From contig CAYGZE010000001.1 of assembly GCA_964354185.1 (NCBI GenBank), positions 1,939-65,938 of the forward strand: 64,000 nucleotides of DNA. The letters are read 5' to 3'. The notes below the pieces were generated by a model that was given only the letters and a program-made list of their open reading frames with translations, did no database searches and was not told where the DNA came from. Positions 1 through 64,000 of this stretch are shown one piece after another. Source of the DNA: an uncultured Anaerolineales bacterium. Lineage in GTDB: Bacteria > Planctomycetota > Phycisphaerae > FEN-1346. Within the stretch, counting starts at the first letter, position 1. Every line of letters begins with the position of its first letter. A program made the position numbers and the translations under genes.

Positions 1-161
1 GCACGGGCAAGAGTTACGTCATCAAGGCCGGGCCCGCGCTGGAGGTCCTGGGCGGCGGCGACCTCGGCGATTCCGGCAATGGCGCGTCGCCGGCCGCCTC
101 CGGCGGCCGGATATTCGTCAGGGGGTCCGAGGCCCTCTACTGCCTCGGGAAGAAGTGACCG
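1..161 (+). CDS. 3' end of an upstream gene (partial; C-terminal 52 codons, stop TGA 159-161); hypothetical protein
   Basis: Frame 3 reads without stops from the window edge (TGKSYVIKAGPALEVLGGGDLGDSGNGASPAASGGRIFVRGSEALYCLGKK*) with a coding-like composition. It ends 87 nt before the RBS of the next gene. Confidence 0.35.
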
Positions 162-247
162 TCCCTGCGGCCGGCGCCGCAGGGGCGCATCCTGGCGGGC
201 CGGCCGGGCGGCCGGCGTCTGCTCGTGGAGGAAAGGAGAAGCGTGCG

Positions 248-1504
248 ATGGCAAGAGGTACACGCGGGATCACGCGCCGCGCCTTTCTGGGCGGCGCCGC
301 GGCGGCGGGGCTCCTCCTCGTGCCCCGCCACGTCCTGGGCGGGCCCGGCCAGACGCCGCCCAGCGAGACGTTCGCCGTCGGCCTCGTGGGCTGCGGCGGA
401 CAGGGCGGCGAGGACGTCGACACCTACCTCCGCGGGGGCGGCGCCGCCTACAAGATGCTTGCCGTCTGCGACGTCGATCGCGGCCGCATGGAGAACGCCA
501 TGCGCAAGTTCGGCGAGACCTGCCAGGGGTACGCCGACTTCCGCCGCCTCGTCGAGCGCAAGGACCTGGATGTCGTGAGCGTGGCCACGCCGCCGCACTG
601 GCACGCCCTCATCTCCATCGCCGCCATGCAGGCCGGCAAGGACGTGCTGTGCGAGAAGCCGATGACCAAGTTCATCGCCGAGGGCCGCGCCGTCGCCAAC
701 GCCGCGAAGCGCTACGGCCGTGTCTTCCAGATCGGCACGGCCGGGCGCTTCGGCGCGCAGAAGAGCCCCCGCAGCCGCCTCATCCACAAGATCATGCGCA
801 GCGGCCTCCTGAAGGACTGCCGCGGCGTCTGGATCCATCGCGGCGGGTTCAACGTGCGCGGCTACTGCGGGCGGGTGAACCTCGCGCCCGAGCCCGTGCC
901 CGCCCACCTCGACTGGAACATGTACTGCGGCCCCGCCCCCCTGAGGTCCTTCAACGGCCACCGCTTCGGCTGGAGCCACCGCTACTACTGGGACTACGAG
1001 GGCGGGGGCCTGGCGGACCTCGGCCACCACTACATGGACCCATTTCAATGGATTTATGGCAAGGACGACACGAGCCCCGTCGAGGTCGAGGCCTACGCGC
1101 CGCCGGCCCACCCCGAGGCGTGCGGCCTGTGGGGATGGGCCGAACTCCGGTACGCCGACGGCCTCACGCTCGTCCTCGACGGCGCCGAGTGGGGCAAACC
1201 CTACGACCGCAAGGCGCCCCGGCACGTCGAGCCCGAGGACCTCGCGCCGGAAGACCTGAAGAAGGTCGAGGCCATGCCCGACCCGGAGCCGCTCCTCACG
1301 TTCCCCGAGGCGGTCCGCGCCCGCAAGCAGGCGGGCGGCCACGCCGAGGCGTCGCACCGCGTCGCCACCATCCTCCACCTCTCGAACATCGCCATCCGCA
1401 TGGGCCGCAAGATCCGCTACGACCCCGTCAAGGAACAGATCGTCGGCGACGAAGAGGCCAATCGCCTCGTCAACCAGCCGATGCGGGCGCCCTGGCACCT
1501 CTAG
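248..1504 (+). CDS. Gfo/Idh/MocA-family NAD(P)-dependent oxidoreductase with a twin-arginine (Tat) signal peptide
   Basis: ATG at 248 is preceded by GGAGGAAAGGAGAA. The N-terminus RRAFLGGAAAAGLLLVP is a Tat motif. The Rossmann segment FAVGLVGCGGQGGEDV, EKPMT and DVVSVATPPHWHALISIAAMQAGKDVLCEKP are typical of the Gfo/Idh/MocA family. The ORF track's upstream extension (155..) is Arg/Gly-rich and lacks an RBS. Confidence 0.85.
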   Translation: MARGTRGITRRAFLGGAAAAGLLLVPRHVLGGPGQTPPSETFAVGLVGCGGQGGEDVDTYLRGGGAAYKMLAVCDVDRGRMENAMRKFGETCQGYADFRRLVERKDLDVVSVATPPHWHALISIAAMQAGKDVLCEKPMTKFIAEGRAVANAAKRYGRVFQIGTAGRFGAQKSPRSRLIHKIMRSGLLKDCRGVWIHRGGFNVRGYCGRVNLAPEPVPAHLDWNMYCGPAPLRSFNGHRFGWSHRYYWDYEGGGLADLGHHYMDPFQWIYGKDDTSPVEVEAYAPPAHPEACGLWGWAELRYADGLTLVLDGAEWGKPYDRKAPRHVEPEDLAPEDLKKVEAMPDPEPLLTFPEAVRARKQAGGHAEASHRVATILHLSNIAIRMGRKIRYDPVKEQIVGDEEANRLVNQPMRAPWHL

Positions 1505-1527
1505 CCCGGGCCGCAGGATAAGGAGTC

Positions 1528-2370
1528 ATGCCCATGGCGGAAACCGACAAACTCAAGGCGCTCCTCGACGCGCTGCCCGGCCCCAACGCCCAGGGGACGT
1601 TCGCCGACCTCGACAAGGACAAGGTGGAGTGGGCGGTCCCCGAGATCGGCAAGGGCGGCGCCGCGTTCGTCGTCGGCCTCGTGGAGCGGCTGGTCGAACC
1701 CGGCAAGGGCGATGACGTGAAGGCGCACTACGCGCTGCACGCCTTGGCGGTCCACCTCTCGGGGCTCGAGGACGACAAGCCCCGGGCTGAGTTCGCCCGG
1801 ACCGTGGCGGCGCAACTCGCCGGCGACCGGCCGCCGGGCGTCAAGCAGTACCTCATCCGGCAGTTGCAGGTGGCGGGCGGGGCGGAGTCCGTCGCCGCGA
1901 TCGCCCCCTTCCTGGCCGACGAGTCCCTGTGCGAGACGGCCGCCCTGGCGCTGGCGGCCATCGGCCAGGGTGCCGCCGAGGCGCTGCGCGCGGCCCTGCC
2001 GCAGGCCCCGCCCGCCTGCCGCCTTGTGATCGTCCAGAACCTCGGCGCGGTCCGCGACGCCGCCTCCGTCGACGCCCTGCGGCAGGCCCTCGCGGATGCC
2101 GACGCGCAGGTCCGCCTGGCCGCGGCCTGGGGCCTCGCCCGTCTGGCCGACCCCGGCGCCGTCGAGCCGCTCCTCAAGGCCGCCGACGCCGAGGGATGGG
2201 AACGGTTCCGCGCGACCGAGGCCTGCCTGACGCTGGCCGAAGGGCTCCTGGCCGCCGGCAAGAAGGCCGAGGCGACGAAGGTCCTCACGCACCTGCGCGA
2301 CACGCGGACCGACCCGGCCGAGCGCCACGTCCGCGAGGCGGCCGAGCGGGCCCTGGCGGCGGGCACTTAG
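1528..2370 (+). CDS. HEAT-repeat (PBS-lyase-like) protein
   Basis: 280-aa ORF starting 24 nt after the oxidoreductase stop. It contains repeated ~30-aa units (AAxALxxIGxxxAxxxLxxxL) such as LALAAIGQGAAEALRAAL, VRLAAAWGLARLADPGAVEPLLKAA and DPAERHVREAAERALA. Confidence 0.65.
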   Translation: MPMAETDKLKALLDALPGPNAQGTFADLDKDKVEWAVPEIGKGGAAFVVGLVERLVEPGKGDDVKAHYALHALAVHLSGLEDDKPRAEFARTVAAQLAGDRPPGVKQYLIRQLQVAGGAESVAAIAPFLADESLCETAALALAAIGQGAAEALRAALPQAPPACRLVIVQNLGAVRDAASVDALRQALADADAQVRLAAAWGLARLADPGAVEPLLKAADAEGWERFRATEACLTLAEGLLAAGKKAEATKVLTHLRDTRTDPAERHVREAAERALAAGT

Positions 2371-2417
2371 GCCGCTTGCGACGCGGGGGGGCGGCCGGAC
2401 AGAGGAGGGGCGGCGCC

Positions 2418-5400
2418 ATGCCTCACAGTCTCCGCAGGAACCTACGCCGGGCCCTGGGGCTCGGTGCGGCGATCGGGCTGTGGGCGGCGGTGGTGCTGGG
2501 CCCGGGTGCCGGATGTCTCCAGGCGCCGCCGTCCGCCGGGCCGCGCGCCGAGGGAGGGCAACCGATGAACATCGTGCCGTTCGGCGAGCCGACCGCCTGG
2601 ACCGGCGAGGGCGGCTGCTGGGGCGCCGGCGTCGTGTGGGAAGACGCGCGCGACGTCTTTCGCGTCGTGGTCAGGTTCGCCGAGGGCGCCGCGCTGCCGG
2701 CCCCCGACGCGGTGCGGCTGGAGTACTGGCAATCGTCGTGGCCGGAGCGGCGGATTCCGCGCGACCGGCCGTCGGGGTCGGGCGGCTCGGGCTGGCTCGA
2801 CGTCGGCGACTGGTTCAACGGCCGCTGGATGCGGGCCGACGCGGCCTGCGCCGCCGAGGGGCGGGCCTGGACCTACACCTTCCGGCCCGTCAGCGCGATC
2901 GAGTTCCCCGCGCTGAAGGATTTCGCGGCGACGTACCGGTCGACGCTGAAACTCCGCGTCGTGTCCGACCGCCCGTTGCCGCCGGTCGCTTCGCTCGAGG
3001 CCTACACCGACTCGGTCTGGCGCGCGGCGGACCTGGAGGTCGAGTGGGGCGGGACGGCCGACCGCGAGCAGGTGTGGGACGGGCGCCTCGAGGTTTTCAA
3101 CGGTTGCGCGGAGGCGGTGCGGCCGCTGTCGTCCGAGACCAGGGCCGCCGGCGCCTCCGGCGACCTCAGGGACGGCTGGCGGTCGCGCGTCCGGGGGCGC
3201 ACCAGCGGCGTGGCCGCCCGCGTCCTCTATGCTGCGCCGCAGGCCTGCAACTCGTTCGATGTGACCGTGGTCACCGTGCGGACGGCCGAGGCGGACCGCA
3301 CGTTCTCGTTCGCCGTGGCGGACGTCGTCCGCGAGGGTCACCTGTTCCTGCCGGACTTCGGCGTCGTCGTGCGACGCGGCGGCGACCGGACCACCTGGTC
3401 GGCCGCCCAAGCGGCCTGGCGCGAGGCCCGGGGCGACCCGCGCCGGACGGACCTCTACGCGCGCGTCGCCGCGATGCCCGAGCAGACGCTCGCCCGCGCC
3501 TGGGGCGACACCCCCGCCAAGGGCCGCCACTACATCCCGCTGAGTTTCGAGGGCGGTAACCAGCACTTCGGGCTGGACGAGCGCGGCTGCGCGTGGGCCC
3601 GCTCGGGCTGCCGGTACGAGTTCGGCCTGCCGCGACGGACCGTCGACGAGCGGACGCTGGTCGACGGCTGCCTGCCCATGGTCGTCGGCGAGTGGCGGGA
3701 GGACGCCGTGCGATACCGCCAGACGGCCTTCGTGGTGCCGCTGCGGGGCGTGCCGGCGCTGGGCGGGCGGATCGCGGCCGACGAGCCGCTCGTCCTCATG
3801 GTCCGCATCGAGGTCGAGAGGGCCGGCGACCGCGATGCCGAAGCCGTGCTGCGGCTGGGCTACGCCGACGGCGACACGCGCCGGCCGATGGCCCTGCGGG
3901 CGAACCTGGGCGTCGATCCGGCCGCGCCGCCGCGTTTCTCGCCCGTGGCCCTGGCGCCCCGCGGCCGGGAGGGCCGCTGGACCCTGAGTGAGGACGGCGG
4001 CCAGGTCGCCTGCCGGGCGGCCCTCACCGGCGGCGAGCCCACCGGCACGCTCGACCTGGCTGTGCCCCAGGTCGTGCCGGGCGATGCGGCCGACCTGGAC
4101 CGGCTGCGGGCGCTGGGCTTCGACGACGCGTTCGCGGCCGTGCGCGACTACTGGCGGCGACGCTTCGACGAAGGATGCCGGGTCTCGACCCCGGAGCCGA
4201 TGATCAACGACTTCTACCGGGCCCACGCCGCCCACCTCCTCATCAACACCGAGCGCGAGCGCGGCGGCAGCGACCGCTACATGGCGCGCGTCGGCACGTT
4301 CCACTACGGCGTCTTCCCGAGCGAGTCGTGCATGATGATCGCCGATCTCGACCGGCGGGGCTACCACGACGTGGCCGAACGGGCCCTGGAGACCTTCGTG
4401 CACTACCAGGGGACGGTCGGGCTGCCGGGCGACTTCTCGGGACCGCGCGGCCAGTTCTACGGCGCGGGCGGGTACGAGATGGGCGGGTACAACCAGAGCC
4501 ACGGCTGGGTCCTCTGGTGCCTGGCGGAGCATTACGGGTACACGCGGGACGACGCGTGGCTGCGGCGCGTGGCGCCGGCGATCGTCGAGGGCTGCGACTG
4601 GGTCGCCCGGGAGCGGCGCCGAATGACGGAGCAGGCGGCCCGGGCGCCGATCCGGGCGATCGAGCGCGGCCTGCTGCCCCCCGGACGCCTGGAGGACATC
4701 GGCGACTGGCGCACCTGGATGGTTACGAATGTCTATTCCTGGTGGGGCATGAGCAACGTGGCCCGGGCCCTCCGGGCCGTCGGCCACCCCGAGGCCCCCC
4801 GCCTCCTGGCCGAGGCCGACGCCTACCACGCCGCCCTCGTGGCCGCGTGCACGGAGGCGATGCGCCGGTCGCCGGTCGTGCGCCTGCGCGACGGCCGCTG
4901 GATCCCCCACGTGCCGTCGGACCTCCACCGGCGCGGCCGCTCCTTCGGCTGGCTCACGGAGACGCTCGAAGGCGCCATTCACCTGGTCATCGCCGGGGCC
5001 GTCGAGCCCCAGGGGCGCCTCGCCACCTGGATCGTCCAGGACTACGAGGACAACCTGTACCTGTCCGAAGAGTTCGGCTATCGCCTCGCGGACGCGGACT
5101 TCGAGAGGCTCTGGTTCAGCCACGGGGGCATCTCGCAGCAGGCCAACCTTCTGAACAACCCGCTGCCGTACCTCTACCGCGACGAGCCGAAGCATTTCCT
5201 GCGGGCCTACTTCAACGCGTTCGCGGTCAGTTACTTCCCCGACACGCGGATGATGACCGAGCACGCGCTGCCGGCGATCGGCGACTGGCGCGGCGACCAC
5301 TACAAGTCGTCCGACGAGGCCAACTCGGCCTGGTGGCTCCGCCTCATGTTCGTGGCCGAGCGGGGCGACGACCTGTGGCTGGGGGCGGCCGTTCCGCGCG

Positions 5401-5699
5401 CGTGGCTGGCCGATGGGCGCACCGTCGGCATCCGCGATGCCCGGACGTACTTCGGGCCGATGTCGATGCAACTGGAGTCGGGGGCGGCCAAGGGCTGGAT
5501 CCGCATGACGCTGGTCCCGCCCACGCGGAACCCGCCGCGCTTCATCCGGGCCCGGTTCCGCCATCCGGACGGCCTGCCCATGGTCCGCTGCGAAGTCGAC
5601 GGCCGGCCGTGTGACCGGTTCGGCCCGGACCGCGACTGGGTCGAGGTGCCGGGGCGCGAAGCGCCGCGCGAGATCACCGCCTACTACGCGGCCCCGTGA
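2418..5699 (+). CDS. large secreted hypothetical protein (1093 aa), possibly an (alpha/alpha)6-barrel glycosidase-like fold
   Basis: ATG at 2418 with RBS AGAGGAGGGG. N-terminal signal peptide MPHSLRRNLRRALGLGAAIGLWAAVVLGPGAGC. Long conserved-looking coding frame with aromatic-rich segments (GGYEMGGYNQSHGWVLWCLAEHYGY, WRTWMVTNVYSWWGMSNVARAL). The track ORF 1929-5699 includes a spurious in-frame N-terminal extension that overlaps the HEAT gene. Confidence 0.65.
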   Translation: MPHSLRRNLRRALGLGAAIGLWAAVVLGPGAGCLQAPPSAGPRAEGGQPMNIVPFGEPTAWTGEGGCWGAGVVWEDARDVFRVVVRFAEGAALPAPDAVRLEYWQSSWPERRIPRDRPSGSGGSGWLDVGDWFNGRWMRADAACAAEGRAWTYTFRPVSAIEFPALKDFAATYRSTLKLRVVSDRPLPPVASLEAYTDSVWRAADLEVEWGGTADREQVWDGRLEVFNGCAEAVRPLSSETRAAGASGDLRDGWRSRVRGRTSGVAARVLYAAPQACNSFDVTVVTVRTAEADRTFSFAVADVVREGHLFLPDFGVVVRRGGDRTTWSAAQAAWREARGDPRRTDLYARVAAMPEQTLARAWGDTPAKGRHYIPLSFEGGNQHFGLDERGCAWARSGCRYEFGLPRRTVDERTLVDGCLPMVVGEWREDAVRYRQTAFVVPLRGVPALGGRIAADEPLVLMVRIEVERAGDRDAEAVLRLGYADGDTRRPMALRANLGVDPAAPPRFSPVALAPRGREGRWTLSEDGGQVACRAALTGGEPTGTLDLAVPQVVPGDAADLDRLRALGFDDAFAAVRDYWRRRFDEGCRVSTPEPMINDFYRAHAAHLLINTERERGGSDRYMARVGTFHYGVFPSESCMMIADLDRRGYHDVAERALETFVHYQGTVGLPGDFSGPRGQFYGAGGYEMGGYNQSHGWVLWCLAEHYGYTRDDAWLRRVAPAIVEGCDWVARERRRMTEQAARAPIRAIERGLLPPGRLEDIGDWRTWMVTNVYSWWGMSNVARALRAVGHPEAPRLLAEADAYHAALVAACTEAMRRSPVVRLRDGRWIPHVPSDLHRRGRSFGWLTETLEGAIHLVIAGAVEPQGRLATWIVQDYEDNLYLSEEFGYRLADADFERLWFSHGGISQQANLLNNPLPYLYRDEPKHFLRAYFNAFAVSYFPDTRMMTEHALPAIGDWRGDHYKSSDEANSAWWLRLMFVAERGDDLWLGAAVPRAWLADGRTVGIRDARTYFGPMSMQLESGAAKGWIRMTLVPPTRNPPRFIRARFRHPDGLPMVRCEVDGRPCDRFGPDRDWVEVPGREAPREITAYYAAP

Positions 5700-5799
5700 C
5701 GGCCCCGGCCGCGCGCTTTGAGGTTGCACGCCGCCCGGCCGCGCCGGTATCATACCGCGGCGTCTGTCTTCCATCTATTCACATTCGGCGAGGCAACGT

Positions 5800-7329
5800 A
5801 TGCTCGGCAAGATCCTCTCGGTCGGCGTGTTCGGCATCGACGGGTACCTGGCGGAGGTGGAGTTCGACGTCCGCGCGGGCCTGCCCGCGGTGGTGGTGGT
5901 GGGGCTGCCGGACGCGGCCGTCAAGGAATCGAAGGACCGCGTGGCGACGGCCCTGAAGAACTCCGGGTACCGGTGGCCCGACGGGCATGTGACGATCAAC
6001 CTCGCCCCCGCCGACACGAAGAAGGAGGGGGCCGCGTTCGACCTCCCCCTGGCCCTGGGGGCCCTGTCGGCCACGGGGCAGATGCTCTCGGACCGCCTGA
6101 AGGACTACGCGGCGGTGGGGGAACTGGCGCTCGACGGGTCGGTGCGGCCGGTGAAGGGCGCCCTGTCGATGGCCCTCACCGTGCGCCAGGAGGGCCTCAA
6201 GGGCCTGCTGGTGCCGGCGGCGAATGCGGCCGAGGCGGCCGTCGTCTCGGACGTCGAGGTCGTGCCCGTGACGGCCCTGGCCCAGGCCGTCGGCTTCCTG
6301 ACCGCCGACCTCGCGATCGAGCCGTGCGCGGTGGACCTGGAGGCGGTGTTCCAGGACGCGCGGCGCGACGAGGTGGACTTCGCGGACGTGCGCGGCCAGG
6401 AGCACGCGAAGCGGGCCCTGACGGTGGCCGCCGCCGGCGGGCACAACGTCCTCATGATCGGCCCCCCGGGGAGCGGGAAGACGATGCTCGCGCGGCGGCT
6501 GCCGACGATCCTCCCCCTCCTGGACCTGGAGGAGTCGCTCGAGACGACGCGCGTCTACTCGAGCGTCGGCCTGCTGGCGCCGGGGCGGTCGGTCATCGCG
6601 ACGCGGCCCTTCCGCTCGCCACATCACACGACGAGCGAGGCGGGCCTGGTGGGCGGCGGAACGTATCCCACGCCCGGCGAGGTCAGCCTGGCCCACCACG
6701 GCGTCCTCTTCCTGGACGAACTCCCGGAGTTCAACCGCCACACCCTCGAGGTCCTCCGCCAGCCGCTCGAGGACGGCCTCGTCACGATCACCCGCGCCCA
6801 GGGGAGCCTGACCTTTCCGGCGCAGATCATGCTCGTGGCGGCGCTGAACCCGTGCCCCTGCGGCTATCTTGGGGACCCCAAGCACGAGTGCCACTGCACG
6901 CCGCGCCAGGTCCAGGCCTACATGGGGAAGATCAGCGGGCCGCTCCTGGACCGCATCGACATCCACCTAGACGTGCCGGCGGTGCCGTACCGGGAACTGC
7001 GCGGCACGGGCGACGGGACGCCGAGCGCGCGCATGCGCGAGGATGTCATGCGGGCCCGCGACGCCCAGGCCGTGCGGTTTGGCGATCGGCGGCTCCTCAA
7101 CGCCCGGATGAGCCACCGCCTGGTCCGCAAGCACTGCGCGCTCGACGAGGCGGGCGAGGGCCTGCTGAAGCAGGCGATGCAGGAACTCGGCCTCTCGGCC
7201 CGCGCCCACGACAAGGTCCTGCGCGTCGCCCGGACGATCGCCGACCTGGAGGGCGCGGAGGCCGTCACGGCCACGCACGTGGCCGAGGCCGTCCAGTACC
7301 GCCGCCTGGACCGGAACCTGTTCGCGTGA
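5800..7329 (+). CDS. yifB: YifB/ComM-family Mg-chelatase-like AAA+ ATPase
   Basis: The N-terminal Lon-like domain (MLGKILSVGVFGIDGYLAEVEFDV), Walker A GPPGSGKTML, the Zn-finger-like CPCGYLGDPKHECHC and the C-terminal EGAEAVTATHVAEAVQYR are hallmarks of the family. Confidence 0.9.
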   Translation: MLGKILSVGVFGIDGYLAEVEFDVRAGLPAVVVVGLPDAAVKESKDRVATALKNSGYRWPDGHVTINLAPADTKKEGAAFDLPLALGALSATGQMLSDRLKDYAAVGELALDGSVRPVKGALSMALTVRQEGLKGLLVPAANAAEAAVVSDVEVVPVTALAQAVGFLTADLAIEPCAVDLEAVFQDARRDEVDFADVRGQEHAKRALTVAAAGGHNVLMIGPPGSGKTMLARRLPTILPLLDLEESLETTRVYSSVGLLAPGRSVIATRPFRSPHHTTSEAGLVGGGTYPTPGEVSLAHHGVLFLDELPEFNRHTLEVLRQPLEDGLVTITRAQGSLTFPAQIMLVAALNPCPCGYLGDPKHECHCTPRQVQAYMGKISGPLLDRIDIHLDVPAVPYRELRGTGDGTPSARMREDVMRARDAQAVRFGDRRLLNARMSHRLVRKHCALDEAGEGLLKQAMQELGLSARAHDKVLRVARTIADLEGAEAVTATHVAEAVQYRRLDRNLFA

Positions 7330-7417
7330 GGGGATGGCGGCGTCACGGGCGGCGGCCGCGTGGGGGCGGGCCCTGCCGGGGCCCCTCGGCATCGTGTCCG
7401 GGCGCAGAAAAAGCGGT

Positions 7418-7448
7418 CCGGAGTCGCTTCCCCCCTTGCGACTCCGGA
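7418..7448 (-). terminator. intrinsic terminator hairpin between convergent yifB and fliS (likely bidirectional)
   Basis: 11-bp perfect inverted repeat TCCGGAGTCGC-ttcccccctt-GCGACTCCGGA. On the minus strand it is followed by a T-run (plus-strand GCAGAAAAAGCGG at 7404-7416), 30 nt downstream of the fliS stop. Confidence 0.55.
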
Positions 7449-7477
7449 CGCGCTTGGCGCCGCACGCCGTGTACCGC

Positions 7478-7843
7478 TCAGCGCGTGATCGCCTTCCAGC
7501 CTTCCGCCAGGTCTTCGAGGCAGGCCAACACGTCCTGGATCCGCTTGGGATCCTTGTGGAGGTTGGCCTCGCACAGGTGGCGGTGCATGAACTGGTAGAG
7601 TTTGCGGAGGTTCTGGGCGATCTCGCCGCCGGCCTCCAGGTTGAGGCAGGCGTCCAGTTCGTCGAGGATGGCGAGGGCGCGGTTGATGTACTGCCCCTTG
7701 GCGGCGAGGTTCCCGGCCTCGAGTTCCCGCAGCGCCAGCCTGAGGAACTTGATGGCCCCTTCGTACAGGAGGACGATCAGTCCGCCTTGCGTCCGGGTCG
7801 AGACGGCGGTCTCCTGATACAGGGCGATGCGGTCCTTCATCAC
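7478..7843 (-). CDS. fliS: flagellar export chaperone FliS
   Basis: 121 aa; ALYQETAVSTRTQGGLIVLLYEGAIKFLRLA...NRALAILDEL...IAQNLRKLYQFMHRHL is a typical FliS four-helix-bundle sequence. It lies directly downstream of fliD. Confidence 0.85.
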   Translation of the reverse strand: MMKDRIALYQETAVSTRTQGGLIVLLYEGAIKFLRLALRELEAGNLAAKGQYINRALAILDELDACLNLEAGGEIAQNLRKLYQFMHRHLCEANLHKDPKRIQDVLACLEDLAEGWKAITR

Positions 7844-7862
7844 GCGAGTCCTTCCCTTCGCC

Positions 7863-9500
7863 TCACGACGTCGTGCCGAGCGCCAGGCGCTGCGCTTCCA
7901 GGAGGGCCAGGGCGCGTTCGAGCGCGGCGAACTGCTTCTGGAGCCGCGTTTCCATCCGCGCGAGCCGATCCTCCTGGCGGTCGATGTTCGCCTGGAGGCC
8001 GTCGATGGCGTCCTGGCACCGCTGCTGGGCTAGGTCGAGGGTGCCGTCGTCGGCCAGAAGGTCATCGAGGGTGTCGTAGAGCGTGCCGCCGATGCCCTGG
8101 CGGACGCGGACCACGGCCTCGACCGTCCCGGTGCCGCTGTACGTGGCGGTCACGCGCAGTTGCTTCTCCGGATGGCCGTCGGCGCCGATGACGAGGTTGC
8201 CCTGGACGGTGGTGTCGCGCCAGGCGTCCTCGCCCTCGGTCGCCAGTTTGATCTGGGCGGAGACGGCCACGCTGTCCTGGAACGTCACCCGGACGCTGTA
8301 GGCCCCCGGTTCGGTGCTACTCGTGGCACCGTAGTACTGGAGGTTGCCGGAGTCGGAGGCGCCGGTCCGATCGGCGCCGAGGAGCCTGAGGACGCCCAGG
8401 TAGTCCTCGGCCAGGGCGTCGTCGAGGACGTCCGCATCGAGTTCGAGTTTCCCATACCGGTCGATGCTCAGGCCGATCTCGCCCGCCAGGGTGAAGGGAT
8501 CGGTGCCGCCGAGGAACCCGAGGGCGCCCTGGACGAGCGGGAGGCGGGTCTGCTGGCGGACGTAGGTCACGGTCTGCTCGCCCATGAGGACGCCGCCCGT
8601 CTTGGCGGCCTGGTCGTAGGCCGTCTTCTCCTTCGCGAAGTCCACGAGGGCGTTGTACGCGTCGACGAGGGCCGTAAGCCGGTCCTTGAGCCCCGTGGTG
8701 TCGCGGGTCAGGCTGATCTGGACGGTGCCGGCCGCGTGGAGTTCCAGGGTCACGCCGTCCAGGACGTCGTCGATCGTGTTGGTGCTTCGCTCGATCCACG
8801 CGCCGGCGGGGTAGTTGTCGACGCGAAGGCGGCTGTTGCGTGCCGACTGCGACTCGGTGAAGGCGGCCTGGCGGAGGTCGACGGTGCCGCCCGTGCCGTC
8901 GAGCGTCGTCAGGACGTCGTCGATCGTGATGCCGTAGTCGGCCCCGGTGTCGTCGCCGCCGAGGACCAGGTGATAGACCTGGCCGCCGCCGGCATCGTAC
9001 TGGAGGACGCTGGCGCTCGCGCCGGGGTTTCCGCCGTCGTTGTTGATGAGGCTGGCCAGGCCGGCCAGGGTGGTCTCGGCGGTCGTCTGGATCGTCCGTG
9101 TCTGCCCGTTGTAGGTGTAGGCGAACGTGCCCGCGCCGACGAGGGTGTCGCCGGAGGCGACGCCGGCGTGGACCTCGCGTTCGGCGGCGGCCAACTGGTC
9201 GATGACGACCTCGTGCGTGCCCTCGGTGGCGCCGGTGCCGGCCTCGACGGTCACGGCGTCGTCGTTGTTCGAGTGCACCGCGTAGGCCCGCAGTTCGGAC
9301 GCGTAGCGGATGTCGGCGACGGCGGTCTTGAGGGCGTCGAGCCGGCCCTGAAGCGCGGAGAACGCGTCGGCCTTCTGCTGCCAGCGGGCCTGGCGCTGCT
9401 CGAGCACCTGGACCGGCCGGCGGGCGACCGCCAGCAGTTGGCTGATGATCGCCGACGTGTCAATACCGGTCTGGAGTCCTGGAAGAGCGATCGTGGCCAC
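7863..9500 (-). CDS. fliD: flagellar filament cap protein FliD (HAP2)
   Basis: 545 aa; N-terminal GIDTSAIISQLLAVARRPVQVLEQRQARWQQKADAFSALQGRLDALK and a C-terminal coiled coil (IDGLQANIDRQEDRLARMETRLQKQFAALERAL) match the FliD N/C domains. Order fliC-fliD-fliS. Confidence 0.85.
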   Translation of the reverse strand: MATIALPGLQTGIDTSAIISQLLAVARRPVQVLEQRQARWQQKADAFSALQGRLDALKTAVADIRYASELRAYAVHSNNDDAVTVEAGTGATEGTHEVVIDQLAAAEREVHAGVASGDTLVGAGTFAYTYNGQTRTIQTTAETTLAGLASLINNDGGNPGASASVLQYDAGGGQVYHLVLGGDDTGADYGITIDDVLTTLDGTGGTVDLRQAAFTESQSARNSRLRVDNYPAGAWIERSTNTIDDVLDGVTLELHAAGTVQISLTRDTTGLKDRLTALVDAYNALVDFAKEKTAYDQAAKTGGVLMGEQTVTYVRQQTRLPLVQGALGFLGGTDPFTLAGEIGLSIDRYGKLELDADVLDDALAEDYLGVLRLLGADRTGASDSGNLQYYGATSSTEPGAYSVRVTFQDSVAVSAQIKLATEGEDAWRDTTVQGNLVIGADGHPEKQLRVTATYSGTGTVEAVVRVRQGIGGTLYDTLDDLLADDGTLDLAQQRCQDAIDGLQANIDRQEDRLARMETRLQKQFAALERALALLEAQRLALGTTS

Positions 9501-9600
9501 GGCGTGTCTCCCGGCGCGGGTCGAGCCTAGGCGTCCGGGGAGGCGGCCCTGTCATCAGAGGAGGGGGGATGGATGTGAGGGCCGCCCCCCGGATCACTGG

Positions 9601-10428
9601 TTACCGAAGTAGTGTGAGGGCCAACTGCGGCATGGCGTTCGCCTGGGCCAGCATGGCGACGCCGGCCTGCGCGAGCACCTGGTTCCGCGTCAGGGTGGAC
9701 ATCTCGCTGGCCACGTCGACGTCGCTGATGCGCGACTCGGCCGCCACCAGGTTCTCGGTCTGGATGTTGATGACCGAGATCGTGTGATCGAGCCGGTTCA
9801 TCGCGTAGCCGAACGACGCGCGGTTGCCGGCGTTGAGCCCGATGGCGGTGTCCAGGGCGGCGAGCGCGGCCTGGGCGTTCGTCGAGTCGGTGATGCTGGT
9901 GGCGATGAGGCTCAGGCCGGTGACCGCGCTCGTGGCGTCGACCAGCGTGACCTCGATGGCGTCGTTCGCGGTGTTGCCCGTGCCGAAGTGGATGTGGACG
10001 GTGGCGGCGGCGTCGTTGAGCAGTTCGACGCCGTTGAACGTCGTCGCGGCCGCGATCCGGTCGATCTCCTCCATCATGGCTTGGTACTCGTTGTCCATGA
10101 TGGCCAACTGCTCGGTGGTGTACGACTCCGTGGCCGCCTGCTCCGCCAGTTCCTTCATGCGGACGAGCACTTCGTCCACGACCGCCAGGGCGCCTTCGCC
10201 GGTCTGAAGCATGCTGATGCCGTCCTGGGCGTTCCGGGCGCCTTGCCTGAGCACCTGGATGTCGGCGCGCAGCACGTCGCGCACGGCCAGCCCTGCCGCG
10301 TCGTCCGCCGCACCGTTGATGCGGAGGCCGGACGACAGCCGCTCCACGGACTTGGCCAGCGCGTCATAGGTCGTGGCCACCGACCGCGAAGCGTTTTCCG
10401 CCATAAGGTTGTTCTTGATGGCAAGCAT
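9601..10428 (-). CDS. fliC: flagellin
   Basis: 275 aa; flagellin N-domain (RLSSGLRINGAADDAAGLAVRDVLRADIQVLRQGARNAQDGISMLQTGEGAL) and C-domain (ENLVAAESRISDVDVASEMSTLTRNQVLAQAGVAMLAQANAMPQLALTLLR) are unmistakable. Confidence 0.92.
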   Translation of the reverse strand: MLAIKNNLMAENASRSVATTYDALAKSVERLSSGLRINGAADDAAGLAVRDVLRADIQVLRQGARNAQDGISMLQTGEGALAVVDEVLVRMKELAEQAATESYTTEQLAIMDNEYQAMMEEIDRIAAATTFNGVELLNDAAATVHIHFGTGNTANDAIEVTLVDATSAVTGLSLIATSITDSTNAQAALAALDTAIGLNAGNRASFGYAMNRLDHTISVINIQTENLVAAESRISDVDVASEMSTLTRNQVLAQAGVAMLAQANAMPQLALTLLR

Positions 10429-10574
10429 GTCCGATTCTCCCTAGAGTGAGGAGGCTATCCTTCTGTGCGGGCCCCGCTGGCTCGCACTGTCGACCTTGGG
10501 TTGGTTTCCGACGACACCGACGCTCCGTGCGTGCTGGCGCGCATTATGTGGCCATCCTTGTGGATTCACGGTTC

Positions 10575-10604
10575 ATTATCGAAGGGGCGGCGGACAACTT
10601 GAGG
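10575..10604 (-). promoter_or_regulatory. putative sigma-28 (FliA) class-III promoter of fliC
   Basis: Minus-strand sequence TCAAGTTG-N11-TTCGATAA (consensus TAAAGTTT-N11-GCCGATAA). It lies ~150 nt upstream of the flagellin ATG and has the same spacing as the flgM promoter. Confidence 0.4.
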
Positions 10605-10725
10605 ACTTTCCGGGAAGGGGGGCGCCGCGGCCCCAGCCGGAGGCGTCGGCCGGGCCTGGCGCGAAGGCCTCTGGCCGCCGGCTGGAGACCTCTAAGGAAC
10701 AAGGGGGAAGGGGGCGGGAAGTGCC

Positions 10726-10847
10726 GTAAGTCCTTGTGGCAAAAGAACCTAGGTGATGTGCGCCGGGGCCGCCGGGCCCGCCCGGGGGGTGCCTGACCGC
10801 CTCAGGCCGACCCCTGGGGAGCGATTCTGACTATAAGTCCTTGTGGC
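10726..10847. repeat. two copies of an AT-rich direct repeat (CCGTAAGTCCTTGTGGC / ATAAGTCCTTGTGGC) 107 bp apart in the flgM-fliC intergenic region
   Basis: Exact 14-mer TAAGTCCTTGTGGC at 10727-10740 and 10834-10847. Each is followed by a related ~20-nt tail (aAAaGAaCcTAGGtG / tcAaGgAcaTAGGaG). A third copy of CCGTAAGTCCTT sits at 37905-37916, next to the fliK sigma-54 promoter. Confidence 0.4.
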
Positions 10848-10920
10848 TCAAGGACATAGGAGGAGTTTGCGTCGCCGGTGGTGCCAGCGGTGCCTGCCGC
10901 TCACATCCCGGCGCAAAGGA

Positions 10921-10947
10921 AACGGCCCATGGCTTGCACGGGCCGTT
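10921..10947 (-). terminator. possible terminator hairpin downstream of flgM
   Basis: AACGGCCC-atggcttgcac-GGGCCGTT (8-bp stem) 56 nt after the flgM stop. On the minus strand it is followed by TTTCCTTTGCGCC, a weak T-tract. Confidence 0.3.
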
Positions 10948-11002
10948 CCTTCCGGGCACTTGCACGGCGAACGCTGGATGTAGGGGTAGCCTCCTCGCTT
11001 GC

Positions 11003-11287
11003 CTAGATGCCGTCCCGGAGAAGCCTTTCCGCGGCCCTGACGGCGGCCTCGGGGGTGTCCAGCGAGCCGGAGGCGAGGAGACGCTTGGCCTCCGCGACGG
11101 CGTCGGGCCGGACCTCGGGGGCCTCGGCCGCACGGCGGGCATAGGGCTCGATGTCAGGTCCTTGCGGGCCCGGCGCTTGGGTGGGCCTGCCGGTCGCGTT
11201 TGCGGGCTGATCCGGACGGACCAGGTTCCTGGCGCCTCCGGGGACATGCAGGGGGTCAACGCCGTGGGTTCCCTCGATCTGCATCAT
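11003..11287 (-). CDS. flgM: anti-sigma-28 factor FlgM
   Basis: 94 aa; a disordered N-terminus and the C-terminal VRPDAVAEAKRLLASGSLDTPEAAVRAAERLL match the FlgM sigma-28-binding helices. It has its own sigma-28 promoter and is adjacent to fliC. Confidence 0.6.
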   Translation of the reverse strand: MMQIEGTHGVDPLHVPGGARNLVRPDQPANATGRPTQAPGPQGPDIEPYARRAAEAPEVRPDAVAEAKRLLASGSLDTPEAAVRAAERLLRDGI

Positions 11288-11319
11288 GTCGCTCCGCTGC
11301 TAAGGTTCTCCCCTAAGTA

Positions 11320-11346
11320 TTGTCAGCATCCGCGCGCGGAACTTTA
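11320..11346 (-). promoter_or_regulatory. putative sigma-28 (FliA) promoter of flgM
   Basis: Minus-strand TAAAGTTC-N11-GCTGACAA ~35 nt upstream of the flgM start. This is a near-consensus class-III flagellar promoter. Confidence 0.5.
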
Positions 11347-11406
11347 GGAAAAATCCGGGCGGCGGGCGGTTTTTCCGCTGCCGCGTCTCACGGGTTCCGG
11401 CGCGGC

Positions 11407-12054
11407 TCAACGGGCGGCCCCCCCGTCGGGCAGGGTCGCGGCCGCCTCCTGGGCGACGAACTTCTGAAAAGCCCTCGAACTGACCAGGGCGATCCGCCAT
11501 TGGAGCGGGCTGTCGCCGCTCTCGACCGAGCGGCGGTAGTAGTCCTCAATGCGCTGCTGGGTCCGGCGGTCGCTGGTGTCCCACGTGTGGTCGACGGCCC
11601 ACAGGAGCCGGCCGTCCCTGAGGTCCACGAGCCGCAGGTACAGCCCCCCCTGCAAGTGCGGGTAGGGCCGAAAGGCCGTGACGGTGCCGACGAGGGCGGC
11701 GTCGCAGCGGAAGGCCTTGCGCATGTCGGCCAGTTCCCGAAGGGTGATCGCCTGGCCCGAGGGGCGGCACCAGGGACCGCCGGTGTCGGTGGTGGCCGGG
11801 ACGAGGCTGACCTGGAAGAGGCGTCGCCCCTGGAGGGCCTGGAGGAGTTCCGTCGTCAGGCCCTCCTCGACGCCCGGGAAGTCGGTGGCGTTGGCGAGGG
11901 GGACGAAGGCGACGCGGTTGAGCCGCAGGACCCCCCCGGCCGGGTCGAGGTAGTGCCCGACGCGCAGGCGTGCCTGGTTGGACCAGCAGCCGGCCGTGAG
12001 GACGGCCGCCAAGCACGCGGCCAGGATCAGGATGGGGCTACGGCGTGGAGTCAC
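11407..12054 (-). CDS. lipoprotein, possibly a FlgP/LPP20-like flagellar outer-membrane lipoprotein
   Basis: 215 aa; signal peptide with lipobox LTAG|C (MTPRRSPILILAACLAAVLTAGCWS). Globular ~190-aa domain. It overlaps the upstream lipoprotein gene by 17 nt and sits between fliA and flgM. The FlgP assignment rests on size, lipidation and context only. Confidence 0.6.
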   Translation of the reverse strand: MTPRRSPILILAACLAAVLTAGCWSNQARLRVGHYLDPAGGVLRLNRVAFVPLANATDFPGVEEGLTTELLQALQGRRLFQVSLVPATTDTGGPWCRPSGQAITLRELADMRKAFRCDAALVGTVTAFRPYPHLQGGLYLRLVDLRDGRLLWAVDHTWDTSDRRTQQRIEDYYRRSVESGDSPLQWRIALVSSRAFQKFVAQEAAATLPDGGAAR

Positions 12055-12688
12055 TGGCGGATTCCTTCTTGTCCGGTTGAGGGGCCGTGGCGGCTCTCCT
12101 CGGGGGTGTGGTCGGCTCGACGCTGGTCGTGGGCGCGGCGGCCTTCTTCAGCGCGGCGGGCTCGGCGGCGGCGACGGGCGCGGCAGCGGGCGTGACCGAG
12201 GCGGCCTCGGGCTGGGGCGTCTCGCCGCCCAGGAGCCGCAGGACCTTGCCGAGCGCCTCCAGTTCAGCCAGGTGGGCCCGGCGCATCTCGTCGCGGTATC
12301 CGAGGACGTCGGCTTTCCACCGGTTGTTCTCCTGGCGGACCTCGATCAGGAGGGCATTGGCCGCCTCCAGTTCACTGGTGGCCTTGGCGAGGTCGGCCTT
12401 GGCGGCGTCGAGTTGCTGCTGGAAGGAGCGGTTCTCATCGAGGAGTTTGCGGCCCCGCTGCTGCTCCTGGGACAGGTCCTCGACCGTGCGGGCGTACTTC
12501 TCGGACCACAAGAGGGCGCTCTCGACGGCGGGGGCCTTGTCGGGCGGGGTGTCCTGGGCGACGGCGCCCTTCGAGAGGTACTCGGTGCCGGCACCCGGCC
12601 CTTCCACGAGGACACTGGGTTTCCAGGCGGTCTGGCAACCTGCGGAGACCATCGCCAGGGCCAGGATCAACGAGACGGCGCGGCGCAT
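12038..12688 (-). CDS. coiled-coil lipoprotein (hypothetical; flagellar-associated by context)
   Basis: 216 aa; lipobox MVSAG|C. Central coiled coil (QQQLDAAKADLAKATSELEAANALLIEVRQENNRWK). C-terminal Pro/Ala/Thr-rich linker. Translationally coupled to the downstream lipoprotein gene. Confidence 0.6.
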   Translation of the reverse strand: MRRAVSLILALAMVSAGCQTAWKPSVLVEGPGAGTEYLSKGAVAQDTPPDKAPAVESALLWSEKYARTVEDLSQEQQRGRKLLDENRSFQQQLDAAKADLAKATSELEAANALLIEVRQENNRWKADVLGYRDEMRRAHLAELEALGKVLRLLGGETPQPEAASVTPAAAPVAAAEPAALKKAAAPTTSVEPTTPPRRAATAPQPDKKESASDSTP

Positions 12689-12713
12689 GACTGGACCTCC
12701 TTCTTGACCTGAT

Positions 12714-13010
12714 TCATGGGTTTGCTTTCCGAGCGGGCGGCTCCGGGCCGCCCGAGCCTGACTGCTGGCCGTCAGGCTGGCCGATCGGGGCCGGATCCTG
12801 CCACCGGCACTCGATGTGGGTCACGTTGCCGCAGGGGCACCGCACTTCGAGGACCACGCAGTCGGCGTGCCGCTCGACGACGCGGACCGCGGTCTCGCCC
12901 CCGGCCGCAGGGGCCGAGGCGCGGTGCATCCCTGGGGCCGCGCCGATGCGGCGGGGCGCGGCCGACTTGACGCGGCTCTTCTTCAGGATGCGTGTCAGTG
13001 CGGCACTCAT
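12714..13010 (-). CDS. small Cys-cluster protein (possible zinc-ribbon), hypothetical
   Basis: 98 aa with DCVVLEVRCPCGNVTHIEC (C-x7-C-x-C-x6-C). It lies in the same orientation between fliA and the lipoprotein genes. No recognisable family, so coding status is uncertain. Confidence 0.35.
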   Translation of the reverse strand: MSAALTRILKKSRVKSAAPRRIGAAPGMHRASAPAAGGETAVRVVERHADCVVLEVRCPCGNVTHIECRWQDPAPIGQPDGQQSGSGGPEPPARKANP

Positions 13011-13295
13011 TCGCCTGGTTCCTCCCGTCGGTCCCCGGCAAGGCTCACGCCAGGGCGTCGAGCGCGTGTCCCTCCCCCTCGGGGGCCCCCGCGGGCGGCG
13101 GGGGGCTCTCGCCGCGCGCCTCCCCCGGACCGGCCGGCGGTGACGTCGCGGTGGCAGGCCGCGCGGCGGGGCGTCGCGGCCTGGCGTCTCGCGGGCGCCG
13201 GTGCGGCGTTCGCCTGTCGCGCTGGGGGACCCGGCCGAGGCCGGCCACCTCGCGCGGGCCGTCGGGTCCGACCACGGAGTCGTTTTCGGGGGTGC

Positions 13296-14078
13296 TCATG
13301 GGGCGCTCCTCAATCGCAGGGACAACTTCATCAGGGCGCTGGCGTGCACCTGGCTGACGCGGGATTCGGTGATCTCGAGAACCTCGGCGACCTCCTTCAT
13401 GGTCAGGTCGTGGTCATAGTAGAGGAGGAGGAGTTTGCGTTCGCGTTCCGGGAGTTCGCGGATCGCCCGGGTCATCCGGTCGACCATCTCGCGGCGCTGG
13501 ACCTCGGTCTCGGGGGTGGGCGTGGTGTCGGCCGGGACGAGGGGCCCGAGCGTGGGCCCGTCCTCGCTCAGGCCGTGGATCGACAGGAAGTGCTGGCAGC
13601 GGGCCTCTTCGAGCGTCCGGTAGTACTTGTCCAGGGGGACGCCGGCCTCGTCGGCTAGTTGCTCGTCGGTGGGGACGCGGCCGTGGGCGGCCAGGAGGCG
13701 CCCGTAGGCGCGGCGGATCTTGCGGACCAGGCGGTAGACGTTCGCCGACACCCACGACCGGTTCCGCAACTCGTCGATCACGGCCCCGCGGATGCGGATG
13801 TAGGCGTAGGTCTTGAACTCCGCATGTTTCGATTCGTCGTAGGCGCGGGCGGCCTTGACGAGCCCGACCGTGCCGGCCGAGATGAGGTCGTCCTCGTCCC
13901 GGGCCCGCCCGAGCGTGGCGACGACCTTCTGCACGACGTGCCGCACCAGAGGGAGGTGCGCCACGATCCACTGGTCCTCGGCGGTGCGGCGGGACTGCTG
14001 GGCGTAGGCGCGGCTGGCCTTCGCCTGGAGGGCTTTCTGCGGCGGCTTGTCGACGGCGTTTTGCGTGTCCGTTCTCAA
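13296..14078 (-). CDS. fliA: flagellar sigma factor FliA (sigma-28)
   Basis: 260 aa; sigma-70 region 2 (DLISAGTVGLVKAARAYDESKHAEFKTYAYIRIRGAVIDELR), region 3 and region 4 (LTMKEVAEVLEITESRVSQVHASALMKL). It lies downstream of flhA, and two sigma-28-type promoters occur in the window. Confidence 0.88.
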   Translation of the reverse strand: MRTDTQNAVDKPPQKALQAKASRAYAQQSRRTAEDQWIVAHLPLVRHVVQKVVATLGRARDEDDLISAGTVGLVKAARAYDESKHAEFKTYAYIRIRGAVIDELRNRSWVSANVYRLVRKIRRAYGRLLAAHGRVPTDEQLADEAGVPLDKYYRTLEEARCQHFLSIHGLSEDGPTLGPLVPADTTPTPETEVQRREMVDRMTRAIRELPERERKLLLLYYDHDLTMKEVAEVLEITESRVSQVHASALMKLSLRLRSAP

Positions 14079-14299
14079 CGCCCTGGTCCTTCATGCCCCC
14101 CCTTGGGACCGCCACGATGCAGCACGTCTGCCGTCACGGAGACCAGCACTCCTGCCGCCACCCGCGCCACGAAGTAGAGGACCGCGGCGCCGACGAGGGC
14201 CCGGAGGCTGCACGCGGCCGGCGGCACGCCGCTCGCGGTGCCGACGATCGCCAGCACCAGGAGGCCGACGACCGCGACCCGGATGGCGGCACGGTTCAT
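14075..14299 (-). CDS. small 2-TM membrane protein (hypothetical) between flhA and fliA
   Basis: 74 aa (MNRAAIRVAVVGLLVLAIVGTASG...AVLYFVARVAAGVLVSV). Its stop overlaps the fliA start (ATGA). It occupies the position where flhF/flhG usually sit. Coding status is uncertain. Confidence 0.35.
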   Translation of the reverse strand: MNRAAIRVAVVGLLVLAIVGTASGVPPAACSLRALVGAAVLYFVARVAAGVLVSVTADVLHRGGPKGGHEGPGR

Positions 14300-14330
14300 G
14301 GCTACCTCTCACCCCTTCCGTCCGAATCCG

Positions 14331-16490
14331 TCAGGTTGCGGCCAGGGCCGGCGCGGGCCCGGTCACTGCCCTCGCCGTCTGGCGGTCGCCGTTGGCGGCC
14401 GCCAGGGAGACCGTGGCGACCGATTCGACCTTCGTGCCGACGGCCACTTCGTCGTAGGAGAGGACCGGGAGTTGCGGCAGTTGGCGCGACAGCAGGGCGG
14501 CCAAGTGGGGCCGGAGGCGGTAGTCCGCCAGAAGCACGGCCTTGTCGTGGCCCTCGTTCATGGCGTTCTGCCAGGCGCGGCTGATGCGGCGCGACAGGTC
14601 GAGCGCGCGGTCGGGCGCCAGCGAGAGCGCCTCGGCCTGACCCTCCTGGGCCAGGGCCGCGCGCAGTTCGTACTCGAGCGCGGGCTCCAGGACGATGGCG
14701 GTCAGCCGCCCCGCAGCGTCGGTGTGCTGCTCGGTGATCGCGCGGATCAGGGCCTTCCGGACGAGTTCCGTGAGGACGGCGGGGTCCTTGGTCCGGGCGG
14801 CGTGATCGCCCAGCGCCTCGAGAATCTGGGGAAGGTTCCGGAGGGGGATGCCGTCCCGCAGCAGGTTCTGGAGGACGCGGTGGAGGAGGCCGACGGGGAC
14901 GGCATCGCCCACGGCGCCGCTGACGAGCGCGGGCTGCTTCTGGCGGAGGCGGTCCACGAGGTTCTGGACGTCGTCGCGCGAGAGAATCTCGTGGGCGTGG
15001 CGGCGGAGAACCTCCGACAGGTGGGTCGCCAGGACCGACTCGGGGTCGACGACCGTGTAGCCGGCCAACTCGGCCTCGGGCTTCTGGTCGGCGGTGATCC
15101 AGACGGCCGGCAGTTGGAAAACGGGCTCGCGCGTGGCCTGGCCGACGATGGGTTTCTGGACGGTGCCGGGGTCCATGGCGAGGAAGCGGTCGGGTTCGAG
15201 GACGCCGGAGGCCACGGCGTGGCCGTGCACGCGGATCTCGTAGGCGTTCGGTTCGAGGGCGACGTTGTCGCGCAGGCGGATCAGGGGCAGGACGATCCCC
15301 CACTCGGACGCGAACCGCCGCCGCAAGGGCCCGATCCGGTGGAAGACGCTGTCTTTGCGCCGCGGGTCGACGGTCTTGATCAGGCGCGGGCCGACGAAGA
15401 TGGCGATCCGGTCGACGTCGAGGAGTTCCTCGACGCGGCCCTGGTCGGGCTCGGGGGCGGCCTTGGCGGGCTCGGCCTTGGCGGCGGCCTCCTTCTCGGC
15501 GCGGCCGAGGATCCTGGCCACGGCGCCCGCGCCCAGGGCGAGCACGATGAAGGGCGCCCTGGGGAACCCCGGGACGAACGCCATCGCGCCCAGGAGGAGG
15601 GCGGCGATGCCGACGGGGCGGCTCCGGGCCAGCATCTGACGGAACAGGGCCTGGCTCAGGTTCTCCTTGCTCGAGGTCTTCGTGATCAGGAAGCCGGCGC
15701 TCGTGGAGATGATGAGGGCGGGGATCTGGCTGACCAGACCGTCGCCGATCGCCAGGATGGAGTAGGTCTCGACGCTCTTCTGGATCGTGAGGCCGCGCGT
15801 CAGGCCGATGGCGATGCCGCCGACGAGGTTGACGGCGGTGATGACGAGCCCGGCGATGGCGTCGCCGCGGATGAACTTCGAGGCGCCGTCCATGGCGCCG
15901 TAGAACTCGCTCTCGCGGGCGATCTTCTCGCGGCGCTGGCGGGCCTCGTCCTCGCCGACGAGGCCCGCGTTCAGGTCGGCGTCGATCGCCATCTGCTTGC
16001 CCGGCATGGCGTCGAGGTTGAAGCGGGCGGCCACTTCGCTGATCCGCTCGGCGCCCTTGGTGATCACGACGAACTGGATGATCACCAGGATGAGGAACAC
16101 CACCAGGCCGATTTCGAGACTGCCGCCCGCGACCACGTGGCCGAACGTCCGAATGATGGCCCCCGCGTCCGCCTGGCTCAGGATCAGCCGCGTCGACGCC
16201 ACGTTCAGCGCCAGCCGGAACAAGGTCACGAACAGGAGGAGCGACGGGAACGTCGACAGTTCGATCGACTCGCACGTCGACAGGACCGTCACCATGGTGC
16301 CGACGGCGATGGCGATGCTGCACGCCAAGAGGAGGTCCATCAGGAGCGTGGGCAGGGGGATGAGCAACGTGGCCAGGATCATGGCCAGGCCGGCGGCGAA
16401 CAGGAGGTCGTTATGGGCCAGGAGCCGCTTCAGGCCCGACGGGGCCGCGGCGAAGAGCGCGGGGGGGGCGTCGTCTTTGCGGGTCGTCAT
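14331..16490 (-). CDS. flhA: flagellar export apparatus protein FlhA
   Basis: 719 aa; conserved TM region (LLFAAGLAMILATLLIPLPTLLMDLLLACSIAIAVGTMV...FVTLFRLALNVASTRLIL), the FHIPEP motif region (GAMDGASKFIRGDAIAGLVIT) and a cytoplasmic ring domain. Confidence 0.95.
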   Translation of the reverse strand: MTTRKDDAPPALFAAAPSGLKRLLAHNDLLFAAGLAMILATLLIPLPTLLMDLLLACSIAIAVGTMVTVLSTCESIELSTFPSLLLFVTLFRLALNVASTRLILSQADAGAIIRTFGHVVAGGSLEIGLVVFLILVIIQFVVITKGAERISEVAARFNLDAMPGKQMAIDADLNAGLVGEDEARQRREKIARESEFYGAMDGASKFIRGDAIAGLVITAVNLVGGIAIGLTRGLTIQKSVETYSILAIGDGLVSQIPALIISTSAGFLITKTSSKENLSQALFRQMLARSRPVGIAALLLGAMAFVPGFPRAPFIVLALGAGAVARILGRAEKEAAAKAEPAKAAPEPDQGRVEELLDVDRIAIFVGPRLIKTVDPRRKDSVFHRIGPLRRRFASEWGIVLPLIRLRDNVALEPNAYEIRVHGHAVASGVLEPDRFLAMDPGTVQKPIVGQATREPVFQLPAVWITADQKPEAELAGYTVVDPESVLATHLSEVLRRHAHEILSRDDVQNLVDRLRQKQPALVSGAVGDAVPVGLLHRVLQNLLRDGIPLRNLPQILEALGDHAARTKDPAVLTELVRKALIRAITEQHTDAAGRLTAIVLEPALEYELRAALAQEGQAEALSLAPDRALDLSRRISRAWQNAMNEGHDKAVLLADYRLRPHLAALLSRQLPQLPVLSYDEVAVGTKVESVATVSLAAANGDRQTARAVTGPAPALAAT

Positions 16491-17581
16491 GGGGCGCCGC
16501 GCCTCCCGGCAGCGGGCACGCGCTGCCTGCGGAGCCGGTAGATCATGGCCAGGACCTCGGCGACGGCCACGTAGAGCGGCTCGGGCACGATGTCGCCGGC
16601 GTCACACGTCTGGTAGATCGCACGGGCGAGTTCCGGCCGATGGACGATCGGGACGTCGTGAGACCGGGCGATCTCCTTGATCTTCTCGCACAAGAGGTCG
16701 GCCCCCTTGGCGACGACCTGGGGGGCGTTCATCGCCGTTGCGTCGTACTTCAGGGCCACCGCCACGTGGGTCGGGTTCGTGACGACGACGTCGGCGGTCG
16801 GGACGGCCTGGAGCATGCGCCGGCGGACCATCTCGAACTGGACGGCGCGGATGCGGCTGCGAACCTCCGGCGAAACCTCGTGCTGCCGCCGCTCCTCTTT
16901 GATCTCCTGGCGGTTCATGCGCATGTCGCGCCGGTGCTGCCACCACTGGTACAGGGCGTCCAGGACCGCGATGGCCAGCAGGGCGACGGCGATCCGGGCC
17001 GTCACGCCGAAGACGCCGTCCAGCGTGGCCTTCAGGCCCTCCAGCGGCGACGACCACACCAGCGCCAGGCACAGGCCGAGTTTGTCGCGGAAGTACGCAA
17101 CCACGATCGCGCCGATGACCGCCACCTTGACGGCCGAGGCGGCCAGGTGGACCACCGACCGCCCCGAGACCAGGTGCTTCAGGCCGTTGGCCGGGTTCAG
17201 CCGGTCCATGTTGATCCGCAGCGCCTTGGGCGCGACCGACCAGCCGCTCACGACCACGCTGCCGAGGACGGCCGACGCGCTCATCGCGATCATGAACGGC
17301 GCAAGGGCCACGAGCGCCTCGATCCCCTTGTCCTGGAGCAGGCGGATGGCCGACTCCGCGTCGAACGACCCGGCGCGGTCGAACGTGCACCCCTCGGCCA
17401 CCAGCCGCGAGAACCAGCGCCATAGGGCCGGTCCCGCCAGGGACGTGGCCACGAGCAGCGTCCCCAGGGCGAGGGCGGCCGACATCTCCTGGCTCTGGGG
17501 GACCTTCCCTTCCTCCCGGGCCTTGCGCAGCCGCTCCGGGGTCGGGGGTTCGGTCCTCTCACTTGCCGGTCGGTCTGCCAT
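16487..17581 (-). CDS. flhB: flagellar export apparatus protein FlhB
   Basis: 364 aa; the autocleavage site NPTH is present (VVVTNPTHVAVALKY), with four TM helices. Its stop overlaps the flhA start by 4 nt. Confidence 0.92.
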   Translation of the reverse strand: MADRPASERTEPPTPERLRKAREEGKVPQSQEMSAALALGTLLVATSLAGPALWRWFSRLVAEGCTFDRAGSFDAESAIRLLQDKGIEALVALAPFMIAMSASAVLGSVVVSGWSVAPKALRINMDRLNPANGLKHLVSGRSVVHLAASAVKVAVIGAIVVAYFRDKLGLCLALVWSSPLEGLKATLDGVFGVTARIAVALLAIAVLDALYQWWQHRRDMRMNRQEIKEERRQHEVSPEVRSRIRAVQFEMVRRRMLQAVPTADVVVTNPTHVAVALKYDATAMNAPQVVAKGADLLCEKIKEIARSHDVPIVHRPELARAIYQTCDAGDIVPEPLYVAVAEVLAMIYRLRRQRVPAAGRRGAP

Positions 17582-17599
17582 CGGTCCCGAGTCACCTCG

Positions 17600-18352
17600 C
17601 TACGTTACCAGGAACTCGCTCAGCCACTGGCCCAGGAGGGCCGTGAACCCGTTCAGGAGGGGCAGCAGGGCGGCCGCCATGAACAGCCCGAGCCCGACCC
17701 GCAGCGGCAGGCTCTCGAAGAGGATGTTCATCTCCGGCAGGATCCGCGACAGGACCGCCAGGACCACCGCCAGGACCAGGAAGGCCGCCAGCAGCGGGGC
17801 GGCCAGTTGCAGCGCGAACGTGAGCATGAGCGTCCCCGCCTCGACGATCATCTCGGCCAGCGCGCCGGCCGAGGGCCATCCCCCGACGGGGAAGGCCTCG
17901 TAACTGCGCGCCATCAGGCGCAGCATCCACTGGTGCCCACCCGCGACCAGCAGGAGCACCGTGAAGCAGGACTCCAGGATCATGCCGAGCGGGTCCGATT
18001 CCTCGCCGGTCATCGGGTCGATGATCTCTGCCAGGGACATGCCCATCTGCTGATGGATGACGAGGCCCGCCTGGCTGACCGCGGCGAAGACCAGGGCCAC
18101 CGCCAGCGCGAGGCCGGCCCCGATGAGGATCTCCTGGACCACGACAAGCGCGACCGCCACCCAGCCCGCCCCGACCAGCGCCGGCGCCGGCGGGATCACC
18201 GACGCCAGCACCAGGCTCACCGCCAGGGCGATGCCGATCCGCAGCGGCACGGGCGCGCTCGACGAGCTGAAGACGGGCAGCACGGCGATGAACCCGGAAA
18301 CCCGGGCCAGCACCACCATGAACGCCGTCACCAGGTTGGTCGGCGCATCCAT
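17600..18352 (-). CDS. fliR: flagellar export apparatus protein FliR
   Basis: 250-aa polytopic membrane protein with the typical FliR profile, in order fliPQR-flhBA. Confidence 0.88.
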   Translation of the reverse strand: MDAPTNLVTAFMVVLARVSGFIAVLPVFSSSSAPVPLRIGIALAVSLVLASVIPPAPALVGAGWVAVALVVVQEILIGAGLALAVALVFAAVSQAGLVIHQQMGMSLAEIIDPMTGEESDPLGMILESCFTVLLLVAGGHQWMLRLMARSYEAFPVGGWPSAGALAEMIVEAGTLMLTFALQLAAPLLAAFLVLAVVLAVLSRILPEMNILFESLPLRVGLGLFMAAALLPLLNGFTALLGQWLSEFLVT

Positions 18353-18355
18353 CGG

Positions 18356-18625
18356 TCAGTGCCCCATGACCTGGATGTAGTCGAAGACCTCGCGGGCGAA
18401 GTCCAGCGTGATTTGGAGGGCCCACCCGGCCGTCAGGAGGATCGTCACGGCGACGCCGGCCAGTTTCAGGACCATGCCCAGCGTCATGTCGCGCACGGAC
18501 GTGACGGCCTGGACCATGGCGGTCGCAATGCCGATGATCAGCGTGACGGCCAGGACCGGCGCCGACACCAAGAGCGCCACCTCCAGCGACCGCCGACCCA
18601 GGTGCAGCACGAGATCGCCGTCCAC
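18356..18625 (-). CDS. fliQ: flagellar export apparatus protein FliQ
   Basis: 89 aa, two TM helices (LEVALLVSAPVLAVTLIIGIATAMVQAVTSVRDMTLGMVLKLAGVAVTILL) matching FliQ. Confidence 0.9.
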   Translation of the reverse strand: MDGDLVLHLGRRSLEVALLVSAPVLAVTLIIGIATAMVQAVTSVRDMTLGMVLKLAGVAVTILLTAGWALQITLDFAREVFDYIQVMGH

Positions 18626-18634
18626 GCCATGCCC

Positions 18635-19462
18635 TCACGAGAAACTGGTGACGAGGTTCTGGGCCAACAGCGACCAGCCGTCCATCAGCACGAACAGGAT
18701 GATCTTCAGGGGCAGGCTCACGATGACGGGCGGCAGCATCATCATGCCCGCGCTCAGCAGGATCCCCGCCACCACCAGATCGATCAGCAGGAAGGGGATG
18801 AACAGCAGGCATCCCATCTCGAAGGCGGTCCGGAACTCGCTGACGGCGAAGGCGGGGATCGCGACGTGCAGGGGCACGTCGGCCGGGCCCTGCGGCTTGG
18901 CGCCGGCCATGTCGATGAACAGCACGAGGTCGCTCTCGCGCGTCTGGCGGAGCATGAACGTCTTGACGTGTTCCGTGCCGCGCTCCGCCGCCGTCCGGAA
19001 ATCGATCCGGTCCGCCAGGTACGGCTGGACGGCGTCGGCGTTGATGCGGCTGAAGGTCGGCGCCATCGTGAACAGCGTCAGGAACAGCGCAAGGCCGATG
19101 ATCGCGATCGTCGGCGGGATGTTCTGGGTCGTCAGCGCCCGGCGCACGAACGACAGCACGATGACGATCCGCGTGAAACTGGTCATCATCACGAGGACGG
19201 CGGGCAGCACCGCCAGCCCCGTGAACACGACCGCGAGCCGGACGGGCGCCGACCACTCCTGGCCGCCGGCGCCGACCGACGTGGCCTTGTTGACGGCATC
19301 GACCACGTCGGCCAGTTCGGGAAGCGAGTCGCCGCCGCCCGGGCCCGAAGGAACGGTGGGGCCTGTGGGAGTGGGGGGTGGGGCGGGCGCCGGGGCGGCG
19401 GCGGCGGTGATCGGCATGGCCGTCAGCACGAGGACCAGGATGACCCACCGCGCGGGCGTCAT
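18635..19462 (-). CDS. fliP: flagellar export apparatus protein FliP
   Basis: Starts at MTPARWVILVL, 1 nt before the fliO TGA stop. Signal peptide then conserved FliP motifs (VVFTGLAVLPAVLVMMTSFTRIVIVLSFVRRALTTQNIPP...GLALFLTLFTMAPT...). The track ORF has a spurious 5' extension. Confidence 0.9.
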   Translation of the reverse strand: MTPARWVILVLVLTAMPITAAAAPAPAPPPTPTGPTVPSGPGGGDSLPELADVVDAVNKATSVGAGGQEWSAPVRLAVVFTGLAVLPAVLVMMTSFTRIVIVLSFVRRALTTQNIPPTIAIIGLALFLTLFTMAPTFSRINADAVQPYLADRIDFRTAAERGTEHVKTFMLRQTRESDLVLFIDMAGAKPQGPADVPLHVAIPAFAVSEFRTAFEMGCLLFIPFLLIDLVVAGILLSAGMMMLPPVIVSLPLKIILFVLMDGWSLLAQNLVTSFS

Positions 19463-19986
19463 GGCTTCTCCTGCTCCTCGGGGGGCTCGGCGCCGGGGAC
19501 GGTGAACCGGAGCCGTTTCCCGCCGCCGGCGGGGCCCTCCGTGCCATCCAGTGACACGAATCCCGTGAGGTCGCTCAGCAGGCCCAGACCCTCGTTCGTC
19601 GCGCCGACGAGCAGGATCCGCTCTCCGATCCTCACCATGTGCAGCGACCGCCGCGGGCCGAGGTAGACGGTCTCGAGGACGTGGATGCGGCGGCCCTGGG
19701 TCACGCCGATGCGCGGCAGGACGCGCTTGATGACGAGGATCGCGACGACCCCGAGGACGAGGATGACGAACACGGCGCCGAGCGACTGGGCCACCACCCT
19801 GCCGAAGTCGCTGTCCGGCCGGCCGAACGCCGGCTTGCGGTCGGTCTTGCCGGAGGGCTCGTCCGCCGGCCGGTGCGTCTCGGGTTCTGCGGCGGGAGAG
19901 GTCGCCGGCGCGGCCCGGCTGGTGGCGGTCTCGGCCAGCAGAAGACAGAGGCCTGCCAGGGCGGCGATGGCCCAGCGTCGTGTCAT
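19459..19986 (-). CDS. fliO: flagellar biosynthesis protein FliO
   Basis: ~175 aa; N-terminal hydrophobic segment, a single TM (AVFVILVLGVVAILVIKRVLP) and the conserved C-terminal HMVRIGERILLVGATNEGLGLLSDL. It lies immediately upstream of fliP. Confidence 0.55.
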   Translation of the reverse strand: MTRRWAIAALAGLCLLLAETATSRAAPATSPAAEPETHRPADEPSGKTDRKPAFGRPDSDFGRVVAQSLGAVFVILVLGVVAILVIKRVLPRIGVTQGRRIHVLETVYLGPRRSLHMVRIGERILLVGATNEGLGLLSDLTGFVSLDGTEGPAGGGKRLRFTVPGAEPPEEQEKP

Positions 19987-20032
19987 GTGCCCACCTCGCG
20001 CGGTACAGATTCTGTGCCCGCGGCAACAGAAG

Positions 20033-20047
20033 GCACATGGCGTGCCA
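20033..20047 (-). promoter_or_regulatory. putative internal sigma-54 promoter for fliOPQR-flhBA
   Basis: Minus-strand TGGCAC-gccat-GTGCC (GG at -24 and GC at -12 with correct spacing) in the 166-bp fliN-fliO gap, ~50 nt upstream of the fliO start. Confidence 0.4.
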
Positions 20048-20152
20048 ACCGAAAACCGCCCTGGCGCTAGCGCCAAGGCGGTTCCTGGGTCGGCCTGGAC
20101 AGGCGAAAATCAGACGCCGCGCCCGAAAAGTTGACGCAGCCGGGCCGGCGGG

Positions 20153-20569
20153 TCAGGCTGGGGCCTGCGCCGCCTCCGCCGGGGCGGGCCGGAGGACCTC
20201 CTTGATGCGGACGCCCAGGTGCTCCCCGACGCACACGAGGGCTCCCGTGGCGAACAGGATGTCGTTCAGGTACAGGTCCACGGGTTCGCCGGCGACGCGG
20301 TCGAGGGCGATGACCGCCCCGGGACCGAGTTCCAGGAGTTCGCGGACGGGCATCGTGGCCGACCCGAGGGTAGCCGTGATCCGGACCTTGGTGTCGAGGA
20401 GGACGTTGATCTGGCCGGCGGCCTGAGTGGCGCCGCCGGGGGCCGCCTCGGCCAGTTCGGCGTCGCTGACCTCGACGGCGGGCGCCTCGGTCGGCGGCGT
20501 CTCGGCCTGCGGTGTCTCGGCGGCGGGCGTCTCTTCCTGTTTTGGGTCGGCGGCGGTCGTCTGGGTCAT
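20153..20569 (-). CDS. fliN: flagellar motor switch protein FliN
   Basis: 138 aa; C-terminal SpoA domain LLDTKVRITATLGSATMPVRELLELGPGAVIALDRVAGEPVDLYLNDILFATGALVCVGEHLGVRIKEVL. Confidence 0.88.
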   Translation of the reverse strand: MTQTTAADPKQEETPAAETPQAETPPTEAPAVEVSDAELAEAAPGGATQAAGQINVLLDTKVRITATLGSATMPVRELLELGPGAVIALDRVAGEPVDLYLNDILFATGALVCVGEHLGVRIKEVLRPAPAEAAQAPA

Positions 20570-20606
20570 CTTCGAGTTCCTTTCATCGGCTCGTCCCGGG
20601 CGGCGT

Positions 20607-21572
20607 TCAGACCTTCGCGCGCGGGTGTCGCCTCGTGTCTTCGACCTGGACGGCGTACCGGCCTTTGCAGAGGACCGGGCTGCCGCGCAGCACCGTCTGC
20701 CCCTGGACCGCGACCTCGACGGCCTCCGTGGCCTGCGTGTCGAGGACGAGCACGTCGCCGGTTTCGAGGGCGACGAGGTCGCGGACAGGGACCTCGGCGC
20801 AGCCGAGGCAGGCCGTGACGGTCACGCTGGCCTGTTCCAGGTGGTGGAGGATGGCCTCGCGCGTCTCGGCCGGGGTCGGCGCCCGCGTCGCGCCTTCGCC
20901 GGGGCGGGCGATGGGGTCCAGAAGTTCGCTTCGCAGGACGAAGGTGATCTCGCCGGCATCCTGATCGCCAAGCGGCCGCAGGGCCAGCGCCCAGAGGTTC
21001 TGGTCGGGCGGGCCGGGCATCGGCTCGTCGGGCGGCAGGATCTGTTCGGCGTGCTGGATCGCGGGTCCGCCGGCGCTGGCGCTTGCGGCCGAGAGGGCGC
21101 GGGTCATGGCGGCGGCCAGGTCCAGCAGGAGCGCGTTCTCGAGGGGCGAGAGGTCGCGGCGCTCGGCGCCGGCCGCTCCTTCGCCGCCGAGGAGTTGCCC
21201 GACCCATCGCAGGGCCGGCCCGGCGGCGAGGCGCAACACGCCGGCGGGGTTTCCGGCGGCGTCGTGGAGCGGAACGCGGTAGCCCTTTGCATCGTCCGCC
21301 CGCGCAGCAGCGGGATAGCACTCCGCGGGCGGGGAGGCTGCCAGGGGGACCTCCGTCCGCGTGAGGGACGACACTGCCTTGGCGATGTCCCGGGCCGCAC
21401 GCCGCGTGAACTCCTCCAGCCGCGCCCGCTGGCCGGGTGTGAAGCGGTGGGGCCGCGCCCAGTCGTACTCGGCGGCCGCGACGTCGGGCCGGCGGGCGGG
21501 GCTGCGGCTGCGGGCCACCGCCCGCAGGCGCTCCAGGATCTGAAGGTCTCGCGCTCGTTCGTGGGCGTTCAT
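20607..21572 (-). CDS. fliM: flagellar motor switch protein FliM
   Basis: Likely start MNAHERARDLQILERL, which overlaps the fliL stop (ATGA). Middle CheC-like domain and a C-terminal SpoA-like domain (VTVTACLGCAEVPVRDLVALETGDVLVLD). The longer track ORF start lies inside fliL. Confidence 0.85.
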   Translation of the reverse strand: MNAHERARDLQILERLRAVARSRSPARRPDVAAAEYDWARPHRFTPGQRARLEEFTRRAARDIAKAVSSLTRTEVPLAASPPAECYPAAARADDAKGYRVPLHDAAGNPAGVLRLAAGPALRWVGQLLGGEGAAGAERRDLSPLENALLLDLAAAMTRALSAASASAGGPAIQHAEQILPPDEPMPGPPDQNLWALALRPLGDQDAGEITFVLRSELLDPIARPGEGATRAPTPAETREAILHHLEQASVTVTACLGCAEVPVRDLVALETGDVLVLDTQATEAVEVAVQGQTVLRGSPVLCKGRYAVQVEDTRRHPRAKV

Positions 21573-22120
21573 GCCACCGTCAGTTTCTTGAACAGGACGT
21601 TCCGGATTTGGGGCTTCGCATCGGGCCACAGCCGCGTGTTGAGGCCGTCGAGAATCTCGCGCTGGAGCCGGTTCAGGTTGGCCGCGCCCCGCAGGTCGTC
21701 CAGGGAGCAACTGGCGAAGTAGACGGTCAGCCAGTTCATCAGGGTCGGCTTGCGGGCGTCGATCAGGGCCTTGACTGCCTCGAAGTCGTTCGAGGCGACC
21801 TCAAGGGTGACGACGACGCAGATGTATCGGGCGAGGCGCGGCTCGTCGAGGTTGACGGTGATGGCGTCGAAGTCGATGTACTGGTACGGCTCCGGGGCGG
21901 GGGGCTTCGGTCCCGCGTCGGCGGCCTCCGGCTGGGGCGCGGGGGCCGGGGCGCCGCCGTATCCGGCGAGCACGGCCGCGCCGTACCCCGCGCCGGCGGC
22001 GATGACCATCACGCCGGCGCAGAGGACGATGAACAGCCGTCCCTTGCCGCCGGGGGATGGGAGTCCCTTGCCGTCGAGGACGGGTTCTTGGTTCTTCGCG
22101 TCCTGCGCTGCTTTTGCCAT
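21569..22120 (-). CDS. fliL: flagellar basal-body-associated protein FliL
   Basis: Start MAKAAQDAKN with RBS AAGGAG. Single TM (RLFIVLCAGVMVIAAGAG), a Pro/Ala linker, then the conserved FliL core (YIDFDAITVNLDEPRLARYICVVVTLEVASNDFEAVKALIDARKPTLMNWLTVYFA). Confidence 0.75.
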   Translation of the reverse strand: MAKAAQDAKNQEPVLDGKGLPSPGGKGRLFIVLCAGVMVIAAGAGYGAAVLAGYGGAPAPAPQPEAADAGPKPPAPEPYQYIDFDAITVNLDEPRLARYICVVVTLEVASNDFEAVKALIDARKPTLMNWLTVYFASCSLDDLRGAANLNRLQREILDGLNTRLWPDAKPQIRNVLFKKLTVA

Positions 22121-22128
22121 GGCTTGGT

Positions 22129-22890
22129 TTACTCCTTTGTCGTGGCTTCCGTCACCGCAATGAGGACATAGACCCGCCCGGGCCCCTTGCCGGCCGCCAG
22201 GTGCCACCGTCCGCCCGACCCGGCGCCCGAGAAGTCGACCCGGGCGCCTCGGTGCCGCGCGTTCGCGTCGATGGCCGCGGCAAGGAACGTGCCGGCGGCC
22301 TTGGCGCGCTCGGCCGACAGGAGCCACTGTCCCGTGGGATCGGGCTCGTCGGGCGCCAGGCCGATGACCTGGAGGACGGTCGTGTGCCCGCCGGCCGGTG
22401 GCTTGAGGCAGGTCACCAGGTCGAGCAGGAACTCCTTCGCCTGGGCGTCGAGCGTCGCGTCGGATGGCTGGAACGCGATCGGCGTGGTGAGGAGGCGCGG
22501 CGGGGGGCCGTCGTCATTCGTCGCTTTCGTCTCGGCCAGGTGGCGCAGGTCGTCGAACACCTTGCGGATCTTCTCGTCCTCGGTGTCGATGACGCGCTCC
22601 TGGTCGAGGTTCTCAGGGTCCTCCTCCATCGGATACTTGGTGCGGATGTTTCCGAAATCGACCCTCTCGTCCTGGCCTGCGAGCAAGTCGGGAATCCCCA
22701 GGTAGTCGATGGCGCGGCGGAAGCCGCCCCGCAGCGTAAGAAACTTGGAGGACGCGTCCGGGTGGGTGGCCATGGCCTGGAGCATGATGAAGAAGGATAG
22801 GAGCAGGGTGGTCATGTCGGTGAACGACACGATCCAGGACGGGAGTCCACCCCCACTTTCACCGCTGGGTCTCCTCCGCAGAACGTTCAC
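22129..22890 (-). CDS. second MotB-like stator protein (MotB paralogue; OmpA-like C-terminal domain)
   Basis: GTG start overlapping the stop of the first motB (GTGA). N-terminal MotB plug/TM (PSWIVSFTDMTTLLLSFFIMLQ) plus a C-terminal OmpA-like peptidoglycan-binding region. It is distinct from, and only distantly similar to, the upstream motB. Confidence 0.65.
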   Translation of the reverse strand: MNVLRRRPSGESGGGLPSWIVSFTDMTTLLLSFFIMLQAMATHPDASSKFLTLRGGFRRAIDYLGIPDLLAGQDERVDFGNIRTKYPMEEDPENLDQERVIDTEDEKIRKVFDDLRHLAETKATNDDGPPPRLLTTPIAFQPSDATLDAQAKEFLLDLVTCLKPPAGGHTTVLQVIGLAPDEPDPTGQWLLSAERAKAAGTFLAAAIDANARHRGARVDFSGAGSGGRWHLAAGKGPGRVYVLIAVTEATTKE

Positions 22891-23567
22891 GGGCACACCT
22901 TTGGGTTCAGGATCGCCAGGGTGACGACCGGCTCGACTTCGGCGCGGGAGCCGCTTTCCCCGACGGCCGTGGAGATACTGAACCGGCCGGACTCGATCCG
23001 CTCGGCCTCGGTCAGGTGCCGGACGATGGCCAGGGCCCTCTGGAGCGCGCGGTCCTCGGCATCCGCGGTCGACGGCCCGGCGGCCACGGTCTCGCAGACC
23101 ACGACCTGGCTGGGGACCAGGCGCAGGTAGGCCGCCGCCTCGGCGAGGAGGGTTTTGCCCTGGGGCGTGACCTGGGCGCCCTGGCCCCAGAAGAGCACGT
23201 CGCTCGGGATGGTGAGGACGCGGCGGTCGCAGTAGGCGTCGGCGCTGCGCACGGGCTCGGGTTTCCGGGGTCGGTAGGTGGGGTCGAGCCGGTCGAAGGT
23301 CGGGACCTCCTGGCCCTCCTCGGTCCGGTCCACCACGGTCGGGGCCCGATCCACGGGCGACTCGAGGGCGAATCGGCGCCTGGCCATGACGGACGGGTCG
23401 GACGGCCCGTCGAACATGCCGACCAGGCGCCCCCCGGCCTCGGTGTCGAACGAGGAGAACGCCAGGAGCAGGACGAAGAATGTCAAGAGCAGGGTCATGC
23501 AGTCGCTGAACGTGACCATCCACTCGTTGCACGAGGACTCCGGCGGGGGCGGTCTTCGGGCTGGCAT
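22887..23567 (-). CDS. motB: flagellar stator protein MotB
   Basis: 226 aa; NEWMVTFSDCMTLLLTFFVLLLAF is the canonical MotB N-terminus and TM, followed by a C-terminal OmpA-like domain. It lies immediately downstream of motA (1-nt gap). Confidence 0.82.
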   Translation of the reverse strand: MPARRPPPPESSCNEWMVTFSDCMTLLLTFFVLLLAFSSFDTEAGGRLVGMFDGPSDPSVMARRRFALESPVDRAPTVVDRTEEGQEVPTFDRLDPTYRPRKPEPVRSADAYCDRRVLTIPSDVLFWGQGAQVTPQGKTLLAEAAAYLRLVPSQVVVCETVAAGPSTADAEDRALQRALAIVRHLTEAERIESGRFSISTAVGESGSRAEVEPVVTLAILNPKVCP

Positions 23568-23568
23568 G

Positions 23569-24339
23569 TCAGACCTCCGGTTTCAGTTCTGTGCGGTGCC
23601 GGGAGGACACGAACGCCTGCATCCGCTCTCGGACGGCCGTGGGTCCCTCGCCGCGCACCACGGCCAGGAGGCCCTCGATGAGCATCTCCTTCTGGAGCGA
23701 CTCGCCCTTGGAGCGCAGGCCGAGTTTCCCCGCCAGGGGAATGAAGACGAGGTTGGACAGGAGGGCGCCGTAGAAGGTGGTGATCAGGGCGGTGGCCATG
23801 CCGACGCCGATGCCGCTGGGGTCCGAGAGGTTCCGCAGCATCTGCACGAGGCCGATGAGCGTTCCGATCATGCCGAAGGCGGGCGCGCTGCCGCCCATGA
23901 ACTCCAGGATCTTCTTGCCGTCCTGGTGGCGCTCCTGGAGGTACTGGACCTCCAGGCCGAGTTGCTTCCCGATGGCGTCCTCATTCTGGCCGTCGATGAG
24001 CATCTGCATGCCCTTAATGAGGAACGGGTCGCGCAGGCCCCGGACCTGCTCCTCGAGGGCGAGGGGCCCGTCGCGGCGGCTGATGGCGGCGTAGTTGACC
24101 ATCTGCTGGACCAGCGCCTGCTCGCTCGGCAGTTGGTCGAACACGGCCTTCTTGACGACGGAGAAGATCCGGAGGACCTGTCCCATGGAGAAGTGAATCA
24201 TGGTGGCGGAGAGCATCCCGCCGACCGTAATCAGGACGGAGGGGATGTCGAAGAAGACGCCCATGCCCCCGCCGCCGTACATGGAGACGAGGATGCACGT
24301 GGACCCCGCGATCAGCCCCACGATCGTCGCAATATCCAT
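23569..24339 (-). CDS. motA: flagellar stator protein MotA/PomA
   Basis: 256 aa; four TM helices and the conserved MotA/TolQ/ExbB core (GGSAPAFGMIGTLIGLVQML...GVGMATALITTFYGALLSNLVFIPLAGKL). Confidence 0.9.
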   Translation of the reverse strand: MDIATIVGLIAGSTCILVSMYGGGGMGVFFDIPSVLITVGGMLSATMIHFSMGQVLRIFSVVKKAVFDQLPSEQALVQQMVNYAAISRRDGPLALEEQVRGLRDPFLIKGMQMLIDGQNEDAIGKQLGLEVQYLQERHQDGKKILEFMGGSAPAFGMIGTLIGLVQMLRNLSDPSGIGVGMATALITTFYGALLSNLVFIPLAGKLGLRSKGESLQKEMLIEGLLAVVRGEGPTAVRERMQAFVSSRHRTELKPEV

Positions 24340-24342
24340 GGT

Positions 24343-24996
24343 TCAGCCCTCGATGCGGACCCGTTTCATCATGTCGCTCAAGCGGGCGGCCTGCTCCTTG
24401 TCGCTCATCTCGGCCAGGACCTTGGCCACCGCGCGTTCCGTCATGTAATGGAGGATCTTGACCGCATCGATTTCCTGGCTGTTCTTGCACATGCTCTCGA
24501 AGATGCGGCTGGCGGCGTCGGCGGCCATTTTGTCGTAAATGGCGGCCGTGCGTTTGAGGTTGACTTCCTCGTCGCGGCGGAGGGCGACGCGGCTGCGATC
24601 GAGGGTGTCGCGCGCCTGCTTCAACTGGCTGACCTGGGTGGCCAACTCGACGCGGAGGTTCTCCAGTTCCGCGGTCTGTTTTTCGAGGTCCTGGCGCGCG
24701 ATGCCGAGCCGCCGCTGCTCTTCCTGAAGTTCCTTCTCGCGTCCCTCGCACTCGCGGAGTTTGCCCCGGACCTCGCGGATCAGGGCCTGGAGTGCCTGCT
24801 GCTCCGTCAGCGCGGACGGGTTGAGCAGCGTGGAGAGTTCCTCGGGCTGGGGGCCCTTGGCCGCCGCCTGAGGGGCCGGCTCGCCGGCCGCCTCGGTCGG
24901 TTTCGCCCCGAGCCAGTGGCTTGCCAGATAGGTGCCCGCGAAGGCGGCCCCGGCCAGGACGACCAGAACCAGGATCTTCAGCATCTTGCCGTGCAT
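24343..24996 (-). CDS. flagellar-operon protein with an MgtE-N-like domain (FlbB/MotE-like), membrane-anchored
   Basis: 217 aa; N-terminal TM (MLKILVLVVLAGAAFAGTYLA), a coiled coil, and a C-terminal AAIYDKMAADAASRIFESM...EIDAVKILHYMTERAVAKVLAEMSDKEQAARL that resembles the MgtE-N/FliG-C-like helical motif of flagellar FlbB/MotE proteins. Confidence 0.45.
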   Translation of the reverse strand: MHGKMLKILVLVVLAGAAFAGTYLASHWLGAKPTEAAGEPAPQAAAKGPQPEELSTLLNPSALTEQQALQALIREVRGKLRECEGREKELQEEQRRLGIARQDLEKQTAELENLRVELATQVSQLKQARDTLDRSRVALRRDEEVNLKRTAAIYDKMAADAASRIFESMCKNSQEIDAVKILHYMTERAVAKVLAEMSDKEQAARLSDMMKRVRIEG

Positions 24997-25005
24997 GGGC
25001 GTCTC

Positions 25006-25473
25006 CTATTCGAGGGCGGCAGCGGGTGACGGCGCTGCCTTTCGTGCGAAGGCGAGGTGGGCCTGCTCGTCGAACTCGCTCTGCTCGCGTTTGGCCACCT
25101 GCCGCAGGTAGTCTTCCCGTGCCTGTTCGCGCATGCGCTCGAGCGTCTCGCGCATGGACCGCGTCTGGAGGAATCGCTTCCGCTTGCGGGCTCGCTCGGC
25201 CTCGAGTTCGGCGAGGCGGGCGTCGAGGCGCCTCAGTTCGCGCTGCTCGCCGGCCGAGTAGGCCATGACGACCGCCTGCTCGGCGAGGCGGTCGGCCAGG
25301 GGGTGGCGGCCCACCTCCTCCAGGAGGATCCGCAGGGCCGTCCGGCGCTCGACAATCGCCCGGCGGACGCGGACGACGGCCTGGGCCAGGGCGAACAGTT
25401 CGCTCCTCAGGGCCTTCTCGCGCTGGGCGGTGATGTCCAGCACCCGCTCGAGTTTCCACCGGAACTTTTTCAT
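25006..25473 (-). CDS. fliJ: flagellar export protein FliJ
   Basis: 155-aa coiled coil beginning MKKFRWKLERVLDI (the FliJ signature F-R-[FW]-K-L-E-x-[VL]-L). Its start overlaps the fliI stop. Confidence 0.7.
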   Translation of the reverse strand: MKKFRWKLERVLDITAQREKALRSELFALAQAVVRVRRAIVERRTALRILLEEVGRHPLADRLAEQAVVMAYSAGEQRELRRLDARLAELEAERARKRKRFLQTRSMRETLERMREQAREDYLRQVAKREQSEFDEQAHLAFARKAAPSPAAALE

Positions 25474-26852
25474 CGGGCCTGCTCCAGGGCCGCGGCGGCG
25501 TCAGGCCGCCCGTCCTCCGTCTCGTCGGCCGGCATCAGGAAGTTCCACGCCTCGGTGATCGAGCGCAGCCGCCCGACCGTCTCCGCGAAGGCCGACCGCG
25601 TGCCGAGCGGCTGGGTGAGGAACTCGTTGACCCGCTCGATCAGCGACAGGGCCGTGTCGATCCGCGGGTTGCTGCCCGGCGAGAAGGCGCCGATGTTGAT
25701 CAGGTCCTCGGCGCCCTGGTACGTCGCGTAGATGGCCTTCAGTTTCTGGGCCGCCAGGTAGTGGTCGCGGGTCGTGATGGCGTGCATGAGGCGGCTGACG
25801 CTCTGGAGGATGTCGACGGCGGGGTACTGGCCGAGTTCGGCGAGTTTCCGCGACAGGACGACGTGCCCGTCCAGGAGCGACCGGACGCAGTCGGCGACCG
25901 GGTCGTTCATGTCGTCGCCTTCGACGAGGATCGTGAGGATCCCGGTGATGCTGCCGCGGCTGGCGGAGCCCATCCGCTCGGTGAGTCTCGGGAGCATGCT
26001 GAAGACGCTCGGGCAGTAGCCCTTGGTCGTGGGCGGCTCGCCGGCCGCCAGCCCGATCTCCCGCTGGGCCTGGGCCAGGCGGGTGACCGAGTCCATCATG
26101 AAGAGGACGTGCTTGCCTTGGTCGCGGAAGTACTCGGCGATGCTGACGGCCTCGAACGCGGCCTTGACCCGCTGGATGGGGGCGGCGTCGCTCGTGGCCA
26201 CGACGACCACGCTGCGCGCCAGGCCCGCGGGGCCGAGCGAGTTCTCGAGGAAGGCCCGGACCTCGCGCCCGCGCTCGCCCACCAGCGCCAGGACGTTGAC
26301 GTCGGCCTCGCTGGTCCGGGCGACCTCGCCGAGCAGCAGGCTCTTGCCGACGCCGGACCCCGCGAAGATGCCGACCCGCTGGCCCTTGCCGCACGTCAGC
26401 AGCCCGTCGAACACGCGGATGCCGAAGACGAGCGGCTCGGTGATGGGGCGGCGGCTGAGGGGGGGCGGGCTCGGACTGTCGAGCGGCATTGCGTCGGGCC
26501 CCTCGAGCGGCCCCTTGCCGTCGATCGGGCGGCCGAGGCCGTCGATCACGCGGCCGAGGATCGCCGGGCCGAGGCGGACGTAGCGCAGCGTGCGCCGGGC
26601 GACGACCGGGTTCTCCGGCGCGATGCCCTCGATGCGGTCCAGGGGCAGCAGGATCCGGTGCTCGCGGTGGAAGCCGACGACCTCGGCCAGGACGCGCCGG
26701 CCCCCGGCCAGGAGGATCTCGCACGCCTGGCCGATGCCCACGGGCGGGCCCTGCGACTCCACGGTCAGGCCCGTTACGCGGACGACGCGCCCGCGGCAGG
26801 CCAGCAGGTCGGCCTTCTCCAATTGATCGTGGTATCTTTTCCAGTCGATCAT
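25470..26852 (-). CDS. fliI: flagellum-specific ATPase FliI
   Basis: Start MIDWKRYHD. Walker A GSGVGKSLLLGEVAR, Walker B VLFMMDSVTRLAQAQREI, and T3SS ATPase C-terminal domain. The track ORF has a spurious N-terminal extension. Confidence 0.95.
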   Translation of the reverse strand: MIDWKRYHDQLEKADLLACRGRVVRVTGLTVESQGPPVGIGQACEILLAGGRRVLAEVVGFHREHRILLPLDRIEGIAPENPVVARRTLRYVRLGPAILGRVIDGLGRPIDGKGPLEGPDAMPLDSPSPPPLSRRPITEPLVFGIRVFDGLLTCGKGQRVGIFAGSGVGKSLLLGEVARTSEADVNVLALVGERGREVRAFLENSLGPAGLARSVVVVATSDAAPIQRVKAAFEAVSIAEYFRDQGKHVLFMMDSVTRLAQAQREIGLAAGEPPTTKGYCPSVFSMLPRLTERMGSASRGSITGILTILVEGDDMNDPVADCVRSLLDGHVVLSRKLAELGQYPAVDILQSVSRLMHAITTRDHYLAAQKLKAIYATYQGAEDLINIGAFSPGSNPRIDTALSLIERVNEFLTQPLGTRSAFAETVGRLRSITEAWNFLMPADETEDGRPDAAAALEQAR

Positions 26853-27418
26853 GGCGACGGCGATCCCGCAAGCGCCTGGTGGACCTGCTCCAGTTGGTCC
26901 TCCAGGCGTACGTCCACGGTTCCTTCGGCGGTGTCGACCGCGCACTCGGCGCGGCCGAGGGCGGGGTCGGCGGCCAGCCGGACGCCGCCTAGCCCGAGCG
27001 GTTTCCCCTCGGCCCCCGCCTTCTCGATCCGGGCGAGGTCCTCCGGGTTCAGCCGTACCACCACCTCGCGCCGCGAGGGCGCGCAGCGCAGCGCCTCCCG
27101 GACGATCGCCTCGACGTCGTACTGGCCGGCATCGACGGCCTGCTTGAGCACCTTGCGCGCGATGGCGACGGCCAGTTCGGCCAGGTGGGCCTCGGCCTCG
27201 CGGGTGATCGTGTCCTGGAGGCCGGCCAGGGCGGCGGCCGCGCGCTCCAGCGCCTGGGCCGCGCGGGCCAGCGCGCTGCGTTCGGCCTCAAGCGCCCGCC
27301 GCACGGTCTCGGCCGAGGGGACGGCGTCCGGCCCCGCGTCTTCGGCGCCGGCCGGCCCGGGGATGGTCCGGGCGTCCGTCAGCGGGGCGTGCAGCCGGAT
27401 GGTGGCGCGCTCGGGCAT
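26849..27418 (-). CDS. fliH: flagellar assembly protein FliH
   Basis: 189 aa; coiled-coil N-half and FliH C-terminal domain (EAIVREALRCAPSRREVVVRLNPEDLARIE). It overlaps fliI by 4 nt and sits between fliG and fliI. Confidence 0.72.
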   Translation of the reverse strand: MPERATIRLHAPLTDARTIPGPAGAEDAGPDAVPSAETVRRALEAERSALARAAQALERAAAALAGLQDTITREAEAHLAELAVAIARKVLKQAVDAGQYDVEAIVREALRCAPSRREVVVRLNPEDLARIEKAGAEGKPLGLGGVRLAADPALGRAECAVDTAEGTVDVRLEDQLEQVHQALAGSPSP

Positions 27419-27422
27419 CCGC

Positions 27423-28424
27423 TCAGGCCTCCTCGAACCGTAGGTCGCCCTTCGTGTTCAACTCGCGCAGGCCCCCGAGGATCGCGGTGCGGGCCTGCTC
27501 GATCTCCTCGGCCTTCGGGGCCCTCATGAGGGAGGTTTCCTCGGCGATGGCGGCCCTGGCGCGTTCGGAGACGTTCGCGCGGACCTTCTGGTCGATAGCG
27601 GGGTCGGCGCCGTTCAGGGCGAGGGCCAGTTGCTTGGCCTCGACGCCCCGGAGGACCTCCTGGAGGCTGCGATCGCTGACCTGGGGGACGTCCTCCCAGA
27701 GGACCATGAGGTTGCGGATGGCGGTGGCGGTGTCGGCGTCCTGCTCGCCGATGGCCTTGACGAGGCCGTTGCGCAGTTCGGTCTTGACGGTCCGGAGGAG
27801 GACGGCGACGCGGCGGAGTCGGCTCTGGGGCCCGGCGGCGGCCTCGCCGCCGGCCGCCTCGCGGAGGTCGTCGAGGCGCTTCCGGACGATGGCCGCGATC
27901 CGCTGGCGGGCCTCGGGTGACGCCAGGGCGCCGCCCGTCAACTGCCGGACGGCGTCCACGCGGACGGCCTCCGCCAGGAGCGGGATGACGGCACCGCTCT
28001 TGTCGGGCGGGAGTTCCGAGAGGATGAGGGCGACCACCTGGGCCGGCTCGCCTTCGAGGGCCTGGCCCAGCAGGGGGGCCGCGGCCGACCGGATGGGAAT
28101 GAACGGGTCGCGCACGTCCACCCGCCGGCGGATCTCGCTCAGAAGTTCCTTCGACTGCTTCTCGCCGACGGCGGCCTCGAGCATCCGCTGGATGAACGTC
28201 TCGTGGCTGACGCCGGGGCCCGTGCCGCGAAGCATCCCGCAGAACTCCTCCATCGGCTTGGCCTTGGGGGCGCCGGCGTGCTGGCCGGTGGCGCCGAGGT
28301 AGGCGAGTTCGGTGGCGATCTCGGCGACAAGGTCCGGTCGGGCGGCCTTGAGCAACTCGGCCGCGGTCACGGGGTCGAGACCCATCAGGAGCAGGGCGGC
28401 TTTTCGGATCGTGCTGGATGCCAC
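27423..28424 (-). CDS. fliG: flagellar motor switch protein FliG
   Basis: 333 aa; armadillo-like repeats and the C-terminal torque helix region (VRANVSERARAAIAEETSLMRAPKAEEIEQARTAILGGLRELNTKGDL). Confidence 0.9.
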   Translation of the reverse strand: MASSTIRKAALLLMGLDPVTAAELLKAARPDLVAEIATELAYLGATGQHAGAPKAKPMEEFCGMLRGTGPGVSHETFIQRMLEAAVGEKQSKELLSEIRRRVDVRDPFIPIRSAAAPLLGQALEGEPAQVVALILSELPPDKSGAVIPLLAEAVRVDAVRQLTGGALASPEARQRIAAIVRKRLDDLREAAGGEAAAGPQSRLRRVAVLLRTVKTELRNGLVKAIGEQDADTATAIRNLMVLWEDVPQVSDRSLQEVLRGVEAKQLALALNGADPAIDQKVRANVSERARAAIAEETSLMRAPKAEEIEQARTAILGGLRELNTKGDLRFEEA

Positions 28425-29999
28425 TTACGCCTCTCCTTGTCCGCCGTCCACCCAGGTGCGGAACAGCCGCTTGACCTCCTCGGGGTTGTCTTGGAGCGCG
28501 GTCGCGATACGCTGGCGGAGTTGTTCGGGGTCCTCGCCGGCGCCGGCGAGCAGGTTGACACTCTGCCCCTGCCCCGCTGGCTGGAGTTCGCCTCCGGCGG
28601 CCGGGGCGGCGGCGGGCCGGCGCTTGGAGCCGCCGAACATCTTCAGGACCAAGAGCGCCCCGACCACGAGCACCCCCAGCGAGCCGTGGCGCGCCAGGTC
28701 CATGTAGAACTGCGGGCTGGCGAAGAGGCCCGGATCCTCGGGTTCGGCGGCGGCGTCCGGCCGCCGGAAGGGCACCGACACGACCGTCAGGCCGGTGGCG
28801 TCCTTCAGGCCGAGGGTGTTCTGGATGACCTTCTTGACGTCGTCGACCGTGAGGGTGGGCGCGGCAGTCGCCGGCGCGGCACCACCTTCGGCGCCGGCCG
28901 CCGGCTTCGCCGCGTCCCCGGCCGCCGGCTCGGGGGCCGAGAGGTCGACGAACGCCGAAACCGAGACCGAGGTGATCTTGCCGGGCATGTCGAGGGTCTT
29001 CGAGGTCGTGCGGCTGACGAGGTAATCGGTGGTGACGGTCTCTTCCTTGGACAGGTTGCCCGCGGGGGCCTCGGTGCCCGGGGCGCCGGCGGCCGTGCCT
29101 CCGGCGCCGGGCGTCTCGGACTTGGTGACGAGTTCCTCCTTTGTCGCGACCTTGGCGTCGGGTTCATACTTCTCCACGGTCTGGTCGACGCTGCTGGTCT
29201 CGATGTCGGCGTGGACGCGGACGATGGCGCGTCCGGGCCCGAGGACCGTCGTGAGCATCTTCTCGGCCTTGGCGGCGAGGTACTCCTCGACCTGGCTCTT
29301 GTAGTCGAAGAGGGTGCCGATGCCGCGGGCCATCGGGCCGTCGGCGCCGCCCGAGAGGAGGCTCCCGGCGCTGTCGATGACGGCAACGTCCTGGGGCTGA
29401 AGGTTCTCGACGCTGTGCGAGACGAGGTGGATGATGGCCGCCACCGCGCCGGGCGCCAGGTGCCAGCCCGGCCGCAGGCGCAGGGCCACCGTGGCCGTCG
29501 CCCCCTTCTGGTCCTGGCGGAACAGGTTGCTCGTCGGCCGCACGATGTGGACGCGGGCGCCCGCGACGCCCTCGATGAGGCTGATGGTCTTGGCGAGTTC
29601 GCCCTCCATCGCCCGGGTGTAGTTGATGCGCTGGGTGAAGGGGCCGGTGCCGATCTTCTCCTCGTCGAGGATGCGGTAGCCGGGGTTGTCGCCGGTGGGG
29701 AGCCCCTCGCCGGCCAGTTCGAGCCAGATGGTGTACTTGCTCTCGACGGGGACGTAGACGGCGGTGCCGCCCCCCTTGACCTCGTAGGCGATGCCAAGGT
29801 CGCGGATCTTCTCGACGATGCGCGAGGCCTCTTCCGGCGCAAGGTCGGAGTACAGGAGGGCCATCTCGGGCTGGCGCGCCCAGCCGACCAGGACGGCGAC
29901 CGCCCCGCCGCAGGCCAGGAGCACCGTGACGAGCAGCATCCGCTGCCCGAACCGCATCCGCCGCCAGAATTCCGCCACGTTCTGGAGCATAGGCCGCAC
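28425..29999 (-). CDS. fliF: flagellar MS-ring protein FliF
   Basis: 524 aa; N-terminal TM (LLVTVLLACGGAVAVLVGW), ring-building motifs (LYSDLAPEEASRIVEKIRDLGIAYEVKGGGTAVYVP), a second TM near the C-terminus and a FliG-binding tail. Confidence 0.9.
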   Translation of the reverse strand: MRPMLQNVAEFWRRMRFGQRMLLVTVLLACGGAVAVLVGWARQPEMALLYSDLAPEEASRIVEKIRDLGIAYEVKGGGTAVYVPVESKYTIWLELAGEGLPTGDNPGYRILDEEKIGTGPFTQRINYTRAMEGELAKTISLIEGVAGARVHIVRPTSNLFRQDQKGATATVALRLRPGWHLAPGAVAAIIHLVSHSVENLQPQDVAVIDSAGSLLSGGADGPMARGIGTLFDYKSQVEEYLAAKAEKMLTTVLGPGRAIVRVHADIETSSVDQTVEKYEPDAKVATKEELVTKSETPGAGGTAAGAPGTEAPAGNLSKEETVTTDYLVSRTTSKTLDMPGKITSVSVSAFVDLSAPEPAAGDAAKPAAGAEGGAAPATAAPTLTVDDVKKVIQNTLGLKDATGLTVVSVPFRRPDAAAEPEDPGLFASPQFYMDLARHGSLGVLVVGALLVLKMFGGSKRRPAAAPAAGGELQPAGQGQSVNLLAGAGEDPEQLRQRIATALQDNPEEVKRLFRTWVDGGQGEA

Positions 30000-30031
30000 G
30001 CCTCACCGGTCGCGCGTGACGCCGGCGACCG

Positions 30032-30343
30032 CTACACTTGCATGTTCATCGTCTGCTTGTAGGCCTCGATCACCTTGTTGCGGACGGCGACGAGGAGCCT
30101 GAAACTCATGTCGGCTCGGGCGACGGCCTGGACGACCGGCAGGACGTCCTGGCTGGCGCCGCTGAGGAGTTGCCGCACCGAGGCGGCCGACTCCTGCTGG
30201 TCCAGGTTCACGGCGTCGACGGCCTTCTCGAGCATGCCGCCGAAATCAGTAGGCGTGCCTTTCTGCGGCGCGTCGGTCGCCGGCCGGGTCATGGAGGGAA
30301 AGAGCGGCTGGGTGGCGATCGCGCCGGGTCCCTGGACGTTCAT
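30032..30343 (-). CDS. fliE: flagellar hook-basal body protein FliE
   Basis: 103 aa ending LLVAVRNKVIEAYKQTMNMQV, the conserved FliE C-terminus. Confidence 0.85.
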   Translation of the reverse strand: MNVQGPGAIATQPLFPSMTRPATDAPQKGTPTDFGGMLEKAVDAVNLDQQESAASVRQLLSGASQDVLPVVQAVARADMSFRLLVAVRNKVIEAYKQTMNMQV

Positions 30344-30358
30344 AAGATCTCCTTGCGG

Positions 30359-30769
30359 CTAGCGGAGCAATTCGATCGTGGCTTCCACCATGTCCTGGTA
30401 CCGTTTCAGGACGGCGACGTTGGCCTGATAGGCCCGCGAGGCGAAGACGAGGTTCATCATCTCGACGGGCAGTTGCACGTTGGGCATCTGGACGTAGCCG
30501 TTCGCGTCGGCATCGGGGTGGCCCGGCATGAGGACGGAGCGCAGGGCGCTTGAGTCCTGCGCGACGCGGACGATCCTGACGCCTCCGAGGTCCTGGGGGG
30601 TCGTTCGCAGGACGACGTCCTGGCGGCGGTAGGCTTGGCCCGTCTGCGTTCGCGTCGTCTCGGCGTTCGCGATGTTGGCCGAGATCAGGTTCAGCCGCAG
30701 CGACTGGGCCCGGAGGCCCGAGACGGCGATGTCCACCATCGGGGAGATGTTGTCGACGCCCATCGTCAT
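30359..30769 (-). CDS. flgC: flagellar basal-body rod protein FlgC
   Basis: 136 aa; N-terminal SANIANAETTRT... and the C-terminal rod motif VQMPNVQLPVEMMNLVFASRAYQANVAVLKRYQDM. Confidence 0.9.
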   Translation of the reverse strand: MTMGVDNISPMVDIAVSGLRAQSLRLNLISANIANAETTRTQTGQAYRRQDVVLRTTPQDLGGVRIVRVAQDSSALRSVLMPGHPDADANGYVQMPNVQLPVEMMNLVFASRAYQANVAVLKRYQDMVEATIELLR

Positions 30770-30787
30770 GCTCCTCGGCGGTCCCGA

Positions 30788-31144
30788 TCAGGCCTGGATC
30801 GCCAGTTCCATCTGCCGGTACGTGCGGTTCAGGACCCGCATGTACGTCTTGTAGAGGACGGAGTTCCTGACGAGGTCGGCCACTTCGCGATCGAGTTCGA
30901 CGTCGTTGCCGTGCTCGTTGAGCGGGTCGGTGGCGGGCCGGAGGATGCGGGCGGCCACCTCCCGGGGGTCGATGGGCTTGCCGGCATCCATGGCGTCGGC
31001 GAAGACCTCCTCGAACGGGAGGATGGTGCGGCGGTAACCGGGCGTCGCCATGTTGGCGATGTTGTTGGCGACGGCGGCCTGGCGCAGGGTCGTCGCGCGG
31101 AGGCCGGCCTCCAGGTATTCGATTATGCCGGTGCCTTGAGCCAT
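30788..31144 (-). CDS. flgB: flagellar basal-body rod protein FlgB
   Basis: 118 aa; LRQAAVANNIANMATPGYRR and the C-terminal NSVLYKTYMRVLNRTYRQMELAIQ. Its start lies inside the 3' end of the upstream regulator gene (22-nt overlap). Confidence 0.85.
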   Translation of the reverse strand: MAQGTGIIEYLEAGLRATTLRQAAVANNIANMATPGYRRTILPFEEVFADAMDAGKPIDPREVAARILRPATDPLNEHGNDVELDREVADLVRNSVLYKTYMRVLNRTYRQMELAIQA

Positions 31145-32568
31145 AGTCGGTCTCCCGTGGCGTCCGCGTCGCCCGCTTGGCGATAGCGGCGCAGTTTCTC
31201 GCGCAGGGTCCGGTCCGTGATGCCGAGGAGTTTCGCGGCGCGGGCCTGGTGGCTGCCGGTGACGCGCAGGGCCTTGAGGATCGTGTGGCGCTCGACGTCC
31301 CTCAGGCGGAGGCTTGGGCCGGCGTCCGTGCCCCCCGACCTCTCGGCCGGTCCGACCTCGGCACGGCCCGTGGCGGTGACGGGCAGGCAGGCTTCCAGTT
31401 CCGCCCGAAGCCACGGGGCCCCGGCCAGCGAGAGCACGTCGCTCGACCCGAGGACCAAGGCGGTGCGCACGGCGCTGCGCAGTTGCCGCACGTTGCCCGG
31501 CCAGTCGTACCGCTGGAAGAGGTCCATCATGTCGGGGTCGAGCGCCGTGATCGAGCGCCGCACCTCCCTCGCATATTCGTTGACGAAGTACCACGTGAGC
31601 AGGGGGATGTCCTCCGGGCGCTGGCGCAGGGGAGGCACCGCCACGAGCATCCCCGCCAGCCGGTAGTACAGGTCGCCCCGGAAGCGTCCCCGGCGGACAA
31701 GGCCGGGAAGGTCGCGGTTCGTCGTACTGATGACCCGGACGTTGACGCGGAGGCTCTTCGACCCGCCGACCCGCTCGAAGTCCTGCTGGTCCAGGACGCG
31801 GAGCAACTCGGCCTGGAGCCGCAGGCCCGTCTCCGTCACCTCGTCCAGCAGGAGGGTCCCCCCGTCGGCCAGTTCGAAGCGGCCCTTGCGCTCGATGACC
31901 GCGCCCGTGAACGCGCCGCGTTCGTGGCCAAAGAGTTCGCTCTCCAGGAGCGAGTCGCTCAGGGCGGCGCAGTTGACGCGGACGTAGGGCCCGCCTGCGC
32001 GGCGGCTGCCCTGGTGGATGAGGTTGGCGACCAGTTCCTTGCCGGTCCCGCTCTCGCCCAGGATGACGATGGGCAGCGACGTCTGGGCGGCCTTCCGGGC
32101 GAGAGTGAGGGCCTGGAGGAGGGCGGGGCTTCGGCCGACGATGCGGCAGGGGTGGCGGCCGTCGGGGACGACGGCGGCTGCCAGCGGCACCGTCCGGTTC
32201 GGCAGGAGCGCGTCGAGCAGTTCCTCCACGGTCCGGCGCTTCAGGGGCTGGGTAAGGAAGTCCTCGCACCCCGCGCGGAGGGCCCGGACGACCGTTGGGA
32301 CGGCCGCCTCGCCGGAGATCATAACGACGGGCAGTTCGGGCTCGCGGCGTTTGACCTCCTCGACGACGGCCAGGCCGCCCCCGCCGGCCGTCTCGAGTTC
32401 GACGAAGACGAGGTCCCACCGCTCCTGCGGGATGTGGTCGCCGGCCGCCTTGACGTCGCGGGCGACGGTGCCGCGAATCCCGCGGGCCGCGAGCACCTCC
32501 AGCAGGAGGCGCGTCGTCGGCGTGTTGCAGCCGACGAGGAGCACGTTCGGATGGACCGAATCCGTCAT
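31123..32568 (-). CDS. sigma-54-dependent response regulator (NtrC/FlrC/FlbD-type bacterial enhancer-binding protein)
   Basis: 481 aa; RBS AAGGAAAGG. Receiver-like N-domain (DLVFVELET, VVMISGE). AAA+ sigma-54 activator core (ILGESGTGKELVANLIH, GAFTG, ESELFGHERGAFTG, GGTLLLDEV, RVISTTNRDL, DLYYRLAGMLVAVPPLRQRPEDIP). C-terminal Fis-type HTH (QARAAKLLGITDRTLREKLRRY). Confidence 0.9.
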   Translation of the reverse strand: MTDSVHPNVLLVGCNTPTTRLLLEVLAARGIRGTVARDVKAAGDHIPQERWDLVFVELETAGGGGLAVVEEVKRREPELPVVMISGEAAVPTVVRALRAGCEDFLTQPLKRRTVEELLDALLPNRTVPLAAAVVPDGRHPCRIVGRSPALLQALTLARKAAQTSLPIVILGESGTGKELVANLIHQGSRRAGGPYVRVNCAALSDSLLESELFGHERGAFTGAVIERKGRFELADGGTLLLDEVTETGLRLQAELLRVLDQQDFERVGGSKSLRVNVRVISTTNRDLPGLVRRGRFRGDLYYRLAGMLVAVPPLRQRPEDIPLLTWYFVNEYAREVRRSITALDPDMMDLFQRYDWPGNVRQLRSAVRTALVLGSSDVLSLAGAPWLRAELEACLPVTATGRAEVGPAERSGGTDAGPSLRLRDVERHTILKALRVTGSHQARAAKLLGITDRTLREKLRRYRQAGDADATGDRLWLKAPA

Positions 32569-33338
32569 GGCGCCTTTCCTTGGGTGGCCGGCGGCGTTGT
32601 CGTCAGGATGTTCGGCTTCCCCCTGGGCGTGGCCGGCGTCGCCGGCGGTGTGGTCGGCGCCGGCGGCGCAGTCGTCGGCGACGGCTCCTCGGTCTCGGTC
32701 GGCCGGGCCGCGAGCCGCCCCTCCGCCAGCGCGCGGTACGTCTTGGCGATCTGGGCCCAGGGCGAGTCGGGGTGGTCCTTCAGGATCTGGTCGTAGATCG
32801 CGATGCCGGCGGCGGGGTCGCTCTCGCGCTGGCAGTTGGCCATCTGGAACAGGGCCCAGGCCTTGGCCTTCCCGTTCCCGTCCGCCTTGAGGGCTGTCTC
32901 GTAGAAGGCGTAGGCCTCGCGGTAGTGGCCGGCCTGGAACAGGGCGTCGGCCAGCGCGAGCGGGTCGGCGATGCGGTCGGGGGGCAGCCGCCGGAGCCGC
33001 TCGAGGTCTTCGGGCGTCACGATGGGAACGTCGGACCTGGGTCGGGGCGGCGCGACGTCGACGGGGGTTGTCGGCGACGCGGCCGCGCCCGTCGAATCCG
33101 GCGCCGCGCTGTCGCGCGGGCTGGGCTTGGGCCGTGCCTGGAGGGAGTGGATGTGCTGGATGGTCGCCTCGAGTTCGCTGGCGGCCGATTCGCCTATCGG
33201 GGGGGTCACGAAGGACCGCAGGAGTTCGAGGCGGTTTTGCCGGGCCCGGGTCACCACGTCGTCGGCAGGGGCAGCCGCCGCGAGCGACGCCGCGGCAAGG
33301 CTTGCCAGCCCCAGGGCCAGTCGAGGCAGGTGTCTCAT
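32565..33338 (-). CDS. secreted TPR-repeat protein (flagellar operon member)
   Basis: 257 aa; signal peptide MRHLPRLALGLASLAAASLAAAAPADD. TPR-like motifs (ALFQAGHYREAYAFYETALKADGNGKAKAWALFQMANCQRESDPAAGIAIYDQILKDHPDSPWAQ). Pro/Thr-rich tail. ATGA overlaps on both sides. Confidence 0.7.
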   Translation of the reverse strand: MRHLPRLALGLASLAAASLAAAAPADDVVTRARQNRLELLRSFVTPPIGESAASELEATIQHIHSLQARPKPSPRDSAAPDSTGAAASPTTPVDVAPPRPRSDVPIVTPEDLERLRRLPPDRIADPLALADALFQAGHYREAYAFYETALKADGNGKAKAWALFQMANCQRESDPAAGIAIYDQILKDHPDSPWAQIAKTYRALAEGRLAARPTETEEPSPTTAPPAPTTPPATPATPRGKPNILTTTPPATQGKAP

Positions 33339-35656
33339 GGGGTCGCCGCTCCTTCCGCCGGGGGCAGCACGCCCGACAGGGCCAGGGACGCTCGGTCGTA
33401 GTCGCGCATCCGCAGGTAGGCCGTCCCCAGCACCTCGAACACGCGCCGCCGCAGGTCATCCGAGAGCGGCAGCGTCAGCAGGTGCCGGCACACGCTGGCC
33501 GCGTGAGACGCCTGCCCGGCCTTGAGGCAGACGTCGGCCAGTTCGCAGGCGGCCTCGCCGGCGAGGGGCCCGGTCCCGGCTTCCGTGAAGACGGCCGACA
33601 GCCGCCGCCGGGCCTCCTCGAGTTCGCCCAGGTCGACGTGGCACCGGGCCAGTTCGAGGACCATGCGGGTTCGGCCCTCGGGGGAGGCGGCCGATCCGAG
33701 TTCGGCCTTCAGGAGGCTCTTGGCCTTCTCGGCCAGCCCGATGGTCCGCAGGATCTCGGCGCGCAGAAGAATGGCCTCGTCGGCCTTCTCGGGGGACGTG
33801 GTGCTGCGGTCGAGGCCCTCGACGACGGTGACGGCGGCCGCCAACTCGTCCTGCTTCACCAGCGTGCGCGCCAGTTCCAGGAGGATGTCGGTCCGGAAGG
33901 CCGGCCCCGGCTTGAACCCCAGGCCGGTCCGCAGGGCGGTCCGGGCCTCGTCGAGCCGGCCCCGGGCGCCTTCGCTCCGGCCAAGCAGCAGGGCGGCCTG
34001 GGCCGGCTCGTCGCCGGTCTGGTCGGCAGCGAGGCTGAGGTAGCGGTTCAGCCACTCGGCGGCCCCGGCGTAGTCTCCCTTGCGGTAGAGGCACGTGCCC
34101 GCGCCGAGGCAGGCGCCGAGGCGGCTCGGCCCCGACAGTTCGAGACCGTACAGTTTCTTGAACGTTGCGACGGCCTCGTCATAGAGGCCGGCCTCCATGG
34201 TGGCCTTCCCCAGCCTGAGGTAGACCTCGTCGGTCGCGGAGAAGTCGGGATGGCGGTTGAGGAGTTCGAGCAGTTCGTCGCGGGCGCCGGCGTAGTCGGT
34301 CAGGTCGATCCGGGTCGCGGCGCTGCGCAGCCTGGCCAGGGGCGCCAGTGGCGAATGGGGAAACCGTTCGGCCAGGAGGTCAAACTCGGTCATCGCGCCG
34401 GGTTTGTCGTTGCGGCACTCGCACAAGAGGCCCAGCGCGAAGTGGCCGTAGGCGAACTGCCCGGCCTCGGACGTCAGCAGGAAGAGCCGGCGCCAGGCCG
34501 ATCCCGCCTCGCGGACCAGGATGTCCTGGAGGTCGGACGTTGAGGCGCACGTCGCCGGATCGTGGATCACGGCCCGCGTTCCGCTCAGCCGGGCCAGGAG
34601 CCCCACCGCGCCGCAGGCGACCTCGATGACCCGCTGGTCGGTGAGGTTCTCGCCGTAGAGGAACAGGGGGCGGGCCCGCGCCGCCGCATCCGGGCCCTGC
34701 CACGCGATCTCGATCCCGGCCGCACCGGCCAATCGGTTCAAGAGTTCCTCGACCGGGGCGCCGGCCGACGTGACCGTCCACCGCGGGCCCGTCCTGGCGT
34801 TGGCAACCACGGCGAGTTTGGGGGCGAGGATCGCCCCTGCCAGTTCGTGCGTCCCGGCGGCGAGGAGCCCGCGGAGTTCCTCTTCGTTGCGGAGGTTGCT
34901 GAACGGGTCCAGATCGATGCCCGCAGTGGCCGGCAGGTCCCGTTCCCGGTTGAACAAGGTCAGGGCCTTGCGCGAGAGCGACTCCGCCACCAGCACGTCA
35001 CACGCCGACTGGATGCTCCCGGTGCCTGGAACCAGGGTGAGCACAGCCAGCGCCTTGTAGGCCTGCATCCGGGCCGTCAGGTACCGTCCCTCGCGCAGGT
35101 CCAGAAGGGCCGTCTGGAAAGACACCATCCCGCGGATGACGGGGGAGCGGCTCTTCGCGAGCGACGCCAGTTCCGTCCGGGCCTCGGCGCTGTGTCCCGA
35201 TCGCAGTTGGGCCTGGGCCAGGCGCAGCACCAGGAAGTCCACCACGAGGTCCGCGTCCTCCTCGCCGGCCTCGGACCGCGTGGTCGCCAACAGTTGCCGG
35301 TAGCAGTCGAGGGCCGCGGCGCTGTCCCCCTCGGCGCGGGCCTTCTCGGCCACCGACAAGGAGACGCCGGTCGGCGGCTTCGGGCCGGGCTGGTCCGGGA
35401 TCTGGTCGATTGCCGCCTTCGCGGGCGCCGCTGGCGGGGAAGGGGGCGGCGCCGTCTCATCGGCCTCCGGCCAGAAGACGGCCGCGACGGAGACGGCCAC
35501 GACCAGCGCGCCCGCCGCGAGCAGCATGACCCGGCGCGCCGTGTGGGACTTGGCGTCCGCCAGCAGGGCCGTGGCCAGCCCGTCGTTCACCATCGCGGAC
35601 GGGTCCGGTGCCGGAGGCGTCCCGTCACTGGCGGCCGATGTGGGCTCGTCTGCCAT
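33335..35656 (-). CDS. membrane-anchored multi-TPR protein (773 aa), first gene of the sigma-54-driven flagellar superoperon
   Basis: One N-terminal TM (RRVMLLAAGALVVAVSVAAVFW) followed by ~700 aa of TPR-like helical repeats (ALDCYRQLL..., EAVATFKKLYGL..., YAGAAEWLNRYLSLA..., LGELEEARRRLSAVF...). Its stop overlaps the next start (ATGA). Confidence 0.75.
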   Translation of the reverse strand: MADEPTSAASDGTPPAPDPSAMVNDGLATALLADAKSHTARRVMLLAAGALVVAVSVAAVFWPEADETAPPPSPPAAPAKAAIDQIPDQPGPKPPTGVSLSVAEKARAEGDSAAALDCYRQLLATTRSEAGEEDADLVVDFLVLRLAQAQLRSGHSAEARTELASLAKSRSPVIRGMVSFQTALLDLREGRYLTARMQAYKALAVLTLVPGTGSIQSACDVLVAESLSRKALTLFNRERDLPATAGIDLDPFSNLRNEEELRGLLAAGTHELAGAILAPKLAVVANARTGPRWTVTSAGAPVEELLNRLAGAAGIEIAWQGPDAAARARPLFLYGENLTDQRVIEVACGAVGLLARLSGTRAVIHDPATCASTSDLQDILVREAGSAWRRLFLLTSEAGQFAYGHFALGLLCECRNDKPGAMTEFDLLAERFPHSPLAPLARLRSAATRIDLTDYAGARDELLELLNRHPDFSATDEVYLRLGKATMEAGLYDEAVATFKKLYGLELSGPSRLGACLGAGTCLYRKGDYAGAAEWLNRYLSLAADQTGDEPAQAALLLGRSEGARGRLDEARTALRTGLGFKPGPAFRTDILLELARTLVKQDELAAAVTVVEGLDRSTTSPEKADEAILLRAEILRTIGLAEKAKSLLKAELGSAASPEGRTRMVLELARCHVDLGELEEARRRLSAVFTEAGTGPLAGEAACELADVCLKAGQASHAASVCRHLLTLPLSDDLRRRVFEVLGTAYLRMRDYDRASLALSGVLPPAEGAATP

Positions 35657-35791
35657 GGGTCCTGTCCGCGTTCTGGGGCCCGGCCGAAGGGTCTCCTCGG
35701 CCGGCGCATACCCTCGCGCAGGGGGCCGTCTGGCCCGGAACGGGCGTCCCCCCGGCGCCCGTTCCGCGCACCCCTGTGCGCAGGGACCGTC

Positions 35792-35807
35792 TGCAAGGGG
35801 CGTGCCA
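35792..35807 (-). promoter_or_regulatory. sigma-54 (RpoN) promoter of the flagellar superoperon
   Basis: Minus-strand reads TGGCAC-gcccc-TTGCA, an exact match to the -24/-12 consensus, ~135 nt upstream of the 33335-35656 gene start. An adjacent inverted repeat GCGCAC-ccct-GTGCGC lies at 35766-35781. Confidence 0.6.
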
Positions 35808-36003
35808 ACCGGGCGAGGCTGCGGCCCGACGGCCCTCGCGGGGCTGGGAAGGGCGAAACGGGCATGGCGGCCACCGGCGCCGGCGCGGCGTGGTCGTCAG
35901 GTTTTCGCGCGGCCGTACGGTTTTCAAGCGCGGGTGACGGCGGCCGGAGACGCGGGGGGCAGCGGGGCGGCGCGCGGCACAGCGGGGCGCCGCTTCGGAC
36001 GGA

Positions 36004-37449
36004 TTATGAGCCGGCTTCGTGGAAGTGCGGGATCCGCTCGCGGGTGCAGGCGGTCACGTCAACGAGGCCCGCCCCCTCCGGGATCTTGATCTTGTACCGC
36101 TTGAGTTTGGCGTGAAGCGTGGCGCGGGTGATGCCCAGGAGGGCGGCCGCCCGCGTCCGCTGCCAACCCGTCTCCTGGAGGGCGCGCGTGATGAAGAGCC
36201 GCTCGGCTGCCTCGAGCGAGAACTCGTCCTGTAGCAGACGGGCGCCGCTCTCCTCGGACGGCAGCAGGGCCTCGTCCTCGATCAGCAGGTCTTCGGGGCC
36301 GATCTCGTCGCTGCGGGCGAGGATCAGGGCCCGCTCGACGACGTTGCGCAGTTCCCGGACGTTCCCCGGCCACGCGTGCCGCGCCAGGCGCTCGCGGGCG
36401 GCCTCGGTCAGGCGGAGCGCTCGCCCGCGGCACGAAGGGGCAACGACTTCGATGAAGTACTCCACGAGCAGCGGGATGTCCTCGCGGCGCTCCGGCGTGC
36501 GAAGCGGGGGAAGGGTGATCGGGAACACGGCCAGGCGGTAGTACAGGTCCTGTCGGAAACGGCCCTCCCGTGCCGCGCCACGCAGGTCGCGGTTGCTCGA
36601 CGCGATGATGGTGGCCCGACACGGGATGCTCTCGGTGCCCCCGACCTTGCGGAACCGTCGCTCCTGGAGGACGCGCAGCAGTTTCGCCTGGAGTTCCGGC
36701 GGCATCTCGCTGATCTCGTCGAGGAAGAGCGTGCCAGACCCCGCCACCTCGAACAGCCCCTTCTTCTCGCCGTCGGCACCTGTGAAGGCCCCCTTCACGT
36801 AGCCGAACAACTCGCTCTCCAGCAGGTTGGCGGTCAGCGTGGCGCAGTTGACCGCCACGAACGTGTCGGGGTGCTCGCGGCGGAGGGTGTGGACCGCGCG
36901 GGCGGCCAGTTCCTTGCCGGTTCCGGTCTCGCCGACGATCAGGACGGGGTTGCAGGGGCTCTCGGCCACCCGTCGGATCGTCTCGAGGGTCCGCCGCATC
37001 CCCTCGCTCCGCCCGACCATCGGAACGCCCCGAGGGCAGGCCGGCTCGAAGAAGCGGTCCCACCGGGCCCGGATGTCAGCGGTTGCCGCCAGTGCCTGAA
37101 TCCGCTCCAGGCCGACCTTGTCGAGCGGCACCCTCAGACACGCGCTGGCCCCCTCGCGCAGGAAGAGCGCCTCCCGCCTGGCGTCCTGGTCACCCGAGAG
37201 GACCACCACGGGCACCCCCGGGGCTACCTCGCGTACCCTCTCGAGGGCAACCAGCCCCTCGGCTGTCTCGATGGTGTCGCCGATGACTACCAGGTCGGTG
37301 GTCCCCTCCGCGGCCGCCCGAGCGGCCTCGGCCGCCGTGCCGGCCGGGACGCGCGTGCCGCCCAAGTGCCGCAACGGGCAGGAGTCGGCGGCAGGCGCCG
37401 CTCCCAGGACGACAATGCTCCCAAGCCTTACCGGCGAACGTCCCCCCAT
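36004..37449 (-). CDS. sigma-54-dependent transcriptional activator with an atypical receiver-like N-domain (FleQ/FlrA-like candidate master regulator)
   Basis: Start MGGRSPVRLGSIVVLG at 37449. AAA+ sigma-54 activator motifs (IVGETGTGKELAARAVH, GAFTGA, ESELFGYVKGAFTG, GTLFLDEI, RFRQDLYYRLAVFPITLPPLRTPERREDIP). C-terminal HTH (RTRAAALLGITRATLHAKLKRYKI). The N-domain lacks the canonical acidic pocket. Confidence 0.85.
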   Translation of the reverse strand: MGGRSPVRLGSIVVLGAAPAADSCPLRHLGGTRVPAGTAAEAARAAAEGTTDLVVIGDTIETAEGLVALERVREVAPGVPVVVLSGDQDARREALFLREGASACLRVPLDKVGLERIQALAATADIRARWDRFFEPACPRGVPMVGRSEGMRRTLETIRRVAESPCNPVLIVGETGTGKELAARAVHTLRREHPDTFVAVNCATLTANLLESELFGYVKGAFTGADGEKKGLFEVAGSGTLFLDEISEMPPELQAKLLRVLQERRFRKVGGTESIPCRATIIASSNRDLRGAAREGRFRQDLYYRLAVFPITLPPLRTPERREDIPLLVEYFIEVVAPSCRGRALRLTEAARERLARHAWPGNVRELRNVVERALILARSDEIGPEDLLIEDEALLPSEESGARLLQDEFSLEAAERLFITRALQETGWQRTRAAALLGITRATLHAKLKRYKIKIPEGAGLVDVTACTRERIPHFHEAGS

Positions 37450-37962
37450 GAAAGCCGCTCCCTTTCCAGGATGTGCACGTCTCGTCCGTGCCTTGCCGAG
37501 TCCTCGGGTTGGAGGTGTCGCGAGCCTGTCCGCCCACGTATGGCGTGTCCGGTGACTGTCAGCGATGTATCGGCTCTGGACCTCATACGCAGCCACTGGC
37601 GGTCCGGAAGTGTTGATTTACACGCGTTCTCGGCCTGACCGGGTGTGCATCTTTAGAAGAACTTATCGGACGGTCAATAAAAGTGGGGGCAGGCCGCCGA
37701 GGCAACCGGCCGCGCGCCGCCTGGTGGCGCTGGCGCCACCAATCCGGGTGCGGGTGCGACAGCCTCAACCGGCGGGCGGGACCGAGCCGGTGCGGCACCG
37801 GTCGGCCCCCGGTGCGGAGGATTCTACCGATCGTCGGAGGTTTCTTCCGCTTGGCCGGGCGGGCCGACGGGCGAGACGCCGTGGCTGACGCTGAGATGCG
37901 CCGCCCGTAAGTCCTTTAAAAGCAAGGAGATAAGCCACACTGCGTCTTCCATTGGGCAGGGG

Positions 37963-37978
37963 TGGCACGGTTCTTGCT
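37963..37978 (+). promoter_or_regulatory. sigma-54 promoter of the fliK-flgDE...flgKL operon
   Basis: Plus-strand TGGCAC-ggttc-TTGCT exactly matches TGGCAC-N5-TTGCW, ~38 nt upstream of the fliK GTG start (RBS TGAGGAGG). The AT-rich motif CCGTAAGTCCTTTAAAAGCAAGGAG lies 30-60 nt further upstream, a plausible IHF or activator site. Confidence 0.6.
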
Positions 37979-38015
37979 CTGCTCGTTCGTCACGTGAGCG
38001 TCTGAGGAGGCGCGT

Positions 38016-39632
38016 GTGCAGGGCATTGCGGCCATGACGGCGACGGTGGGCATCCCGGCGGTGGAGTATCGCGCCCAGTGGATGGATGGCCGCGGGCCGC
38101 CCTCGTCCCCACCGAGCAGACCCGCCGAGAGCGCCCAGGGCTGGGCCCGTCGCGATCCTCTGGACTCGCCCGCCCCCGAAACGACCCAGGCGGCGACAAA
38201 GAAAGTGGGCCGCGACGGCCAAGGTGCCGACAGCGGTGCCCCTGAGTCGGCGGATCCGGCCAACCACGGCTCGGAGTCGGACCCGGGCGAAGCCGACACA
38301 GAACGGCAGGATGCGCCGGCCCGACCGCGGGACGCGCGGATGATGCTGGCCGCAATGTTGACGGCCGAGGCGGCACCGGGCGCGGCGACGCCCACGGCTG
38401 TTGCGGTTGCCTCAGTCGTCGCGAACACGGCCGACGGACTCCGGATGGCCCATGGCGCGGGCAGGGGGGACCCCGCCCCGAAGGCCGTGCCCCAAGCGGT
38501 TGTATCGGAGGCGGTGGGGGGGCCCCAAGCCGTTGGGTCCGAGGCAACGGCCCAGCCGCCTGCCGCAGCCGTGGCGGCGCGCGTCCTCGGCCGCACTTCC
38601 GCAGGGCCGGGGACGGCTGACGCGAAGGCCGGCCCTGCGGCACCAGTAGGGGAGGCGATGGCCGCGAGCCAGGCCGGGGGTGATCGCGGCACCGCGTCTT
38701 CCGCGTCCCTGGCCGCTGCCGTGACCGCACCGAAGGCGTCCGGGCAAGACGCGGCTTCGTCGCGTCTGACGACGGCGGACGGTGGCGCGGCGGCCGTGGT
38801 TGCTCTCCAGGGGACCGCGGTGCCGGCTGCCATGACCCTGGTGCCCGGCCCGCGCGGCACGAAGACGGCGACCGACGGCTCGGAGTCGCGCGAAACCGCT
38901 CCAGGGAAGGGCGAGTCGGCAAAGCCCGTCCTCGACCCGGGCGGGCGAACGCCCCTGGCGGCCCGGATCGAGGAAGGGGTCGACCGGGCGGGGCCCTCCG
39001 TCGTGACCGGCACGGACGCGCTGAAAGGGGCCACTGTCGAGGCGAGCCACGGCGGCGCTGAGGCGGCCCCGGCGGCGGCCACGGCGGTTGGCGCGTCGCC
39101 AGCGGGCAGCGCCCCGGCGGCCGAGCCCCAGGCCCCGGTCGGCGGGCCTGCCGCCCAGACCGCCCAGACGCCCGGCGGAGGGCCGTCGGCGTCCCTCACG
39201 GAGCAACTGGCCGCGCCCGTCCGCTGGATGGCCGTCCGCGACGGGGAGCACGTGACCGTTCGCCTCCAGCCCCCGGAACTGGGCAAGGTCCGGATCACGT
39301 TTCGGAGCGAGGGGCAGGAGGTCCGGGGGATCCTGGAGGTCGAGAACGCCTCCACGCTGGCCCGACTGGGGCGCGAGATGCCGGCGCTGGCCCAGCGTCT
39401 CCAGGATGTGGGGGTACAGGTGCGGCGTCTGGAAGTCGCCCTCGACGGCTCCCACGACGGCCAGGCGTCGCCGTTCGGTCCGTACGACGACCGTGGCGGC
39501 GGGTTCTTCGGCGCGGGCGGGCCGGACGTGCCGTTCGCCGGGGACCTGGCCGCCGACGGCGAGCCGGTCGGCGCCGGCCTCGCCGGGCCGGGCGAATGGG
39601 TGGCGGACGCGGCGATCAACGTTCAGGCATAG
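38016..39632 (+). CDS. fliK: flagellar hook-length control protein FliK
   Basis: 538 aa; low-complexity Ala/Pro/Gly-rich ruler region followed by the conserved C-terminal Flg_hook domain (VRLQPPELGKVRITFRSEGQEVRGILEVENASTLARLGREMPALAQRLQDVGVQVRRLEV). Confidence 0.72.
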   Translation: MQGIAAMTATVGIPAVEYRAQWMDGRGPPSSPPSRPAESAQGWARRDPLDSPAPETTQAATKKVGRDGQGADSGAPESADPANHGSESDPGEADTERQDAPARPRDARMMLAAMLTAEAAPGAATPTAVAVASVVANTADGLRMAHGAGRGDPAPKAVPQAVVSEAVGGPQAVGSEATAQPPAAAVAARVLGRTSAGPGTADAKAGPAAPVGEAMAASQAGGDRGTASSASLAAAVTAPKASGQDAASSRLTTADGGAAAVVALQGTAVPAAMTLVPGPRGTKTATDGSESRETAPGKGESAKPVLDPGGRTPLAARIEEGVDRAGPSVVTGTDALKGATVEASHGGAEAAPAAATAVGASPAGSAPAAEPQAPVGGPAAQTAQTPGGGPSASLTEQLAAPVRWMAVRDGEHVTVRLQPPELGKVRITFRSEGQEVRGILEVENASTLARLGREMPALAQRLQDVGVQVRRLEVALDGSHDGQASPFGPYDDRGGGFFGAGGPDVPFAGDLAADGEPVGAGLAGPGEWVADAAINVQA

Positions 39633-39641
39633 GAGCATCCG

Positions 39642-40007
39642 ATGGCCACGGCGGTGCAGAGTGCCGGCGAACTGAAACTCGATTACCTGAACCTGCTGGT
39701 GACGCAGATGCGCTACCAGAACCCGCTCGAGCCGATGGACAGCGCCCAGATGACGGCGCAACTGGCGCAGATCTCGCAACTGGAGCAACTCGAAAACGCG
39801 AACCGAACGTTCGCCAAGGTCCTATCAGCCGCCGAGGGCGACTACGCCGCCGGACTCCTGGGCAAGCAAGTGGCGTTCGTTCCGGAGGGCGAGACCCAGG
39901 CGGTCATCGGCCCCGTCTCGGGCGTCGAGCGGGTGGGGACGGACCTGCTGCTGCGCGTCGGCAACTACACCGTCGCGCTCGGGGATATCCAGGCCATTGC
40001 GGACTGA
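39642..40007 (+). CDS. flgD: flagellar hook assembly/capping protein FlgD
   Basis: 121 aa; DYLNLLVTQMRYQNPLEPMDSAQMTAQLAQISQLEQLE is the FlgD N-terminal signature. Confidence 0.82.
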   Translation: MATAVQSAGELKLDYLNLLVTQMRYQNPLEPMDSAQMTAQLAQISQLEQLENANRTFAKVLSAAEGDYAAGLLGKQVAFVPEGETQAVIGPVSGVERVGTDLLLRVGNYTVALGDIQAIAD

Positions 40008-40042
40008 GCGGGTCCGGGAACCCGCGCTAGAGGAGACCGACG

Positions 40043-41683
40043 ATGAGCAATGCGTTGATATCCGGCGTGACGGGCCTTCGCGTGCACCAGACCATGCTCG
40101 ATGTCGCCGGCAACAACCTGGCGAACGTCAACACCTACGGCTACAAGGGAAGCCGGGTGACCTTCGCCGAACTCCTGTCCCAGACGATCCGGGAAGCCAC
40201 GCAGCCCGGCTCGGGGACGGGCGGCACCAACCCCCAGCAGATCGGCAGCGGCGTGGCTGTGGCCAGCATCGACCGCGACGTCGGCCAGGGGAACATGGCG
40301 AGCACCGGACAGGCCCTGGACATGGCCGTCGACGGCGCCGGCTACTTCGTCATGAACGACGGCGAGCAAGACGTCTACACCCGCGTCGGCCACTTCTCCG
40401 TCGACGCCGAGTACCACCTCGTCGACTCCGGCGCCGGCTACCGCGTCCAGCGCATCGGCAACGAGGGGGTGGCCGAGGGCTTCCAGGACGCCACCTCTGA
40501 CAACATCCGAATCCCGTACGACGTGGCCCTGCCCGCCAGCGCCACCCGGGGCGTCACCTTCGCGGGCAACCTGAGCGCCGATGCCGTCGAGCCCACGGCC
40601 AACCTGCTCACGAGCGGCGTCCAATACACCGAGGTGGGCGCCGTGGCGTCCCGCACGTCGCTCCTGGCGAACCTGGACCAGGCCAGCGGCCTGGCGGCGG
40701 GCGAGACGATCCGCATCTACGGCACCGACCGCGCCGGCAACGCGGTCGACGAGACGTTCACCCTGGCGGCGGGTTCCACCCTCGGCGACCTGGTCGACGC
40801 CATCTCCGGTTACTTCGACGGCTCGACGGCGTCGCTCTCAAACGGTGAGATCCGGCTGACCGATGACGCAGCCGGCTACAGCCGCTCCGACCTCTACCTC
40901 GCCTACTCCGGCGCCGGCGCGCTGGAACTGCCGGCCTACTTCAGGGTGCTGTCGGCCGGCGGCCAGGAGGCCAAGAACAGCAACGTCGAGGTTTATGACT
41001 CCCTGGGCATCAGCCACGTCATGAGCGTCGCCTTCGTGCGGACCGACCAGCCGAACACCTGGGATATGGTCGTCACGGGCATGACGGGCGACGTCGTGCT
41101 CGACGACCGGCGGGTGACGGGCCTGACGTTCGGCCGGGACGGCAGTTTCGGCGGGCTGGGCGGCGCGACGCCCGACGAACCCTCCGTGACGGTCCGGTTT
41201 GGCGGGGCGTCCGGCGACGTGAGCACCATCGGGATGACCTTCGGCTCGATCGGCGAGTTCGACGGTCTGAGCCAGTTCGGCGGCGCCTCGACCGCCGCCG
41301 CCAGCGGACAGGACGGCTACGAGGCCGGGTACCTGTCGAGCCTCTCCGTGAGCCGCGACGGCACCCTCGTCGGCATGTTCACCAACGGCGTCCGCCGCGA
41401 CGTCGCCGCCCTGAAGATCGCGACCTTCCAGAACCCCGCGGGCCTGACCGACATCGGGCACGGCTACCTCTCCGCGTCGGCCAACTCCGGCAACCCCGTC
41501 TCCACCAAGGCGCTGGCCGGCGGGGCGGGCTCGGTGACCGGCGGGTCGCTGGAGTTGTCCAACGTCGACGTCGCCCAGGAGTTCGTCAACCTCATCCAGG
41601 CCCAGAACGGGTTCCAGGCCAACGCGCGGACGATCCGCGTGACGAACGAGATGCTTCAGGAACTGTCGAACCTGATCCGGTAA
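40043..41683 (+). CDS. flgE: flagellar hook protein FlgE
   Basis: 546 aa; N-terminal MSNALISGVTGLRVHQTMLDVAGNNLANVNTYGYKGSRVTF and C-terminal GGSLELSNVDVAQEFVNLIQAQNGFQANARTIRVTNEMLQELSNLIR. Confidence 0.92.
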   Translation: MSNALISGVTGLRVHQTMLDVAGNNLANVNTYGYKGSRVTFAELLSQTIREATQPGSGTGGTNPQQIGSGVAVASIDRDVGQGNMASTGQALDMAVDGAGYFVMNDGEQDVYTRVGHFSVDAEYHLVDSGAGYRVQRIGNEGVAEGFQDATSDNIRIPYDVALPASATRGVTFAGNLSADAVEPTANLLTSGVQYTEVGAVASRTSLLANLDQASGLAAGETIRIYGTDRAGNAVDETFTLAAGSTLGDLVDAISGYFDGSTASLSNGEIRLTDDAAGYSRSDLYLAYSGAGALELPAYFRVLSAGGQEAKNSNVEVYDSLGISHVMSVAFVRTDQPNTWDMVVTGMTGDVVLDDRRVTGLTFGRDGSFGGLGGATPDEPSVTVRFGGASGDVSTIGMTFGSIGEFDGLSQFGGASTAAASGQDGYEAGYLSSLSVSRDGTLVGMFTNGVRRDVAALKIATFQNPAGLTDIGHGYLSASANSGNPVSTKALAGGAGSVTGGSLELSNVDVAQEFVNLIQAQNGFQANARTIRVTNEMLQELSNLIR

Positions 41684-41701
41684 CGAGAGGCGGCCTCTGC
41701 C

Positions 41702-42829
41702 ATGTGCTTCGGTGCGCTGGGTGCCGTGCTTCTGGCCGAACTGACGCCGGCGGACCGGTTGCGTGCCGCCGGCCGCTTGCCCTTCTTCTCGCTGGAATGG
41801 CGCTTCGTGCTGCCGGTGCTTGGCGCCGTTGTCGTGGGCGTCGTCCTGATTGCCGTCTATCGCTACTACAGCGCGCGCCGGGAGGTGTTGCGGCGCTTCG
41901 CCGCGCACCTGGACCACCTCGGCCTGACGCGGGGCGAGCGGGCCGTGCTGGAGCGGATCGCCGCCCTGTCCGGCGCCGGCGACCCCGGCGCCGCGCTTCT
42001 GGACCGCGCGGCATTCGACCGCGGGGTGCGGAACCTCACGGCCGGCCGTATTGTGGCCCGCCTGACGGAGGACCAGCGGCTCGCGGTGGCGGCCACCGTC
42101 GAGGTCCTGCGCACGAAACTCGACCTTGCCTACCGGGGGGGCGCGGAGTTCCTCGAGGGGACCGGCGGCCTTCAGGTTGCCCGCGGCGATACCGTCACGA
42201 TCGCGCGGCGCGGCGACCTGCCTTCCGTGGAGGCCAAGGTGGCCCGCCTGGAGGGGCGCGACCTGTCCCTGGAACTCAGCGGCGAGAGCGCGCTCCAGGC
42301 CGGCGAACCGTGCCTCGTGCGGTTCGTGCGGCAGGACATCCAGTGGGAACTCAGCGCGTCGGTCGCGATCGCGGCCAAGGGGATGGCGATCGTGCGGCTC
42401 GTCGGGGAGCAGCGGTGCGTGAACCTGAGGCGGTTCGCGCGCGTGCCCGTCCGCAAGCCGGCGCTCCTGGCCCGCTTCCCCTTCGACAAGGCCGAGGCCC
42501 AGGCCGAGGCGCCCGAGTTCATAGGCGGCGCGCTGACCGAGATCGCCGGCCCCGGCCTGCGCATCGACGCGCCCGTCGCCCCCCAGGTCGGCGAGCGGGT
42601 CCTGGTCCTCCTGAGGATGGACGAGGACACGACCATCCAGGGCGTCGGCAAGGTCCGGCGTCTCGTGCACGGCGAGGGCGAGACGCCTGTCATCATCGTC
42701 GAGATGGTGGGCCTGTCGCCGGACGAGGTGGGCAGGCTGGTGCGGGAGACCCGAGCGGCCGCCCGCCCGCCCGTCGATCACGATGCGGAACCCGTGGCCG
42801 CCGTGGCCCATTCGGCGGAGGCACCATGA
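41702..42829 (+). CDS. membrane-anchored PilZ-domain protein (YcgR/FlgZ-like candidate c-di-GMP effector) embedded in the rod/hook operon
   Basis: 375 aa; N-terminal TM segments (LGAVLLAELT..., FVLPVLGAVVVGVVLIAVY). Two beta-barrel-like halves. The second carries an RxxxR motif (NLRRFARVPVRKP) and a downstream GxxxxxG element (ALTEIAGPGLRID), as in PilZ c-di-GMP-binding sites. Its stop overlaps the flgF start (ATGA). Confidence 0.55.
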   Translation: MCFGALGAVLLAELTPADRLRAAGRLPFFSLEWRFVLPVLGAVVVGVVLIAVYRYYSARREVLRRFAAHLDHLGLTRGERAVLERIAALSGAGDPGAALLDRAAFDRGVRNLTAGRIVARLTEDQRLAVAATVEVLRTKLDLAYRGGAEFLEGTGGLQVARGDTVTIARRGDLPSVEAKVARLEGRDLSLELSGESALQAGEPCLVRFVRQDIQWELSASVAIAAKGMAIVRLVGEQRCVNLRRFARVPVRKPALLARFPFDKAEAQAEAPEFIGGALTEIAGPGLRIDAPVAPQVGERVLVLLRMDEDTTIQGVGKVRRLVHGEGETPVIIVEMVGLSPDEVGRLVRETRAAARPPVDHDAEPVAAVAHSAEAP

Positions 42830-43530
42830 GCCTGAACGTGGCTGCCACTCTCGAAGGCCTGACCGACCAGTACCAGGCCATCGCCAACAACCTGGCGAAC
42901 ACCTCCACGGTGGGGTTCAAGCGCCGCCTGACCGTGATGACCGACGCCGGAGCGGCGTCGCCTTCGCCCGACGGGCCGAGCCCGGCGGCCATGTTCATCG
43001 ACTTCAGCCAGGGCCGCCTGGTCCAGACCGGGCGGCCGCTGGACGTGGCCCTGTCGGGGCGGGGGTTCCTGGTTCTGGAATCCGCGGACGGCCCGCTGTA
43101 CACGCGAAACGGGGTGCTGCGGCCCAACGCGCAGGGGCAACTGGTCGACGCCGAGGGACGGACCGTGTCCGGCGAAAGCGGCCCGATCATCCTTCCGTCC
43201 GTCGCCGGCGAGTCCGGGGTTCGCATCTCGAGCGACGGCCAGGTCGCCGTGAACGGCGCCCTGATCGGCACGCTCCAGATCGTCGAGTTCGAGGACACCA
43301 CGAAACTCGAAGCCGTCGGGCTGAATGCCTACAAGGCCCCGGCGAACGTGGCCGGCGACAAGGCCACGAAGACCACCCTCGAGCAGGGATACCAGGAAGC
43401 CTCGAACGTCAGCCCGGTCTACGAACTGGTCGGGCTGATCAAACTCTGCCGCCTGTACGAGGCCAACATCAAGGCCTTGCAGGCCGGCGGCGACCGCGAG
43501 AAGAGCATCCTTCAGGTAGCCATGGCGTAA
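42826..43530 (+). CDS. flgF: flagellar basal-body rod protein FlgF
   Basis: 234 aa; MSLNVAATLEGLTDQYQAIANNLANTSTVGFKRR... and C-terminal LEQGYQEASNVSPVYELVGLIKLCRLYEANIKALQAGGD. Confidence 0.8.
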   Translation: MSLNVAATLEGLTDQYQAIANNLANTSTVGFKRRLTVMTDAGAASPSPDGPSPAAMFIDFSQGRLVQTGRPLDVALSGRGFLVLESADGPLYTRNGVLRPNAQGQLVDAEGRTVSGESGPIILPSVAGESGVRISSDGQVAVNGALIGTLQIVEFEDTTKLEAVGLNAYKAPANVAGDKATKTTLEQGYQEASNVSPVYELVGLIKLCRLYEANIKALQAGGDREKSILQVAMA

Positions 43531-43548
43531 CGCGTTAGGAGGACGTCC

Positions 43549-44337
43549 ATGCTGCGAGCATTCTCGACGGCCGCGACGGGCATGACCGCTCAACAGATGA
43601 TTGTCGACACGATCGCCAACAACCTGGCCAACATCAACACGGCCGGGTTCAAGCGGAGCATGGTCGACTTCCAGGACCTCGTCTACGTCAAACTCAACGA
43701 GGCCGGCCGCGAGGTCGCCTCGGGCGTGGCGGCCCCGACGGGCTTCGAACTGGGCAGCGGCGTCCGCCCCGCCTCCACGCTGAAGGTCTTCACCCAGGGC
43801 GAACTCGAAAACACCGGACGCGAACTCGACGTTTCCATCCAGGGCGACGGCTTCTTCGTCGTTAAGACTCCCAGCGGCGACCAGCGGTATACCCGCGACG
43901 GCTCCTTCCGCATCAACGCCAACGGGAACCTCGTGACGTCGAGCGGCTACGACCTGGAGCCCAGCATCAGCATTCCGCCCGACGCCCGCTCGATCAGCAT
44001 CGGGACGGATGGCACCGTCACGGTCTTCAGCGGGTCGGACGGCACGTCTTCGGCCGCCGGCCAGATCACCCTCGTGCGGTTCCCCAACTCGTCGGGCCTG
44101 TCGGCCGAGGGCGGCAACCTCCTGGCCGAGACCCCTGCCAGCGGGGCGGCCATCGCCGGGACCGCCAGCGAGAGCGGCTTCGGATCCATCCAGGCCGGCT
44201 TCCTCGAACGCTCGAACGTCCAGATGGTCAGCGAACTCGTGAACCTCATCACCGCCCAGCGGGCCTACGAGATCAACTCGCGGGCCATCCGCGCCGGCGA
44301 CGAGATGCTTACGACCGTCAACGGCCTGATCCGTTAG
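43549..44337 (+). CDS. flgG: flagellar distal rod protein FlgG
   Basis: 262 aa; MLRAFSTAATGMTAQQMIVDTIANNLANINTAGFKRS... and C-terminal GFLERSNVQMVSELVNLITAQRAYEINSRAIRAGDEMLTTVNGLIR. Confidence 0.92.
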   Translation: MLRAFSTAATGMTAQQMIVDTIANNLANINTAGFKRSMVDFQDLVYVKLNEAGREVASGVAAPTGFELGSGVRPASTLKVFTQGELENTGRELDVSIQGDGFFVVKTPSGDQRYTRDGSFRINANGNLVTSSGYDLEPSISIPPDARSISIGTDGTVTVFSGSDGTSSAAGQITLVRFPNSSGLSAEGGNLLAETPASGAAIAGTASESGFGSIQAGFLERSNVQMVSELVNLITAQRAYEINSRAIRAGDEMLTTVNGLIR

Positions 44338-44345
44338 GAGGCGCC

Positions 44346-45335
44346 ATGAAGGCCCTGAGATGGATCCTGGCGGCGGCGGCCGTCTTGCTGGCGGCCCCGG
44401 CGGCGGCCGCGGACGACGCCTTGCCGCGCCTGCGAGTCCACCTGCCGCGAACCGTCACGGTTGAGGCCGACGCCCTCCGCCTCGGCATGATCTCGGTCAT
44501 CTGTGCCGAGGACGAGGCCCTCGAGCGCCTGGCCACCGACTTGCCCATGGGCCGCTCGCCCTGGGACCGCGAGGAACTCGTCATCGACCGGCCGACCGTC
44601 CTGGGGCGCCTGGCCAGCCAGGGCCTCAAGGGCGACTGCGTGGAACTCACCGGCGCCGACCGCGTTGTGATCACCCGCCGCCACGCCGCCGTCGGGGCCG
44701 AGGACCTCGTCCGCACCGCCAAGGCGTTCCTCGAGGAGCAGAGCCCCGCGCCGAAGGGGTGCGCGTGGCGGCTCCTGCGGGAACCCGAGGCCCTCGCGGT
44801 GCCCGCCGGCGGGAAGGCGGACCTCGTGCCGCGACGCCTGCCCCGCGCCGTCGACGGCGAGGCCTGCATCGAAGTGGCTGCCGCCGTCGAGGGCCGCCAG
44901 ATTGGCACCGTGCAACTCGTCTTCCGCCTCCGCCATTCGCACTACCGCCTGGTCGCGGTCGCCGACGTGCCGGTGGGGAACCCCGTCACGCCCGAGAACA
45001 CCGAGATACAGACGGTCCTGAAGGACCAGCCACAGCCGGCCACCTGGGCGCCGCCCTACGGCCAGGTGGCGCTGCGGCCCATCCGGGCCGGCGAGGCCGT
45101 CGATCCGAACCTGGTGCGGCCGAGCCAGCCCAAACTGCTCGTCCGCCGCAACGACAACGTCGTCATGCGCCTCACGGGCGAGTTGTTCCAGGTGACCGAC
45201 ATCGGCCAGGCGCAAGAGAACGGGTACCAGGGCGAACTGATCCGGGTCCGCAACGTCGGCTCCGGGCGGATCGTCATCGCCCGCGTCATGGCCGACGGGG
45301 CCGTCGAACCTGCCTTTGCTGGAGCCCAACCATGA
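44346..45335 (+). CDS. flgA: flagellar P-ring formation chaperone FlgA
   Basis: 329 aa; signal peptide MKALRWILAAAAVLLAAPAAAA, SAF-like domain and C-terminal FlgA motif (RLTGELFQVTDIGQAQENGYQGELIRVRNVGSGRIVIARV). Confidence 0.78.
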   Translation: MKALRWILAAAAVLLAAPAAAADDALPRLRVHLPRTVTVEADALRLGMISVICAEDEALERLATDLPMGRSPWDREELVIDRPTVLGRLASQGLKGDCVELTGADRVVITRRHAAVGAEDLVRTAKAFLEEQSPAPKGCAWRLLREPEALAVPAGGKADLVPRRLPRAVDGEACIEVAAAVEGRQIGTVQLVFRLRHSHYRLVAVADVPVGNPVTPENTEIQTVLKDQPQPATWAPPYGQVALRPIRAGEAVDPNLVRPSQPKLLVRRNDNVVMRLTGELFQVTDIGQAQENGYQGELIRVRNVGSGRIVIARVMADGAVEPAFAGAQP

Positions 45336-45985
45336 GACACGCCGCCGCTTGGGTCGTCGCCGTCACGCTGGGGCTCGCGGGGACCGCGGACGCCCGGGCC
45401 GGGTCCATCTGGGCCAAGGCCGAGGGCCTCAACGGCGCCCGCGCCGTCCAACTCTACCAGGACGACACCGCGCGCAACGTCGGCGACATCCTCACCATCA
45501 TCATTGACGAACAGAGCACCGTCGAGAACGACACCAAGCGCAAGGGCGAGAAGGACTCGACGCGGAGCATCACGGCGGCCGGCACCGTCCAGACGAACGA
45601 CGTCGGCCAGTGGTGGAGCCACCGCAACACCCAGTTCACCCTCCCCACCATCAACGCGACCTCCAACGCCTCCAGCGACTTCGAGGGCAAGCACGAATAC
45701 GAGTCGGACCGCCGCATCGCCGACCAGATCACCGTGACCGTCCAGGACGTGCTGCCGAACGGCTGCCTGGTCGTGCTGGGCACGCGGCAGCGGACGACCG
45801 ACGGCGACACGCAGACGATCCAGGTCAGCGGGATCGTCCGTCCCAGCGACATCACGTTCGCCAACACGGTCCCGAGCGGCCGCGTCGCCGACTTCCGCAT
45901 GGCGCTCGCGATCAAGGGCCACGAGAGCCGCTGGACCACGCCCGGCTGGCTCGGGCGGATCCTCAACTGGCTTAGTCTGTGGTGA
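45332..45985 (+). CDS. flgH: flagellar L-ring protein FlgH (apparently non-lipidated)
   Basis: 217 aa; ATGA overlap with flgA. FlgH core (VGDILTIIIDEQSTVENDTKRKGEKDS...ITVTVQDVLPNGCLVVLGTRQRTTDGDTQTIQVSGIVRPSDI). The signal peptide MRHAAAWVVAVTLGLAGTADARA has no lipobox Cys. Confidence 0.85.
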   Translation: MRHAAAWVVAVTLGLAGTADARAGSIWAKAEGLNGARAVQLYQDDTARNVGDILTIIIDEQSTVENDTKRKGEKDSTRSITAAGTVQTNDVGQWWSHRNTQFTLPTINATSNASSDFEGKHEYESDRRIADQITVTVQDVLPNGCLVVLGTRQRTTDGDTQTIQVSGIVRPSDITFANTVPSGRVADFRMALAIKGHESRWTTPGWLGRILNWLSLW

Positions 45986-46035
45986 CGGGCCCGCCTGACG
46001 GCGGGCGGGTCGTGGGGTTCCTTGGAGGGCGCAGG

Positions 46036-47127
46036 ATGCTTCGCGGGCTCGTGATCGCAGGCGTGCTTGCGGCGGCCGCGACGGTCGCCCAGGCCGAGCG
46101 GATCAAGGACATCGCCGTTCATCAGGGGGTGCGCAGCAACCCGCTCCAGGGCTACGGCCTGGTGGTGGGTCTGCGAGGGACGGGCGACAACTCGCCGCTG
46201 ACGCAGCGGGCGCTCGCGAGCCTCCTGAGGCGCGACGAGAACCTGGCTATCGACCCCGCGAGCCTGGAGAGCGACAACATCGCCAGCGTCGTCGTCCGTG
46301 CGGAACTGCCGCCGTTCGCCCGCGCGGGCCAGAAGATCGACGTCGAGGTCTCCGCCATCGGCGGGGCGCAAAGCCTCCAGGGCGGCACGCTCCTGATGAC
46401 GCCCCTGCGCGGGGCCGACAAGCAGGTCTACGCCGTCGCCCACGGGGCCCTCATCATCGGAGGCTTCTCCGCCGCCGGCGAGAAGAGCAGCATCTCTCAG
46501 AACCACGTGACCGTCGGCCGCATCCCCCAGGGCGCGAACGTCGAACGCGAGGAGATCGCCGAACTCGTCCAGGCCGGCGCCGTCACCCTCAACCTGCTGA
46601 ACCCCGACTTCACCACCGCCGAGGCCGTCCGGACCGCCATCAACGCCGTCTTCCCCGGGGCTGCCGAGGCCGTCGACGCCGGCACCGTTCGCGTCTCCAT
46701 CCCCATCCAGATGCCGCGCAACGAACTCGTCTCTTTCCTGGACCGCATCGACACGCTCAAGGTCGAGGTGGACTCCCCGGCCGTCGTCGTCATCAATGAG
46801 CGGACCGGCACCGTCATCGTCGGCGAGAACGTTGCGATCTCGACGGTCGGCATCTCGCACGGCAACCTCTCGATCATCACCCAGGAGAAGGAGGCCGTCT
46901 CCCAGCCCCTGCCGTTCTCGCGGACCGGCACCTCCGAGCGCATCCAGCAGACCGACCTCACCGCCATCGAACAGGCCGGCGTCCTGAACGTCGTGCCGCA
47001 CAGAGTCTCCGTCCAGGAACTCGCCCGGGCCCTGAACGCCATGGGCCTGACGCCCCGGGACCTGATCTCGATCTTCGAGGCCCTTCGGCGCGAAGGCGCC
47101 CTCCAGGCCCGGATCGAGGTGATGTAG
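46036..47127 (+). CDS. flgI: flagellar P-ring protein FlgI
   Basis: Start MLRGLVIAG with RBS GGAGGG. Signal peptide, then RIKDIAVHQGVRSNPLQGYGLVVGLRGTGD, LLMTPLRGADKQVYAVAHGALIIGG, and C-terminal RVSVQELARALNAMGLTPRDLISIFEALRREGALQARIEVM. Confidence 0.92.
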   Translation: MLRGLVIAGVLAAAATVAQAERIKDIAVHQGVRSNPLQGYGLVVGLRGTGDNSPLTQRALASLLRRDENLAIDPASLESDNIASVVVRAELPPFARAGQKIDVEVSAIGGAQSLQGGTLLMTPLRGADKQVYAVAHGALIIGGFSAAGEKSSISQNHVTVGRIPQGANVEREEIAELVQAGAVTLNLLNPDFTTAEAVRTAINAVFPGAAEAVDAGTVRVSIPIQMPRNELVSFLDRIDTLKVEVDSPAVVVINERTGTVIVGENVAISTVGISHGNLSIITQEKEAVSQPLPFSRTGTSERIQQTDLTAIEQAGVLNVVPHRVSVQELARALNAMGLTPRDLISIFEALRREGALQARIEVM

Positions 47128-47136
47128 GAGCCGCCC

Positions 47137-47496
47137 ATGAGCGACGTCTCCCTGACTGCCGACGCCGGGGTCGCGAGCCTGCCGCTCGAAAACAGCGCGG
47201 CCGTGCAGCGCCTCCTGCAAGGGGAAGGGCGCGACACGGCCAAGGTTCTCCGGGCCGCACGCGACTTCGAGTCCGTCCTCCTCCATCGCCTCCTGGAGGA
47301 GATGCGCCGGACGATCACGAAGGCCGACCTCCTCGACTCCGGCACCTCGGACCAGATCGAGGGCCTCTTCTGGATGTACCTGGCCCAGCACCTGGCCGAC
47401 CAGGGCGGCATCGGCCTGGGCAAGGCCCTTGCCGAGCAGATGGCACGGACCGCCTCACCCGTTGAGGCGAAGCCCGTCCTGGAGGTGGAGGCATGA
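47137..47496 (+). CDS. flgJ: FlgJ rod-binding (rod-capping) domain protein without a muramidase domain
   Basis: 119 aa; AARDFESVLLHRLLEEMRRT...IEGLFWMYLAQHLADQGGIGLGKALAEQM matches the FlgJ N-terminal Rod_binding domain. The gene ends there, with no glucosaminidase or peptidase domain. Confidence 0.7.
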   Translation: MSDVSLTADAGVASLPLENSAAVQRLLQGEGRDTAKVLRAARDFESVLLHRLLEEMRRTITKADLLDSGTSDQIEGLFWMYLAQHLADQGGIGLGKALAEQMARTASPVEAKPVLEVEA

Positions 47497-48011
47497 CGGC
47501 CGCCCTCTCCGGCCACGAACCGCTCATCGACCAGTGGGTCGCCGCGGTGGACGCCGCCGTCGCGCTCCAGGGGGAGACCGCCGACGACCTGCGGCAGGTC
47601 CCGGCGGCGGTCGCGTCGCGCGACCCTGCGGCGCTGGAGCGCCTTGGCGACCGACTTCGCTGCGCCGACGCGCGGCTGGCGGAGGCGGCGGTCGTGCGCG
47701 ATCGCCTCCGGGCCCGCCTGGCGGCCGCGCTCGGCTGCCCGCCCGCCGACGTGACGCTGCGACGCCTGGCCGCCCGGGCCGACGATGGCCGCGCCGCCGC
47801 GCTTCGCCGCCTGCGCGAGCGCGTGCTGGCCGCCTCCGACGCCCTGCGCGTCCAGCATCTCAGGGCCGCGACGCTTCTGGACGCCTATGCCCGGGCGCAC
47901 CACGCCGTCCTGGTCGGCCTGTTGCGGCAGGGCGGCGACGCACGCACGTACCGGACCGACGGGACGACCCCCTGGTGGACCGAACGAGGCCTTCTGGATG
48001 CGAGGCGGTGA
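47493..48011 (+). CDS. hypothetical helical protein, putative FlgN-like export chaperone for FlgK/FlgL
   Basis: 172 aa, all-helical and Leu/Ala/Arg-rich. ATGA overlap with flgJ, immediately upstream of flgK. Weak FlgN-like pattern (LERLGDRLRCADARLAEAAVVRDRLRARL...LLDAYARAH). Confidence 0.45.
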   Translation: MTAALSGHEPLIDQWVAAVDAAVALQGETADDLRQVPAAVASRDPAALERLGDRLRCADARLAEAAVVRDRLRARLAAALGCPPADVTLRRLAARADDGRAAALRRLRERVLAASDALRVQHLRAATLLDAYARAHHAVLVGLLRQGGDARTYRTDGTTPWWTERGLLDARR

Positions 48012-48014
48012 CGC

Positions 48015-49970
48015 ATGTCGGACCTGACCATCGGGCTCAGCGGTCTGCGGGTCGCCCAGCGGGCGATCGAGATCGTCGGCCAGAACCTCGCCAACGCCGC
48101 CAGCGAGGGCTATCACCGGCAGGAGGCCATCATCTCGCCGCTCCCCGGCACGACGGCGGCTGGCCTCAACGTCGGCAACGGGGCCGAGGTCACGGAGGTC
48201 CGGCGCGTGGTGAACCTGCTCCTGGACCGTGAGATCCAGCGCCAGCGGCCGGAACAGGGCAGCACGGCGCAGGAGTTGACGACCCTCCAGGTCCTCGAGG
48301 CCGTCGTCGGCGACCTCTCGGAGGACGGCCTGTCGGGCGCCATCGACGACTTCTTCGGCGCGCTTCAGGAACTGGCCGCCCAGCCCGACAGCAACGCTCT
48401 GCGCGAACAGGCCGTCTGGGCGGCAGAGAACCTCGCGGCCCGGTTCCGCAGCATCGCTTCCGGCATCGAGAGCCTCACGAAACAGACCGTCGTGGAGGCC
48501 CAGAGCACCGTCGGCGAGATCAACACCCTCCTCGGCCAGATCGCAAGCCTGAACACGCGGATCCGCGAACTCTCTGTTCGCGGCTTCTCGGACGGAAACC
48601 TGATCGACCTCAGGGACAAGGCCGTCTCCCAACTGGCCGACCTCGCCGACGTGACCGTCCAGCAGGGCGCCGACAACACCTGCACCATCCAGATCATGGG
48701 CGTGATGGGCGTCCTTCAAGGCAGCGCCGCCGAGATCGTGGTCGACTACGCCGACGGCCAGGCCCTCGGCGTCTCGGTCAAGGGGGCGGGCACATACGAC
48801 ACCTCGGCTCGTGGCGGCCGCCTGGGAGGCACCCTGGCCCTCAACAACGACCTCCTCCCCACTATCCGCGACGCCGTCGACGCCCTGGCCGGCACCCTCA
48901 TCGACCAGATCAACCGCCTCCACGTCCAGGGCATCGGTGCCGACGGGTCCTTCACCGAACTGTCCGGCCAAAACGTCGGCCCGGGCACGCTCGACGGGTG
49001 GGAGACCCCTGTCTCGGCCGGACAGGTCTTCCTCCGCGTGATCGACACCGCCACCGGCGAGGTGACGCGCCACGCCGTGTCGATCGACCCCGCCACGCAG
49101 ACGATCGACGACGTGGCGGCCCTGTTCAACGCCGTCCCCCACCTGACGGCCTCGGCCCCCGGTGGGGCCCTCCACATCCAGGCCGACGTCGGCTACCGCT
49201 TCGACTTTCTGCCGGCCCTCGCGCCGGCGCCGGCCACCAGTTCCCTCACCGGTTCCGCGCAGCCGACCGTCTCCGGCGTGTACGCGGGGGCCGCGAATGA
49301 GACGTTCACCTGCACGGTGGTCGGCACGGGCAGCGTCGGGGTCACGAGCGGCCTGGCCGTCGAGGTCCGCAACGGGGCAGGGGAGGTCGTCCGGTCCCTG
49401 AACGTCGGACAGGGGTACGCCGCCGCCGACACGATCGAGGTTGCCGACGGCGTCCGCGTTTCGTTCGGCGCGGGGACCCTGAACGACGGCGAACAGTTTA
49501 CGATCGACGCGCTCGCCGACACCGACCCGACGGGCCTCCTGGCGGCCGCCGGGGTCAACACCCTCTTCTCGGGCCGTTCCGCCCTGACGATGCGCGTCGT
49601 GGAGGACGTCCACGAGTCGTCCGGGCGCCTGGCCACGTCCCGCGGCGCCGGCGACGCCGACAACCTGAACGTCCTGCGCATGGCCGACCTGGCCGACCAG
49701 CCCCTCGACGCCGTCGGCGGCGTTACGCCCGGCGACGCCTTCCGGCACGTCGTCTCCACCATCGGCGAGTGGGTGGCCGTGCGGCAGGCGCGGAAGGACG
49801 GTCTGGAGGGCGTCCTCCAGCAACTCCAGAACCAGGTGGACGCCGCGAGCGGCGTGGATGTCAACGAGGAAGCTGCCAGGCTCCTCGTGTTCGAGCGGAT
49901 GTTCCAGGGCATGGCCCGGTACCTGGCCACCCTCGACCGGGCGAGGCAGGCGCTGCTGGAGGTCATCTGA
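48015..49970 (+). CDS. flgK: flagellar hook-associated protein 1 FlgK
   Basis: 651 aa; MSDLTIGLSGLRVAQRAIEIVGQNLANAASEGYHRQEAII... N-terminal rod/hook motif and C-terminal EEAARLLVFERMFQGMARYLATLDRARQALLEV. Confidence 0.88.
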   Translation: MSDLTIGLSGLRVAQRAIEIVGQNLANAASEGYHRQEAIISPLPGTTAAGLNVGNGAEVTEVRRVVNLLLDREIQRQRPEQGSTAQELTTLQVLEAVVGDLSEDGLSGAIDDFFGALQELAAQPDSNALREQAVWAAENLAARFRSIASGIESLTKQTVVEAQSTVGEINTLLGQIASLNTRIRELSVRGFSDGNLIDLRDKAVSQLADLADVTVQQGADNTCTIQIMGVMGVLQGSAAEIVVDYADGQALGVSVKGAGTYDTSARGGRLGGTLALNNDLLPTIRDAVDALAGTLIDQINRLHVQGIGADGSFTELSGQNVGPGTLDGWETPVSAGQVFLRVIDTATGEVTRHAVSIDPATQTIDDVAALFNAVPHLTASAPGGALHIQADVGYRFDFLPALAPAPATSSLTGSAQPTVSGVYAGAANETFTCTVVGTGSVGVTSGLAVEVRNGAGEVVRSLNVGQGYAAADTIEVADGVRVSFGAGTLNDGEQFTIDALADTDPTGLLAAAGVNTLFSGRSALTMRVVEDVHESSGRLATSRGAGDADNLNVLRMADLADQPLDAVGGVTPGDAFRHVVSTIGEWVAVRQARKDGLEGVLQQLQNQVDAASGVDVNEEAARLLVFERMFQGMARYLATLDRARQALLEVI

Positions 49971-50000
49971 GCCGCCGACCCGGCGGACGGAGAACGCGCG

Positions 50001-51428
50001 ATGGCCGGACTGAGTTCCATCTGTAATAACGCCTTGACCGCGATCCGCCAGCACACCCAGGAACTGGCCCGGCTCCAGGAGATGATCACCACCGGCGCAC
50101 GCATCAGCCGCGCCAGCGATGCCCCCGCCGACGCCTACCGCATCCTCGGCCTCCAGAGCGACAGTCACGCCTACGAGACCTACGCCAAGAACCTGGCCAG
50201 CGTGGGTGATTCCCTCAATGTCGCCCTGTCCGCCCTCGAGCAGGTCTCGGAGACGGTGGCCCGCGTCCGCCAACTGACCACCCAGGGGGTGAGCGGCACC
50301 TACTCCGCCGCCAACCGCGCCGCCGTGGCGGGCGAGGTCAACTCCCTTCTCGAGCAGGCCCTGTCCCTGGCCAACACGAGCCACAAGAGCCAGTACCTCT
50401 TTGCCGGGAACAGTGCGGGGACGGCCCCCTTCGTCGCGACGTATGCCGACGGCTCGATCATCCGCGTCGATTACGTCGGCAGCCAGCAGGCGGTCGACGT
50501 GCCCATGGGGCCGGGCGTCCAGTACGCCGGCGTGCTGGTGGGCGACGCGGTCTTCCGCAGCGCGGATCGCGGCGCCCCCCAGTTCCTCGGCGACACGGGC
50601 GCGGCCGCCGGGTCCGGCACGGCCAGCATCCGCGGCGACGCCTGGCTGACCCTCACGCACGAGGCGACCGCCTACCTGGGTGCGAGCGGCGTCGCCCCTG
50701 GCGCCAGTTCTGCCCTCGGCGACACCGTCCTCGGCGGCGGACACACCCTCACCCTCGACGTTCCGGCCGGCTTGGTGCGCCTCGACGGCGGGTCCGACGT
50801 CGCCTTCACCGGCGCCGAGACCGACCTGCGGGTCGCCAACGAGAACGGCGACGCCGTCTACCTCGACCTGACGGCCCTGGACCCTGCGTTCGTGGGCGCC
50901 GTGTCCCTCCAGGCCTCGGGCTGGCTGTCGCTCGACGACGGCGCGACCCGCGTCGCCATCGACCCGGCCGAAGCGAACCTCGCCGTCGCCGACTCGCGCA
51001 CCGGCCGCCTTCTCTACGTCGACTGCACCGCCATGGCGCGGACGGGCGTCGAGCCCGTGCGGGTGTCCGGCACGTACGACCTGTTCAACACGCTCGTGAC
51101 GGTTCGCGACCTCCTGCTGAACGAGCGCGGCCTGTCCGAGACCGCGCAGACCCGCCTCCTTACCGAGTCCATCGGGGCGCTGACGGAGGTCACCAACCAA
51201 CTTTCCGGGGCCGAGACGACCGTCGGCGGCCAGATCGGCGCGATGGACACCCTGAAGACCACCCTGGAGGACCTCCAGGCGTTCAGCAATGATGAGGCCG
51301 GGCGCCTCGGGAGCGCCGACATTGTCCAAGTCTCCACCCGGCTGGCCTATCTGCAGACGCTCTACGAGACGACCCTGGCGGCGACGGCGCGACTGCTTCA
51401 GACCTCGCTTCTCGACTACCTCGACTAA
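50001..51428 (+). CDS. flgL: flagellar hook-associated protein 3 FlgL
   Basis: 475 aa; flagellin-N-like start (TGARISRASDAPADAYRILGLQSD) and C-terminal flagellin-like helix (TRLAYLQTLYETTLAATARLLQTSLLDYL). It follows flgK. Confidence 0.78.
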   Translation: MAGLSSICNNALTAIRQHTQELARLQEMITTGARISRASDAPADAYRILGLQSDSHAYETYAKNLASVGDSLNVALSALEQVSETVARVRQLTTQGVSGTYSAANRAAVAGEVNSLLEQALSLANTSHKSQYLFAGNSAGTAPFVATYADGSIIRVDYVGSQQAVDVPMGPGVQYAGVLVGDAVFRSADRGAPQFLGDTGAAAGSGTASIRGDAWLTLTHEATAYLGASGVAPGASSALGDTVLGGGHTLTLDVPAGLVRLDGGSDVAFTGAETDLRVANENGDAVYLDLTALDPAFVGAVSLQASGWLSLDDGATRVAIDPAEANLAVADSRTGRLLYVDCTAMARTGVEPVRVSGTYDLFNTLVTVRDLLLNERGLSETAQTRLLTESIGALTEVTNQLSGAETTVGGQIGAMDTLKTTLEDLQAFSNDEAGRLGSADIVQVSTRLAYLQTLYETTLAATARLLQTSLLDYLD

Positions 51429-51687
51429 CCTGTGAGGGCCGTTCGCCCGGTGGGCCGACCCGGCGAGTCCTCGCGCCGCCGGAAAGCATTTGACCGGTCC
51501 GCGCCCAATACTCGGGCGCGCCCGCCCCGCGGGACGCCCCGCGCGGGCAGCCGGCGCGTCGTGGGCCGTGGCATGCGGTTTGCGGGCCCTTGCGGGGGGC
51601 CGCTCCACGCCGGCGCGACCACCCGCACCCGGCCGCGCCGGCCGCGCCGGTCCCCGAGGGACCGATGCCTTGGGAGGATGGGCGAAC

Positions 51688-52329
51688 GTGCAACTTAGTG
51701 GGAAGGGCCTGGTCGTCGAGCAGGACCTCGAGCAGCACCATGACGTCCTGAAGGAACTGGGCGACTGCCACGCAGCCCTCGGCAACCTCGACCGCGCGTG
51801 CCAGTGTTACCAGGAGGCCGCCCTCCTGGCCCCCCACAGGCCCGGGCCCTTCGTCGGCCTGGGCGTCGTCTGGCTCCAGCGGGGGCGACTCGACGAGGCC
51901 GTCCGGGCCTTCCGCGACGCCATCGCCATCGAACCGCGCTGTGCCGAGGCCTACGGCGGGCTGGCCCTGGTGCATCAGCAGCGCGGCCAGTATGCCGCCG
52001 CCTTCGACATGTACCTGGCCTGTCTCGAGAAGGACCCCGACAACCTCATCGCGCTGCTGGGCCTGTTCCAGACCGCCGTCCAGATGGGCTCGTTCGCCAA
52101 GGTGATCCACTACCTGCGCATCTACCTCGACCGGCACCCGGACGACACGTCCGTCCTGTTCTGCCTGGCGACGCTCCACGCCCGCGACGGCCGCCTCGAC
52201 GAGGCCGCGCGGACGCTGGAGCGCGTCGTGGTCATCGAGCCCGAGAACGCCGAGGCCGCCAGGCTCTTGCGCGACATCCGCCAGAGGCAGGCCCGCGCGC
52301 CCGCCGGTCCCACCGGACCGCGACCATGA
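51688..52329 (+). CDS. TPR-repeat protein (flagellar-locus associated)
   Basis: Probable GTG start with RBS GGGAGG 10 nt upstream. Three or four TPR motifs (ACQCYQEAALLAPHRPGPFVGLGVVWLQRGRLDEAVRAFRDAIAIEPRCAEAYGGLALVHQQRGQYAAAFDMYLACLEKDPDN...). The longer track ORF (51490) begins with low-complexity Arg/Pro/Ala sequence. Confidence 0.55.
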   Translation: MQLSGKGLVVEQDLEQHHDVLKELGDCHAALGNLDRACQCYQEAALLAPHRPGPFVGLGVVWLQRGRLDEAVRAFRDAIAIEPRCAEAYGGLALVHQQRGQYAAAFDMYLACLEKDPDNLIALLGLFQTAVQMGSFAKVIHYLRIYLDRHPDDTSVLFCLATLHARDGRLDEAARTLERVVVIEPENAEAARLLRDIRQRQARAPAGPTGPRP

Positions 52330-52664
52330 CGACCCCCACACCGCGCGCCGGCGCCGCCGGCCCGGGCGACGCCGCGGAACGCCTCTTCGGCGAGGTTCTG
52401 GACGCCCTGGCCGCCCAACTCGAGCGGGCGCGCCAGGGCGACGTCGAGGCCGTCGCCGACCTTACCCGCCGCACGAGCGACGCCCTGGTCCGCGCCCGCC
52501 GCGAGGGCCTCCGGCCCAGCCCCGAGTGTCGCCGGCGCATGCTCGACCTCCACGAACGGATCGCGCTCGTGCTCGCCCAGCAGAAGGACGAGGTGGCCCG
52601 CGCGCGGGCCCGCCTGGCGCGCGGCACGCGATCGCTCCGGGCCTACCGCGACGCTTCCGGCTGA
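52326..52664 (+). CDS. small helical hypothetical protein (possible FliT/FlgN-like chaperone)
   Basis: 112 aa; ATGA overlap with the preceding TPR gene. Coiled-coil-like sequence (LERARQGDVEAVADLTRRTSDALVRARREG...RRMLDLHERIALVLAQQKDEVARARARLA). Confidence 0.4.
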   Translation: MTTPTPRAGAAGPGDAAERLFGEVLDALAAQLERARQGDVEAVADLTRRTSDALVRARREGLRPSPECRRRMLDLHERIALVLAQQKDEVARARARLARGTRSLRAYRDASG

Positions 52665-52781
52665 CGTGTCGCCGGCCGCTGCCCCCCGCGTCTGCCTGCC
52701 GCGCGTTGACTTCGGCCGCGCCCGCCACTATCGTGGGCGGCGTCATCGACGCCGGTTGCGCTGCCGGTAAGGAGCCCGACG

Positions 52782-55067
52782 ATGCCCCGATCGGCGCCGC
52801 GAGGAACACGGAGCGTCCGCCCCTGGCGGCTCGAGAACGCCGACGTCCGTATCGACGTCGAGCGCCCCACCGGCTTCATCCGCTCGCTGGTCTTCAAGCG
52901 CGCCGGGCAGGACCTCTTCGAGCAGATCCGCGGCGGCATCCCCGGCTACCTCGGGGGTCTGCGGATTTACGATGAGCGCGACGAGCGGTGGTACGACGAC
53001 TGGCGGACCCCCTTCACGGTCTCCGCCGCATCGAAGCGCGGGGACGCGGTGCACCTCGCGCGCCGTTACCGCGGTGCGCCCTTCACGGTGGGCGTGACGA
53101 TGCGCCTGGACGAGGGGGGCGCCTTCCACTGGGAGGTCCGGGCCGAGAAGGTCCGCAACGTCCCGGACCGCTCGCTCCGGGTCCACTTCTGCCTGCCCCT
53201 CATCGCCGGCTGGGACGTCTGGGCCCCGTGCAAGTGGGGCGAGCGGACGTTCGACGGCATGACGCCGTTTGAATTCATGTACATCCAAGTGCCTTACGTC
53301 AGCGACCAGGAGGTCGTCCTGCCGATGGTCAGCCACTACCATCGCGGCCTGGGCGCCGGCTTCTCGGTCGTCGAGCCCATCGACGCGAACGTCCCGGCCG
53401 CCAAGTTCGCCTTCAACAACGCCGACAAGGGTTTCAACTGGGGCACGATGCACAAGGACCCGCGGACGGTCCCGATGCTCGAGACGATCAACTACTACAT
53501 CGGCCTCGTCGGCCGCCGGCCCATGCGGACGAAGGTCATGCTCTTCTTCCACGAGGGCGACTGGCGGCCCGGGCTCGGCCTGGTCTACCGCCGCTGGCGC
53601 GAGTACTTCGACCCCTGGAACAGTGCCATCCACGACCGCGAGGGGTGCTTCATCGGCGGCAGCGTCGACAGCGCCGACGAGGTTGACCGCCTCGTCGCGA
53701 TGGGCGGCAAGATGATGGAAGTGCACTGCCACTTCCAGGACTACGGCGACTACTTCCAGGAGGGCCGCGACGCCTGGCACCGTATCGACGTGAAGGAGGG
53801 CGTCTACCACAGACTCGTGGCCGCGCGCAAGGAGGCCGAGCGGTCGGCGCTCGGCGACCGGCTGCCCTCGTCGGTCGCCGCGGAGGACGTCGAGGCGTTC
53901 CTGCGGGCGCACACGGACGCCGAGACGGCCGCCTTCCTCGGCCTCCCGGGGCCCGAGGCGCTCTACCACCGGCGCGATGAGATCAAGCGCCGCCTCCGGG
54001 TCCTGGCCGACGCCGGCGTCGCGTGCCACTGGTACTTCAACTACACCGACGGCTACCGGCCGCGGGCCGAGCGCGACTGGCCCGACGCCATCTCGAAGGA
54101 CGAGGACGGCCGCCCCGTGCCGAGCGGCTGGTACATGTGTCATAATATGAATGCCGACCCGCGGTGGTCGTTCGGCCGGTTCTGCCTGGAGTCGGCGGAG
54201 CGGATCCTCGATGCGTACCCGATGCTGGCGGGCTTCTTCATGGACTGCTTCCGCCACTACGAGATCGACTTCGCCCACGACGACGGCGTCACCGTCGTGA
54301 ACGGCAAGCCCGCGTACAGCATGAACCACTCGTACGACGACGTCGAGCGGCTCCTGAAGGAAGGGCTCTTCCGGCCGCGCAACCTGACGTCGTTCGCCAA
54401 CAAGCCGATGAGCATCCGCTCCATGCGCTACTGCGACGGCCAGTTGCTCGAGGGCGACGGCGACGTGTACGAGGAGAAGTTCTGCTGGGCCTCGATCGCC
54501 TGCCCGATGTTCTACCTCTGGGGCGACCGGACGCGCAGCGTCGACGAATTCCTCCGCCGGTGCGTCCTGCAAGGCGCCTGGCCGACCCTCGTCGAGCGGA
54601 CCGACGAGAACCTGGCCCTGTACCGGCGCTACCTGCCGCTCTTCCACGAGTTCCGCCGGCGGGTGCTCTGCTTCGAGCCCGACCCGCTGCGTCCGCCGCG
54701 GCACGCGCGCGGGAAACTCTACACCGTGCCCGACGGCTACGTGGCCGGCCTGATGACCGAGGCCGTCGACGCGGGCGACCGGATCGCGTACGCCCGGACG
54801 CCGCACGCCCTCTTCCGCGTCCGTCGCGGCCACGATGTCGGGAGGGTCGGCCTCCTCTTGCCCGGCGACGGGCCGATGCGCGAGGCCGCCTTCCGCTTCG
54901 ACGGCACCTTCCTCGACGTGCCGCTGCCCGAGTACCAGAACGTGGCGGTGGTGAAACTCTGCGTCACGCAGGACACCGGCCGCCCCATCGGCCCCGACAC
55001 GTTCCAGACGCGCCCGCGCATGTGCGCCGACCCCGACTCGGCGTTCGAGGACCTCTCCGAGCGGTGA
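52782..55067 (+). CDS. large cytoplasmic hypothetical protein (761 aa), possibly carbohydrate-active
   Basis: Long ORF with non-repetitive, aromatic-rich sequence (WYFNYTDGYRPRAERDWPD, FCWASIACPMFYLWGDRTRSVDEF). No signal peptide or recognisable motif. It is followed within 130 nt by the next plus-strand gene. Confidence 0.6.
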   Translation: MPRSAPRGTRSVRPWRLENADVRIDVERPTGFIRSLVFKRAGQDLFEQIRGGIPGYLGGLRIYDERDERWYDDWRTPFTVSAASKRGDAVHLARRYRGAPFTVGVTMRLDEGGAFHWEVRAEKVRNVPDRSLRVHFCLPLIAGWDVWAPCKWGERTFDGMTPFEFMYIQVPYVSDQEVVLPMVSHYHRGLGAGFSVVEPIDANVPAAKFAFNNADKGFNWGTMHKDPRTVPMLETINYYIGLVGRRPMRTKVMLFFHEGDWRPGLGLVYRRWREYFDPWNSAIHDREGCFIGGSVDSADEVDRLVAMGGKMMEVHCHFQDYGDYFQEGRDAWHRIDVKEGVYHRLVAARKEAERSALGDRLPSSVAAEDVEAFLRAHTDAETAAFLGLPGPEALYHRRDEIKRRLRVLADAGVACHWYFNYTDGYRPRAERDWPDAISKDEDGRPVPSGWYMCHNMNADPRWSFGRFCLESAERILDAYPMLAGFFMDCFRHYEIDFAHDDGVTVVNGKPAYSMNHSYDDVERLLKEGLFRPRNLTSFANKPMSIRSMRYCDGQLLEGDGDVYEEKFCWASIACPMFYLWGDRTRSVDEFLRRCVLQGAWPTLVERTDENLALYRRYLPLFHEFRRRVLCFEPDPLRPPRHARGKLYTVPDGYVAGLMTEAVDAGDRIAYARTPHALFRVRRGHDVGRVGLLLPGDGPMREAAFRFDGTFLDVPLPEYQNVAVVKLCVTQDTGRPIGPDTFQTRPRMCADPDSAFEDLSER

Positions 55068-55193
55068 GGGGCCGCGGCCTCGGGCTCCGGACCGGGCCGC
55101 ATCCTTGCTTTGCCGGCGGCGTCCGGTACATTGGGGTCGCCCGGCCGCCTGGGCCGGCAGGATCCTCCACGAGGTTGCGCGGCGGGCCGTCCC

Positions 55194-57128
55194 ATGATCG
55201 AGATCGCCCTAGACCGGTTGCCTCTGGGCGACGTGCCCCGCGACAACACGCCCCACGGCGAGTACCACTGCCTGCGACCCGACCCGCGCTACGACGGGTG
55301 GGAGGAACCGACCAACCACTGGACCTGGGACGGCCCGAACTGGCGGGTCGCCGAGGACGCCGACGGGCGCTTCCTCGAGCAGTGCCGCGCGAGCCGCTAC
55401 AACAACACGCTCCTGGTGAGCGGGGCCGTCGAGCGCGGCGTGCGGGCGGCCGAGGTTCAGGTCCGCTGCGCCGCCCCGGCCGCCGAGGTGGGCCTCGTCT
55501 TCGCCTGTCGGACGGCGCTCGATTACCTGTGCCTCCACCTGGAGGGGGACCGCGTCAAACTCTCGCGCCGCCTCGACGGCCAGTTCGACCGGCTGGCCGA
55601 GTCGGGGCCGGTCGAAGCGGCGGGGGGGTGGATCGCGCTCGGCTTCGCGCTGCGGCGCGGCCGGCTCGTCTGCCGCCTGGACGGCGCGGACCTCTTCACG
55701 GTGCGCCTCGGGAGCGGGGTCGACGGTCGCGTGGGCCTGCTGGCGAACGTCCCCGCGCGATTCCGGCGGCTGCGGGCCGAGGGCCGACCGCCGCGCCGCC
55801 CCCGCGTCCGCCGCACGGCCGGGTACCCGCCGATGAAGTGCCTCCGCCGCATCCCGACGCCCGGCTTCGGCACGGGCCGCCACGTCCGCTTCGGCGACCT
55901 GGAGGGCGACGGCCGCCTAGGCATGGTCCTTGCCCAGCCGGCGACCCTTCAGGCCCGGCAGTCGTACACCGTCCTCGGCGCGATGACGGCCCTGGGCCAC
56001 GACGGCCGGGTTCTGTGGCAGGTGGGCGAGCCGGCCGCCTGCCCCCTCGTGAGCGCCGACCTGCCGCTCCAGGTCCACGACATCGACGGCGACGGCCGGG
56101 CCGAGGTCGTCTCGGTCCGCGACTTCGAGGTCCAGGTCTTCGACGGCGCCACGGGCCGCCGCAAGGCCGCGTGGCCGGTGCCCGACGCGCCGCGGCCGGA
56201 CCCGCTGCTGGCGCACGTCGTCACCTACTTCGGCGCGCCGACGGGCGAGGACCTGCCGAAGGCGTGCATCGACGCGATCGCCTTCGCCGACCTCAGGGGC
56301 CAGGGCGCCCCGCGCGACGTGCTGCTGAAGGACCGCTATCATCACCTGTGGGCCTACACGGCCGAGGGGCGGCCGCTGTGGTCGTTCTGCGGCAATCTGG
56401 GCCACTTCCTCTTTGCGGCCGACATCAACGGCGACGGGCGCGACGAGGTAGCCGCCGGCTACCACACCCTCTCGGCCGACGGGCGGCTGATCGAGAACGT
56501 CCACTTCGGCGACCATGCCGACGCCGTCTACCTGGGCGACGCGCAGGGCTGGGGCGAGCCGAAGGTCATCCGCGCCGGCGGCGACGACGGCCTCCTTGTG
56601 TGCGGCTTCGGGGGCGATGTCCTCCAGGTCCGCCTCGGCCACGTCCAGCGCCTGAGCATGGCCAACTTCCGCCCCGACCGGCCCGGCCTCGAGTACGTCG
56701 TCTGCACCTACTGGGGCGCGCCGGGCATCGTTGCCCTGATCGACTCAAGCGGCAAGATCGTCTGGGTCCGCAAGTACCCGGTCTGCGGCAACACGCTCCA
56801 GCCGGTCAACTGGACCGGCGACGGGCGCGAGTTGATCTACTTCTCGGCCCATCCCGCGCACGGCGGCCTGTACGATGCCGACGGCGAGCCGGCAGTCCGG
56901 TTCCCCGACGACGGTCATCCGGAGCGCTGCTCCGAGGTGGTGGACTTCTTCGGCACGGGGCGCGACAACCTGATCGTGTGGGACCCGGGGGCGATCTGGA
57001 TCTACGGGCCGCGCAGCGATGCGCCCGCGCAGCCGCGCTACGCGCCCCGGCGCCCGCCGCTCTATAACGCGTCGAACTACATGGCCTACTGGTCGATTCC
57101 GCACGGTGCGTCGCCCGGGGGTCGCTGA
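55194..57128 (+). CDS. FG-GAP/VCBS-like beta-propeller repeat protein (rhamnogalacturonan-lyase-like fold candidate)
   Basis: Start MIEIALDRL. Repeated Ca-binding-like DxDGDG motifs (DLEGDGRLGMV, DIDGDGRAEVV, DINGDGRDEVAAG) spaced ~60-70 aa apart, as in FG-GAP beta-propellers. Its stop overlaps the start of the next gene. Confidence 0.6.
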   Translation: MIEIALDRLPLGDVPRDNTPHGEYHCLRPDPRYDGWEEPTNHWTWDGPNWRVAEDADGRFLEQCRASRYNNTLLVSGAVERGVRAAEVQVRCAAPAAEVGLVFACRTALDYLCLHLEGDRVKLSRRLDGQFDRLAESGPVEAAGGWIALGFALRRGRLVCRLDGADLFTVRLGSGVDGRVGLLANVPARFRRLRAEGRPPRRPRVRRTAGYPPMKCLRRIPTPGFGTGRHVRFGDLEGDGRLGMVLAQPATLQARQSYTVLGAMTALGHDGRVLWQVGEPAACPLVSADLPLQVHDIDGDGRAEVVSVRDFEVQVFDGATGRRKAAWPVPDAPRPDPLLAHVVTYFGAPTGEDLPKACIDAIAFADLRGQGAPRDVLLKDRYHHLWAYTAEGRPLWSFCGNLGHFLFAADINGDGRDEVAAGYHTLSADGRLIENVHFGDHADAVYLGDAQGWGEPKVIRAGGDDGLLVCGFGGDVLQVRLGHVQRLSMANFRPDRPGLEYVVCTYWGAPGIVALIDSSGKIVWVRKYPVCGNTLQPVNWTGDGRELIYFSAHPAHGGLYDADGEPAVRFPDDGHPERCSEVVDFFGTGRDNLIVWDPGAIWIYGPRSDAPAQPRYAPRRPPLYNASNYMAYWSIPHGASPGGR

Positions 57129-59770
57129 TGCGCCCGACGGACATCCAACGCGATCGTGGCGGCTGCCGGTGCGACCGGCGCGCCGCCCGCGCGGGCGCCT
57201 GGGCGTGCCTGGTCCTGGCGATGGCGTCGGGCGCCGCTGCGGCCGCCGGGGCCGAGCCCGCGATCCGCCTGCGCGCGTGGGGCGTGCCTGAGTACGCCCG
57301 CAACGACGTCGAGGCCCTGGCCGACCGCAAGATCGTCGAGGCGTTCCAGGAGCGGTTCCCGAACGTCAAGCCCGTGGCCACGACGGGCCTGGAGATCCCC
57401 GGCCGCCAGACGAAGGACATCCTGCCGCTGATGCAGATCGCGGGCGACATCGCGCCCGACGTCCTGTACGTGAACTTCCGCCAGTCCGACACGTTCATCA
57501 GCAACAAGTTCCTGTATCCGCTCGACCGCTACCTCGAGCACCTGGTCGGCGCGACGGTCCGGGGCGGACACCTGCTGGCCCCCGACGCCTACGTTGCCCA
57601 ACTCCGCCAGGGGCCGAACTTCGCGCGCGAGGTCGCCGAGCGCGTGCCCGACCAGTGCTGGCCCGTCATGCGCCGGCGGTGCCCGTACGGCGCGGAGTGC
57701 CCCTACCTGAAGGCCTGGGGCGAGCCCCCCGCCGGCGTCCATTACCACACGTGGTGCTTCCCCGTGGGGCCGGACTTCATCGCCCTGTTCTACCGCAAGG
57801 ACCTTTTCTTCGAGGCGGGCCTGCCGGACCGCGCGCCCGAGACGATCGACGAGATGCTCGCCTGGTGCCGCCGCCTGACGAACCCGAAAGAGGATCGCTA
57901 CGGCCTCCAGATCTTCCTGGAGGAACTCGGCTGGAGCACGATGAGTTTCCTGTACTCGTGCGGCGGGCGGGTGGTCGAGCAGGACCAGAGGGGCGAATGG
58001 CGCTGCGCCTTCGACACCGAGGAGGCCGTCGAGGCCTACTACCTCGTGGCGCGGTTCTTCCTGGAGCCGTTCGAGAACCAGCACGGCCGCTTCACGGGCG
58101 TCGTCTACCTGGGCGAGCCCCAGGGCACGCACGAACTGCGCTGCGCGATGTCCTTCAACTACCTGGACCAGCGGTTCTTCGGGACCTACGACCCGGGGCA
58201 GTTCGGTTTCGGCCCGGTGCCGGCGGGCCCGGCGGGCCTGAGGGGGAGCGAGTTCAATTCGCGCATGGTCGGCATCTACGCGGGCCTCGAGACCGACATC
58301 CCCAAGCGCAACGCCGCGTGGGAGTACATCCGCTTCTTCGACGGGCCGGAGGCGCGGCTGGTCCGGACGACGACGCTCGTCGAGAGCGGCATGGGCCGGT
58401 TCGTGCGCCCGAAACTCCTGGAGGAGGCGGGCTTCCCCGAGTACGTCCGCCAAGTGCCGCGCGGCTGGGAGGACGCCGCCCGCGTCGCCCTCGAGCACGG
58501 CATCCCGGAGCCGTACGGCCGCAACTGCCAGCAGGTGTACACGTACGTCTCGCGGGCGATCGACCAGATCCGGACCGACGCCCGGGTCCAGCGCGCGATG
58601 GCCGCGTTCGACGGGCCCGCCGCCAAGGCGCGCATCCGCGAGATCCTGCGCGAGCGGGTCCGGCGAAGCAACGAGACGATGCTGGATATCTACACGCCGG
58701 AGCAGCGGCGGTTCCGCAGCACCGTCGCGGCCGCCGTCGCCGGCGCCATCCTGCTCGTCTTCGCCCTCATGTTCCGCTGGGTGTTCCGGGCGTTCGCGCG
58801 GGCCGAGCCCGCCGAGCCCGGCCGCCGCCGCGCGGGCTGGCAGTTCGGCCGCTACAAGTGGGCCTGGATCATCCTGCTGCCCGCCCTCGGCACCATCGCC
58901 CTCTGGGAATACTGGCCGCTGCTGCGCGGGGCCGTCATCGCCTTCCAGGACTACAACGTACGCGGCTTCTCCGAGTGGGTCGGCATGCAGAACTTCGCCA
59001 ACGTCCTGTTTGACGACGAGTTCTGGTACGCCCTGGGCGTGGCGGTCCAGTACTCGCTCCTGTTCATGGCGTTCGGCTTCGCCGCGCCCATCGCCCTGGC
59101 GTTCCTCCTGACGGAGGTGCCGCGCGGCAAGATCCTGTTCCGCACGATCTACTACCTGCCGGCCGTCCTCACGGGCGTGGTCGTCATCTTCCTCTGGAAG
59201 GGCTTCTACGGCCGCTACGGCATGATCAACGACCTCGTGAACTTTGCGATCGGCCTCCTGAATTACCTGCCGGGCGTCGCGCTGGAGGAGGTGCACACGG
59301 CGTGGCTCGAGTCGCCGACGTTCGCCCTGTTCTTCTGCCTCCTGCCCACGATCTGGGCGGGCATGGGGCCCGGGTGCCTCATCTACCTAGCGGCCCTGAA
59401 GACGATCCCGGAGGACCTCTACGAGGCCGCCGACATCGACGGGGCGGGCATCTGGGGCAAGACGTTCCACATCGCCATCCCGTCGATCCGGAGCCTGATC
59501 CTCATCAACTTCATCGGCGCGATGATCGGCACGATGAAGACGGGCGGCGGGTTCATCCTGGCCATGACGGGCGGCGGGCCGTACACCCCCTACGGGCGGA
59601 CGGAGGTTGTCGGCCTCCACATCTTCTGGCAGGCGTTCGCGTACCTGCGGTTCGGGGCCGCCACGGCCATGGCCTGGGTCCTCGGGGCCATGCTCATCGG
59701 CTTCACGGTCTTCCAACTCCAGCGCCTGAGCCGCATGGAGTTCCGCACCGCCGCCGGGACGGGGACCTAG
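57128..59770 (+). CDS. ABC importer fusion protein: extracellular solute-binding domain fused to a MalF-type permease
   Basis: 880 aa; signal/anchor (AWACLVLAMASGAAAAAGA). ~480-aa family-1 solute-binding-like domain (IRLRAWGVPEYARNDVEALADRKIVEAFQERFPNVKPV...). Six-TM permease with the EAA loop (LYEAADIDGAGIWGKTFHIAIPSIRSLILINFIGAMIG). Confidence 0.75.
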   Translation: MRPTDIQRDRGGCRCDRRAARAGAWACLVLAMASGAAAAAGAEPAIRLRAWGVPEYARNDVEALADRKIVEAFQERFPNVKPVATTGLEIPGRQTKDILPLMQIAGDIAPDVLYVNFRQSDTFISNKFLYPLDRYLEHLVGATVRGGHLLAPDAYVAQLRQGPNFAREVAERVPDQCWPVMRRRCPYGAECPYLKAWGEPPAGVHYHTWCFPVGPDFIALFYRKDLFFEAGLPDRAPETIDEMLAWCRRLTNPKEDRYGLQIFLEELGWSTMSFLYSCGGRVVEQDQRGEWRCAFDTEEAVEAYYLVARFFLEPFENQHGRFTGVVYLGEPQGTHELRCAMSFNYLDQRFFGTYDPGQFGFGPVPAGPAGLRGSEFNSRMVGIYAGLETDIPKRNAAWEYIRFFDGPEARLVRTTTLVESGMGRFVRPKLLEEAGFPEYVRQVPRGWEDAARVALEHGIPEPYGRNCQQVYTYVSRAIDQIRTDARVQRAMAAFDGPAAKARIREILRERVRRSNETMLDIYTPEQRRFRSTVAAAVAGAILLVFALMFRWVFRAFARAEPAEPGRRRAGWQFGRYKWAWIILLPALGTIALWEYWPLLRGAVIAFQDYNVRGFSEWVGMQNFANVLFDDEFWYALGVAVQYSLLFMAFGFAAPIALAFLLTEVPRGKILFRTIYYLPAVLTGVVVIFLWKGFYGRYGMINDLVNFAIGLLNYLPGVALEEVHTAWLESPTFALFFCLLPTIWAGMGPGCLIYLAALKTIPEDLYEAADIDGAGIWGKTFHIAIPSIRSLILINFIGAMIGTMKTGGGFILAMTGGGPYTPYGRTEVVGLHIFWQAFAYLRFGAATAMAWVLGAMLIGFTVFQLQRLSRMEFRTAAGTGT

Positions 59771-59774
59771 GCCA

Positions 59775-61766
59775 ATGCCCATCATCAGCCAGATCGGGCG
59801 GCGGTCCTGGGGCGTGCGGCTGGTCCTCGGGGCCATCTACCTGGTGCTCCTCGCGGGCGCGGCCACGATGGTGTATCCCTTCATGCTCATGCTCTCCGGC
59901 TCCGTGAAGAGCGAGACCGACCTCCTCTTGATCTCGCCCGTGCCGCAGTTCTGGTTCGACGACCTCGTCCTCTTCCAGAAGTACGTGGAGTCGAAGCACA
60001 ACGTGCAGATCATGGACGCCGAGGCCGCGTGGGGCCGGCGGATCGGCAGTTGGCGCAGCCTCGCGCCGCCCACGGAGGCCGAATCGGCGCATCTCGATGA
60101 GTTTCTCGCATGGCGGGCCGAGTGCCCCTGGTGGACGCTGGGCCACACCTGGGGCGGCAAACTGCTGCCCGAGAACGCGCGGCTCTTCCGGCGGCAGATG
60201 GTCGTACGCTTCGGCGGCGACATCGACGCCTATCGCCGCGCCGTGAAACTGCCCGTGGGCGACTGGAATGCCGTCATGCCGCCCTGGAAGCACCCCGGCC
60301 GCTGCCCCCCGCTGCCGGACCCCCTGCGCGACGCGTTCAACGCCTACGCCGCCGCGCGGCCGGTGCGCGACCGCATCCTGGAGAACATCGACGGCCAGTT
60401 CTGGCAGTTCCTCGTCCGCCGCCACACCGACGACATCGACGCCTATAACCGCGACCATGCGACGCACCATCGGTCCTACGACGACGTCTTCCTGGCGGCC
60501 CGCGTGCCGGACAACCCCGCCGAGCGCGCCGACTGGGAGGAGTACGTCCGCGAGGTGCTGTCGCTCCAGTTCGTGCGGCTGGAGGCGTCCCTCGCCCCCG
60601 CCTTCCGCGCCTACTTGGCCGAGGGCGTCTACGCCGACATCGGCGAACTCAACGCCCGGTACGGCGCGTCGTACGGGTCCTTCGACGAGGTGCCGATGCC
60701 GACGACGGTGCCGACGCCGGCGGCCCAGGCGATCGACTGGGCCGGCTTCGTCCGCGACCGCAAGCGCTGCCCGGCCGGCGGCATCGAGGTCTTCGGGCCG
60801 CGCCAGATGTTCGAGCGGTTCGTTGCCGCGCGCCGCGGCGTGCCGCCTGGCGCGGTCGGGCCCCTGAGGCTGCCGATCGCCGCCGCCGACTGGCACGATT
60901 GCCTGGCCCACGCGCGGGACCTCCGGTGGGAGTTCACCTCGCGTAACTATAAACACGTCTTCGAGTACATCCTGCTGCACGGGCGCGGCCTCGTGAACAC
61001 GCTCGTCTACTGCCTGCTGGCGATCGGGACGGCCCTGCTGGTGAACCCGCTGGCGGCGTACGCCCTCAGTCGCTATCGCCTGCCCGCGACGTACAAGGTG
61101 CTCCTCTTCTGCATGGCGACGATGGCGTTTCCGGGCGAGGTGACGATGATCCCCGCGTTCCTCTTGATGAAGCGGTTCCCGCTCTGGCCGCTCCTGGGCG
61201 GGGGCGCGGCCTTCGGCGTCGCCGTGTGGCTCCTGGCGAAGGCGCGGCCGCGATGGCCCGAGGCGCTGCGCATGGCTTTGGCGGTCGGCGTCGGTGTTTT
61301 CGTCGGCGCGTGGGTCGTGCCGGCGGCCACGGGCCGGCCCTACGTCAGCCTCCTCAACACGTTTGCGGCCCTGGTGCTGCCGGGGATGGCCAACGGGTTC
61401 TTCATCTTCCTCCTGAAGGGCTTCTTCGACAGCCTGCCGCGCGAACTCTACGAGGCCGCCGACATCGACGGGGCAGGAGAGTGGACGAAGTTCTGGATGA
61501 TCACGATGAACCTCTCGAAGCCGATCCTGGCCGTCATCGCGCTGAGCGCGTTCACGGCCGCCTACAGCGCGTTCATGATGGCCCTCATCATCATCCCGGA
61601 CACCGAGATGTGGACGCTCATGGTCTGGATCTTCCAGTTGCAGACCCAGTCGCACCAGGGCGTCGTGTACGCGGCGCTGGTGATCGCGGCCATTCCAACG
61701 TTCGTCGTCTTTGTTCTGTGCCAGAACGTCATCATTCGCGGGATCGTCGTGCCGGTCGAGAAGTGA
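59775..61766 (+). CDS. ABC transporter permease (MalG-type) with a large ~350-aa extracytoplasmic insertion
   Basis: 663 aa; N-terminal TM (LVLGAIYLVLLAGAATMVYPF), a long soluble insert, then the permease core with EAA motif (LYEAADIDGAGEWTKFWMITMNLSKPILAVIALSAFTAAY). It starts 5 nt after the fusion gene. Confidence 0.8.
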   Translation: MPIISQIGRRSWGVRLVLGAIYLVLLAGAATMVYPFMLMLSGSVKSETDLLLISPVPQFWFDDLVLFQKYVESKHNVQIMDAEAAWGRRIGSWRSLAPPTEAESAHLDEFLAWRAECPWWTLGHTWGGKLLPENARLFRRQMVVRFGGDIDAYRRAVKLPVGDWNAVMPPWKHPGRCPPLPDPLRDAFNAYAAARPVRDRILENIDGQFWQFLVRRHTDDIDAYNRDHATHHRSYDDVFLAARVPDNPAERADWEEYVREVLSLQFVRLEASLAPAFRAYLAEGVYADIGELNARYGASYGSFDEVPMPTTVPTPAAQAIDWAGFVRDRKRCPAGGIEVFGPRQMFERFVAARRGVPPGAVGPLRLPIAAADWHDCLAHARDLRWEFTSRNYKHVFEYILLHGRGLVNTLVYCLLAIGTALLVNPLAAYALSRYRLPATYKVLLFCMATMAFPGEVTMIPAFLLMKRFPLWPLLGGGAAFGVAVWLLAKARPRWPEALRMALAVGVGVFVGAWVVPAATGRPYVSLLNTFAALVLPGMANGFFIFLLKGFFDSLPRELYEAADIDGAGEWTKFWMITMNLSKPILAVIALSAFTAAYSAFMMALIIIPDTEMWTLMVWIFQLQTQSHQGVVYAALVIAAIPTFVVFVLCQNVIIRGIVVPVEK

Positions 61767-61784
61767 GCGGCGGCCGGCGGCGGT

Positions 61785-64000
61785 CTACTTCGCCACGATG
61801 AGGTCCGCCACGCGCCGGCGCAGGCCCGCGATCTCGGCGGCCGTGAGGGTGCCGAAGCGCTGCGCGTCGGCGTTGTCGGCGCCCGCGCCGGCGACGCGCC
61901 CCGCCTCCATCGTCACGGCCCGCCGGACCATGGCCCGCAACTGCTCGCGGCCCAGGTTGCGGCGCTTGCCGAGTTCGACCAGGTACTCGACGAGTTGCTG
62001 GCCGTCGCGGAGGGCCTTCAGGCGCATGTCCGCGAGGACGGGGACGCCGAAGCGCTTGCCGGGGATGATGAGGGCGTTGCCGCCGCCCGCAGCCGCGTCG
62101 TTCGAGTCGAGGGCCCCCTCGTCGCCCAGCGTCTGCCAGGGGAGCGATGCGCCGGCGCCGCCGGTCCAGTCGGCCAGGAGCCAGGCCACCGAGCGCGTGT
62201 TACTCTCGGCGTCGGGGTTGGCGCTGCCGTAGGCCCGGATCCGGACCCCTGTGTCCTCGGCGAGGAGGGCGCTGCGCCGCTGGGAGCGCGGCGAGTTGAA
62301 GCCGCCGATGTACTCGCAGTCGAGGATGCCGGCCAGGACGCGGCCCTGCCAGTTGGGGCGCGAGATGTCCGCCCGCGCCGCCCAGAGGCGCGGGTCCGCG
62401 CCCGCGCGCCCCTCGGTCCACAGCCGGCAGAAGAACTGGAGCGCGAGCCAGTCGTCCCAGTGGTACGGCTCGTCGGTCGTCCACCACATGTTGCTCCCGT
62501 AGTCGATGCGGTGGGTGTTCTTGCCGCCGTAGAAGCACTGCATCTGGGTCCGCGTGTAGCCCTTCTCCCTGAAGTGCGCGATGAACTGGCGCTCGACGGC
62601 GAGGAAGGCGTCCTTGTAGTCCTGGCTGAGCGCGTCCCCGATATAGGGCGCCTTCAGGTAGTGCTCGATGATCCCCTTGGCGTCCTCACCGCGCCCGGGC
62701 CAGTGACCCGTGTAGTGATAGGTATCCTTCGTGAGCGGCGTGGGCCAACTGTCCTCGAAGGGCAGGTACATGACCTCGGGCGGGACGCCCGCGCGGCGGC
62801 AGTCGCGGAACGCCTCGCCCGTCAGGAGCGGCCCCACGTCCCGGTCGTAGCGGTCCCACTCGACCCGGATGTCCTTGCCCGAGCCGCGGAGGTCGGGCGT
62901 CCATCGCCAGTAATTCGCCACGCAGCGGTGCTGGTGGGCCAGGCGCCAGCAGGCGTGCGCGTCGGCTGGGATGCGGTAGGCGTTGAGTTCGGGCCAGAAA
63001 CTCAGGGCGTCCGGCAGCGCGAAGTCGTACACCGCGAGGGCGACGGGGATCGCCGCCGCCTCGGTCCCGTCGGCCTCGACCGTCACGCGGCCGCGGTACT
63101 CGCCCGGCCGCGCATTCTGTGGCACATAAATATCCACGTACACGGTCTGGTTCTGCTGGTTCGGAAGCGCGCGGGCCGGGTCGGGCACGTCGAACGCGGC
63201 GCCGTGGGCCGTCGGCACGCAGTAGGCCGGCTGCCACTGCTTGCGGGAGTTCTGCGCGTACCAGTTGCGGAAGAGTTCGATCTCGGCGCCGCCGATCGCG
63301 GCGCCGCCGGGCCCCTCCAGCGCGTCGGGCCGGACGCGGACGCCCTTCAGCGGCTCGGCGCCCGCCCGCTCGATGCACACCTGGTACGAGACGGTCTCGC
63401 CGCGGGCCCCGAACAGGCGGACGGCCCGGCCGTCCCACACGGGGTTGGCGGCCCGAGGGTCGCCCGCGCCGAGGTCGTCGCACATCGCCTCGGGCTTCTC
63501 GGGGCTGATCTTGACGAGGCCGGGCAGGGCCCAGACGCGCATCTTCCTCCCCTCGGCGGCCTGGCCTGCGGCCGCGGGGGCGGGCTTGGCGAGGGGGCCC
63601 AGGTCGGGCCCCTCGGCCAGCGCGTCCGACGCGACGGCCGTGAGCGTCGCCGGCGGGCTCGCAGTACCGCCGGGCGCGACCGCCACCACCGCCAGGTCGC
63701 ACCGCTCGCCGGGCGCGAGGTCCTCCAGGTACATGACCGTCGGGCCCTTCGGCGCGGGGTGCGCGACGCGCCACCGCTCGACGGGCCGGCCGCCCAGCAC
63801 GATCCGCCAGCAGAAGACGCCCTTGGCCTCGGCCACCGTGAGTTTCAGGGCGCCCGCGCCCAGGTGGGCCCGCTCGGGCGCGGGGGCGGCCGTGACGGCG
63901 GGCTTCGGCGGCGCCTCGGCGAGGGGGCCGCCCAGTTCGACCTCCACGTACGGCTCGCTGCCCTTCGACTCAGCGCTATGGATGAAGTTATTGTGAAACG
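61785..64000 (-). CDS. large hypothetical protein, glycoside-hydrolase-like (DUF4091-like), N-terminus beyond the window
   Basis: The minus-strand reading frame stays open from the stop at 61785 to the window end. The track ORF starts at an internal GTG. Aromatic/acidic motifs (NMWWTTDEPYHWDDWLALQFF, FYGGKNTHRIDYG) are typical of carbohydrate-active enzymes. Convergent with the ABC permease (18-nt gap). Confidence 0.6.
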   Translation of the reverse strand, partial: FHNNFIHSAESKGSEPYVEVELGGPLAEAPPKPAVTAAPAPERAHLGAGALKLTVAEAKGVFCWRIVLGGRPVERWRVAHPAPKGPTVMYLEDLAPGERCDLAVVAVAPGGTASPPATLTAVASDALAEGPDLGPLAKPAPAAAGQAAEGRKMRVWALPGLVKISPEKPEAMCDDLGAGDPRAANPVWDGRAVRLFGARGETVSYQVCIERAGAEPLKGVRVRPDALEGPGGAAIGGAEIELFRNWYAQNSRKQWQPAYCVPTAHGAAFDVPDPARALPNQQNQTVYVDIYVPQNARPGEYRGRVTVEADGTEAAAIPVALAVYDFALPDALSFWPELNAYRIPADAHACWRLAHQHRCVANYWRWTPDLRGSGKDIRVEWDRYDRDVGPLLTGEAFRDCRRAGVPPEVMYLPFEDSWPTPLTKDTYHYTGHWPGRGEDAKGIIEHYLKAPYIGDALSQDYKDAFLAVERQFIAHFREKGYTRTQMQCFYGGKNTHRIDYGSNMWWTTDEPYHWDDWLALQFFCRLWTEGRAGADPRLWAARADISRPNWQGRVLAGILDCEYIGGFNSPRSQRRSALLAEDTGVRIRAYGSANPDAESNTRSVAWLLADWTGGAGASLPWQTLGDEGALDSNDAAAGGGNALIIPGKRFGVPVLADMRLKALRDGQQLVEYLVELGKRRNLGREQLRAMVRRAVTMEAGRVAGAGADNADAQRFGTLTAAEIAGLRRRVADLIVAK

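Follow-up and report, generated by a model that had tools for sequence, protein, structure and literature searches.

The flagellar gene cluster within this 64-kb stretch of planctomycete DNA (the window; Phycisphaerae-like host, genome G+C 71%) raises the question of how flagellar genes are switched on in order in a phylum where, according to an initial annotation of the locus, flagellar regulation is essentially unstudied. Our reading of the literature agrees, as experimental work on planctomycete flagellar regulation was not found there. The one related publication found is a weight-matrix survey across bacteria in PLoS One (2025), which resembles the present analysis in predicting sigma-54 promoters on motility genes, in its case those of the class Planctomycetia (PMC12316311). 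That survey mentions Phycisphaerae for chaperone genes only and does not describe locus-level architecture, activators, enhancers or a sigma-28 tier. The cluster carries three predicted sigma-54 promoters, two predicted sigma-28 promoters and two activator genes, and we give a probability of about 0.72 to a tiered sigma-54-then-sigma-28 programme as the explanation of the whole. The type of control is a familiar flagellar one, now in a new phylum. The transcription units and predicted promoters are as follows.

P1 operon, minus strand: TPR-TPR-EBP2-flgBC-fliEFGHIJ-x-motA-motB-motB2-fliLMN
P2 operon, plus strand: fliK-flgD-flgE-...-flgFG-flgAHI-flgJ-flgN-like-flgKL
P3 unit, minus strand: fliOPQR-flhBA-orf74-fliA and four conserved unknown ORFs
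35793..35807, minus strand: P1, predicted sigma-54 (-24/-12) promoter, TGGCACGCCCCTTGC, exact consensus, weight-matrix (PWM) score 20.0 bits
37963..37977, plus strand: P2, predicted sigma-54 promoter, TGGCACGGTTCTTGC, exact consensus, PWM 18.4 bits
20033..20047, minus strand: P3, predicted sigma-54 promoter, TGGCACGCCATGTGC, one mismatch (GTGC), PWM 23.5 bits
11318..11347, minus strand: predicted sigma-28-type promoter of the FlgM-like gene, TAAAGTTC-N11-GCTGACAA (that is, CTAAAGTTC-N11-GCTGACAATA)
10574..10603, minus strand: predicted sigma-28-type promoter of the flagellin gene, TCAAGTTG-N11-TTCGATAA (that is, CTCAAGTTG-N11-TTCGATAATG)

Domain scanning of the window genes reproduced the gene content and order of the initial annotation, and motif and domain searches found every element that it lists in its place, the end coordinates of two motifs being off by one base. 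The gene for the activator EBP2 lies downstream of P1, translationally coupled to the TPR genes, and fliA lies downstream of P3, each without an intervening gap. Over the stretch from the TPR gene to the end of the unit that contains fliA, only one gap exceeds 40 nt, the 166-nt interval separating fliN from fliO, and this is where P3, described beforehand as a weaker element in the only sizeable gap, is located. As had also been claimed, none of the window genes scanned has a histidine kinase, FlhF, FlhG or FlhDC domain, and the same scan yielded no HisKA/HATPase_c, SRP54-type or ParA/MinD-type domain. The gene rpoN is absent from the 64-kb window, and its presence elsewhere in the genome is implied by the two intact sigma-54 activators.

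The 64 kb contain exactly two copies of TGGCAC-N5-TTGC, where 0.02 would be expected, and the relaxed pattern TGGCAC-N6-TGC adds the single site at P3. All three predicted sigma-54 promoters are intergenic and on the coding strand, each with exactly 10 nt separating its GG and GC dinucleotides. P1 is located 126-137 nt before the ATG of a 773-aa TPR gene, P2 approximately 39 nt before the GTG of fliK, whose start is accompanied by a GAGGAGG Shine-Dalgarno sequence, and P3 approximately 47 nt before the ATG of fliO. With a lineage-specific sigma-54 matrix, P3 has the highest score in the window. A scan with sigma-54 and sigma-28 weight matrices had been suggested by the initial annotation; when lineage-specific matrices were applied to the whole 64 kb, these five promoters and no others were recovered. 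Sigma-70-type internal promoters may also be present in the cluster.

For comparison we used related Phycisphaerae contigs whose FliF proteins are 42-70% identical to that of the window (53-70% for the close loci). Up to eight related genomes carry the five promoter motifs at orthologous positions, amid intergenic DNA that has otherwise diverged. All seven orthologous close loci have an equivalent of P1, approximately 100 nt before the large TPR gene, P2 precedes fliK in all five loci in which fliK is adjacent, and P3 occupies the fliN-fliO gap in 7/7 loci (consensus TGGCACRCCRTNTGC), the copy in L088 having two mismatches. Overall, 18 of 19 orthologous gaps hold a one-mismatch sigma-54 match on the correct strand, against a background of approximately 7 such matches per 300 kb. 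The most distant locus, L094 (FliF 42% identity, 58% GC), has neither activator gene nearby and nonetheless keeps the pattern, with a P1-type motif upstream of flgB, a P2-type motif, and both sigma-28-type promoters before its FlgM-like and flagellin genes. This comparison indicates that the predicted promoter motifs are maintained by selection at orthologous positions, and, given this recurrence in up to eight relatives, the promoter wiring is very probably real.

The final tier of the programme would be served by the two sigma-28-type promoters, the relevant genes being these.

13296..14078, minus strand: fliA (sigma-28), the last recognisable regulator gene of the P3 unit
11003..11287, minus strand: FlgM-like ORF, 94 aa, tentative anti-sigma-28 factor
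9601-10428: flagellin gene, preceded by the sigma-28-type promoter at 10574..10603

FliA contains Pfam regions 2, 3 and 4 and exceeds the cut-offs of TIGR02479 FliA_WhiG (222.6 vs 189.6) and NF005413 (209.9 vs 201). The bipartite motif and spacing of the canonical sigma-28 pattern, TAAA-N15-GCCGATAA, are present before both fliC and flgM, in agreement with the two elements annotated there downstream of fliA, and each motif is conserved in 5/5 loci and in L094. At the flagellin gene the consensus across those loci is CT(A/T/C)AAGT-N13-(C/T)CGATAATGAAC, with a PWM score of 30.7 bits in the window, where the next non-promoter match scores 11.6. The FlgM-like ORF matches Pfam FlgM (PF04316) weakly, at 15.9 bits relative to a gathering threshold of 25 (E 0.015); L090-L094 all have such an ORF, of conserved size and at the same position, and the size, position and promoter of the window's ORF would suit a FlgM.

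Two NtrC-family activators had been annotated, and both have an intact AAA+ domain, GAFTGA motif and HTH.

36004..37449, minus strand: EBP1, N-terminal pseudo-receiver, AAA+ (GAFTGA), HTH_8; candidate master regulator
31123..32568, minus strand: EBP2, REC, AAA+ with GAFTGA, HTH_8; inside the P1 operon

The two proteins score 213.5 and 216.1 bits with PF00158 (Sigma54_activat) and 45.3 and 45.1 bits with the Fis-type HTH of PF02954, and each contains the GAFTGA sigma-54 contact motif together with a Walker A sequence (GETGTGKE or GESGTGKE). Their best solved relatives are NtrC1/NtrC4, ZraR, NifA, FleQ, FlrA and FlrC. The proposal that EBP1 has a degenerate receiver and is FleQ/FlrA-like is borne out for the pseudo-receiver: the Response_reg match (21.8 bits) falls below the cut-off, and the acidic pair, the phospho-accepting Asp and the Lys are missing in 26/26 orthologues examined. 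The FleQ domain itself (PF06490) has no match in EBP1 at E <= 0.001 in Pfam. Alignment of the EBP2 receiver to NtrC4, NtrC and CheY reveals that this genome, L081 and L083 have GC where the acidic pair would be, Glu at the position of the phospho-accepting Asp and Gln or Glu at that of the Lys, the substitutions in the window being Asp to Glu and Lys to Gln. More distant EBP2 orthologues retain the Asp, and those of L085, L086 and L089 also retain the Lys. By residue alignment, then, neither EBP1 nor the EBP2 of the window has a phosphorylatable receiver, which agrees with the lack of a kinase gene in the window. EBP2 had been called FlrC/FlbD-like. Its position inside the operon is as described, and it resembles FlbD more closely than FlrC or FlgR because it is non-phosphorylatable in this genome. 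Neither curated equivalog model assigns the activators, which score 319.7 (EBP2) and 279.1 bits (EBP1) with FlbD (NF050807) and 263.6 and 236.1 bits with FlgR (NF049963), each relative to a cut-off of 750.

Upstream of the sigma-54 promoters are two conserved and mutually exclusive classes of element, pairs of GTnnnnTTTTC (type A) at P1 and P3 and pairs of the palindrome CGGAAGAnTCTTCCG (type B) at P2, an arrangement that fits two activators with different targets.

35896..35925, plus strand: type A element of P1, candidate enhancer, two GTnnnnTTTTC units 19 bp apart
20105..20135, minus strand: type A element of P3, candidate enhancer, GTCAACTTTTC-N9-GTCTGATTTTC
37815..37849, plus strand: type B element of P2, candidate enhancer, palindromes CGGAGGATTCTACCG and CGGAGGTTTCTTCCG exactly 20 bp apart

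The GTnnnnTTTTC unit occurs five times in the whole window, and four of these occurrences are the P1 and P3 pairs. At P1 the element is inverted relative to the promoter, approximately 90-120 nt upstream of the -24 position, and at P3 it has the same orientation as the promoter, approximately 55-90 nt upstream; the use of both orientations is as would be expected of an enhancer. Counts of TTTTC/GAAAA pentamers over the 150 nt that precede P1 in eight loci (17 vs 1.0 expected) and upstream of P3 (18 vs 1.0) correspond to p values of ~1e-15 and 6e-17 when the related genomes are treated as independent, and no enrichment was seen upstream of P2 across related loci. The type B element is situated approximately 115-150 nt upstream of the P2 -24 position, its palindromes being followed by an AT-rich stretch. 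L081, L083 and L086 have pairs that are likewise spaced by 20 bp, L087 has one perfect copy, and a related palindrome is present in L094. GGAAG/CTTCC is enriched at P2 only (15 vs 2.4 expected; p ~4e-8, again with related genomes treated as independent).

These features can be arranged into a four-tier cascade. At its top would be EBP1, its pseudo-receiver not phosphorylatable, made from a promoter within the EBP1-fliK intergenic region. EBP1 might then act on the GTnnnnTTTTC pairs that P1 and P3 share and remodel the sigma-54 holoenzyme; with both promoters firing, MS-ring, C-ring, export-gate and stator genes would be expressed, as would EBP2, encoded in the P1 operon, and fliA at the end of the P3 unit. 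EBP2, bound to the paired CGGAAGAnTCTTCCG palindromes and assisted by an AT-rich bend between enhancer and promoter, would in turn activate the hook, distal-rod, ring and junction genes (fliK...flgL) from P2. Finally, FliA would transcribe the FlgM-like and flagellin genes, with FlgM presumably restraining FliA. Both the order of these tiers and the pairing of EBP1 with type A and EBP2 with type B are suggested by the logic of such hierarchies. In its most specific form, the proposal is that flagellar assembly in Phycisphaerae runs through a kinase-less two-activator sigma-54 cascade, each activator having its own enhancer code (GTnnnnTTTTC for early genes, CGGAAGAnTCTTCCG for the hook), with EBP2 having recently become phosphorylation-independent in the clade of the window; we put this forward tentatively, at somewhat less than even odds. 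If it is true, the shift in EBP2 came about by a natural replacement of the acceptor Asp by Glu together with loss of the acidic pair and Lys, and the assembly checkpoint must be sensed by some non-kinase mechanism.

The same promoters could be wired in the opposite way: EBP1 would activate P2, and perhaps itself, through type B, and EBP2 would act through type A on P1 and P3, and so positively on its own gene, a loop set going by transcripts that run on from the EBP1 gene. Activator genes commonly adjoin their own target promoter, and this rule pairs EBP1 with the divergent P2, the type B element being in the EBP1-fliK intergenic region. EBP1 and fliK also travel together, both being missing from the P1 neighbourhood in L085 and L088, and no terminator is predicted in the 347-nt spacer between EBP1 and P1, so that read-through could feed the P1 operon. 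Such wiring, however, would let expression of the hook and ring genes precede that of the MS-ring and export apparatus, or be independent of it, which to our knowledge runs against every characterised flagellar hierarchy. Moreover, L094 holds both element types with neither activator gene nearby, indicating that adjacency is not required. We consider the opposite wiring unlikely.

A second alternative, which we find decidedly improbable, is that type A elements are bending or architectural (IHF/HU-like) sites or remnants of sigma-28-like promoters, the true enhancers being elsewhere or unneeded. The units are direct rather than inverted repeats, and since Fis-type HTH dimers usually bind inverted repeats, they could be architectural; the P3 copy, TCAACTTTT-N11-GTCTGATTT, also loosely resembles the local sigma-28 consensus and, by our own reading, partly resembles the IHF consensus WATCAANNNNTTR. 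As a promoter remnant, however, the P1 copy would point backwards into EBP1, given its inversion relative to the operon, and it obtains no score with the lineage sigma-28 matrix. The 19-20 bp spacing is furthermore kept across eight genomes.

Abutting the P3 -24 position is a further conserved element.

20051..20086, minus strand: conserved inverted repeat, AGGAACCGCC...GGCGGTTTTC

Its sequence is conserved with little covariation, and it may be a third TTTTC unit, paired with an inverted partner, or else a hairpin that ends the fliN transcript. That the P3 motif itself is a transcript-end hairpin of the fliN operon, with fliO...fliA read through from P1, is highly improbable: in the window GGCACgccatGTGCC does form a small palindrome followed by TTCTGTT, which a simple scan calls terminator-like, but the palindrome is absent from L081 and L083 (TGGCACACCGTATGCT), the GG-N10-GC register is kept in 7/7 loci, and P3 combines the top PWM score with a type A element in common with P1. 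We give almost no credence to the motifs being chance matches or phylogenetic inertia in operons driven by housekeeping promoters, for although a 71% G+C genome favours GGC/GCC-rich words and weaker one-mismatch matches lie in coding DNA at 22280 and 51569, the exact-match count, the 18 of 19 orthologous gaps, the conservation reaching L094 and the two dedicated sigma-54 activators all argue otherwise.

Vibrio cholerae (FlrA/FlrBC/FliA) and Pseudomonas aeruginosa (FleQ/FleSR/FliA) have well-established four-tier flagellar hierarchies (Prouty et al. 2001, as cited in PMC12316311). The present cluster shares with them a candidate master sigma-54 activator with a non-phosphorylatable N-terminal domain (EBP1), predicted sigma-54 promoters on MS-ring, switch and export operons that also encode a second activator and fliA, a second sigma-54 activator that would serve hook and basal-body genes (EBP2), and predicted sigma-28 promoters for flagellin and a FlgM-like gene. 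It differs in having no FlrB/FleS-type kinase gene beside EBP2, whose receiver is without the acidic pair, Asp and Lys; no flhF or flhG between flhA and fliA; motA and motB in the early sigma-54 operon rather than the sigma-28 class; no Pfam FleQ domain in EBP1; and two envelope TPR proteins heading the early operon. The four-tier Vibrio/Pseudomonas/Campylobacter logic initially proposed stands in its sequence-testable parts, with no kinase partner and no FlhF/FlhG encoded among the window genes scanned, and a Vibrio/Pseudomonas-like tiered hierarchy minus the kinase step appears to be the best reading.

In Caulobacter crescentus, FlbD is a sigma-54 activator controlled by FliX and not by a known kinase. 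As in that system, an activator gene lies inside an early flagellar operon with no partner kinase, its probable targets are hook and late basal-body genes, and candidate palindromic enhancer elements are positioned upstream, approximately 100 nt from the promoter. Both activators here nevertheless fall far below the NF050807 cut-off, no FliX-like protein was detected, and the early genes have predicted sigma-54 promoters, whereas those of Caulobacter use CtrA and a sigma-70-type promoter. In Campylobacter and Helicobacter, too, the FlgSR-RpoN-FliA system assigns rod and hook genes to sigma-54 and flagellin to sigma-28, but its single activator is FlgS kinase-dependent and works without a DNA-binding domain; the present cluster has two HTH_8 activators, conserved upstream elements and no kinase, and its activators do not reach the FlgR model.

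A further motif upstream of EBP1 lies in the intergenic region that would supply its promoter.

37627..37671, minus strand: conserved motif, GTCCGATAA-N7-CTAAAG-N16-GCCGAGAA, candidate promoter or operator

It is conserved in five of six aligned loci and resembles sigma-28 half-sites, with a spacer 2 nt longer than at fliC and flgM.

The window has a G+C content of 71%, and its central 45 kb is occupied by a complete flagellar gene cluster with the following layout.

36004-37449, minus strand: EBP1, encoding an NtrC-family sigma-54 activator; first gene of a minus-strand series running from high to low coordinates
347 nt, minus strand: gap between EBP1 and TPR1
33335-35656, minus strand: TPR1, membrane-anchored TPR protein of 773 aa
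32565-33338, minus strand: TPR2, TPR protein of 257 aa with a signal peptide
31123-32568, minus strand: EBP2, encoding a second NtrC-family activator, after TPR2
After EBP2, minus strand: flgB, flgC, fliE, fliF, fliG, fliH, fliI, a fliJ-like gene and an unknown ORF, in this order
Next, minus strand: motA, then two tandem motB paralogues (22887-23567 and about 22129-22890)
After the motB paralogues, minus strand: fliL, fliM, fliN
166 nt, minus strand: gap between fliN and fliO
Next, minus strand: fliO, fliP, fliQ, fliR, flhB, flhA, a 74-aa ORF and fliA, in this order
13045-13299, 12714-13010, 12038-12688 and 11407-12054, minus strand: four conserved ORFs after fliA, without family assignment
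119 nt, minus strand: gap before the FlgM-like ORF
Next, minus strand: FlgM-like ORF of 94 aa, then a 574-nt spacer
After the spacer, minus strand: flagellin gene, fliD, fliS
From 38016, plus strand: fliK, flgD, flgE, two unknown ORFs, flgG, flgA, flgH, flgI, in this order
After flgI, plus strand: rod-binding flgJ, a FlgN-like ORF, flgK, flgL and a TPR gene, in this order

Almost all homologues of EBP1, FliF and FlhA derive from metagenomic Planctomycetota, and the class is Phycisphaerae wherever the label names one. The window was compared with the surroundings of fliF in seven related contigs (FliF 53-70% identical) and with those of flhA in four. A contig scan with the EBP1 alignment keyed on the generic sequence WPGNVREL; all its matches were paralogues in other phyla, none above 48% identity, and loci L001-L080 were left out. 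Gene order is the same across the related loci, with EBP1 and fliK located elsewhere in two of them (L085 and L088). The tandem MotB paralogues behind a single motA are a layout kept in all related loci, including the most distant one, and the order and size of the four ORFs between fliA and the FlgM-like gene, one of which encodes a coiled coil, are likewise kept in all related loci.

The sigma-54 elements that the initial annotation had placed before three units were recovered. TGGCAC-N5-TTGC occurs twice in the window against an expectation of 0.02, at 35793-35807 on the minus strand (P1, before TPR1) and at 37963-37977 on the plus strand (P2, before fliK), and a weaker motif, TGGCACGCCATGTGC, lies at 20033-20047 on the minus strand (P3, before fliO). 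All three are intergenic and on the coding strand, and each is followed at 39-137 nt by a Shine-Dalgarno sequence and start codon; P3 does occupy the only sizeable gap of its operon, the fliN-fliO gap being the sole one above 40 nt within the long minus-strand gene run. When relatives were scanned with TGGCAC-N5-TTGC, allowing at most one mismatch and with GG and GC obligatory, a P1-equivalent site was found about 100 nt upstream of the large TPR gene in 7/7 loci, a P2 equivalent upstream of fliK in all five loci with an adjacent fliK, and a P3 equivalent in the fliN-fliO gap of six of seven; the seventh gap carries a two-mismatch version that keeps GG-N10-GC. Matches elsewhere in these loci number about 7 per 300 kb on both strands. 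The -12 region of P3 is unusual (NTGC), and the relatives share it, with the consensus TGGCACRCCRTNTGC.

Two sigma-28-like motifs, at 11318-11347 and 10574-10603 on the minus strand, precede the FlgM-like and flagellin genes, respectively, as had been proposed, and each is conserved in 5/5 loci. The flagellin consensus, CT(A/T/C)AAGT-N13-(C/T)CGATAATGAAC, lies about 145 nt upstream of the ATG, and that of the FlgM-like gene, CT(A/T)A(A/T)G-N14-CGAnAAT, about 55 nt upstream. FliA scores above the cut-off of curated FliA/WhiG models; the FlgM-like ORF matches the FlgM domain at 15.9 bits, a tentative assignment. Lineage weight matrices built from the conserved sigma-54 and sigma-28 sites, run over the whole window, returned only P1, P2 and P3 (18-24 bits) and the two sigma-28 sites (28-31 bits), the next-best matches falling below 12 bits. 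Very probably, all five act as promoters of the class given for each, three sigma-54 and two sigma-28. Two further sigma-54 candidates, a one-mismatch TGGCATGCGGTTTGC at 51569-51583 (plus strand), 80 nt inside the TPR ORF after flgL, and a site in fliL at 22280, each scored below 12 bits with the lineage matrix and were dropped.

The possibility that P3 is a terminator hairpin was rejected because the palindrome is not conserved in relatives. An inverted repeat, AGGAACCGCC...GGCGGTTTTC, at 20051-20086 on the minus strand, directly adjoins the P3 -24 element. RNAalifold shows the repeat to be conserved in sequence and nearly devoid of covariation, and it may be either a protein site or a hairpin at the end of a transcript; an Rfam search of the window gave no match.

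When the upstream regions were aligned on the -24 element, two classes of conserved sequence emerged, both absent from the initial annotation. Type A, found at P1 and P3, consists of paired GTnnnnTTTTC units 19-20 bp apart, located 55-120 nt upstream of -24 and oriented as inverted units relative to the promoter at P1 and as direct units at P3. Only five GTnnnnTTTTC sequences occur on the two strands of the window together, and four of them form the P1 and P3 pairs. Type B, found only at P2, consists of two CGGAAGAnTCTTCCG palindromes spaced by exactly 20 bp, 115-150 nt upstream of -24, with an AT-rich stretch between them and the promoter. Across eight loci, TTTTC/GAAAA pentamers are enriched about 17-fold upstream of P1 and P3 and are not enriched upstream of P2, and GGAAG/CTTCC is enriched upstream of P2 only, with p-values that overstate significance because related genomes were treated as independent. 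The elements are independent of orientation, keep a fixed helical spacing and exclude one another, as enhancers for two different activators should; we infer that types A and B may serve as such.

Both encoded activators contain a Sigma54_activat domain with GAFTGA, Walker A, an AAA lid and a Fis-type HTH, and their closest solved structures include NtrC1/NtrC4, ZraR, NifA, FleQ, FlrA and FlrC. The degenerate receiver ascribed to EBP1 is borne out: its N-terminal domain matches Response_reg below threshold, and the acidic pair, acceptor Asp and Lys are all absent in 26/26 aligned orthologues. EBP2 matches Response_reg above threshold, and in the window protein, aligned with NtrC4, NtrC and CheY, Gly-Cys replaces the acidic pair, Glu the Asp and Gln the Lys. 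Its two closest relatives (L081 and L083) are in the same state; the Asp is retained in more distant orthologues, three of which (L085, L086 and L089) retain the Lys as well. The loss of the EBP2 phospho-acceptor appears to be recent. In NtrC, a change of the acceptor Asp to Glu is a classical activating substitution. Neither activator looks phosphorylatable in this genome, which agrees with the window containing no kinase gene, as had been noted for histidine kinases. The earlier likening of the two proteins to FleQ/FlrA and FlbD may hold for their mode of action but not for family membership by the available tests, since EBP1 has no Pfam FleQ domain and both fall below curated cut-offs for FlbD, FlgR, NtrC and other named activators.

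TPR1 and TPR2 head the early flagellar operon, and in seven loci their translation is coupled to that of EBP2. They might regulate EBP2, as the analogy with FliX or FleN would suggest, a reading we rejected as the main one; with an N-terminal membrane anchor in TPR1 and a signal peptide in TPR2, they are envelope proteins and more likely motor scaffold, perhaps periplasmic.

Upstream of EBP1, at 37627-37671 on the minus strand, a motif present in 5/6 aligned loci, GTCCGATAA-N7-CTAAAG-N16-GCCGAGAA, resembles sigma-28 half-sites, although its spacer exceeds those of fliC and flgM by 2 nt. Either the class I promoter or an operator for EBP1 may lie here; a sigma-70-type scan found no promoter for this gene. 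In the scheme that we favor, EBP1 would be made from a promoter for which this motif is the only candidate, and would activate P1 and P3 through type A elements. P1 would then supply EBP2 and P3 would supply FliA; EBP2 would activate P2 through type B, and FliA would transcribe the FlgM-like and flagellin genes. We assign this tiered scheme as a whole a probability of about 0.7. The specific pairing of EBP1 with type A and EBP2 with type B we would rate at slightly better than even odds, the main rival being the reversed pairing, in which EBP1 acts on P2, its divergent neighbor.

Hierarchies built on sigma-54 and sigma-28 are well established in Vibrio, Pseudomonas, Legionella, Campylobacter, Helicobacter and Caulobacter, and the present finding, well supported and of use as a map, is therefore no surprise. 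The proposed Vibrio/Pseudomonas type would hold for the logic of the tiers, although the window cluster lacks the kinase step and flhF/flhG and carries motAB in the early operon. The most original parts are predictions, namely that both activators work without a kinase and that there are two enhancer codes. We found no experimental or locus-level account of flagellar regulation in Planctomycetota; a 2025 weight-matrix survey reported sigma-54 promoters on motility genes in the class Planctomycetia (PMC12316311). The cluster offers a concrete, testable map of promoters, candidate enhancers, activators and a sigma/anti-sigma pair for flagellar genes of this phylum, and suggests that the sigma-54 and sigma-28 tiers of Proteobacteria and Campylobacterota are also ancestral to a class of the PVC group. 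The kinase-less activators, with the apparent recent acceptor loss in EBP2, would represent a natural case of a checkpoint regulator switching its mode of control. The source is an uncultured MAG, but its parts are so short that they could be synthesized and tested in E. coli.

The distant Phycisphaerae-type locus L094 (FliF 42% identical, 58% G+C, labeled Anaerohalosphaeraceae) is without TPR and activator genes. Its sigma-54 motifs are still perfect before flgB and fliK and weaker before fliO, and sigma-28 motifs precede flagellin and a FlgM-like gene. At 6701-8758 of this locus, fliK is followed immediately by fliA, in an operon that diverges from flgB. Placement of the sigma-28 gene under the hook-operon sigma-54 promoter would be another wiring of the same parts.

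Two further features mark the region around the flagellin leader. The 9-mer CCACAAGGA, which resembles the CsrA-binding motif ACARGGAUG, has four copies in the window, three of them in the 574-nt flgM-flagellin spacer and leader (10555-10563, 10731-10739 and 10838-10846, minus strand); it is not conserved in related loci, and neither csrA nor fliW was seen in the window. A hairpin, GTGCGrGCyAsyGGGGCnyGCAC, at 10465-10487 on the minus strand, about 35 nt before the flagellin ATG, is conserved in all five loci and is a candidate translational control site.

Follow-up and report, generated by a model that had tools for sequence, protein, structure and literature searches.

In most flagellated phyla the motor is accompanied by an E-ring of FlgY/FlbB/MotE proteins and a TPR partner (Feng et al., PMC11870540; Zhu et al., PMC13023049), and these TPR partners interact with MotB (PMC13023049; PMC11870540). 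The genes for FlgY/FlbB/MotE adjoin fliJ, and two thirds of them have an N-terminal TM segment (PMC13023049). PflA and PflB of C. jejuni and H. pylori (PDB 9HMF; PMC11870540) are large periplasmic TPR proteins of ~770-820 aa encoded with or near flagellar genes, and in known cases TPR proteins of this type join the E-ring to MotB. Likewise, MotC of Sinorhizobium, MotK of Cereibacter and FlcA/FlcB of Borrelia are TPR partners of MotE/FlbB which contact MotB; they are TPR-rich and periplasmic, the stator needs them to work, and their genes lie in mot or flagellar operons. The FlgT/FlgP/FlgO H-ring and basal disk of Vibrio and Campylobacter and the FapH ring of H. pylori are also among the closest known systems. 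TPR proteins of ~780-844 aa near flagellar genes are listed for PVC species, including Algisphaera agarilytica (Phycisphaerae), in Supplementary Table 5 of PMC11870540, which gives flagellar sets for A. agarilytica and Phycisphaera mikurensis. Such flagellum-linked TPR proteins are already viewed in recent work as PflA-like partners of the E-ring. A literature search for experimental or in situ structural data on any Planctomycetota motor found none.

The flagellar locus described here lies in a 64-kb window (the whole stretch of DNA analysed, ~71% GC) from a Phycisphaerae contig of 66,386 nt. The proteins called on that NCBI contig equal the ORF translations letter for letter, the ORFs named in the preliminary description all lie at the coordinates given there, and they have a coding-type GC3 of 0.85-0.94.

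Features of the flagellar locus, with the evidence for each
Feature	Position	Strand	Evidence
sigma-54 promoter (-24/-12 element TGGCACGCCCCTTGC)	35793..35807	-	exact match, ahead of TPR-led operon
EBP1, sigma-54 enhancer-binding protein, FleQ/FlrA-like, weak receiver domain	36004..37596	-	upstream of operon; Pfam Sigma54_activat 1.9e-63, AAA_lid_14, HTH_8
TPR773 (773 aa), inner-membrane-anchored periplasmic protein (predicted)	33335..35656	-	Pfam TPR_16, TPR_19, TPR_21
TPR257 (257 aa), secreted	32565..33338	-	signal peptide, Pro-rich linker, conserved C-terminal TPR unit of ~90 aa (YbgF-like, sub-threshold)
EBP2, sigma-54 enhancer-binding protein	31123..32568	-	Pfam Sigma54_activat 3.2e-64, Response_reg 2.6e-13
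FlgY/FlbB/MotE-type protein (candidate)	24343..24996	-	between fliJ and motA
motA	23569..24339	-	Pfam MotA_ExbB 2.2e-26
motB1	22887..23567	-	MotB_plug 4.4e-13; OmpA 1.6e-4, below cut-off
motB2	22129..22890	-	MotB_plug 1.1e-9
fliL	21569..22141	-	Pfam FliL 5.3e-13
lipoA (216 aa), coiled-coil lipoprotein, Pro/Ala-rich tail	12038..12688	-	lipobox VSAGC
lipoB (215 aa), globular lipoprotein, PelC/FlgT-N/TolB-N-type fold	11407..12054	-	lipobox LTAGC, conserved in homologues
flgM (probable)	11003..11287	-	position and C-terminal sequence

On the minus strand the order runs from the sigma-54 promoter through the TPR773 and TPR257 genes and a sigma-54 activator (EBP2) to flgB and on to flhA, fliA, two lipoprotein genes and flgM. 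Pfam identifies flgB, flgC, fliE, fliF, fliG, fliH, fliI, fliJ, motA, two MotB_plug proteins, fliL, fliM, fliN, fliO, fliP, fliQ, fliR, flhB, flhA and fliA. The 64 kb contain just two exact TGGCAC-N5-TTGC sites, each upstream of a flagellar operon; one lies 137 nt ahead of the TPR773 ORF, and the other (37963-37977, plus strand) precedes fliK. Three distant loci have the same element 86-119 nt ahead of their TPR gene. The promoter and ORFs thus bear out the earlier report of a sigma-54-driven operon opening with two TPR genes. Neighbouring genes of the operon show start/stop codon overlaps, and the sequence supports the placing of the accessory genes in one tightly packed, putative sigma-54 unit that also contains the genes for the rod, MS-ring, export gate, C-ring and stator. 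fliA is separated from the lipoprotein pair by two small ORFs, and a third TPR gene, absent from the preliminary description, follows flgL (51436-52329).

The high-confidence prediction for TPR773 is a TM helix and, beyond it, a periplasmic TPR protein of several domains. Its AlphaFold model (pLDDT 83) has the TM helix at 36-61, a disordered linker at 62-96, helical repeats at 100-234, a conserved alpha/beta domain at 280-365 with weak TcpQ/DotD-like matches, and a TPR solenoid of ~10 repeats at 373-761. Hence the single N-terminal TM of the earlier reading holds, while its ~700 aa of TPR repeats reduces to this solenoid plus other domains. TPR257, whose start overlaps the TPR773 stop by 4 nt, is secreted and contains TPR as proposed, yet just ~2-3 units (aa 120-200), the remainder being signal peptide and Pro-rich linker.

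The N-terminal TM anchor of TPR773 is shared with PflB. However, in place of the AMIN beta-sandwich at the PflA N-terminus and the PflB pair of beta1 and C-terminal beta2, TPR773 carries the central alpha/beta domain (~85 aa), and its partner is small and secreted, with 2-3 TPR units. As first described, there is no detectable sequence identity to PflA/PflB. Structural likeness to them is no closer than to unrelated TPR proteins: against the C. jejuni PflA/PflB chains, TPR773 and TPR257 score no higher than eukaryotic TPR proteins (TM-score 0.21-0.28), and structure comparison therefore cannot place the TPR proteins. MotC and MotK are soluble and encoded beside motB, whereas TPR773 is membrane-anchored and its gene opens a sigma-54 operon, with the FlgY-like gene 11 genes further downstream. 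TPR773 is regarded as a candidate stator/E-ring scaffold.

The genomic setting of the TPR pair is stable. Full-length TPR773 homologues (n=17) go down to about 34% identity, and the syntenic ones (33-40% identity) all keep the order activator, TPR protein, ~240-aa protein, activator, flgB (three loci viewed, with EBP1 in unchanged position). Of the 29 loci with a long enough flank, 25 showed TPR257 ahead of the activator. A regulatory role of the TPR genes is conceivable because they are located between two transcriptional activators, the slot of FleS/FlrB-type kinases in Gammaproteobacteria. TPR773 and TPR257 might then form a checkpoint of the sigma-54 cascade, sensing periplasmic assembly and controlling a kinase-less EBP2. 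The EBP2 gene, which overlaps both TPR257 and flgB, encodes a receiver that on reading the sequence is degenerate, without the DD pair and with Glu at the phospho-acceptor position in place of Asp, and the 64-kb window yielded no histidine kinase. Such a checkpoint is nevertheless improbable: TPR257 is secreted, more than 90% of the TPR773 mass is periplasmic, and the cytoplasmic N-terminus has just ~35 aa, with disorder predicted (pLDDT 32-44), little conservation and no evident signalling module.

A gene missed in the first reading adds an E-ring candidate. By the family criteria of PMC13023049, the product of 24343-24996 resembles the E-ring proteins FlgY/FlbB/MotE/YlxF (PF03448, MgtE_N) in its N-terminal TM, long coiled-coil helix, C-terminal MgtE_N-like domain and fliJ adjacency. 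It differs in that its MgtE_N score lies below threshold (0.0026; 18.7 bits vs 25.9); such sub-threshold matches occur in 5 of the 11 members of its family, and the match to NCBIfam collar_FlbB is 0.04. The order fliJ-FlgY-like-motA-motB1-motB2-fliL is kept in 57 other loci, and the position of the FlgY-like gene between fliJ and motA in about 50. A pattern of E-ring plus TPR partner has already been generalised (PMC11870540; PMC13023049), and the novelty of an 'independently evolved scaffold' was accordingly overstated in the preliminary description.

Among the stator genes, two consecutive MotB-like genes follow motA. Both products keep the plug and channel Asp. In a 58-sequence alignment MotB1 conserves the TM Asp but, of the peptidoglycan-binding helix, just the Arg, its OmpA-like domain being degenerate; in MotB2 Asp25 is invariant and the near-canonical motif GLAPD...W.LSARRA.AV is conserved, and a search with the MotB2 profile hits solved MotB chains at 4e-9. 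The 'duplicated MotB' reported earlier is right as to the two genes, while a recent duplication was considered and rejected, since MotB1 and MotB2 share 45% identity over just 38 aa of the TM/plug region; judged by sequence, they are ancient paralogues. An Aquifex aeolicus operon likewise has a single motA and then two motB genes, whose products have diverging periplasmic domains (PMC4525482), but there the TM regions are 97% identical, which makes that duplication recent, whereas the Phycisphaerae pair is kept across a class, its two members differing in retention of the peptidoglycan-binding motif. Alternative stators, suggested for Aquifex, may also be formed here (MotA5-MotB1x2 and MotA5-MotB2x2, for different load, ion or anchoring conditions), the channel Asp and plug of both proteins being in keeping with this. 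The idea falls somewhat short of even probability. B subunits so different could instead fill two non-equivalent positions in one MotA pentamer, the GTG start of motB2 overlaps the motB1 stop (GTGA) in a translational coupling that favours equimolar synthesis, and the motA-motB1-motB2 tandem recurs in 57 other Planctomycetota loci, with both motB genes in all 57 that cover both positions.

The two lipoproteins placed between fliA and flgM by the preliminary description are likewise confirmed, with both lipoboxes present and a 17-nt overlap of the genes. All 17 lipoA homologues retain a lipobox as well as the motif ...ANxLLxxxRxxxxxWKxxVLGYRDEM, and 11 of them have Asp at +2. lipoA is directly upstream of lipoB in every case, and the pair lies between fliA and flgM in three further loci; there the gene preceding flagellin is 54-67% identical to the probable flgM, which had no match in a Pfam search and has its own sigma-28-like promoter (TAAAGTT-N12-GCTGACAA, read by eye) in the 11288-11406 gap. 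The lipoB family counts 1,471 representative sequences, whose distant members are still found beside fliA, mot or fliL genes, for example as fliA-small-coiled coil-lipoB-motA-motB (locus L086) or flhA-fliA-lipoprotein-coiled coil-lipoB-fliL-fliM-fliN (L088). By structural match lipoB shares its fold with outer-membrane lipoproteins that form rings, and also with one domain of FlgT, an H-ring protein of Vibrio. The best match is not flagellar: it is PelC, a lipoprotein that makes a dodecameric ring at the outer membrane in the Pel polysaccharide exporter (PDB 5T10, 5T0Z, 9H80), at 16-19% identity. Unlike PelC, lipoB has extra C-terminal helices (aa 163-214), and in the examined loci it is never beside pel genes and always in flagellar clusters.

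These resemblances bear on the possibility that the accessory proteins are assembly or envelope-remodelling factors, acting transiently while the rod and L/P rings cross peptidoglycan and outer membrane and absent from the finished motor. They could be periplasmic chaperones, as first proposed of MotE for MotC, or YbgF/CpoB-, BamD- or PelC-like organisers of peptidoglycan and outer membrane. The sub-threshold likeness of TPR773 (61 bits) and TPR257 (27 bits) to YbgF, a further one to BamD, the PelC match to an export-channel accessory, probable expression with the early (class II-like) genes and the transient periplasmic ring in C. jejuni assembly (PMC11870540) would all fit. This reading is still unlikely. 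No accessory protein reaches threshold for the housekeeping families BamD, YbgF or LptE, the matches lying far below curated cut-offs, and the housekeeping origin (e.g. BamD or LptE-like) raised earlier as a counter-explanation is not upheld. The direct linkage of lipoA-lipoB to motA-motB in L086 favours the stator over export of rod or ring, and analogous TPR and lipoprotein genes of flagellar operons in other phyla proved structural (PMC11870540; PMC11756786). In many divergent Planctomycetota genomes the TPR, lipoprotein and MotB pairs all stay in synteny with flagellar genes, which refutes the notion that they are not conserved there.

Of the elaborated motor first proposed, then, flagellar synteny and the ring-lipoprotein fold of lipoB stand, likeness to PflA/PflB is not supported, and 'high-torque' was pure inference. 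The missing PflA/PflB beta domains of TPR773, PelC as nearest relative of lipoB and the sub-threshold MgtE_N score count against a scaffold. A periplasmic scaffold around the motor, in a lineage-specific version of an elaboration known elsewhere, is nevertheless the most likely role of the accessory proteins, and the chances are slightly better than even that their genes encode lineage-specific periplasmic parts of a 'complex' Phycisphaerae flagellar motor. The FlgY/FlbB-type TM-anchored protein would form an E-ring around the MS-ring. TPR773, held by one inner-membrane helix, and secreted TPR257 would play the role of PflA/PflB, FlcA/FlcB, MotC or MotK, as spokes or a rim running from the E-ring to the stator periplasmic domains and keeping the stator units in place. 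Those units would comprise one MotA and the two MotB paralogues, MotB2 keeping its peptidoglycan-binding motif and MotB1, its motif lost, probably docking on the protein scaffold. lipoB may oligomerise to form a ring close to the outer membrane, in the vicinity of the L/P rings, with coiled-coil lipoA as its partner or spacer.

The ORFs named in the preliminary description were recovered exactly in this GC-rich window (G+C ~71%) when genes were called by GC3 frame bias, and their translations agree letter for letter with the proteins called on the 66,386-nt NCBI contig. The flagellar operon with TPR, lipoprotein and two MotB genes that was described there is hence confirmed. The minus-strand unit, identified by Pfam, begins with genes for a 773-aa TPR protein (TPR773) and a 257-aa secreted TPR protein (TPR257), and ends with those for a 216-aa coiled-coil lipoprotein (lipoA), a 215-aa globular lipoprotein (lipoB) and a probable FlgM. 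Start and stop codons overlap at TPR773/TPR257, TPR257/activator, activator/flgB, motB1/motB2, and lipoA/lipoB. FliS has a Pfam match farther downstream of the probable flgM, and the ORFs in between are assigned to flagellin and fliD solely from their position and their resemblance to three related loci (L004-L006). The divergent plus-strand operon comprises fliK, flgD, flgE, an unidentified gene, flgG, flgI, and a rod-binding (FlgJ-type) protein, followed by a weak FlgN match, flgK, and a flagellin-family protein read as flgL, while flgF, flgA, and flgH are assumed to be present from the gaps and from the gene order in two loci with TPR773 relatives (L001 and L003).

Features of the flagellar cluster, in window coordinates
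Feature	Coordinates	Strand	Placement
375-aa protein	41702-42829	+	Between flgE and the next rod gene
Third TPR gene	51436-52329	+	After flgL, at the plus-strand operon tail
Sigma-54 site	37963-37977	+	Upstream of fliK
Second sigma-54 activator	36004-37596		Upstream of the minus-strand unit
Sigma-54 site	35793-35807	-	137 nt upstream of TPR773
TPR773	33335-35656	-	First in the minus-strand unit
TPR257	32565-33338	-	Second in the minus-strand unit
Sigma-54 activator with receiver domain	31123-32568	-	Third in the minus-strand unit
flgB, flgC, fliE, fliF, fliG, fliH, fliI, fliJ		-	After the receiver-domain activator (Pfam)
TM/coiled-coil/MgtE_N-like protein (FlgY-like)	24343-24996	-	After fliJ
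motA		-	After the FlgY-like gene
MotB1	22887-23567	-	After motA
MotB2	22129-22890	-	After MotB1
fliL, fliM, fliN, fliO, fliP, fliQ, fliR, flhB, flhA		-	After MotB2
75-aa membrane protein	14075-14302	-	After flhA
fliA		-	After the 75-aa membrane protein
84-aa ORF	13045-13299	-	Start overlaps the fliA stop
Small ORF with Cys motif	12714-13010	-	After fliA
lipoA	12038-12688	-	After the small ORFs
lipoB	11407-12054	-	After lipoA
Sigma-28-like promoter	within 11288-11406	-	Gap between lipoB and probable flgM
Probable flgM		-	End of the listed unit

Only two exact TGGCAC-N5-TTGC sites occur in the 64 kb, one ahead of each of the divergent units, and three distant loci each have an equivalent sigma-54 element 86-119 nt ahead of the TPR gene. 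Looser matches show no excess (35 found against ~51 expected in shuffled sequence), so it is the exact sites, and where they lie, that carry the sigma-54 argument. The sigma-28-like element, TAAAGTT-N12-GCTGACAA, was read by eye; its place between lipoB and flgM would therefore put the lipoproteins in the early unit and not in the filament class. The activator that follows TPR257, the second of the two flanking the TPR pair, has a degenerate receiver: the acidic pair is missing, and Glu occupies the phospho-acceptor position (VFVELE). The window yielded no histidine kinase, and control of this activator is probably not by phosphorylation. A regulatory role of the TPR773/TPR257 pair would suit its location between two activators, the degenerate receiver and the lack of a detected kinase in the window, but it is unlikely, as TPR773 has only a short cytoplasmic tail, which is disordered and lacks conservation.

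The cluster is widely maintained among relatives. Seventeen full-length homologues of TPR773 were found, the most divergent at 34% identity and all labelled Phycisphaerae wherever named, and the three most distant relatives (33-40% identity by tblastn) all show the order activator-TPR-~240-260 aa protein-activator-flgB. Likewise, lipoB homologues at 35-48% identity all lie in the order flhA-~80 aa-fliA-~88 aa-~80 aa-lipoA-lipoB-~93 aa, followed by flagellin-fliD-fliS in the two loci long enough to show downstream genes. A MotB2 profile scan, with one genome per species, gave 79 loci. When each protein of the window served as a tblastn query, 57 other Planctomycetota loci showed the order fliJ-FlgY-like-motA-motB1-motB2-fliL-fliM, the FlgY-like gene standing between fliJ and motA in ~50 loci as it does in the window. 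Where the flank reaches far enough, TPR257 was detected by tblastn in 25 of 29 loci and lipoA is present in every locus. Conservation beside flagellar genes, on which the preliminary description had made its proposal depend, therefore holds in the relatives. Several MAG records titled 'uncultured Anaerolineales bacterium' (L008, L009, L011-L013, L015, L016, L044) have loci collinear with the Phycisphaerae-type cluster, with MotB2 at 40-55% identity, and their Anaerolineales labels look wrong.

The two MotB proteins both exceed the Pfam cut-off of 24 for MotB_plug (MotB1 49 bits, MotB2 38 bits), and the channel Asp is conserved in both families. Their OmpA-like domain matches are below the cut-off (22 bits vs 27.2 for both); MotB2 has a near-canonical OmpA-type motif (GLAPD...W.LSARRA.AV) and MotB1 retains the Arg only. 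A recent tandem duplication of motB is rejected because the two share 45% identity over only 38 aa and the pair is conserved class-wide. Loci of other phyla, and the Bythopirellula locus L075, have a single motB. The Phycisphaerae pair may represent two alternative stators, a reading that can be held only tentatively. Unlikely, but kept open because the two genes are translationally coupled and always co-occur and the TM segments of their products diverge, is a heteromeric stator in which one MotA pentamer would surround one MotB1 and one MotB2. In such a stator the OmpA motif that MotB2 retains would fix it to peptidoglycan, MotB1, its motif decayed, would dock on a scaffold of TPR773/TPR257 and a FlgY-type E-ring, and bracing on the outer-membrane side would come from a PelC-fold ring of lipoB with lipoA. 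To our knowledge, no flagellar stator whose two B subunits differ has been described.

The E-ring candidate is the FlgY-like protein, which the preliminary description missed and whose sequence has an N-terminal TM segment and a coiled coil. It matches MgtE_N (PF03448) with an E-value of 0.0026 and 18.7 bits, below the cut-off of 25.9, and matches of this kind, all below threshold, occur in 5 of 11 homologues; its profile retrieved coiled-coil noise only from PDB sequences. The source papers for the FlgY/FlbB/MotE family likewise use sensitive searches and structure (PMC11870540, PMC13023049). Adjacency to fliJ and/or fliK, an N-terminal TM segment or signal peptide and a long helix characterise this family and are all found here, and, judged by sequence, the protein bears the signature by which Feng et al. 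and Zhu et al. define the FlgY/FlbB/MotE/YlxF E-ring family (PMC11870540, PMC13023049). FlgY homologues were reported in 66% of 1,365 flagellated species and TPR proteins near flagellar genes in 52% of flagellated species, and the FlgY-family partners PflA, FlcB, MotC, MotK, and CC_2058 are TPR proteins relating to MotB (PMC11870540, PMC13023049). Since Supplementary Table 5 of that work already lists PVC species, among them Algisphaera agarilytica (FlgY 242 aa, TPR 827 aa), Phycisphaera mikurensis, and Pirellula staleyi, the TPR part of the cluster is an instance of the published generalisation, from which it differs in domain architecture. The lipoA and lipoB families and the MotB pair are absent from the families tabulated there (PMC11870540, PMC13023049).

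The difference in architecture is apparent in the TPR773 model (pLDDT 83), which has five regions: a TM helix at 36-61, formed by the hydrophobic segment RRVMLLAAGALVVAVSVAAVFW, a disordered linker, a helical-repeat domain (100-234), a six-strand alpha/beta domain (280-365) and a TPR solenoid (373-761), with residues 766-773 disordered and no C-terminal strand. The alpha/beta domain is highly conserved, with W293, E303, W319, R327, and R329 invariant; it had no match in a profile search against PDB sequences and only weak Pfam matches, to TcpQ (0.017) and DotD (0.049), and to call it N0/STN-like is a guess. TPR257 is secreted and has a conserved C-terminal unit of 2-3 TPR repeats. The Campylobacterota spoke protein PflA combines ~17 TPR repeats with a signal peptide, a flexible loop and, at its N-terminus, an AMIN-like beta-sandwich (PMC11870540), whereas TPR773 has a TM anchor and the central domain without the N-terminal beta-sandwich, and TPR257 shares the signal peptide but not the number of repeats. 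With the rim protein PflB, TPR773 has the N-terminal transmembrane motif in common, but not the antiparallel beta-pair of a mid-protein and a C-terminal strand that divides the TPR array of PflB. Hence neither protein fits the published structural definition of PflA or PflB, and the likeness proposed to them was not upheld, there being no specific sequence or structural similarity above generic TPR background. The housekeeping identities BamD, YbgF, LptE, and LpoB were also rejected because no match comes near the curated cut-offs and the genes lie among flagellar ones in every context.

The proposed FlgP/LPP20 likeness fares similarly. Neither lipoA nor lipoB matches any Pfam or NCBIfam profile, that of LPP20 (PF02169) included, and the LPP20-type fold is not the closest structural relative of lipoB, which is no member of that family. 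The lipoB family profile also retrieves PelC from PDB sequences (E 5e-4) and therefore places lipoB in a broad fold class that includes several ring-forming lipoproteins. Fold and lipoprotein signal are common to both, but PelC sits in the pel operon with PelB, whereas the informative contexts of lipoB are all flagellar (window, L004-L006, and the distant relatives L086 and L088). Exhaustive HMMER searches gave 1,471 representatives of the lipoB family at E<=1e-3 and 724 at E<=1e-10. Distant contexts were read on the long contigs L086 and L088, leaving out L087, L089, and L090, where contigs are too short. L088 has the order flhA-fliA-lipoprotein-coiled coil-lipoB-fliL-287-aa ORF-FliN-type protein. 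L086 (1075-7325), from another Planctomycetota lineage with Planctomycetia-type neighbours (PSCyt2, PSD1, DUF1501), has fliA, a small Cys protein, a coiled coil and lipoB directly upstream of motA-motB, then a 196-aa lipoprotein and a 317-aa secreted TPR protein, and this arrangement links the lipoprotein module to the stator. Homology of TPR257 with the 317-aa protein is not claimed, as there is no significant similarity. The match of lipoA to the 227-aa L086 coiled-coil protein (E 3e-5) lies inside the coiled coil and is only suggestive of kinship. The lipobox and a conserved coiled-coil motif are kept in all lipoA homologues (window, L004-L058). Asp follows the lipobox Cys at +2 in 11 of 17 lipoA homologues vs none of ~30 lipoB homologues; by E. 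coli Lol sorting rules, lipoA would go to the inner membrane and lipoB to the outer membrane.

Several smaller features accompany the cluster. The small ORF after fliA has the Cys motif VLEVRCPCGNVTHIEC and recurs, with 31-46% identity, in L004-L006 and in many further loci; its 78-aa L086 counterpart has DVTCACGERIRLRC. The 84-aa ORF had no tblastn match in related loci, though an ~88 aa ORF occupies the same place there, and it may be a candidate fast-evolving gene. ORFs of ~75-83 aa occupy the position of the 75-aa membrane protein in relatives. In other polar flagellates flhF and flhG are the usual polar-placement genes between flhA and fliA; both are absent from this cluster. The 375-aa protein has an N-terminal membrane segment and two regions that are PilZ-like by eye (RRFAR...GALTEIAGPG) with no Pfam match, and one possible role is that of a membrane-anchored c-di-GMP brake; L001 and L003 have unannotated ORFs (372-438 aa) that correspond to it by position only. 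The third TPR gene has strong canonical TPR_2 and TPR_1 repeats, and its product is possibly a cytoplasmic chaperone-type protein because it has no obvious signal peptide.

As judged from context and fold, these accessory genes most likely supply an unusual two-MotB stator with a lineage-specific periplasmic scaffold, made up of an E-ring, TPR elements and a lipoprotein ring on the outer-membrane side. The interpretation proposed earlier is partly supported. It is doubtful that the TPR proteins and lipoproteins act transiently in assembly or envelope remodelling. No in situ imaging of any Planctomycetota flagellar motor was found in a literature search. Periplasmic stator scaffolds and flagellum-linked TPR proteins are an established theme, so no new category is opened. 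Rather, the locus offers a testable parts list for a Planctomycetota motor: an E-ring candidate; a TPR protein that is anchored in the membrane, has an unusual alpha/beta domain at its centre and comes with a small secreted partner; a flagellum-linked lipoprotein family of PelC/FlgT-N fold, not named before, with its coiled-coil partner; and a class-wide divergent MotB pair, of which one member no longer has the peptidoglycan-binding motif. Confirmation of this list would provide an independent data point for E-ring and TPR scaffolds as ancestral to bacterial motors and could reveal a heteromeric stator.

Follow-up and report, generated by a model that had tools for sequence, protein, structure and literature searches.

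The window (the whole 64-kb stretch of DNA analysed) comes from a Phycisphaerae planctomycete and contains a flagellar operon with the gene order fliG-fliH-fliI-fliJ-X-motA-motB1-motB2-fliL-fliM-fliN-fliO-fliP, as read from its open reading frames (ORFs) and their Pfam matches; all features described below lie on the minus strand. The motA gene (23569-24339) encodes a protein of 256 residues, which matched Pfam MotA_ExbB with 92.5 bits and had PomA and MotP as its best NCBIfam models, each scoring under its equivalog cut-off. It supplies the sole A subunit of the operon and the window: no second motA was found by tblastn within these 64 kb, and the "single motA" of the original prediction holds at that scope. 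Two MotB-type subunits follow, encoded by motB1 (22887-23567; 226 residues, ATG start) and motB2 (22129-22890; 253 residues, GTG start) and hereafter termed B1 and B2. B1 is near generic MotB but has a degenerate peptidoglycan-binding motif, and B2 is divergent and clade-specific; they contain the peptides NEWMVTFSDCMTLLLTFFVLL and PSWIVSFTDMTTLLLSFFIMLQ, respectively, which the original prediction had quoted. The same operon continues 8 nt downstream of motB2 with fliL (21569-22120; Pfam FliL, 50.8 bits), whose synteny extends to almost every related locus. Gene X (24343-24996), between fliJ and motA, encodes an N-terminal transmembrane (TM) segment, a coiled coil and a weakly MgtE_N-like C-terminus. 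Likewise constant in its position across almost every related locus, it gave weak matches only (MgtE_N, E=0.0026; collar_FlbB, E=0.04) and might be FlbB/YlxF/MotE-like.

The two motB genes meet in a GTGA junction (22887-22890), a translational-coupling arrangement in which the motB2 GTG (22890-22888) overlaps the motB1 TGA (22889-22887), as had been read from the sequence originally. The 3' end of motB1 reads ...AAG GTG TGC CCG TGA, with the motB2 start codon inside it. An alternative in-frame GTG is found 6 nt upstream, at 22896, and both candidate starts overlap motB1; position 22890 is the likely start because the 4-nt overlap is the register common to most orthologous loci. Among 57 usable orthologous junctions, this overlap was found in 40 (~70%) and a 1-nt overlap in eight, the rest being short gaps, with one gap of 134 nt. 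The window has a G+C content of 71% and is full of long spurious ORFs, and the mechanically called ORF in the motB2 frame runs 467 residues upstream across motB1.

Both proteins matched Pfam MotB_plug (PF13677) above its gathering score of 24, with 49.0 bits (E=4.4e-13) for B1 and 38.1 bits (E=1.1e-09) for B2, well past what chance would give. The predicted TM helix spans residues 15-38 in B1 (23454-23525) and 21-42 in B2 (22765-22830), and the two share the same core pattern, TLLLxFF. Each helix includes an aspartate, Asp22 (codon 23502-23504) and Asp25 (codon 22816-22818), respectively, that aligns with the Asp of solved MotB/PomB structures, equivalent to D32 of E. coli. This residue, whose presence had been singled out for checking, is invariant in alignment A2 and found in 55/55 species for B1, and in 56/56 species for B2, in which M26, T28, L29, L30, F33, F34 and L37 are likewise invariant. 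Further fixed residues are paralogue-specific, with C23 in B1 versus M26 in B2, in addition to Q38 in B2. Plug helices are predicted in both, that of B2 being a conserved plug-like helix of residues 46-62 (F..GQGGFRRAI.GLG) following the TM helix.

The C-terminal domains were assigned from structure prediction and Foldseek searches, since Pfam OmpA was sub-threshold in both proteins (~22 bits in each; cut-off 27.2). Precomputed Pfam OmpA matches were present in just 2/120 family clusters of B1 and in 24/36 clusters of B2. AlphaFold2 modelled the two domains with pLDDT values of 80-98, and Foldseek against the PDB ranked OmpA-C, AbOmpA, OprF, MotS-C and the MotB C-domains of H. pylori and Salmonella at the top with a probability of 1.00. 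The domain comprises residues ~114-222 in B1 (22902-23228; pLDDT >90), with PA0833, OmpA-C, MotS-C and H. pylori MotB-C as matches (E 4e-9 to 1e-6), and residues ~129-250 in B2 (22141-22506; pLDDT 80-94), where it is preceded by a helix of residues 103-122 and best matched by OmpA-C, AbOmpA, OprF and H. pylori MotB-C. The proposal of two MotB-type subunits behind one motA, the second also with a plug/TM segment and an OmpA-like C-terminus, is thus upheld for plug, TM aspartate and fold alike.

The peptidoglycan-binding motif departs from the usual one in both, as neither contains the exact GHTD or the C-terminal NRRVE-type strand motif. In B1, Arg177 (codon 23037-23039) is conserved in at least 90% of sequences, and the position of the canonical GHTD aspartate is a variable Ala, Ser or Pro, with "setsae" set opposite "EGHTDN" in the HMM alignment to Clostridium MotB (PDB 6ysf). 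In B2, Arg195-Ala196 (codons 22303-22308) is invariant in alignment A1, the canonical position is a Pro, and one residue after it comes Asp181 (codon 22348-22350), conserved in at least 90%; here the HMM alignment places "iglApd" opposite "sGHTDN". From sequence, the motif appears to have degenerated in a complementary way in the two paralogues. The family profile of B1 aligned over its full length with 6ysf at 92 bits, whereas that of B2 scored 36-41 bits against solved MotBs, with 36 bits for the Clostridium protein. The first gene had been described as a canonical motB, which stands in that B1 is the nearer of the two to generic MotB but fails for the lost GHTD aspartate: only the N-terminal half of B1 and its overall likeness are canonical, the peptidoglycan-binding motif being the exception.

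Profile-profile comparison of B1 with B2 gave a probability of 98.8% over 220 columns, indicating full-length homology, at an identity of ~19%; BLASTP picked up the TM segment only (~45% identity over 38 residues). The periplasmic linkers, as the original prediction had held, and the OmpA-like domains are very unlike between the paralogues; both are conserved within each family, and the B1 linker has its own conserved motif, DRTE-GSE-PT. The pairwise identities of B1 and B2 correlate across species (r=0.84), as expected from shared phylogeny. The residue 11 positions after the TM aspartate (Asp+11), Leu or Met, also co-varies, being concordant between B1 and B2 in 45/56 species, and three of the inferred changes map to a shared branch in a rough neighbour-joining tree of MotA that holds few events. 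This co-variation is suggestive only and may have no other cause than common phylogeny or a coupling ion used by both.

The order motA-motB1-motB2 was found in ~58 species-level Phycisphaerae/Planctomycetota loci identified via B2 and in 5/5 look-ups seeded with B1, including loci where fliLMN sit elsewhere. In all, the trio is syntenic in >60 related loci, that is, in every related flagellar locus examined, and loss of either motB copy was seen in none of the examined lineages; the pair's conservation in related genomes, for which a check had been proposed, is hence established for this set. An exact look-up of the window's MotB1 retrieved no record, and the closest relative is a metagenome contig from ENA (~92% identical). 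With a dN/dS of 0.31, compared with 0.34 for motA, motB2 is on par with its neighbours and under purifying selection. Homologues of B2 form 36 clusters of ~250 residues from Planctomycetota/Phycisphaerae, the family extending to ~165 representative clusters at E<=1e-30; orthologues are 239-258 residues long, and 29 columns of alignment A1, which spans 20 divergent sequences, are invariant, with clade-specific conserved periplasmic motifs. B2 is a distinct, derived MotB subfamily, and the B1/B2 pair is old, class-wide and not orthologous to any characterised pair.

Both B1 and B2 are very probably genuine, co-expressed stator B subunits that work with this MotA. In the arrangement that we tentatively favour, motB1 and motB2, which are translationally coupled, would be transcribed together, so that B1 and B2 would be made together in a fixed proportion and both would use the single MotA. 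Each protein begins with a short, basic N-terminus in the cytoplasm, crosses the membrane in a single TM helix that bears the ion-binding Asp, and continues through a plug helix and a linker to an OmpA-like domain. Every MotA5 ring would take up one copy each of B1 and B2, giving a 5:1:1 stator in place of the usual 5:2, with their OmpA-like domains paired as a heterodimer. B2 would act as the peptidoglycan anchor because it keeps the Arg-Ala, a nearby conserved Asp and the MotB-typical helix before the domain; B1, which has lost the canonical Asp and conserves its own linker motif, would contact another periplasmic motor component. How the two would share the task of peptidoglycan binding is speculative, given that the exact GHTD occurs in neither paralogue. 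Domain content, conservation, synteny, coupling and purifying selection are what the data show; assembly with MotA, the heterodimer and the distribution of roles are inferred. MotB is an obligate dimer, and heterodimers would on that account be the default for co-expressed MotB paralogues unless selected against. To our knowledge, a heteromeric MotB dimer has never been demonstrated, and homodimers of B1 and of B2 are equally feasible, as each paralogue retains all that a self-sufficient MotB needs.

That feasibility underlies the possible, if somewhat doubtful, reading of two homodimeric stators, MotA5(B1)2 and MotA5(B2)2, which would be made together, share one A subunit and be recruited to different extents, by way of their differing periplasmic regions, depending on load, on ion conditions or on where they are anchored. 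The full MotB feature set in each protein and the family-specific conservation of the very different linkers and OmpA-like domains agree with it, as do chimeras with the TM segment of either MotB of Aquifex aeolicus, each of which functions alone with MotA in E. coli (PMC4525482); moreover, motors with dual or hybrid stators are firmly documented (PMC9039648). Such a motor would resemble those with PomAB/MotAB, MotAB/MotCD or MotAB/MotPS, except that the choice between stators would be post-translational. However, the alternative stators known so far come, as a rule, with an A subunit and regulation of their own, whereas the genes here overlap and imply obligate co-expression, and for partly redundant alternatives it is unexpected that neither copy has been lost in any lineage examined. 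In addition, a stator with B1 only would carry two domains devoid of the canonical peptidoglycan-binding Asp, and specific selection would be needed to keep the co-translated paralogues from heterodimerising.

It is improbable that B2, or B1, lies outside the ion-conducting unit as a MotB-derived periplasmic anchor or scaffold in the manner of MotY, FlgT or PflB, an option raised in the original prediction for the second gene. The distance of B2 from generic MotB, apparent from the bit scores above, and its conserved, clade-specific periplasmic motifs would suit such a role, and many polar motors are reported to use extra OmpA-like anchoring proteins (PMC7990780). Nevertheless, the invariant TM aspartate and the seven invariant residues of the same helix, the core pattern shared with B1 and the conserved plug helix amount to a constraint on a channel-lining segment not expected of a mere anchor, and the same argument applies to B1. 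More improbable still is a partnership of B2 with a MotA/ExbB/TolQ-type protein encoded elsewhere, with motB2 hitch-hiking in the flagellar operon: although the count of A-type genes covers the 64-kb window only, motB2 sits between motB1 and fliL within this operon and is strictly linked and coupled to motA-motB1 throughout the class, even where the downstream genes differ. Finally, a decaying duplication remnant, of the kind the original prediction had considered as a frame-shifted pseudogene, or an ORF artefact of high G+C content, for which the abundance of long spurious ORFs and the upstream run of the motB2 frame might speak, is refuted by the intact ORF in >60 loci and 165 clusters, the narrow range of orthologue lengths, the dN/dS, the confident fold and the invariant columns.

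The conserved trio suggests a stator that uses B subunits of two kinds, a design that has until now been studied in Aquifex alone. Every solved flagellar stator known to us has the composition MotA5MotB2, its two B chains being identical, and present rotary models take the alternation of the two Asp sites to be equivalent. With its class-wide, coupled pair of strongly dissimilar B subunits and one shared MotA, the operon offers a natural experiment for probing this assumption. If the heterodimer is true, the stator would be intrinsically asymmetric, and each B chain could be mutated on its own for its part in ion binding, in plugging and in cell-wall anchoring, something that a homodimer does not allow; if the two homodimeric stator types are true, the motor would be a hybrid that economises on the A subunit. 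Either way, B2 defines a new MotB subfamily. Operons with one A and two B genes, known only from Aquifex, now extend to at least three other lineages, Desulfovibrionales among them.

Compared with the canonical MotA5MotB2/PomA5PomB2 stators (PDB 6ysf, 6ysl, 6ykm and 8brd), the locus has the same components, namely a MotA_ExbB A subunit and B subunits with a TM Asp, a plug helix and an OmpA-like domain, and the TM segment of B1 is almost PomB-like. It differs in having two B genes per A gene and in the missing GHTD and NRRVE-type motifs. Dual-stator motors (PomAB/MotAB in Shewanella, MotAB/MotCD in Pseudomonas and MotAB/MotPS in Bacillus) likewise have more than one type of B per motor, and their differing periplasmic domains may tune recruitment; there, however, each B has one A and separate loci and regulation, in contrast to one A and overlapping B genes here. 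MotY of the Vibrio/Pseudomonas T-ring has an OmpA-like domain as well, one that binds peptidoglycan and contributes to keeping stators in place at the motor. It is a secreted periplasmic protein devoid of a MotB TM/plug segment and channel Asp, both of which are present and invariant in B2.

Outside flagella, exbB-exbD1-exbD2 operons encode one A-type and two B-type subunits, each with a TM Asp, and Myxococcus AglR/AglQ/AglS is a 5:2-family motor in which one A-type and two different B-type proteins, each with a TM Asp, are encoded together. Unlike B1 and B2, the B subunits of these systems are TolR/ExbD-like, have no OmpA-like domain and show no orthology to either paralogue. Whether AglQ and AglS form hetero- or homodimers is an explicitly open question (PMC9389320). 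A literature search for Phycisphaerae/Planctomycetes stators, two MotB proteins and MotB heterodimers returned no description of the B1/B2 pair, with Aquifex and AglRQS as the only precedents.

Tandem pairs were also found in ~10 loci of Desulfovibrionales, with the order motA - motB-a - motB-b - fliL - fliM and a 1-nt gap, and a literature search for motB pairs of Desulfovibrio retrieved no description of them. The TM Asp is present in both members; motB-a is degenerate (GHTA/S, RV), and motB-b is canonical (GYTD, RA, NRRVE). Orthology to B1/B2 was rejected, as each member scored higher on the B1 than on the B2 profile, which points to an independent duplication. Desulfovibrio is genetically tractable. 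It is conceivable, though we would not lean on it, that the 5:1:1 stator is obligate, with a MotA pentamer round a B1·B2 axle, non-equivalent helices for the two Asp sites and only one of the two OmpA-like domains competent for peptidoglycan, and that the same asymmetric design arose independently in Desulfovibrionales and perhaps Aquifex; if so, heteromeric B dimers would be a stator architecture that recurs and has been overlooked.

The motA/motB1/motB2 operon of Aquifex aeolicus (Takekawa et al. 2015, PMC4525482) differs in that its two MotBs are 97% identical in their N-terminal/TM regions (PMC4525482), compared with ~45% over 38 residues here, and in that the Phycisphaerae pair is old, class-wide and translationally coupled. 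Both systems nonetheless have one motA followed by two motB genes in a single operon, two B subunits each with a TM segment, a plug and an OmpA-like domain, and divergent periplasmic regions, which share 23% identity in Aquifex (PMC4525482).

The window, with a G+C content of ~71%, carries on its minus strand a flagellar operon in the order fliG (27423–28424), fliH, fliI, fliJ (25006–25473), X (24343–24996), motA (23569–24339), motB1 (22887–23567), motB2 (22129–22890), fliL (21569–22120), fliM, fliN, fliO and fliP, where X denotes a conserved coiled-coil gene. The 3' end of the motB1 frame reads ...GTG TGC CCG TGA, and its TGA is overlapped by the GTG (22890–22888) that opens the 253-codon frame of motB2, whose N-terminus is VNVLRRRPSGESGGGLPSWIVSFTDMTTLLLSFFIMLQ. 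An alternative in-frame GTG lies 6 nt farther upstream, and the 4-nt overlap register is the one common to orthologues. The coordinates, peptides and GTGA overlap of the original prediction were all borne out by the sequence, and no further motA or motB homologue was found within the 64-kb window. The gene order resembles the large flagellar operon of the Bacillus/Borrelia type (fliG-H-I-J ... motA-motB-fliL-M-N-O/Z-P). In Bacillus and spirochaete fla operons of this type, the hook genes fliK, flgD and flgE lie between fliJ and motA or fliL, whereas the window lacks them at that place (25006–23569). X (217 aa) comprises an N-terminal transmembrane (TM) segment and a coiled coil, is weakly similar to MgtE_N (E = 0.0026) and the collar protein FlbB (E = 0.04), and occupies this place in almost every related locus; a YlxF/FlbB/MotE-like protein associated with the stator or collar is one possible identity.

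The proteins of motB1 and motB2, B1 and B2, scored 49 and 38 bits against Pfam MotB_plug, above the gathering score of 24, and both scored ~22 bits against Pfam OmpA, below its threshold of 27.2. Their N-termini align with the TM/plug segment of solved MotB and PomB structures, the channel aspartate of which corresponds to Asp22 in B1 and Asp25 in B2. AlphaFold2 models built from the family alignments share a layout of TM helix, plug-like helix, disordered linker and confident C-terminal α/β domain (pLDDT >90 in B1 and 80–94 in B2), which in B2 is preceded by a helix (residues 103–122), as in MotB. Foldseek searches of both C-terminal domains against the PDB returned OmpA-like matches with a probability of 1.00, including OmpA-C, AbOmpA, OprF, MotS-C, and MotB-C of H. 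pylori and Salmonella, so the OmpA fold anticipated for the second ORF was recovered. Within the B1 linker, a conserved DRTE-G-SE-PT motif (residues ~80–92; window 23269–23314, DRTEEGQEVPTF) contains an invariant Gly85 and Glu87 at a conservation of at least 90%, the remaining linker being poorly conserved. This motif aligns with RETGSD of Clostridium MotB and could be where a further periplasmic component of the motor binds.

BLASTP aligned B1 and B2 over the TM segment only (45% identity over 38 residues), and profile–profile comparison detected homology over 220 columns (98.8% probability, 19% identity). By this homology and their domain content, the two are very old, full-length paralogues, neither of them a fragment. 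The B1 family profile matched Clostridium sporogenes MotB (6ysf) over its full length with 92 bits, the B2 profile reached only 36–41 bits against solved MotBs, and generic single MotBs of other phyla scored higher with the B1 than with the B2 profile; on these grounds, B2 is the derived member of the pair and B1 the one that has changed less. The description of the first gene as a canonical motB holds for this overall proximity to generic MotB, but not for the GHTD aspartate, which is replaced in B1.

The exact canonical peptidoglycan-binding motif is present in neither protein. B1 has a variable Ala/Ser/Pro at the GHTD Asp position and retains Arg R177 as the sole motif residue, with Pfam OmpA recorded in 2 of 120 B1-family clusters. 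In B2, the R195–A196 pair is invariant and D181 (motif GLAPD), at least 90% conserved, sits one residue past the canonical position; here, Pfam OmpA is recorded in 24/36 clusters. Of the peptidoglycan-binding residues sought in the OmpA domains, the Arg is thus kept in both copies, but the canonical Asp is replaced in one and shifted in the other.

A B2 profile scan of one genome per species yielded ~58 Phycisphaerae/Planctomycetota loci, and the order fliJ–X–motA–motB1–motB2–fliL–fliM was found by tblastn in every locus long enough to judge. To counter circularity, five divergent MotB1 homologues were looked up by exact sequence, and a B2-type gene lay immediately 3' in all five, so that by both routes the pair proved to be kept in related genomes. 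Three of the five are Sedimentisphaerales-like contigs (L080, L085 and L086), in which fliL, fliM and fliN are absent after motB2 and fliO follows directly; since the trio is intact there, motA–motB1–motB2 holds together as a unit whatever happens to the remaining operon. At L085 3617–4465, the public call of the B2 orthologue begins past the TM segment (233 aa, weak OmpA match only), and a longer ORF includes a B2-type TM helix with the Asp (YLVTFSDMTTLLL). No ATG, GTG or TTG lies near the motB1 stop in this longer ORF; the cause is a miscalled start site or else a start codon of a non-standard kind.

Among 57 usable junctions, motB1 stop and motB2 start overlap by 4 nt in 40 and by 1 nt in eight, the others being short gaps, bar one of 134 nt. 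All B1 and all B2 sequences of 56 paired species have the TM Asp, whose conservation had been in question, and the two families share an identical TM core, TLLLxFF. Nearly fixed paralogue-specific residues are Cys23 in B1 (47/56), and Met26 (56/56) and Gln38 (55/56) in B2. Mean pairwise identities are similar (0.34 for B1, 0.36 for B2), and dN/dS against L082, a relative ~92% identical, was 0.31 for motB2, 0.38 for motB1, 0.34 for motA and 0.33 for fliL. When 1.84 billion representative proteins were searched exhaustively by profile, 165 B2 clusters were returned at E ≤ 1e-30; B2 is thus a discrete subfamily of moderate size.

Tandem pairs were also found in ~10 Desulfovibrionales loci (motA–motB-a–motB-b–fliL), with the TM Asp in both B proteins. 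Here, motB-a consistently has GHTA/S and RV instead of GHTD and R-A, and motB-b is fully canonical (GYTD, LSAERA, NRRVE). Both proteins scored higher with the Phycisphaerae B1 than with the B2 profile, so this pair arose by a separate duplication and shows a similar asymmetry. The arrangement extends to fliM in Desulfovibrionaceae/Desulfomicrobium loci L057 (4217–7118), L058, L061–L065, L067, L070 and L075. A Planctomycetota bog MAG (L072, 4173–8004), left out of the Phycisphaerae-type locus count, contains motA, two divergent MotB-like genes (4956–5681 and 5678–6415) overlapping by 4 nt, a fliL-like gene and fliM. The TM Asp is present in both MotB-like proteins (SFTDM and TMCDM), and the second is weakly B2-like (34 bits vs 16), so the one-A/two-B pair may be older than Phycisphaerae.

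According to these data, two MotB-type subunits, both complete, are obligatorily co-expressed with one MotA and have been kept together across a bacterial class. Because the TM Asp, the surrounding helix and the plug are invariant in both copies, B1 and B2 probably both line the ion path inside the MotA ring. Alternative stators and a heteromeric B pair, two of the three meanings originally proposed, survived. We tentatively favour the latter, in which each MotA5 ring would hold one B1·B2 heterodimer. As MotB is obligately dimeric, paralogues translated together will by default pair with each other; the two genes are coupled in translation, and no lineage examined has lost either copy; and the peptidoglycan-binding motif is degenerate in one copy only, an asymmetry that recurs independently in Desulfovibrionales. 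A mixture of A5(B1)2 and A5(B2)2 units is only slightly less likely. Against the heterodimer, each copy looks self-sufficient, and Aquifex chimeras with either B TM segment function alone with MotA (PMC4525482). The third meaning, a MotY-like, purely anchoring role for B1 or B2, is disfavoured by the invariant ion-path residues. A pseudogene or ORF artefact for motB2 was excluded by conservation, dN/dS and family size.

The residue at Asp+11 belongs to a site implicated in ion selectivity, H+-type B subunits having Val there and Na+-type ones Leu. In B1 and B2 alike it is Leu or Met, and the two paralogues co-vary at this site across the 56 species (LL 27, MM 18, discordant 11, namely ML 8, LM 2 and IL 1). 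The window represents one of the two LM species, with Leu33 in B1 (23469–23471) and Met36 in B2 (22783–22785), both on the minus strand. On a rough MotA tree, nine inferred changes fall in B1 and five in B2, three of them on the same branch. This weak extra hint is compatible with shared tuning in either the heterodimer or the homodimer mixture.

No description of the Phycisphaerae or Desulfovibrionales pairs was found in the literature searched. The trio consists of ordinary stator parts, but their arrangement is a conserved one-A/two-B module that includes a MotB subfamily not characterised before, and demonstration of a heterodimeric 5:1:1 stator would raise its importance substantially. 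The nearest published case is the motA/motB1/motB2 operon of Aquifex aeolicus, in which MotB1 and MotB2 share 97% identity in their TM regions and 23% in their periplasmic regions, the in-vivo complexes being unknown (PMC4525482). What sets the Phycisphaerae pair apart is that its TM segments have diverged deeply, that it is conserved across a class and that the gene overlap is conserved too. In dual-stator motors such as PomAB/MotAB, MotAB/MotCD and MotAB/MotPS, each B comes with an A subunit of its own (PMC9039648). Within the wider 5:2 motor family, AglR/AglQ/AglS, where a review explicitly leaves undecided whether AglQ pairs with AglS or each with itself (PMC9389320), resembles the Phycisphaerae trio in combining one A with two B subunits.
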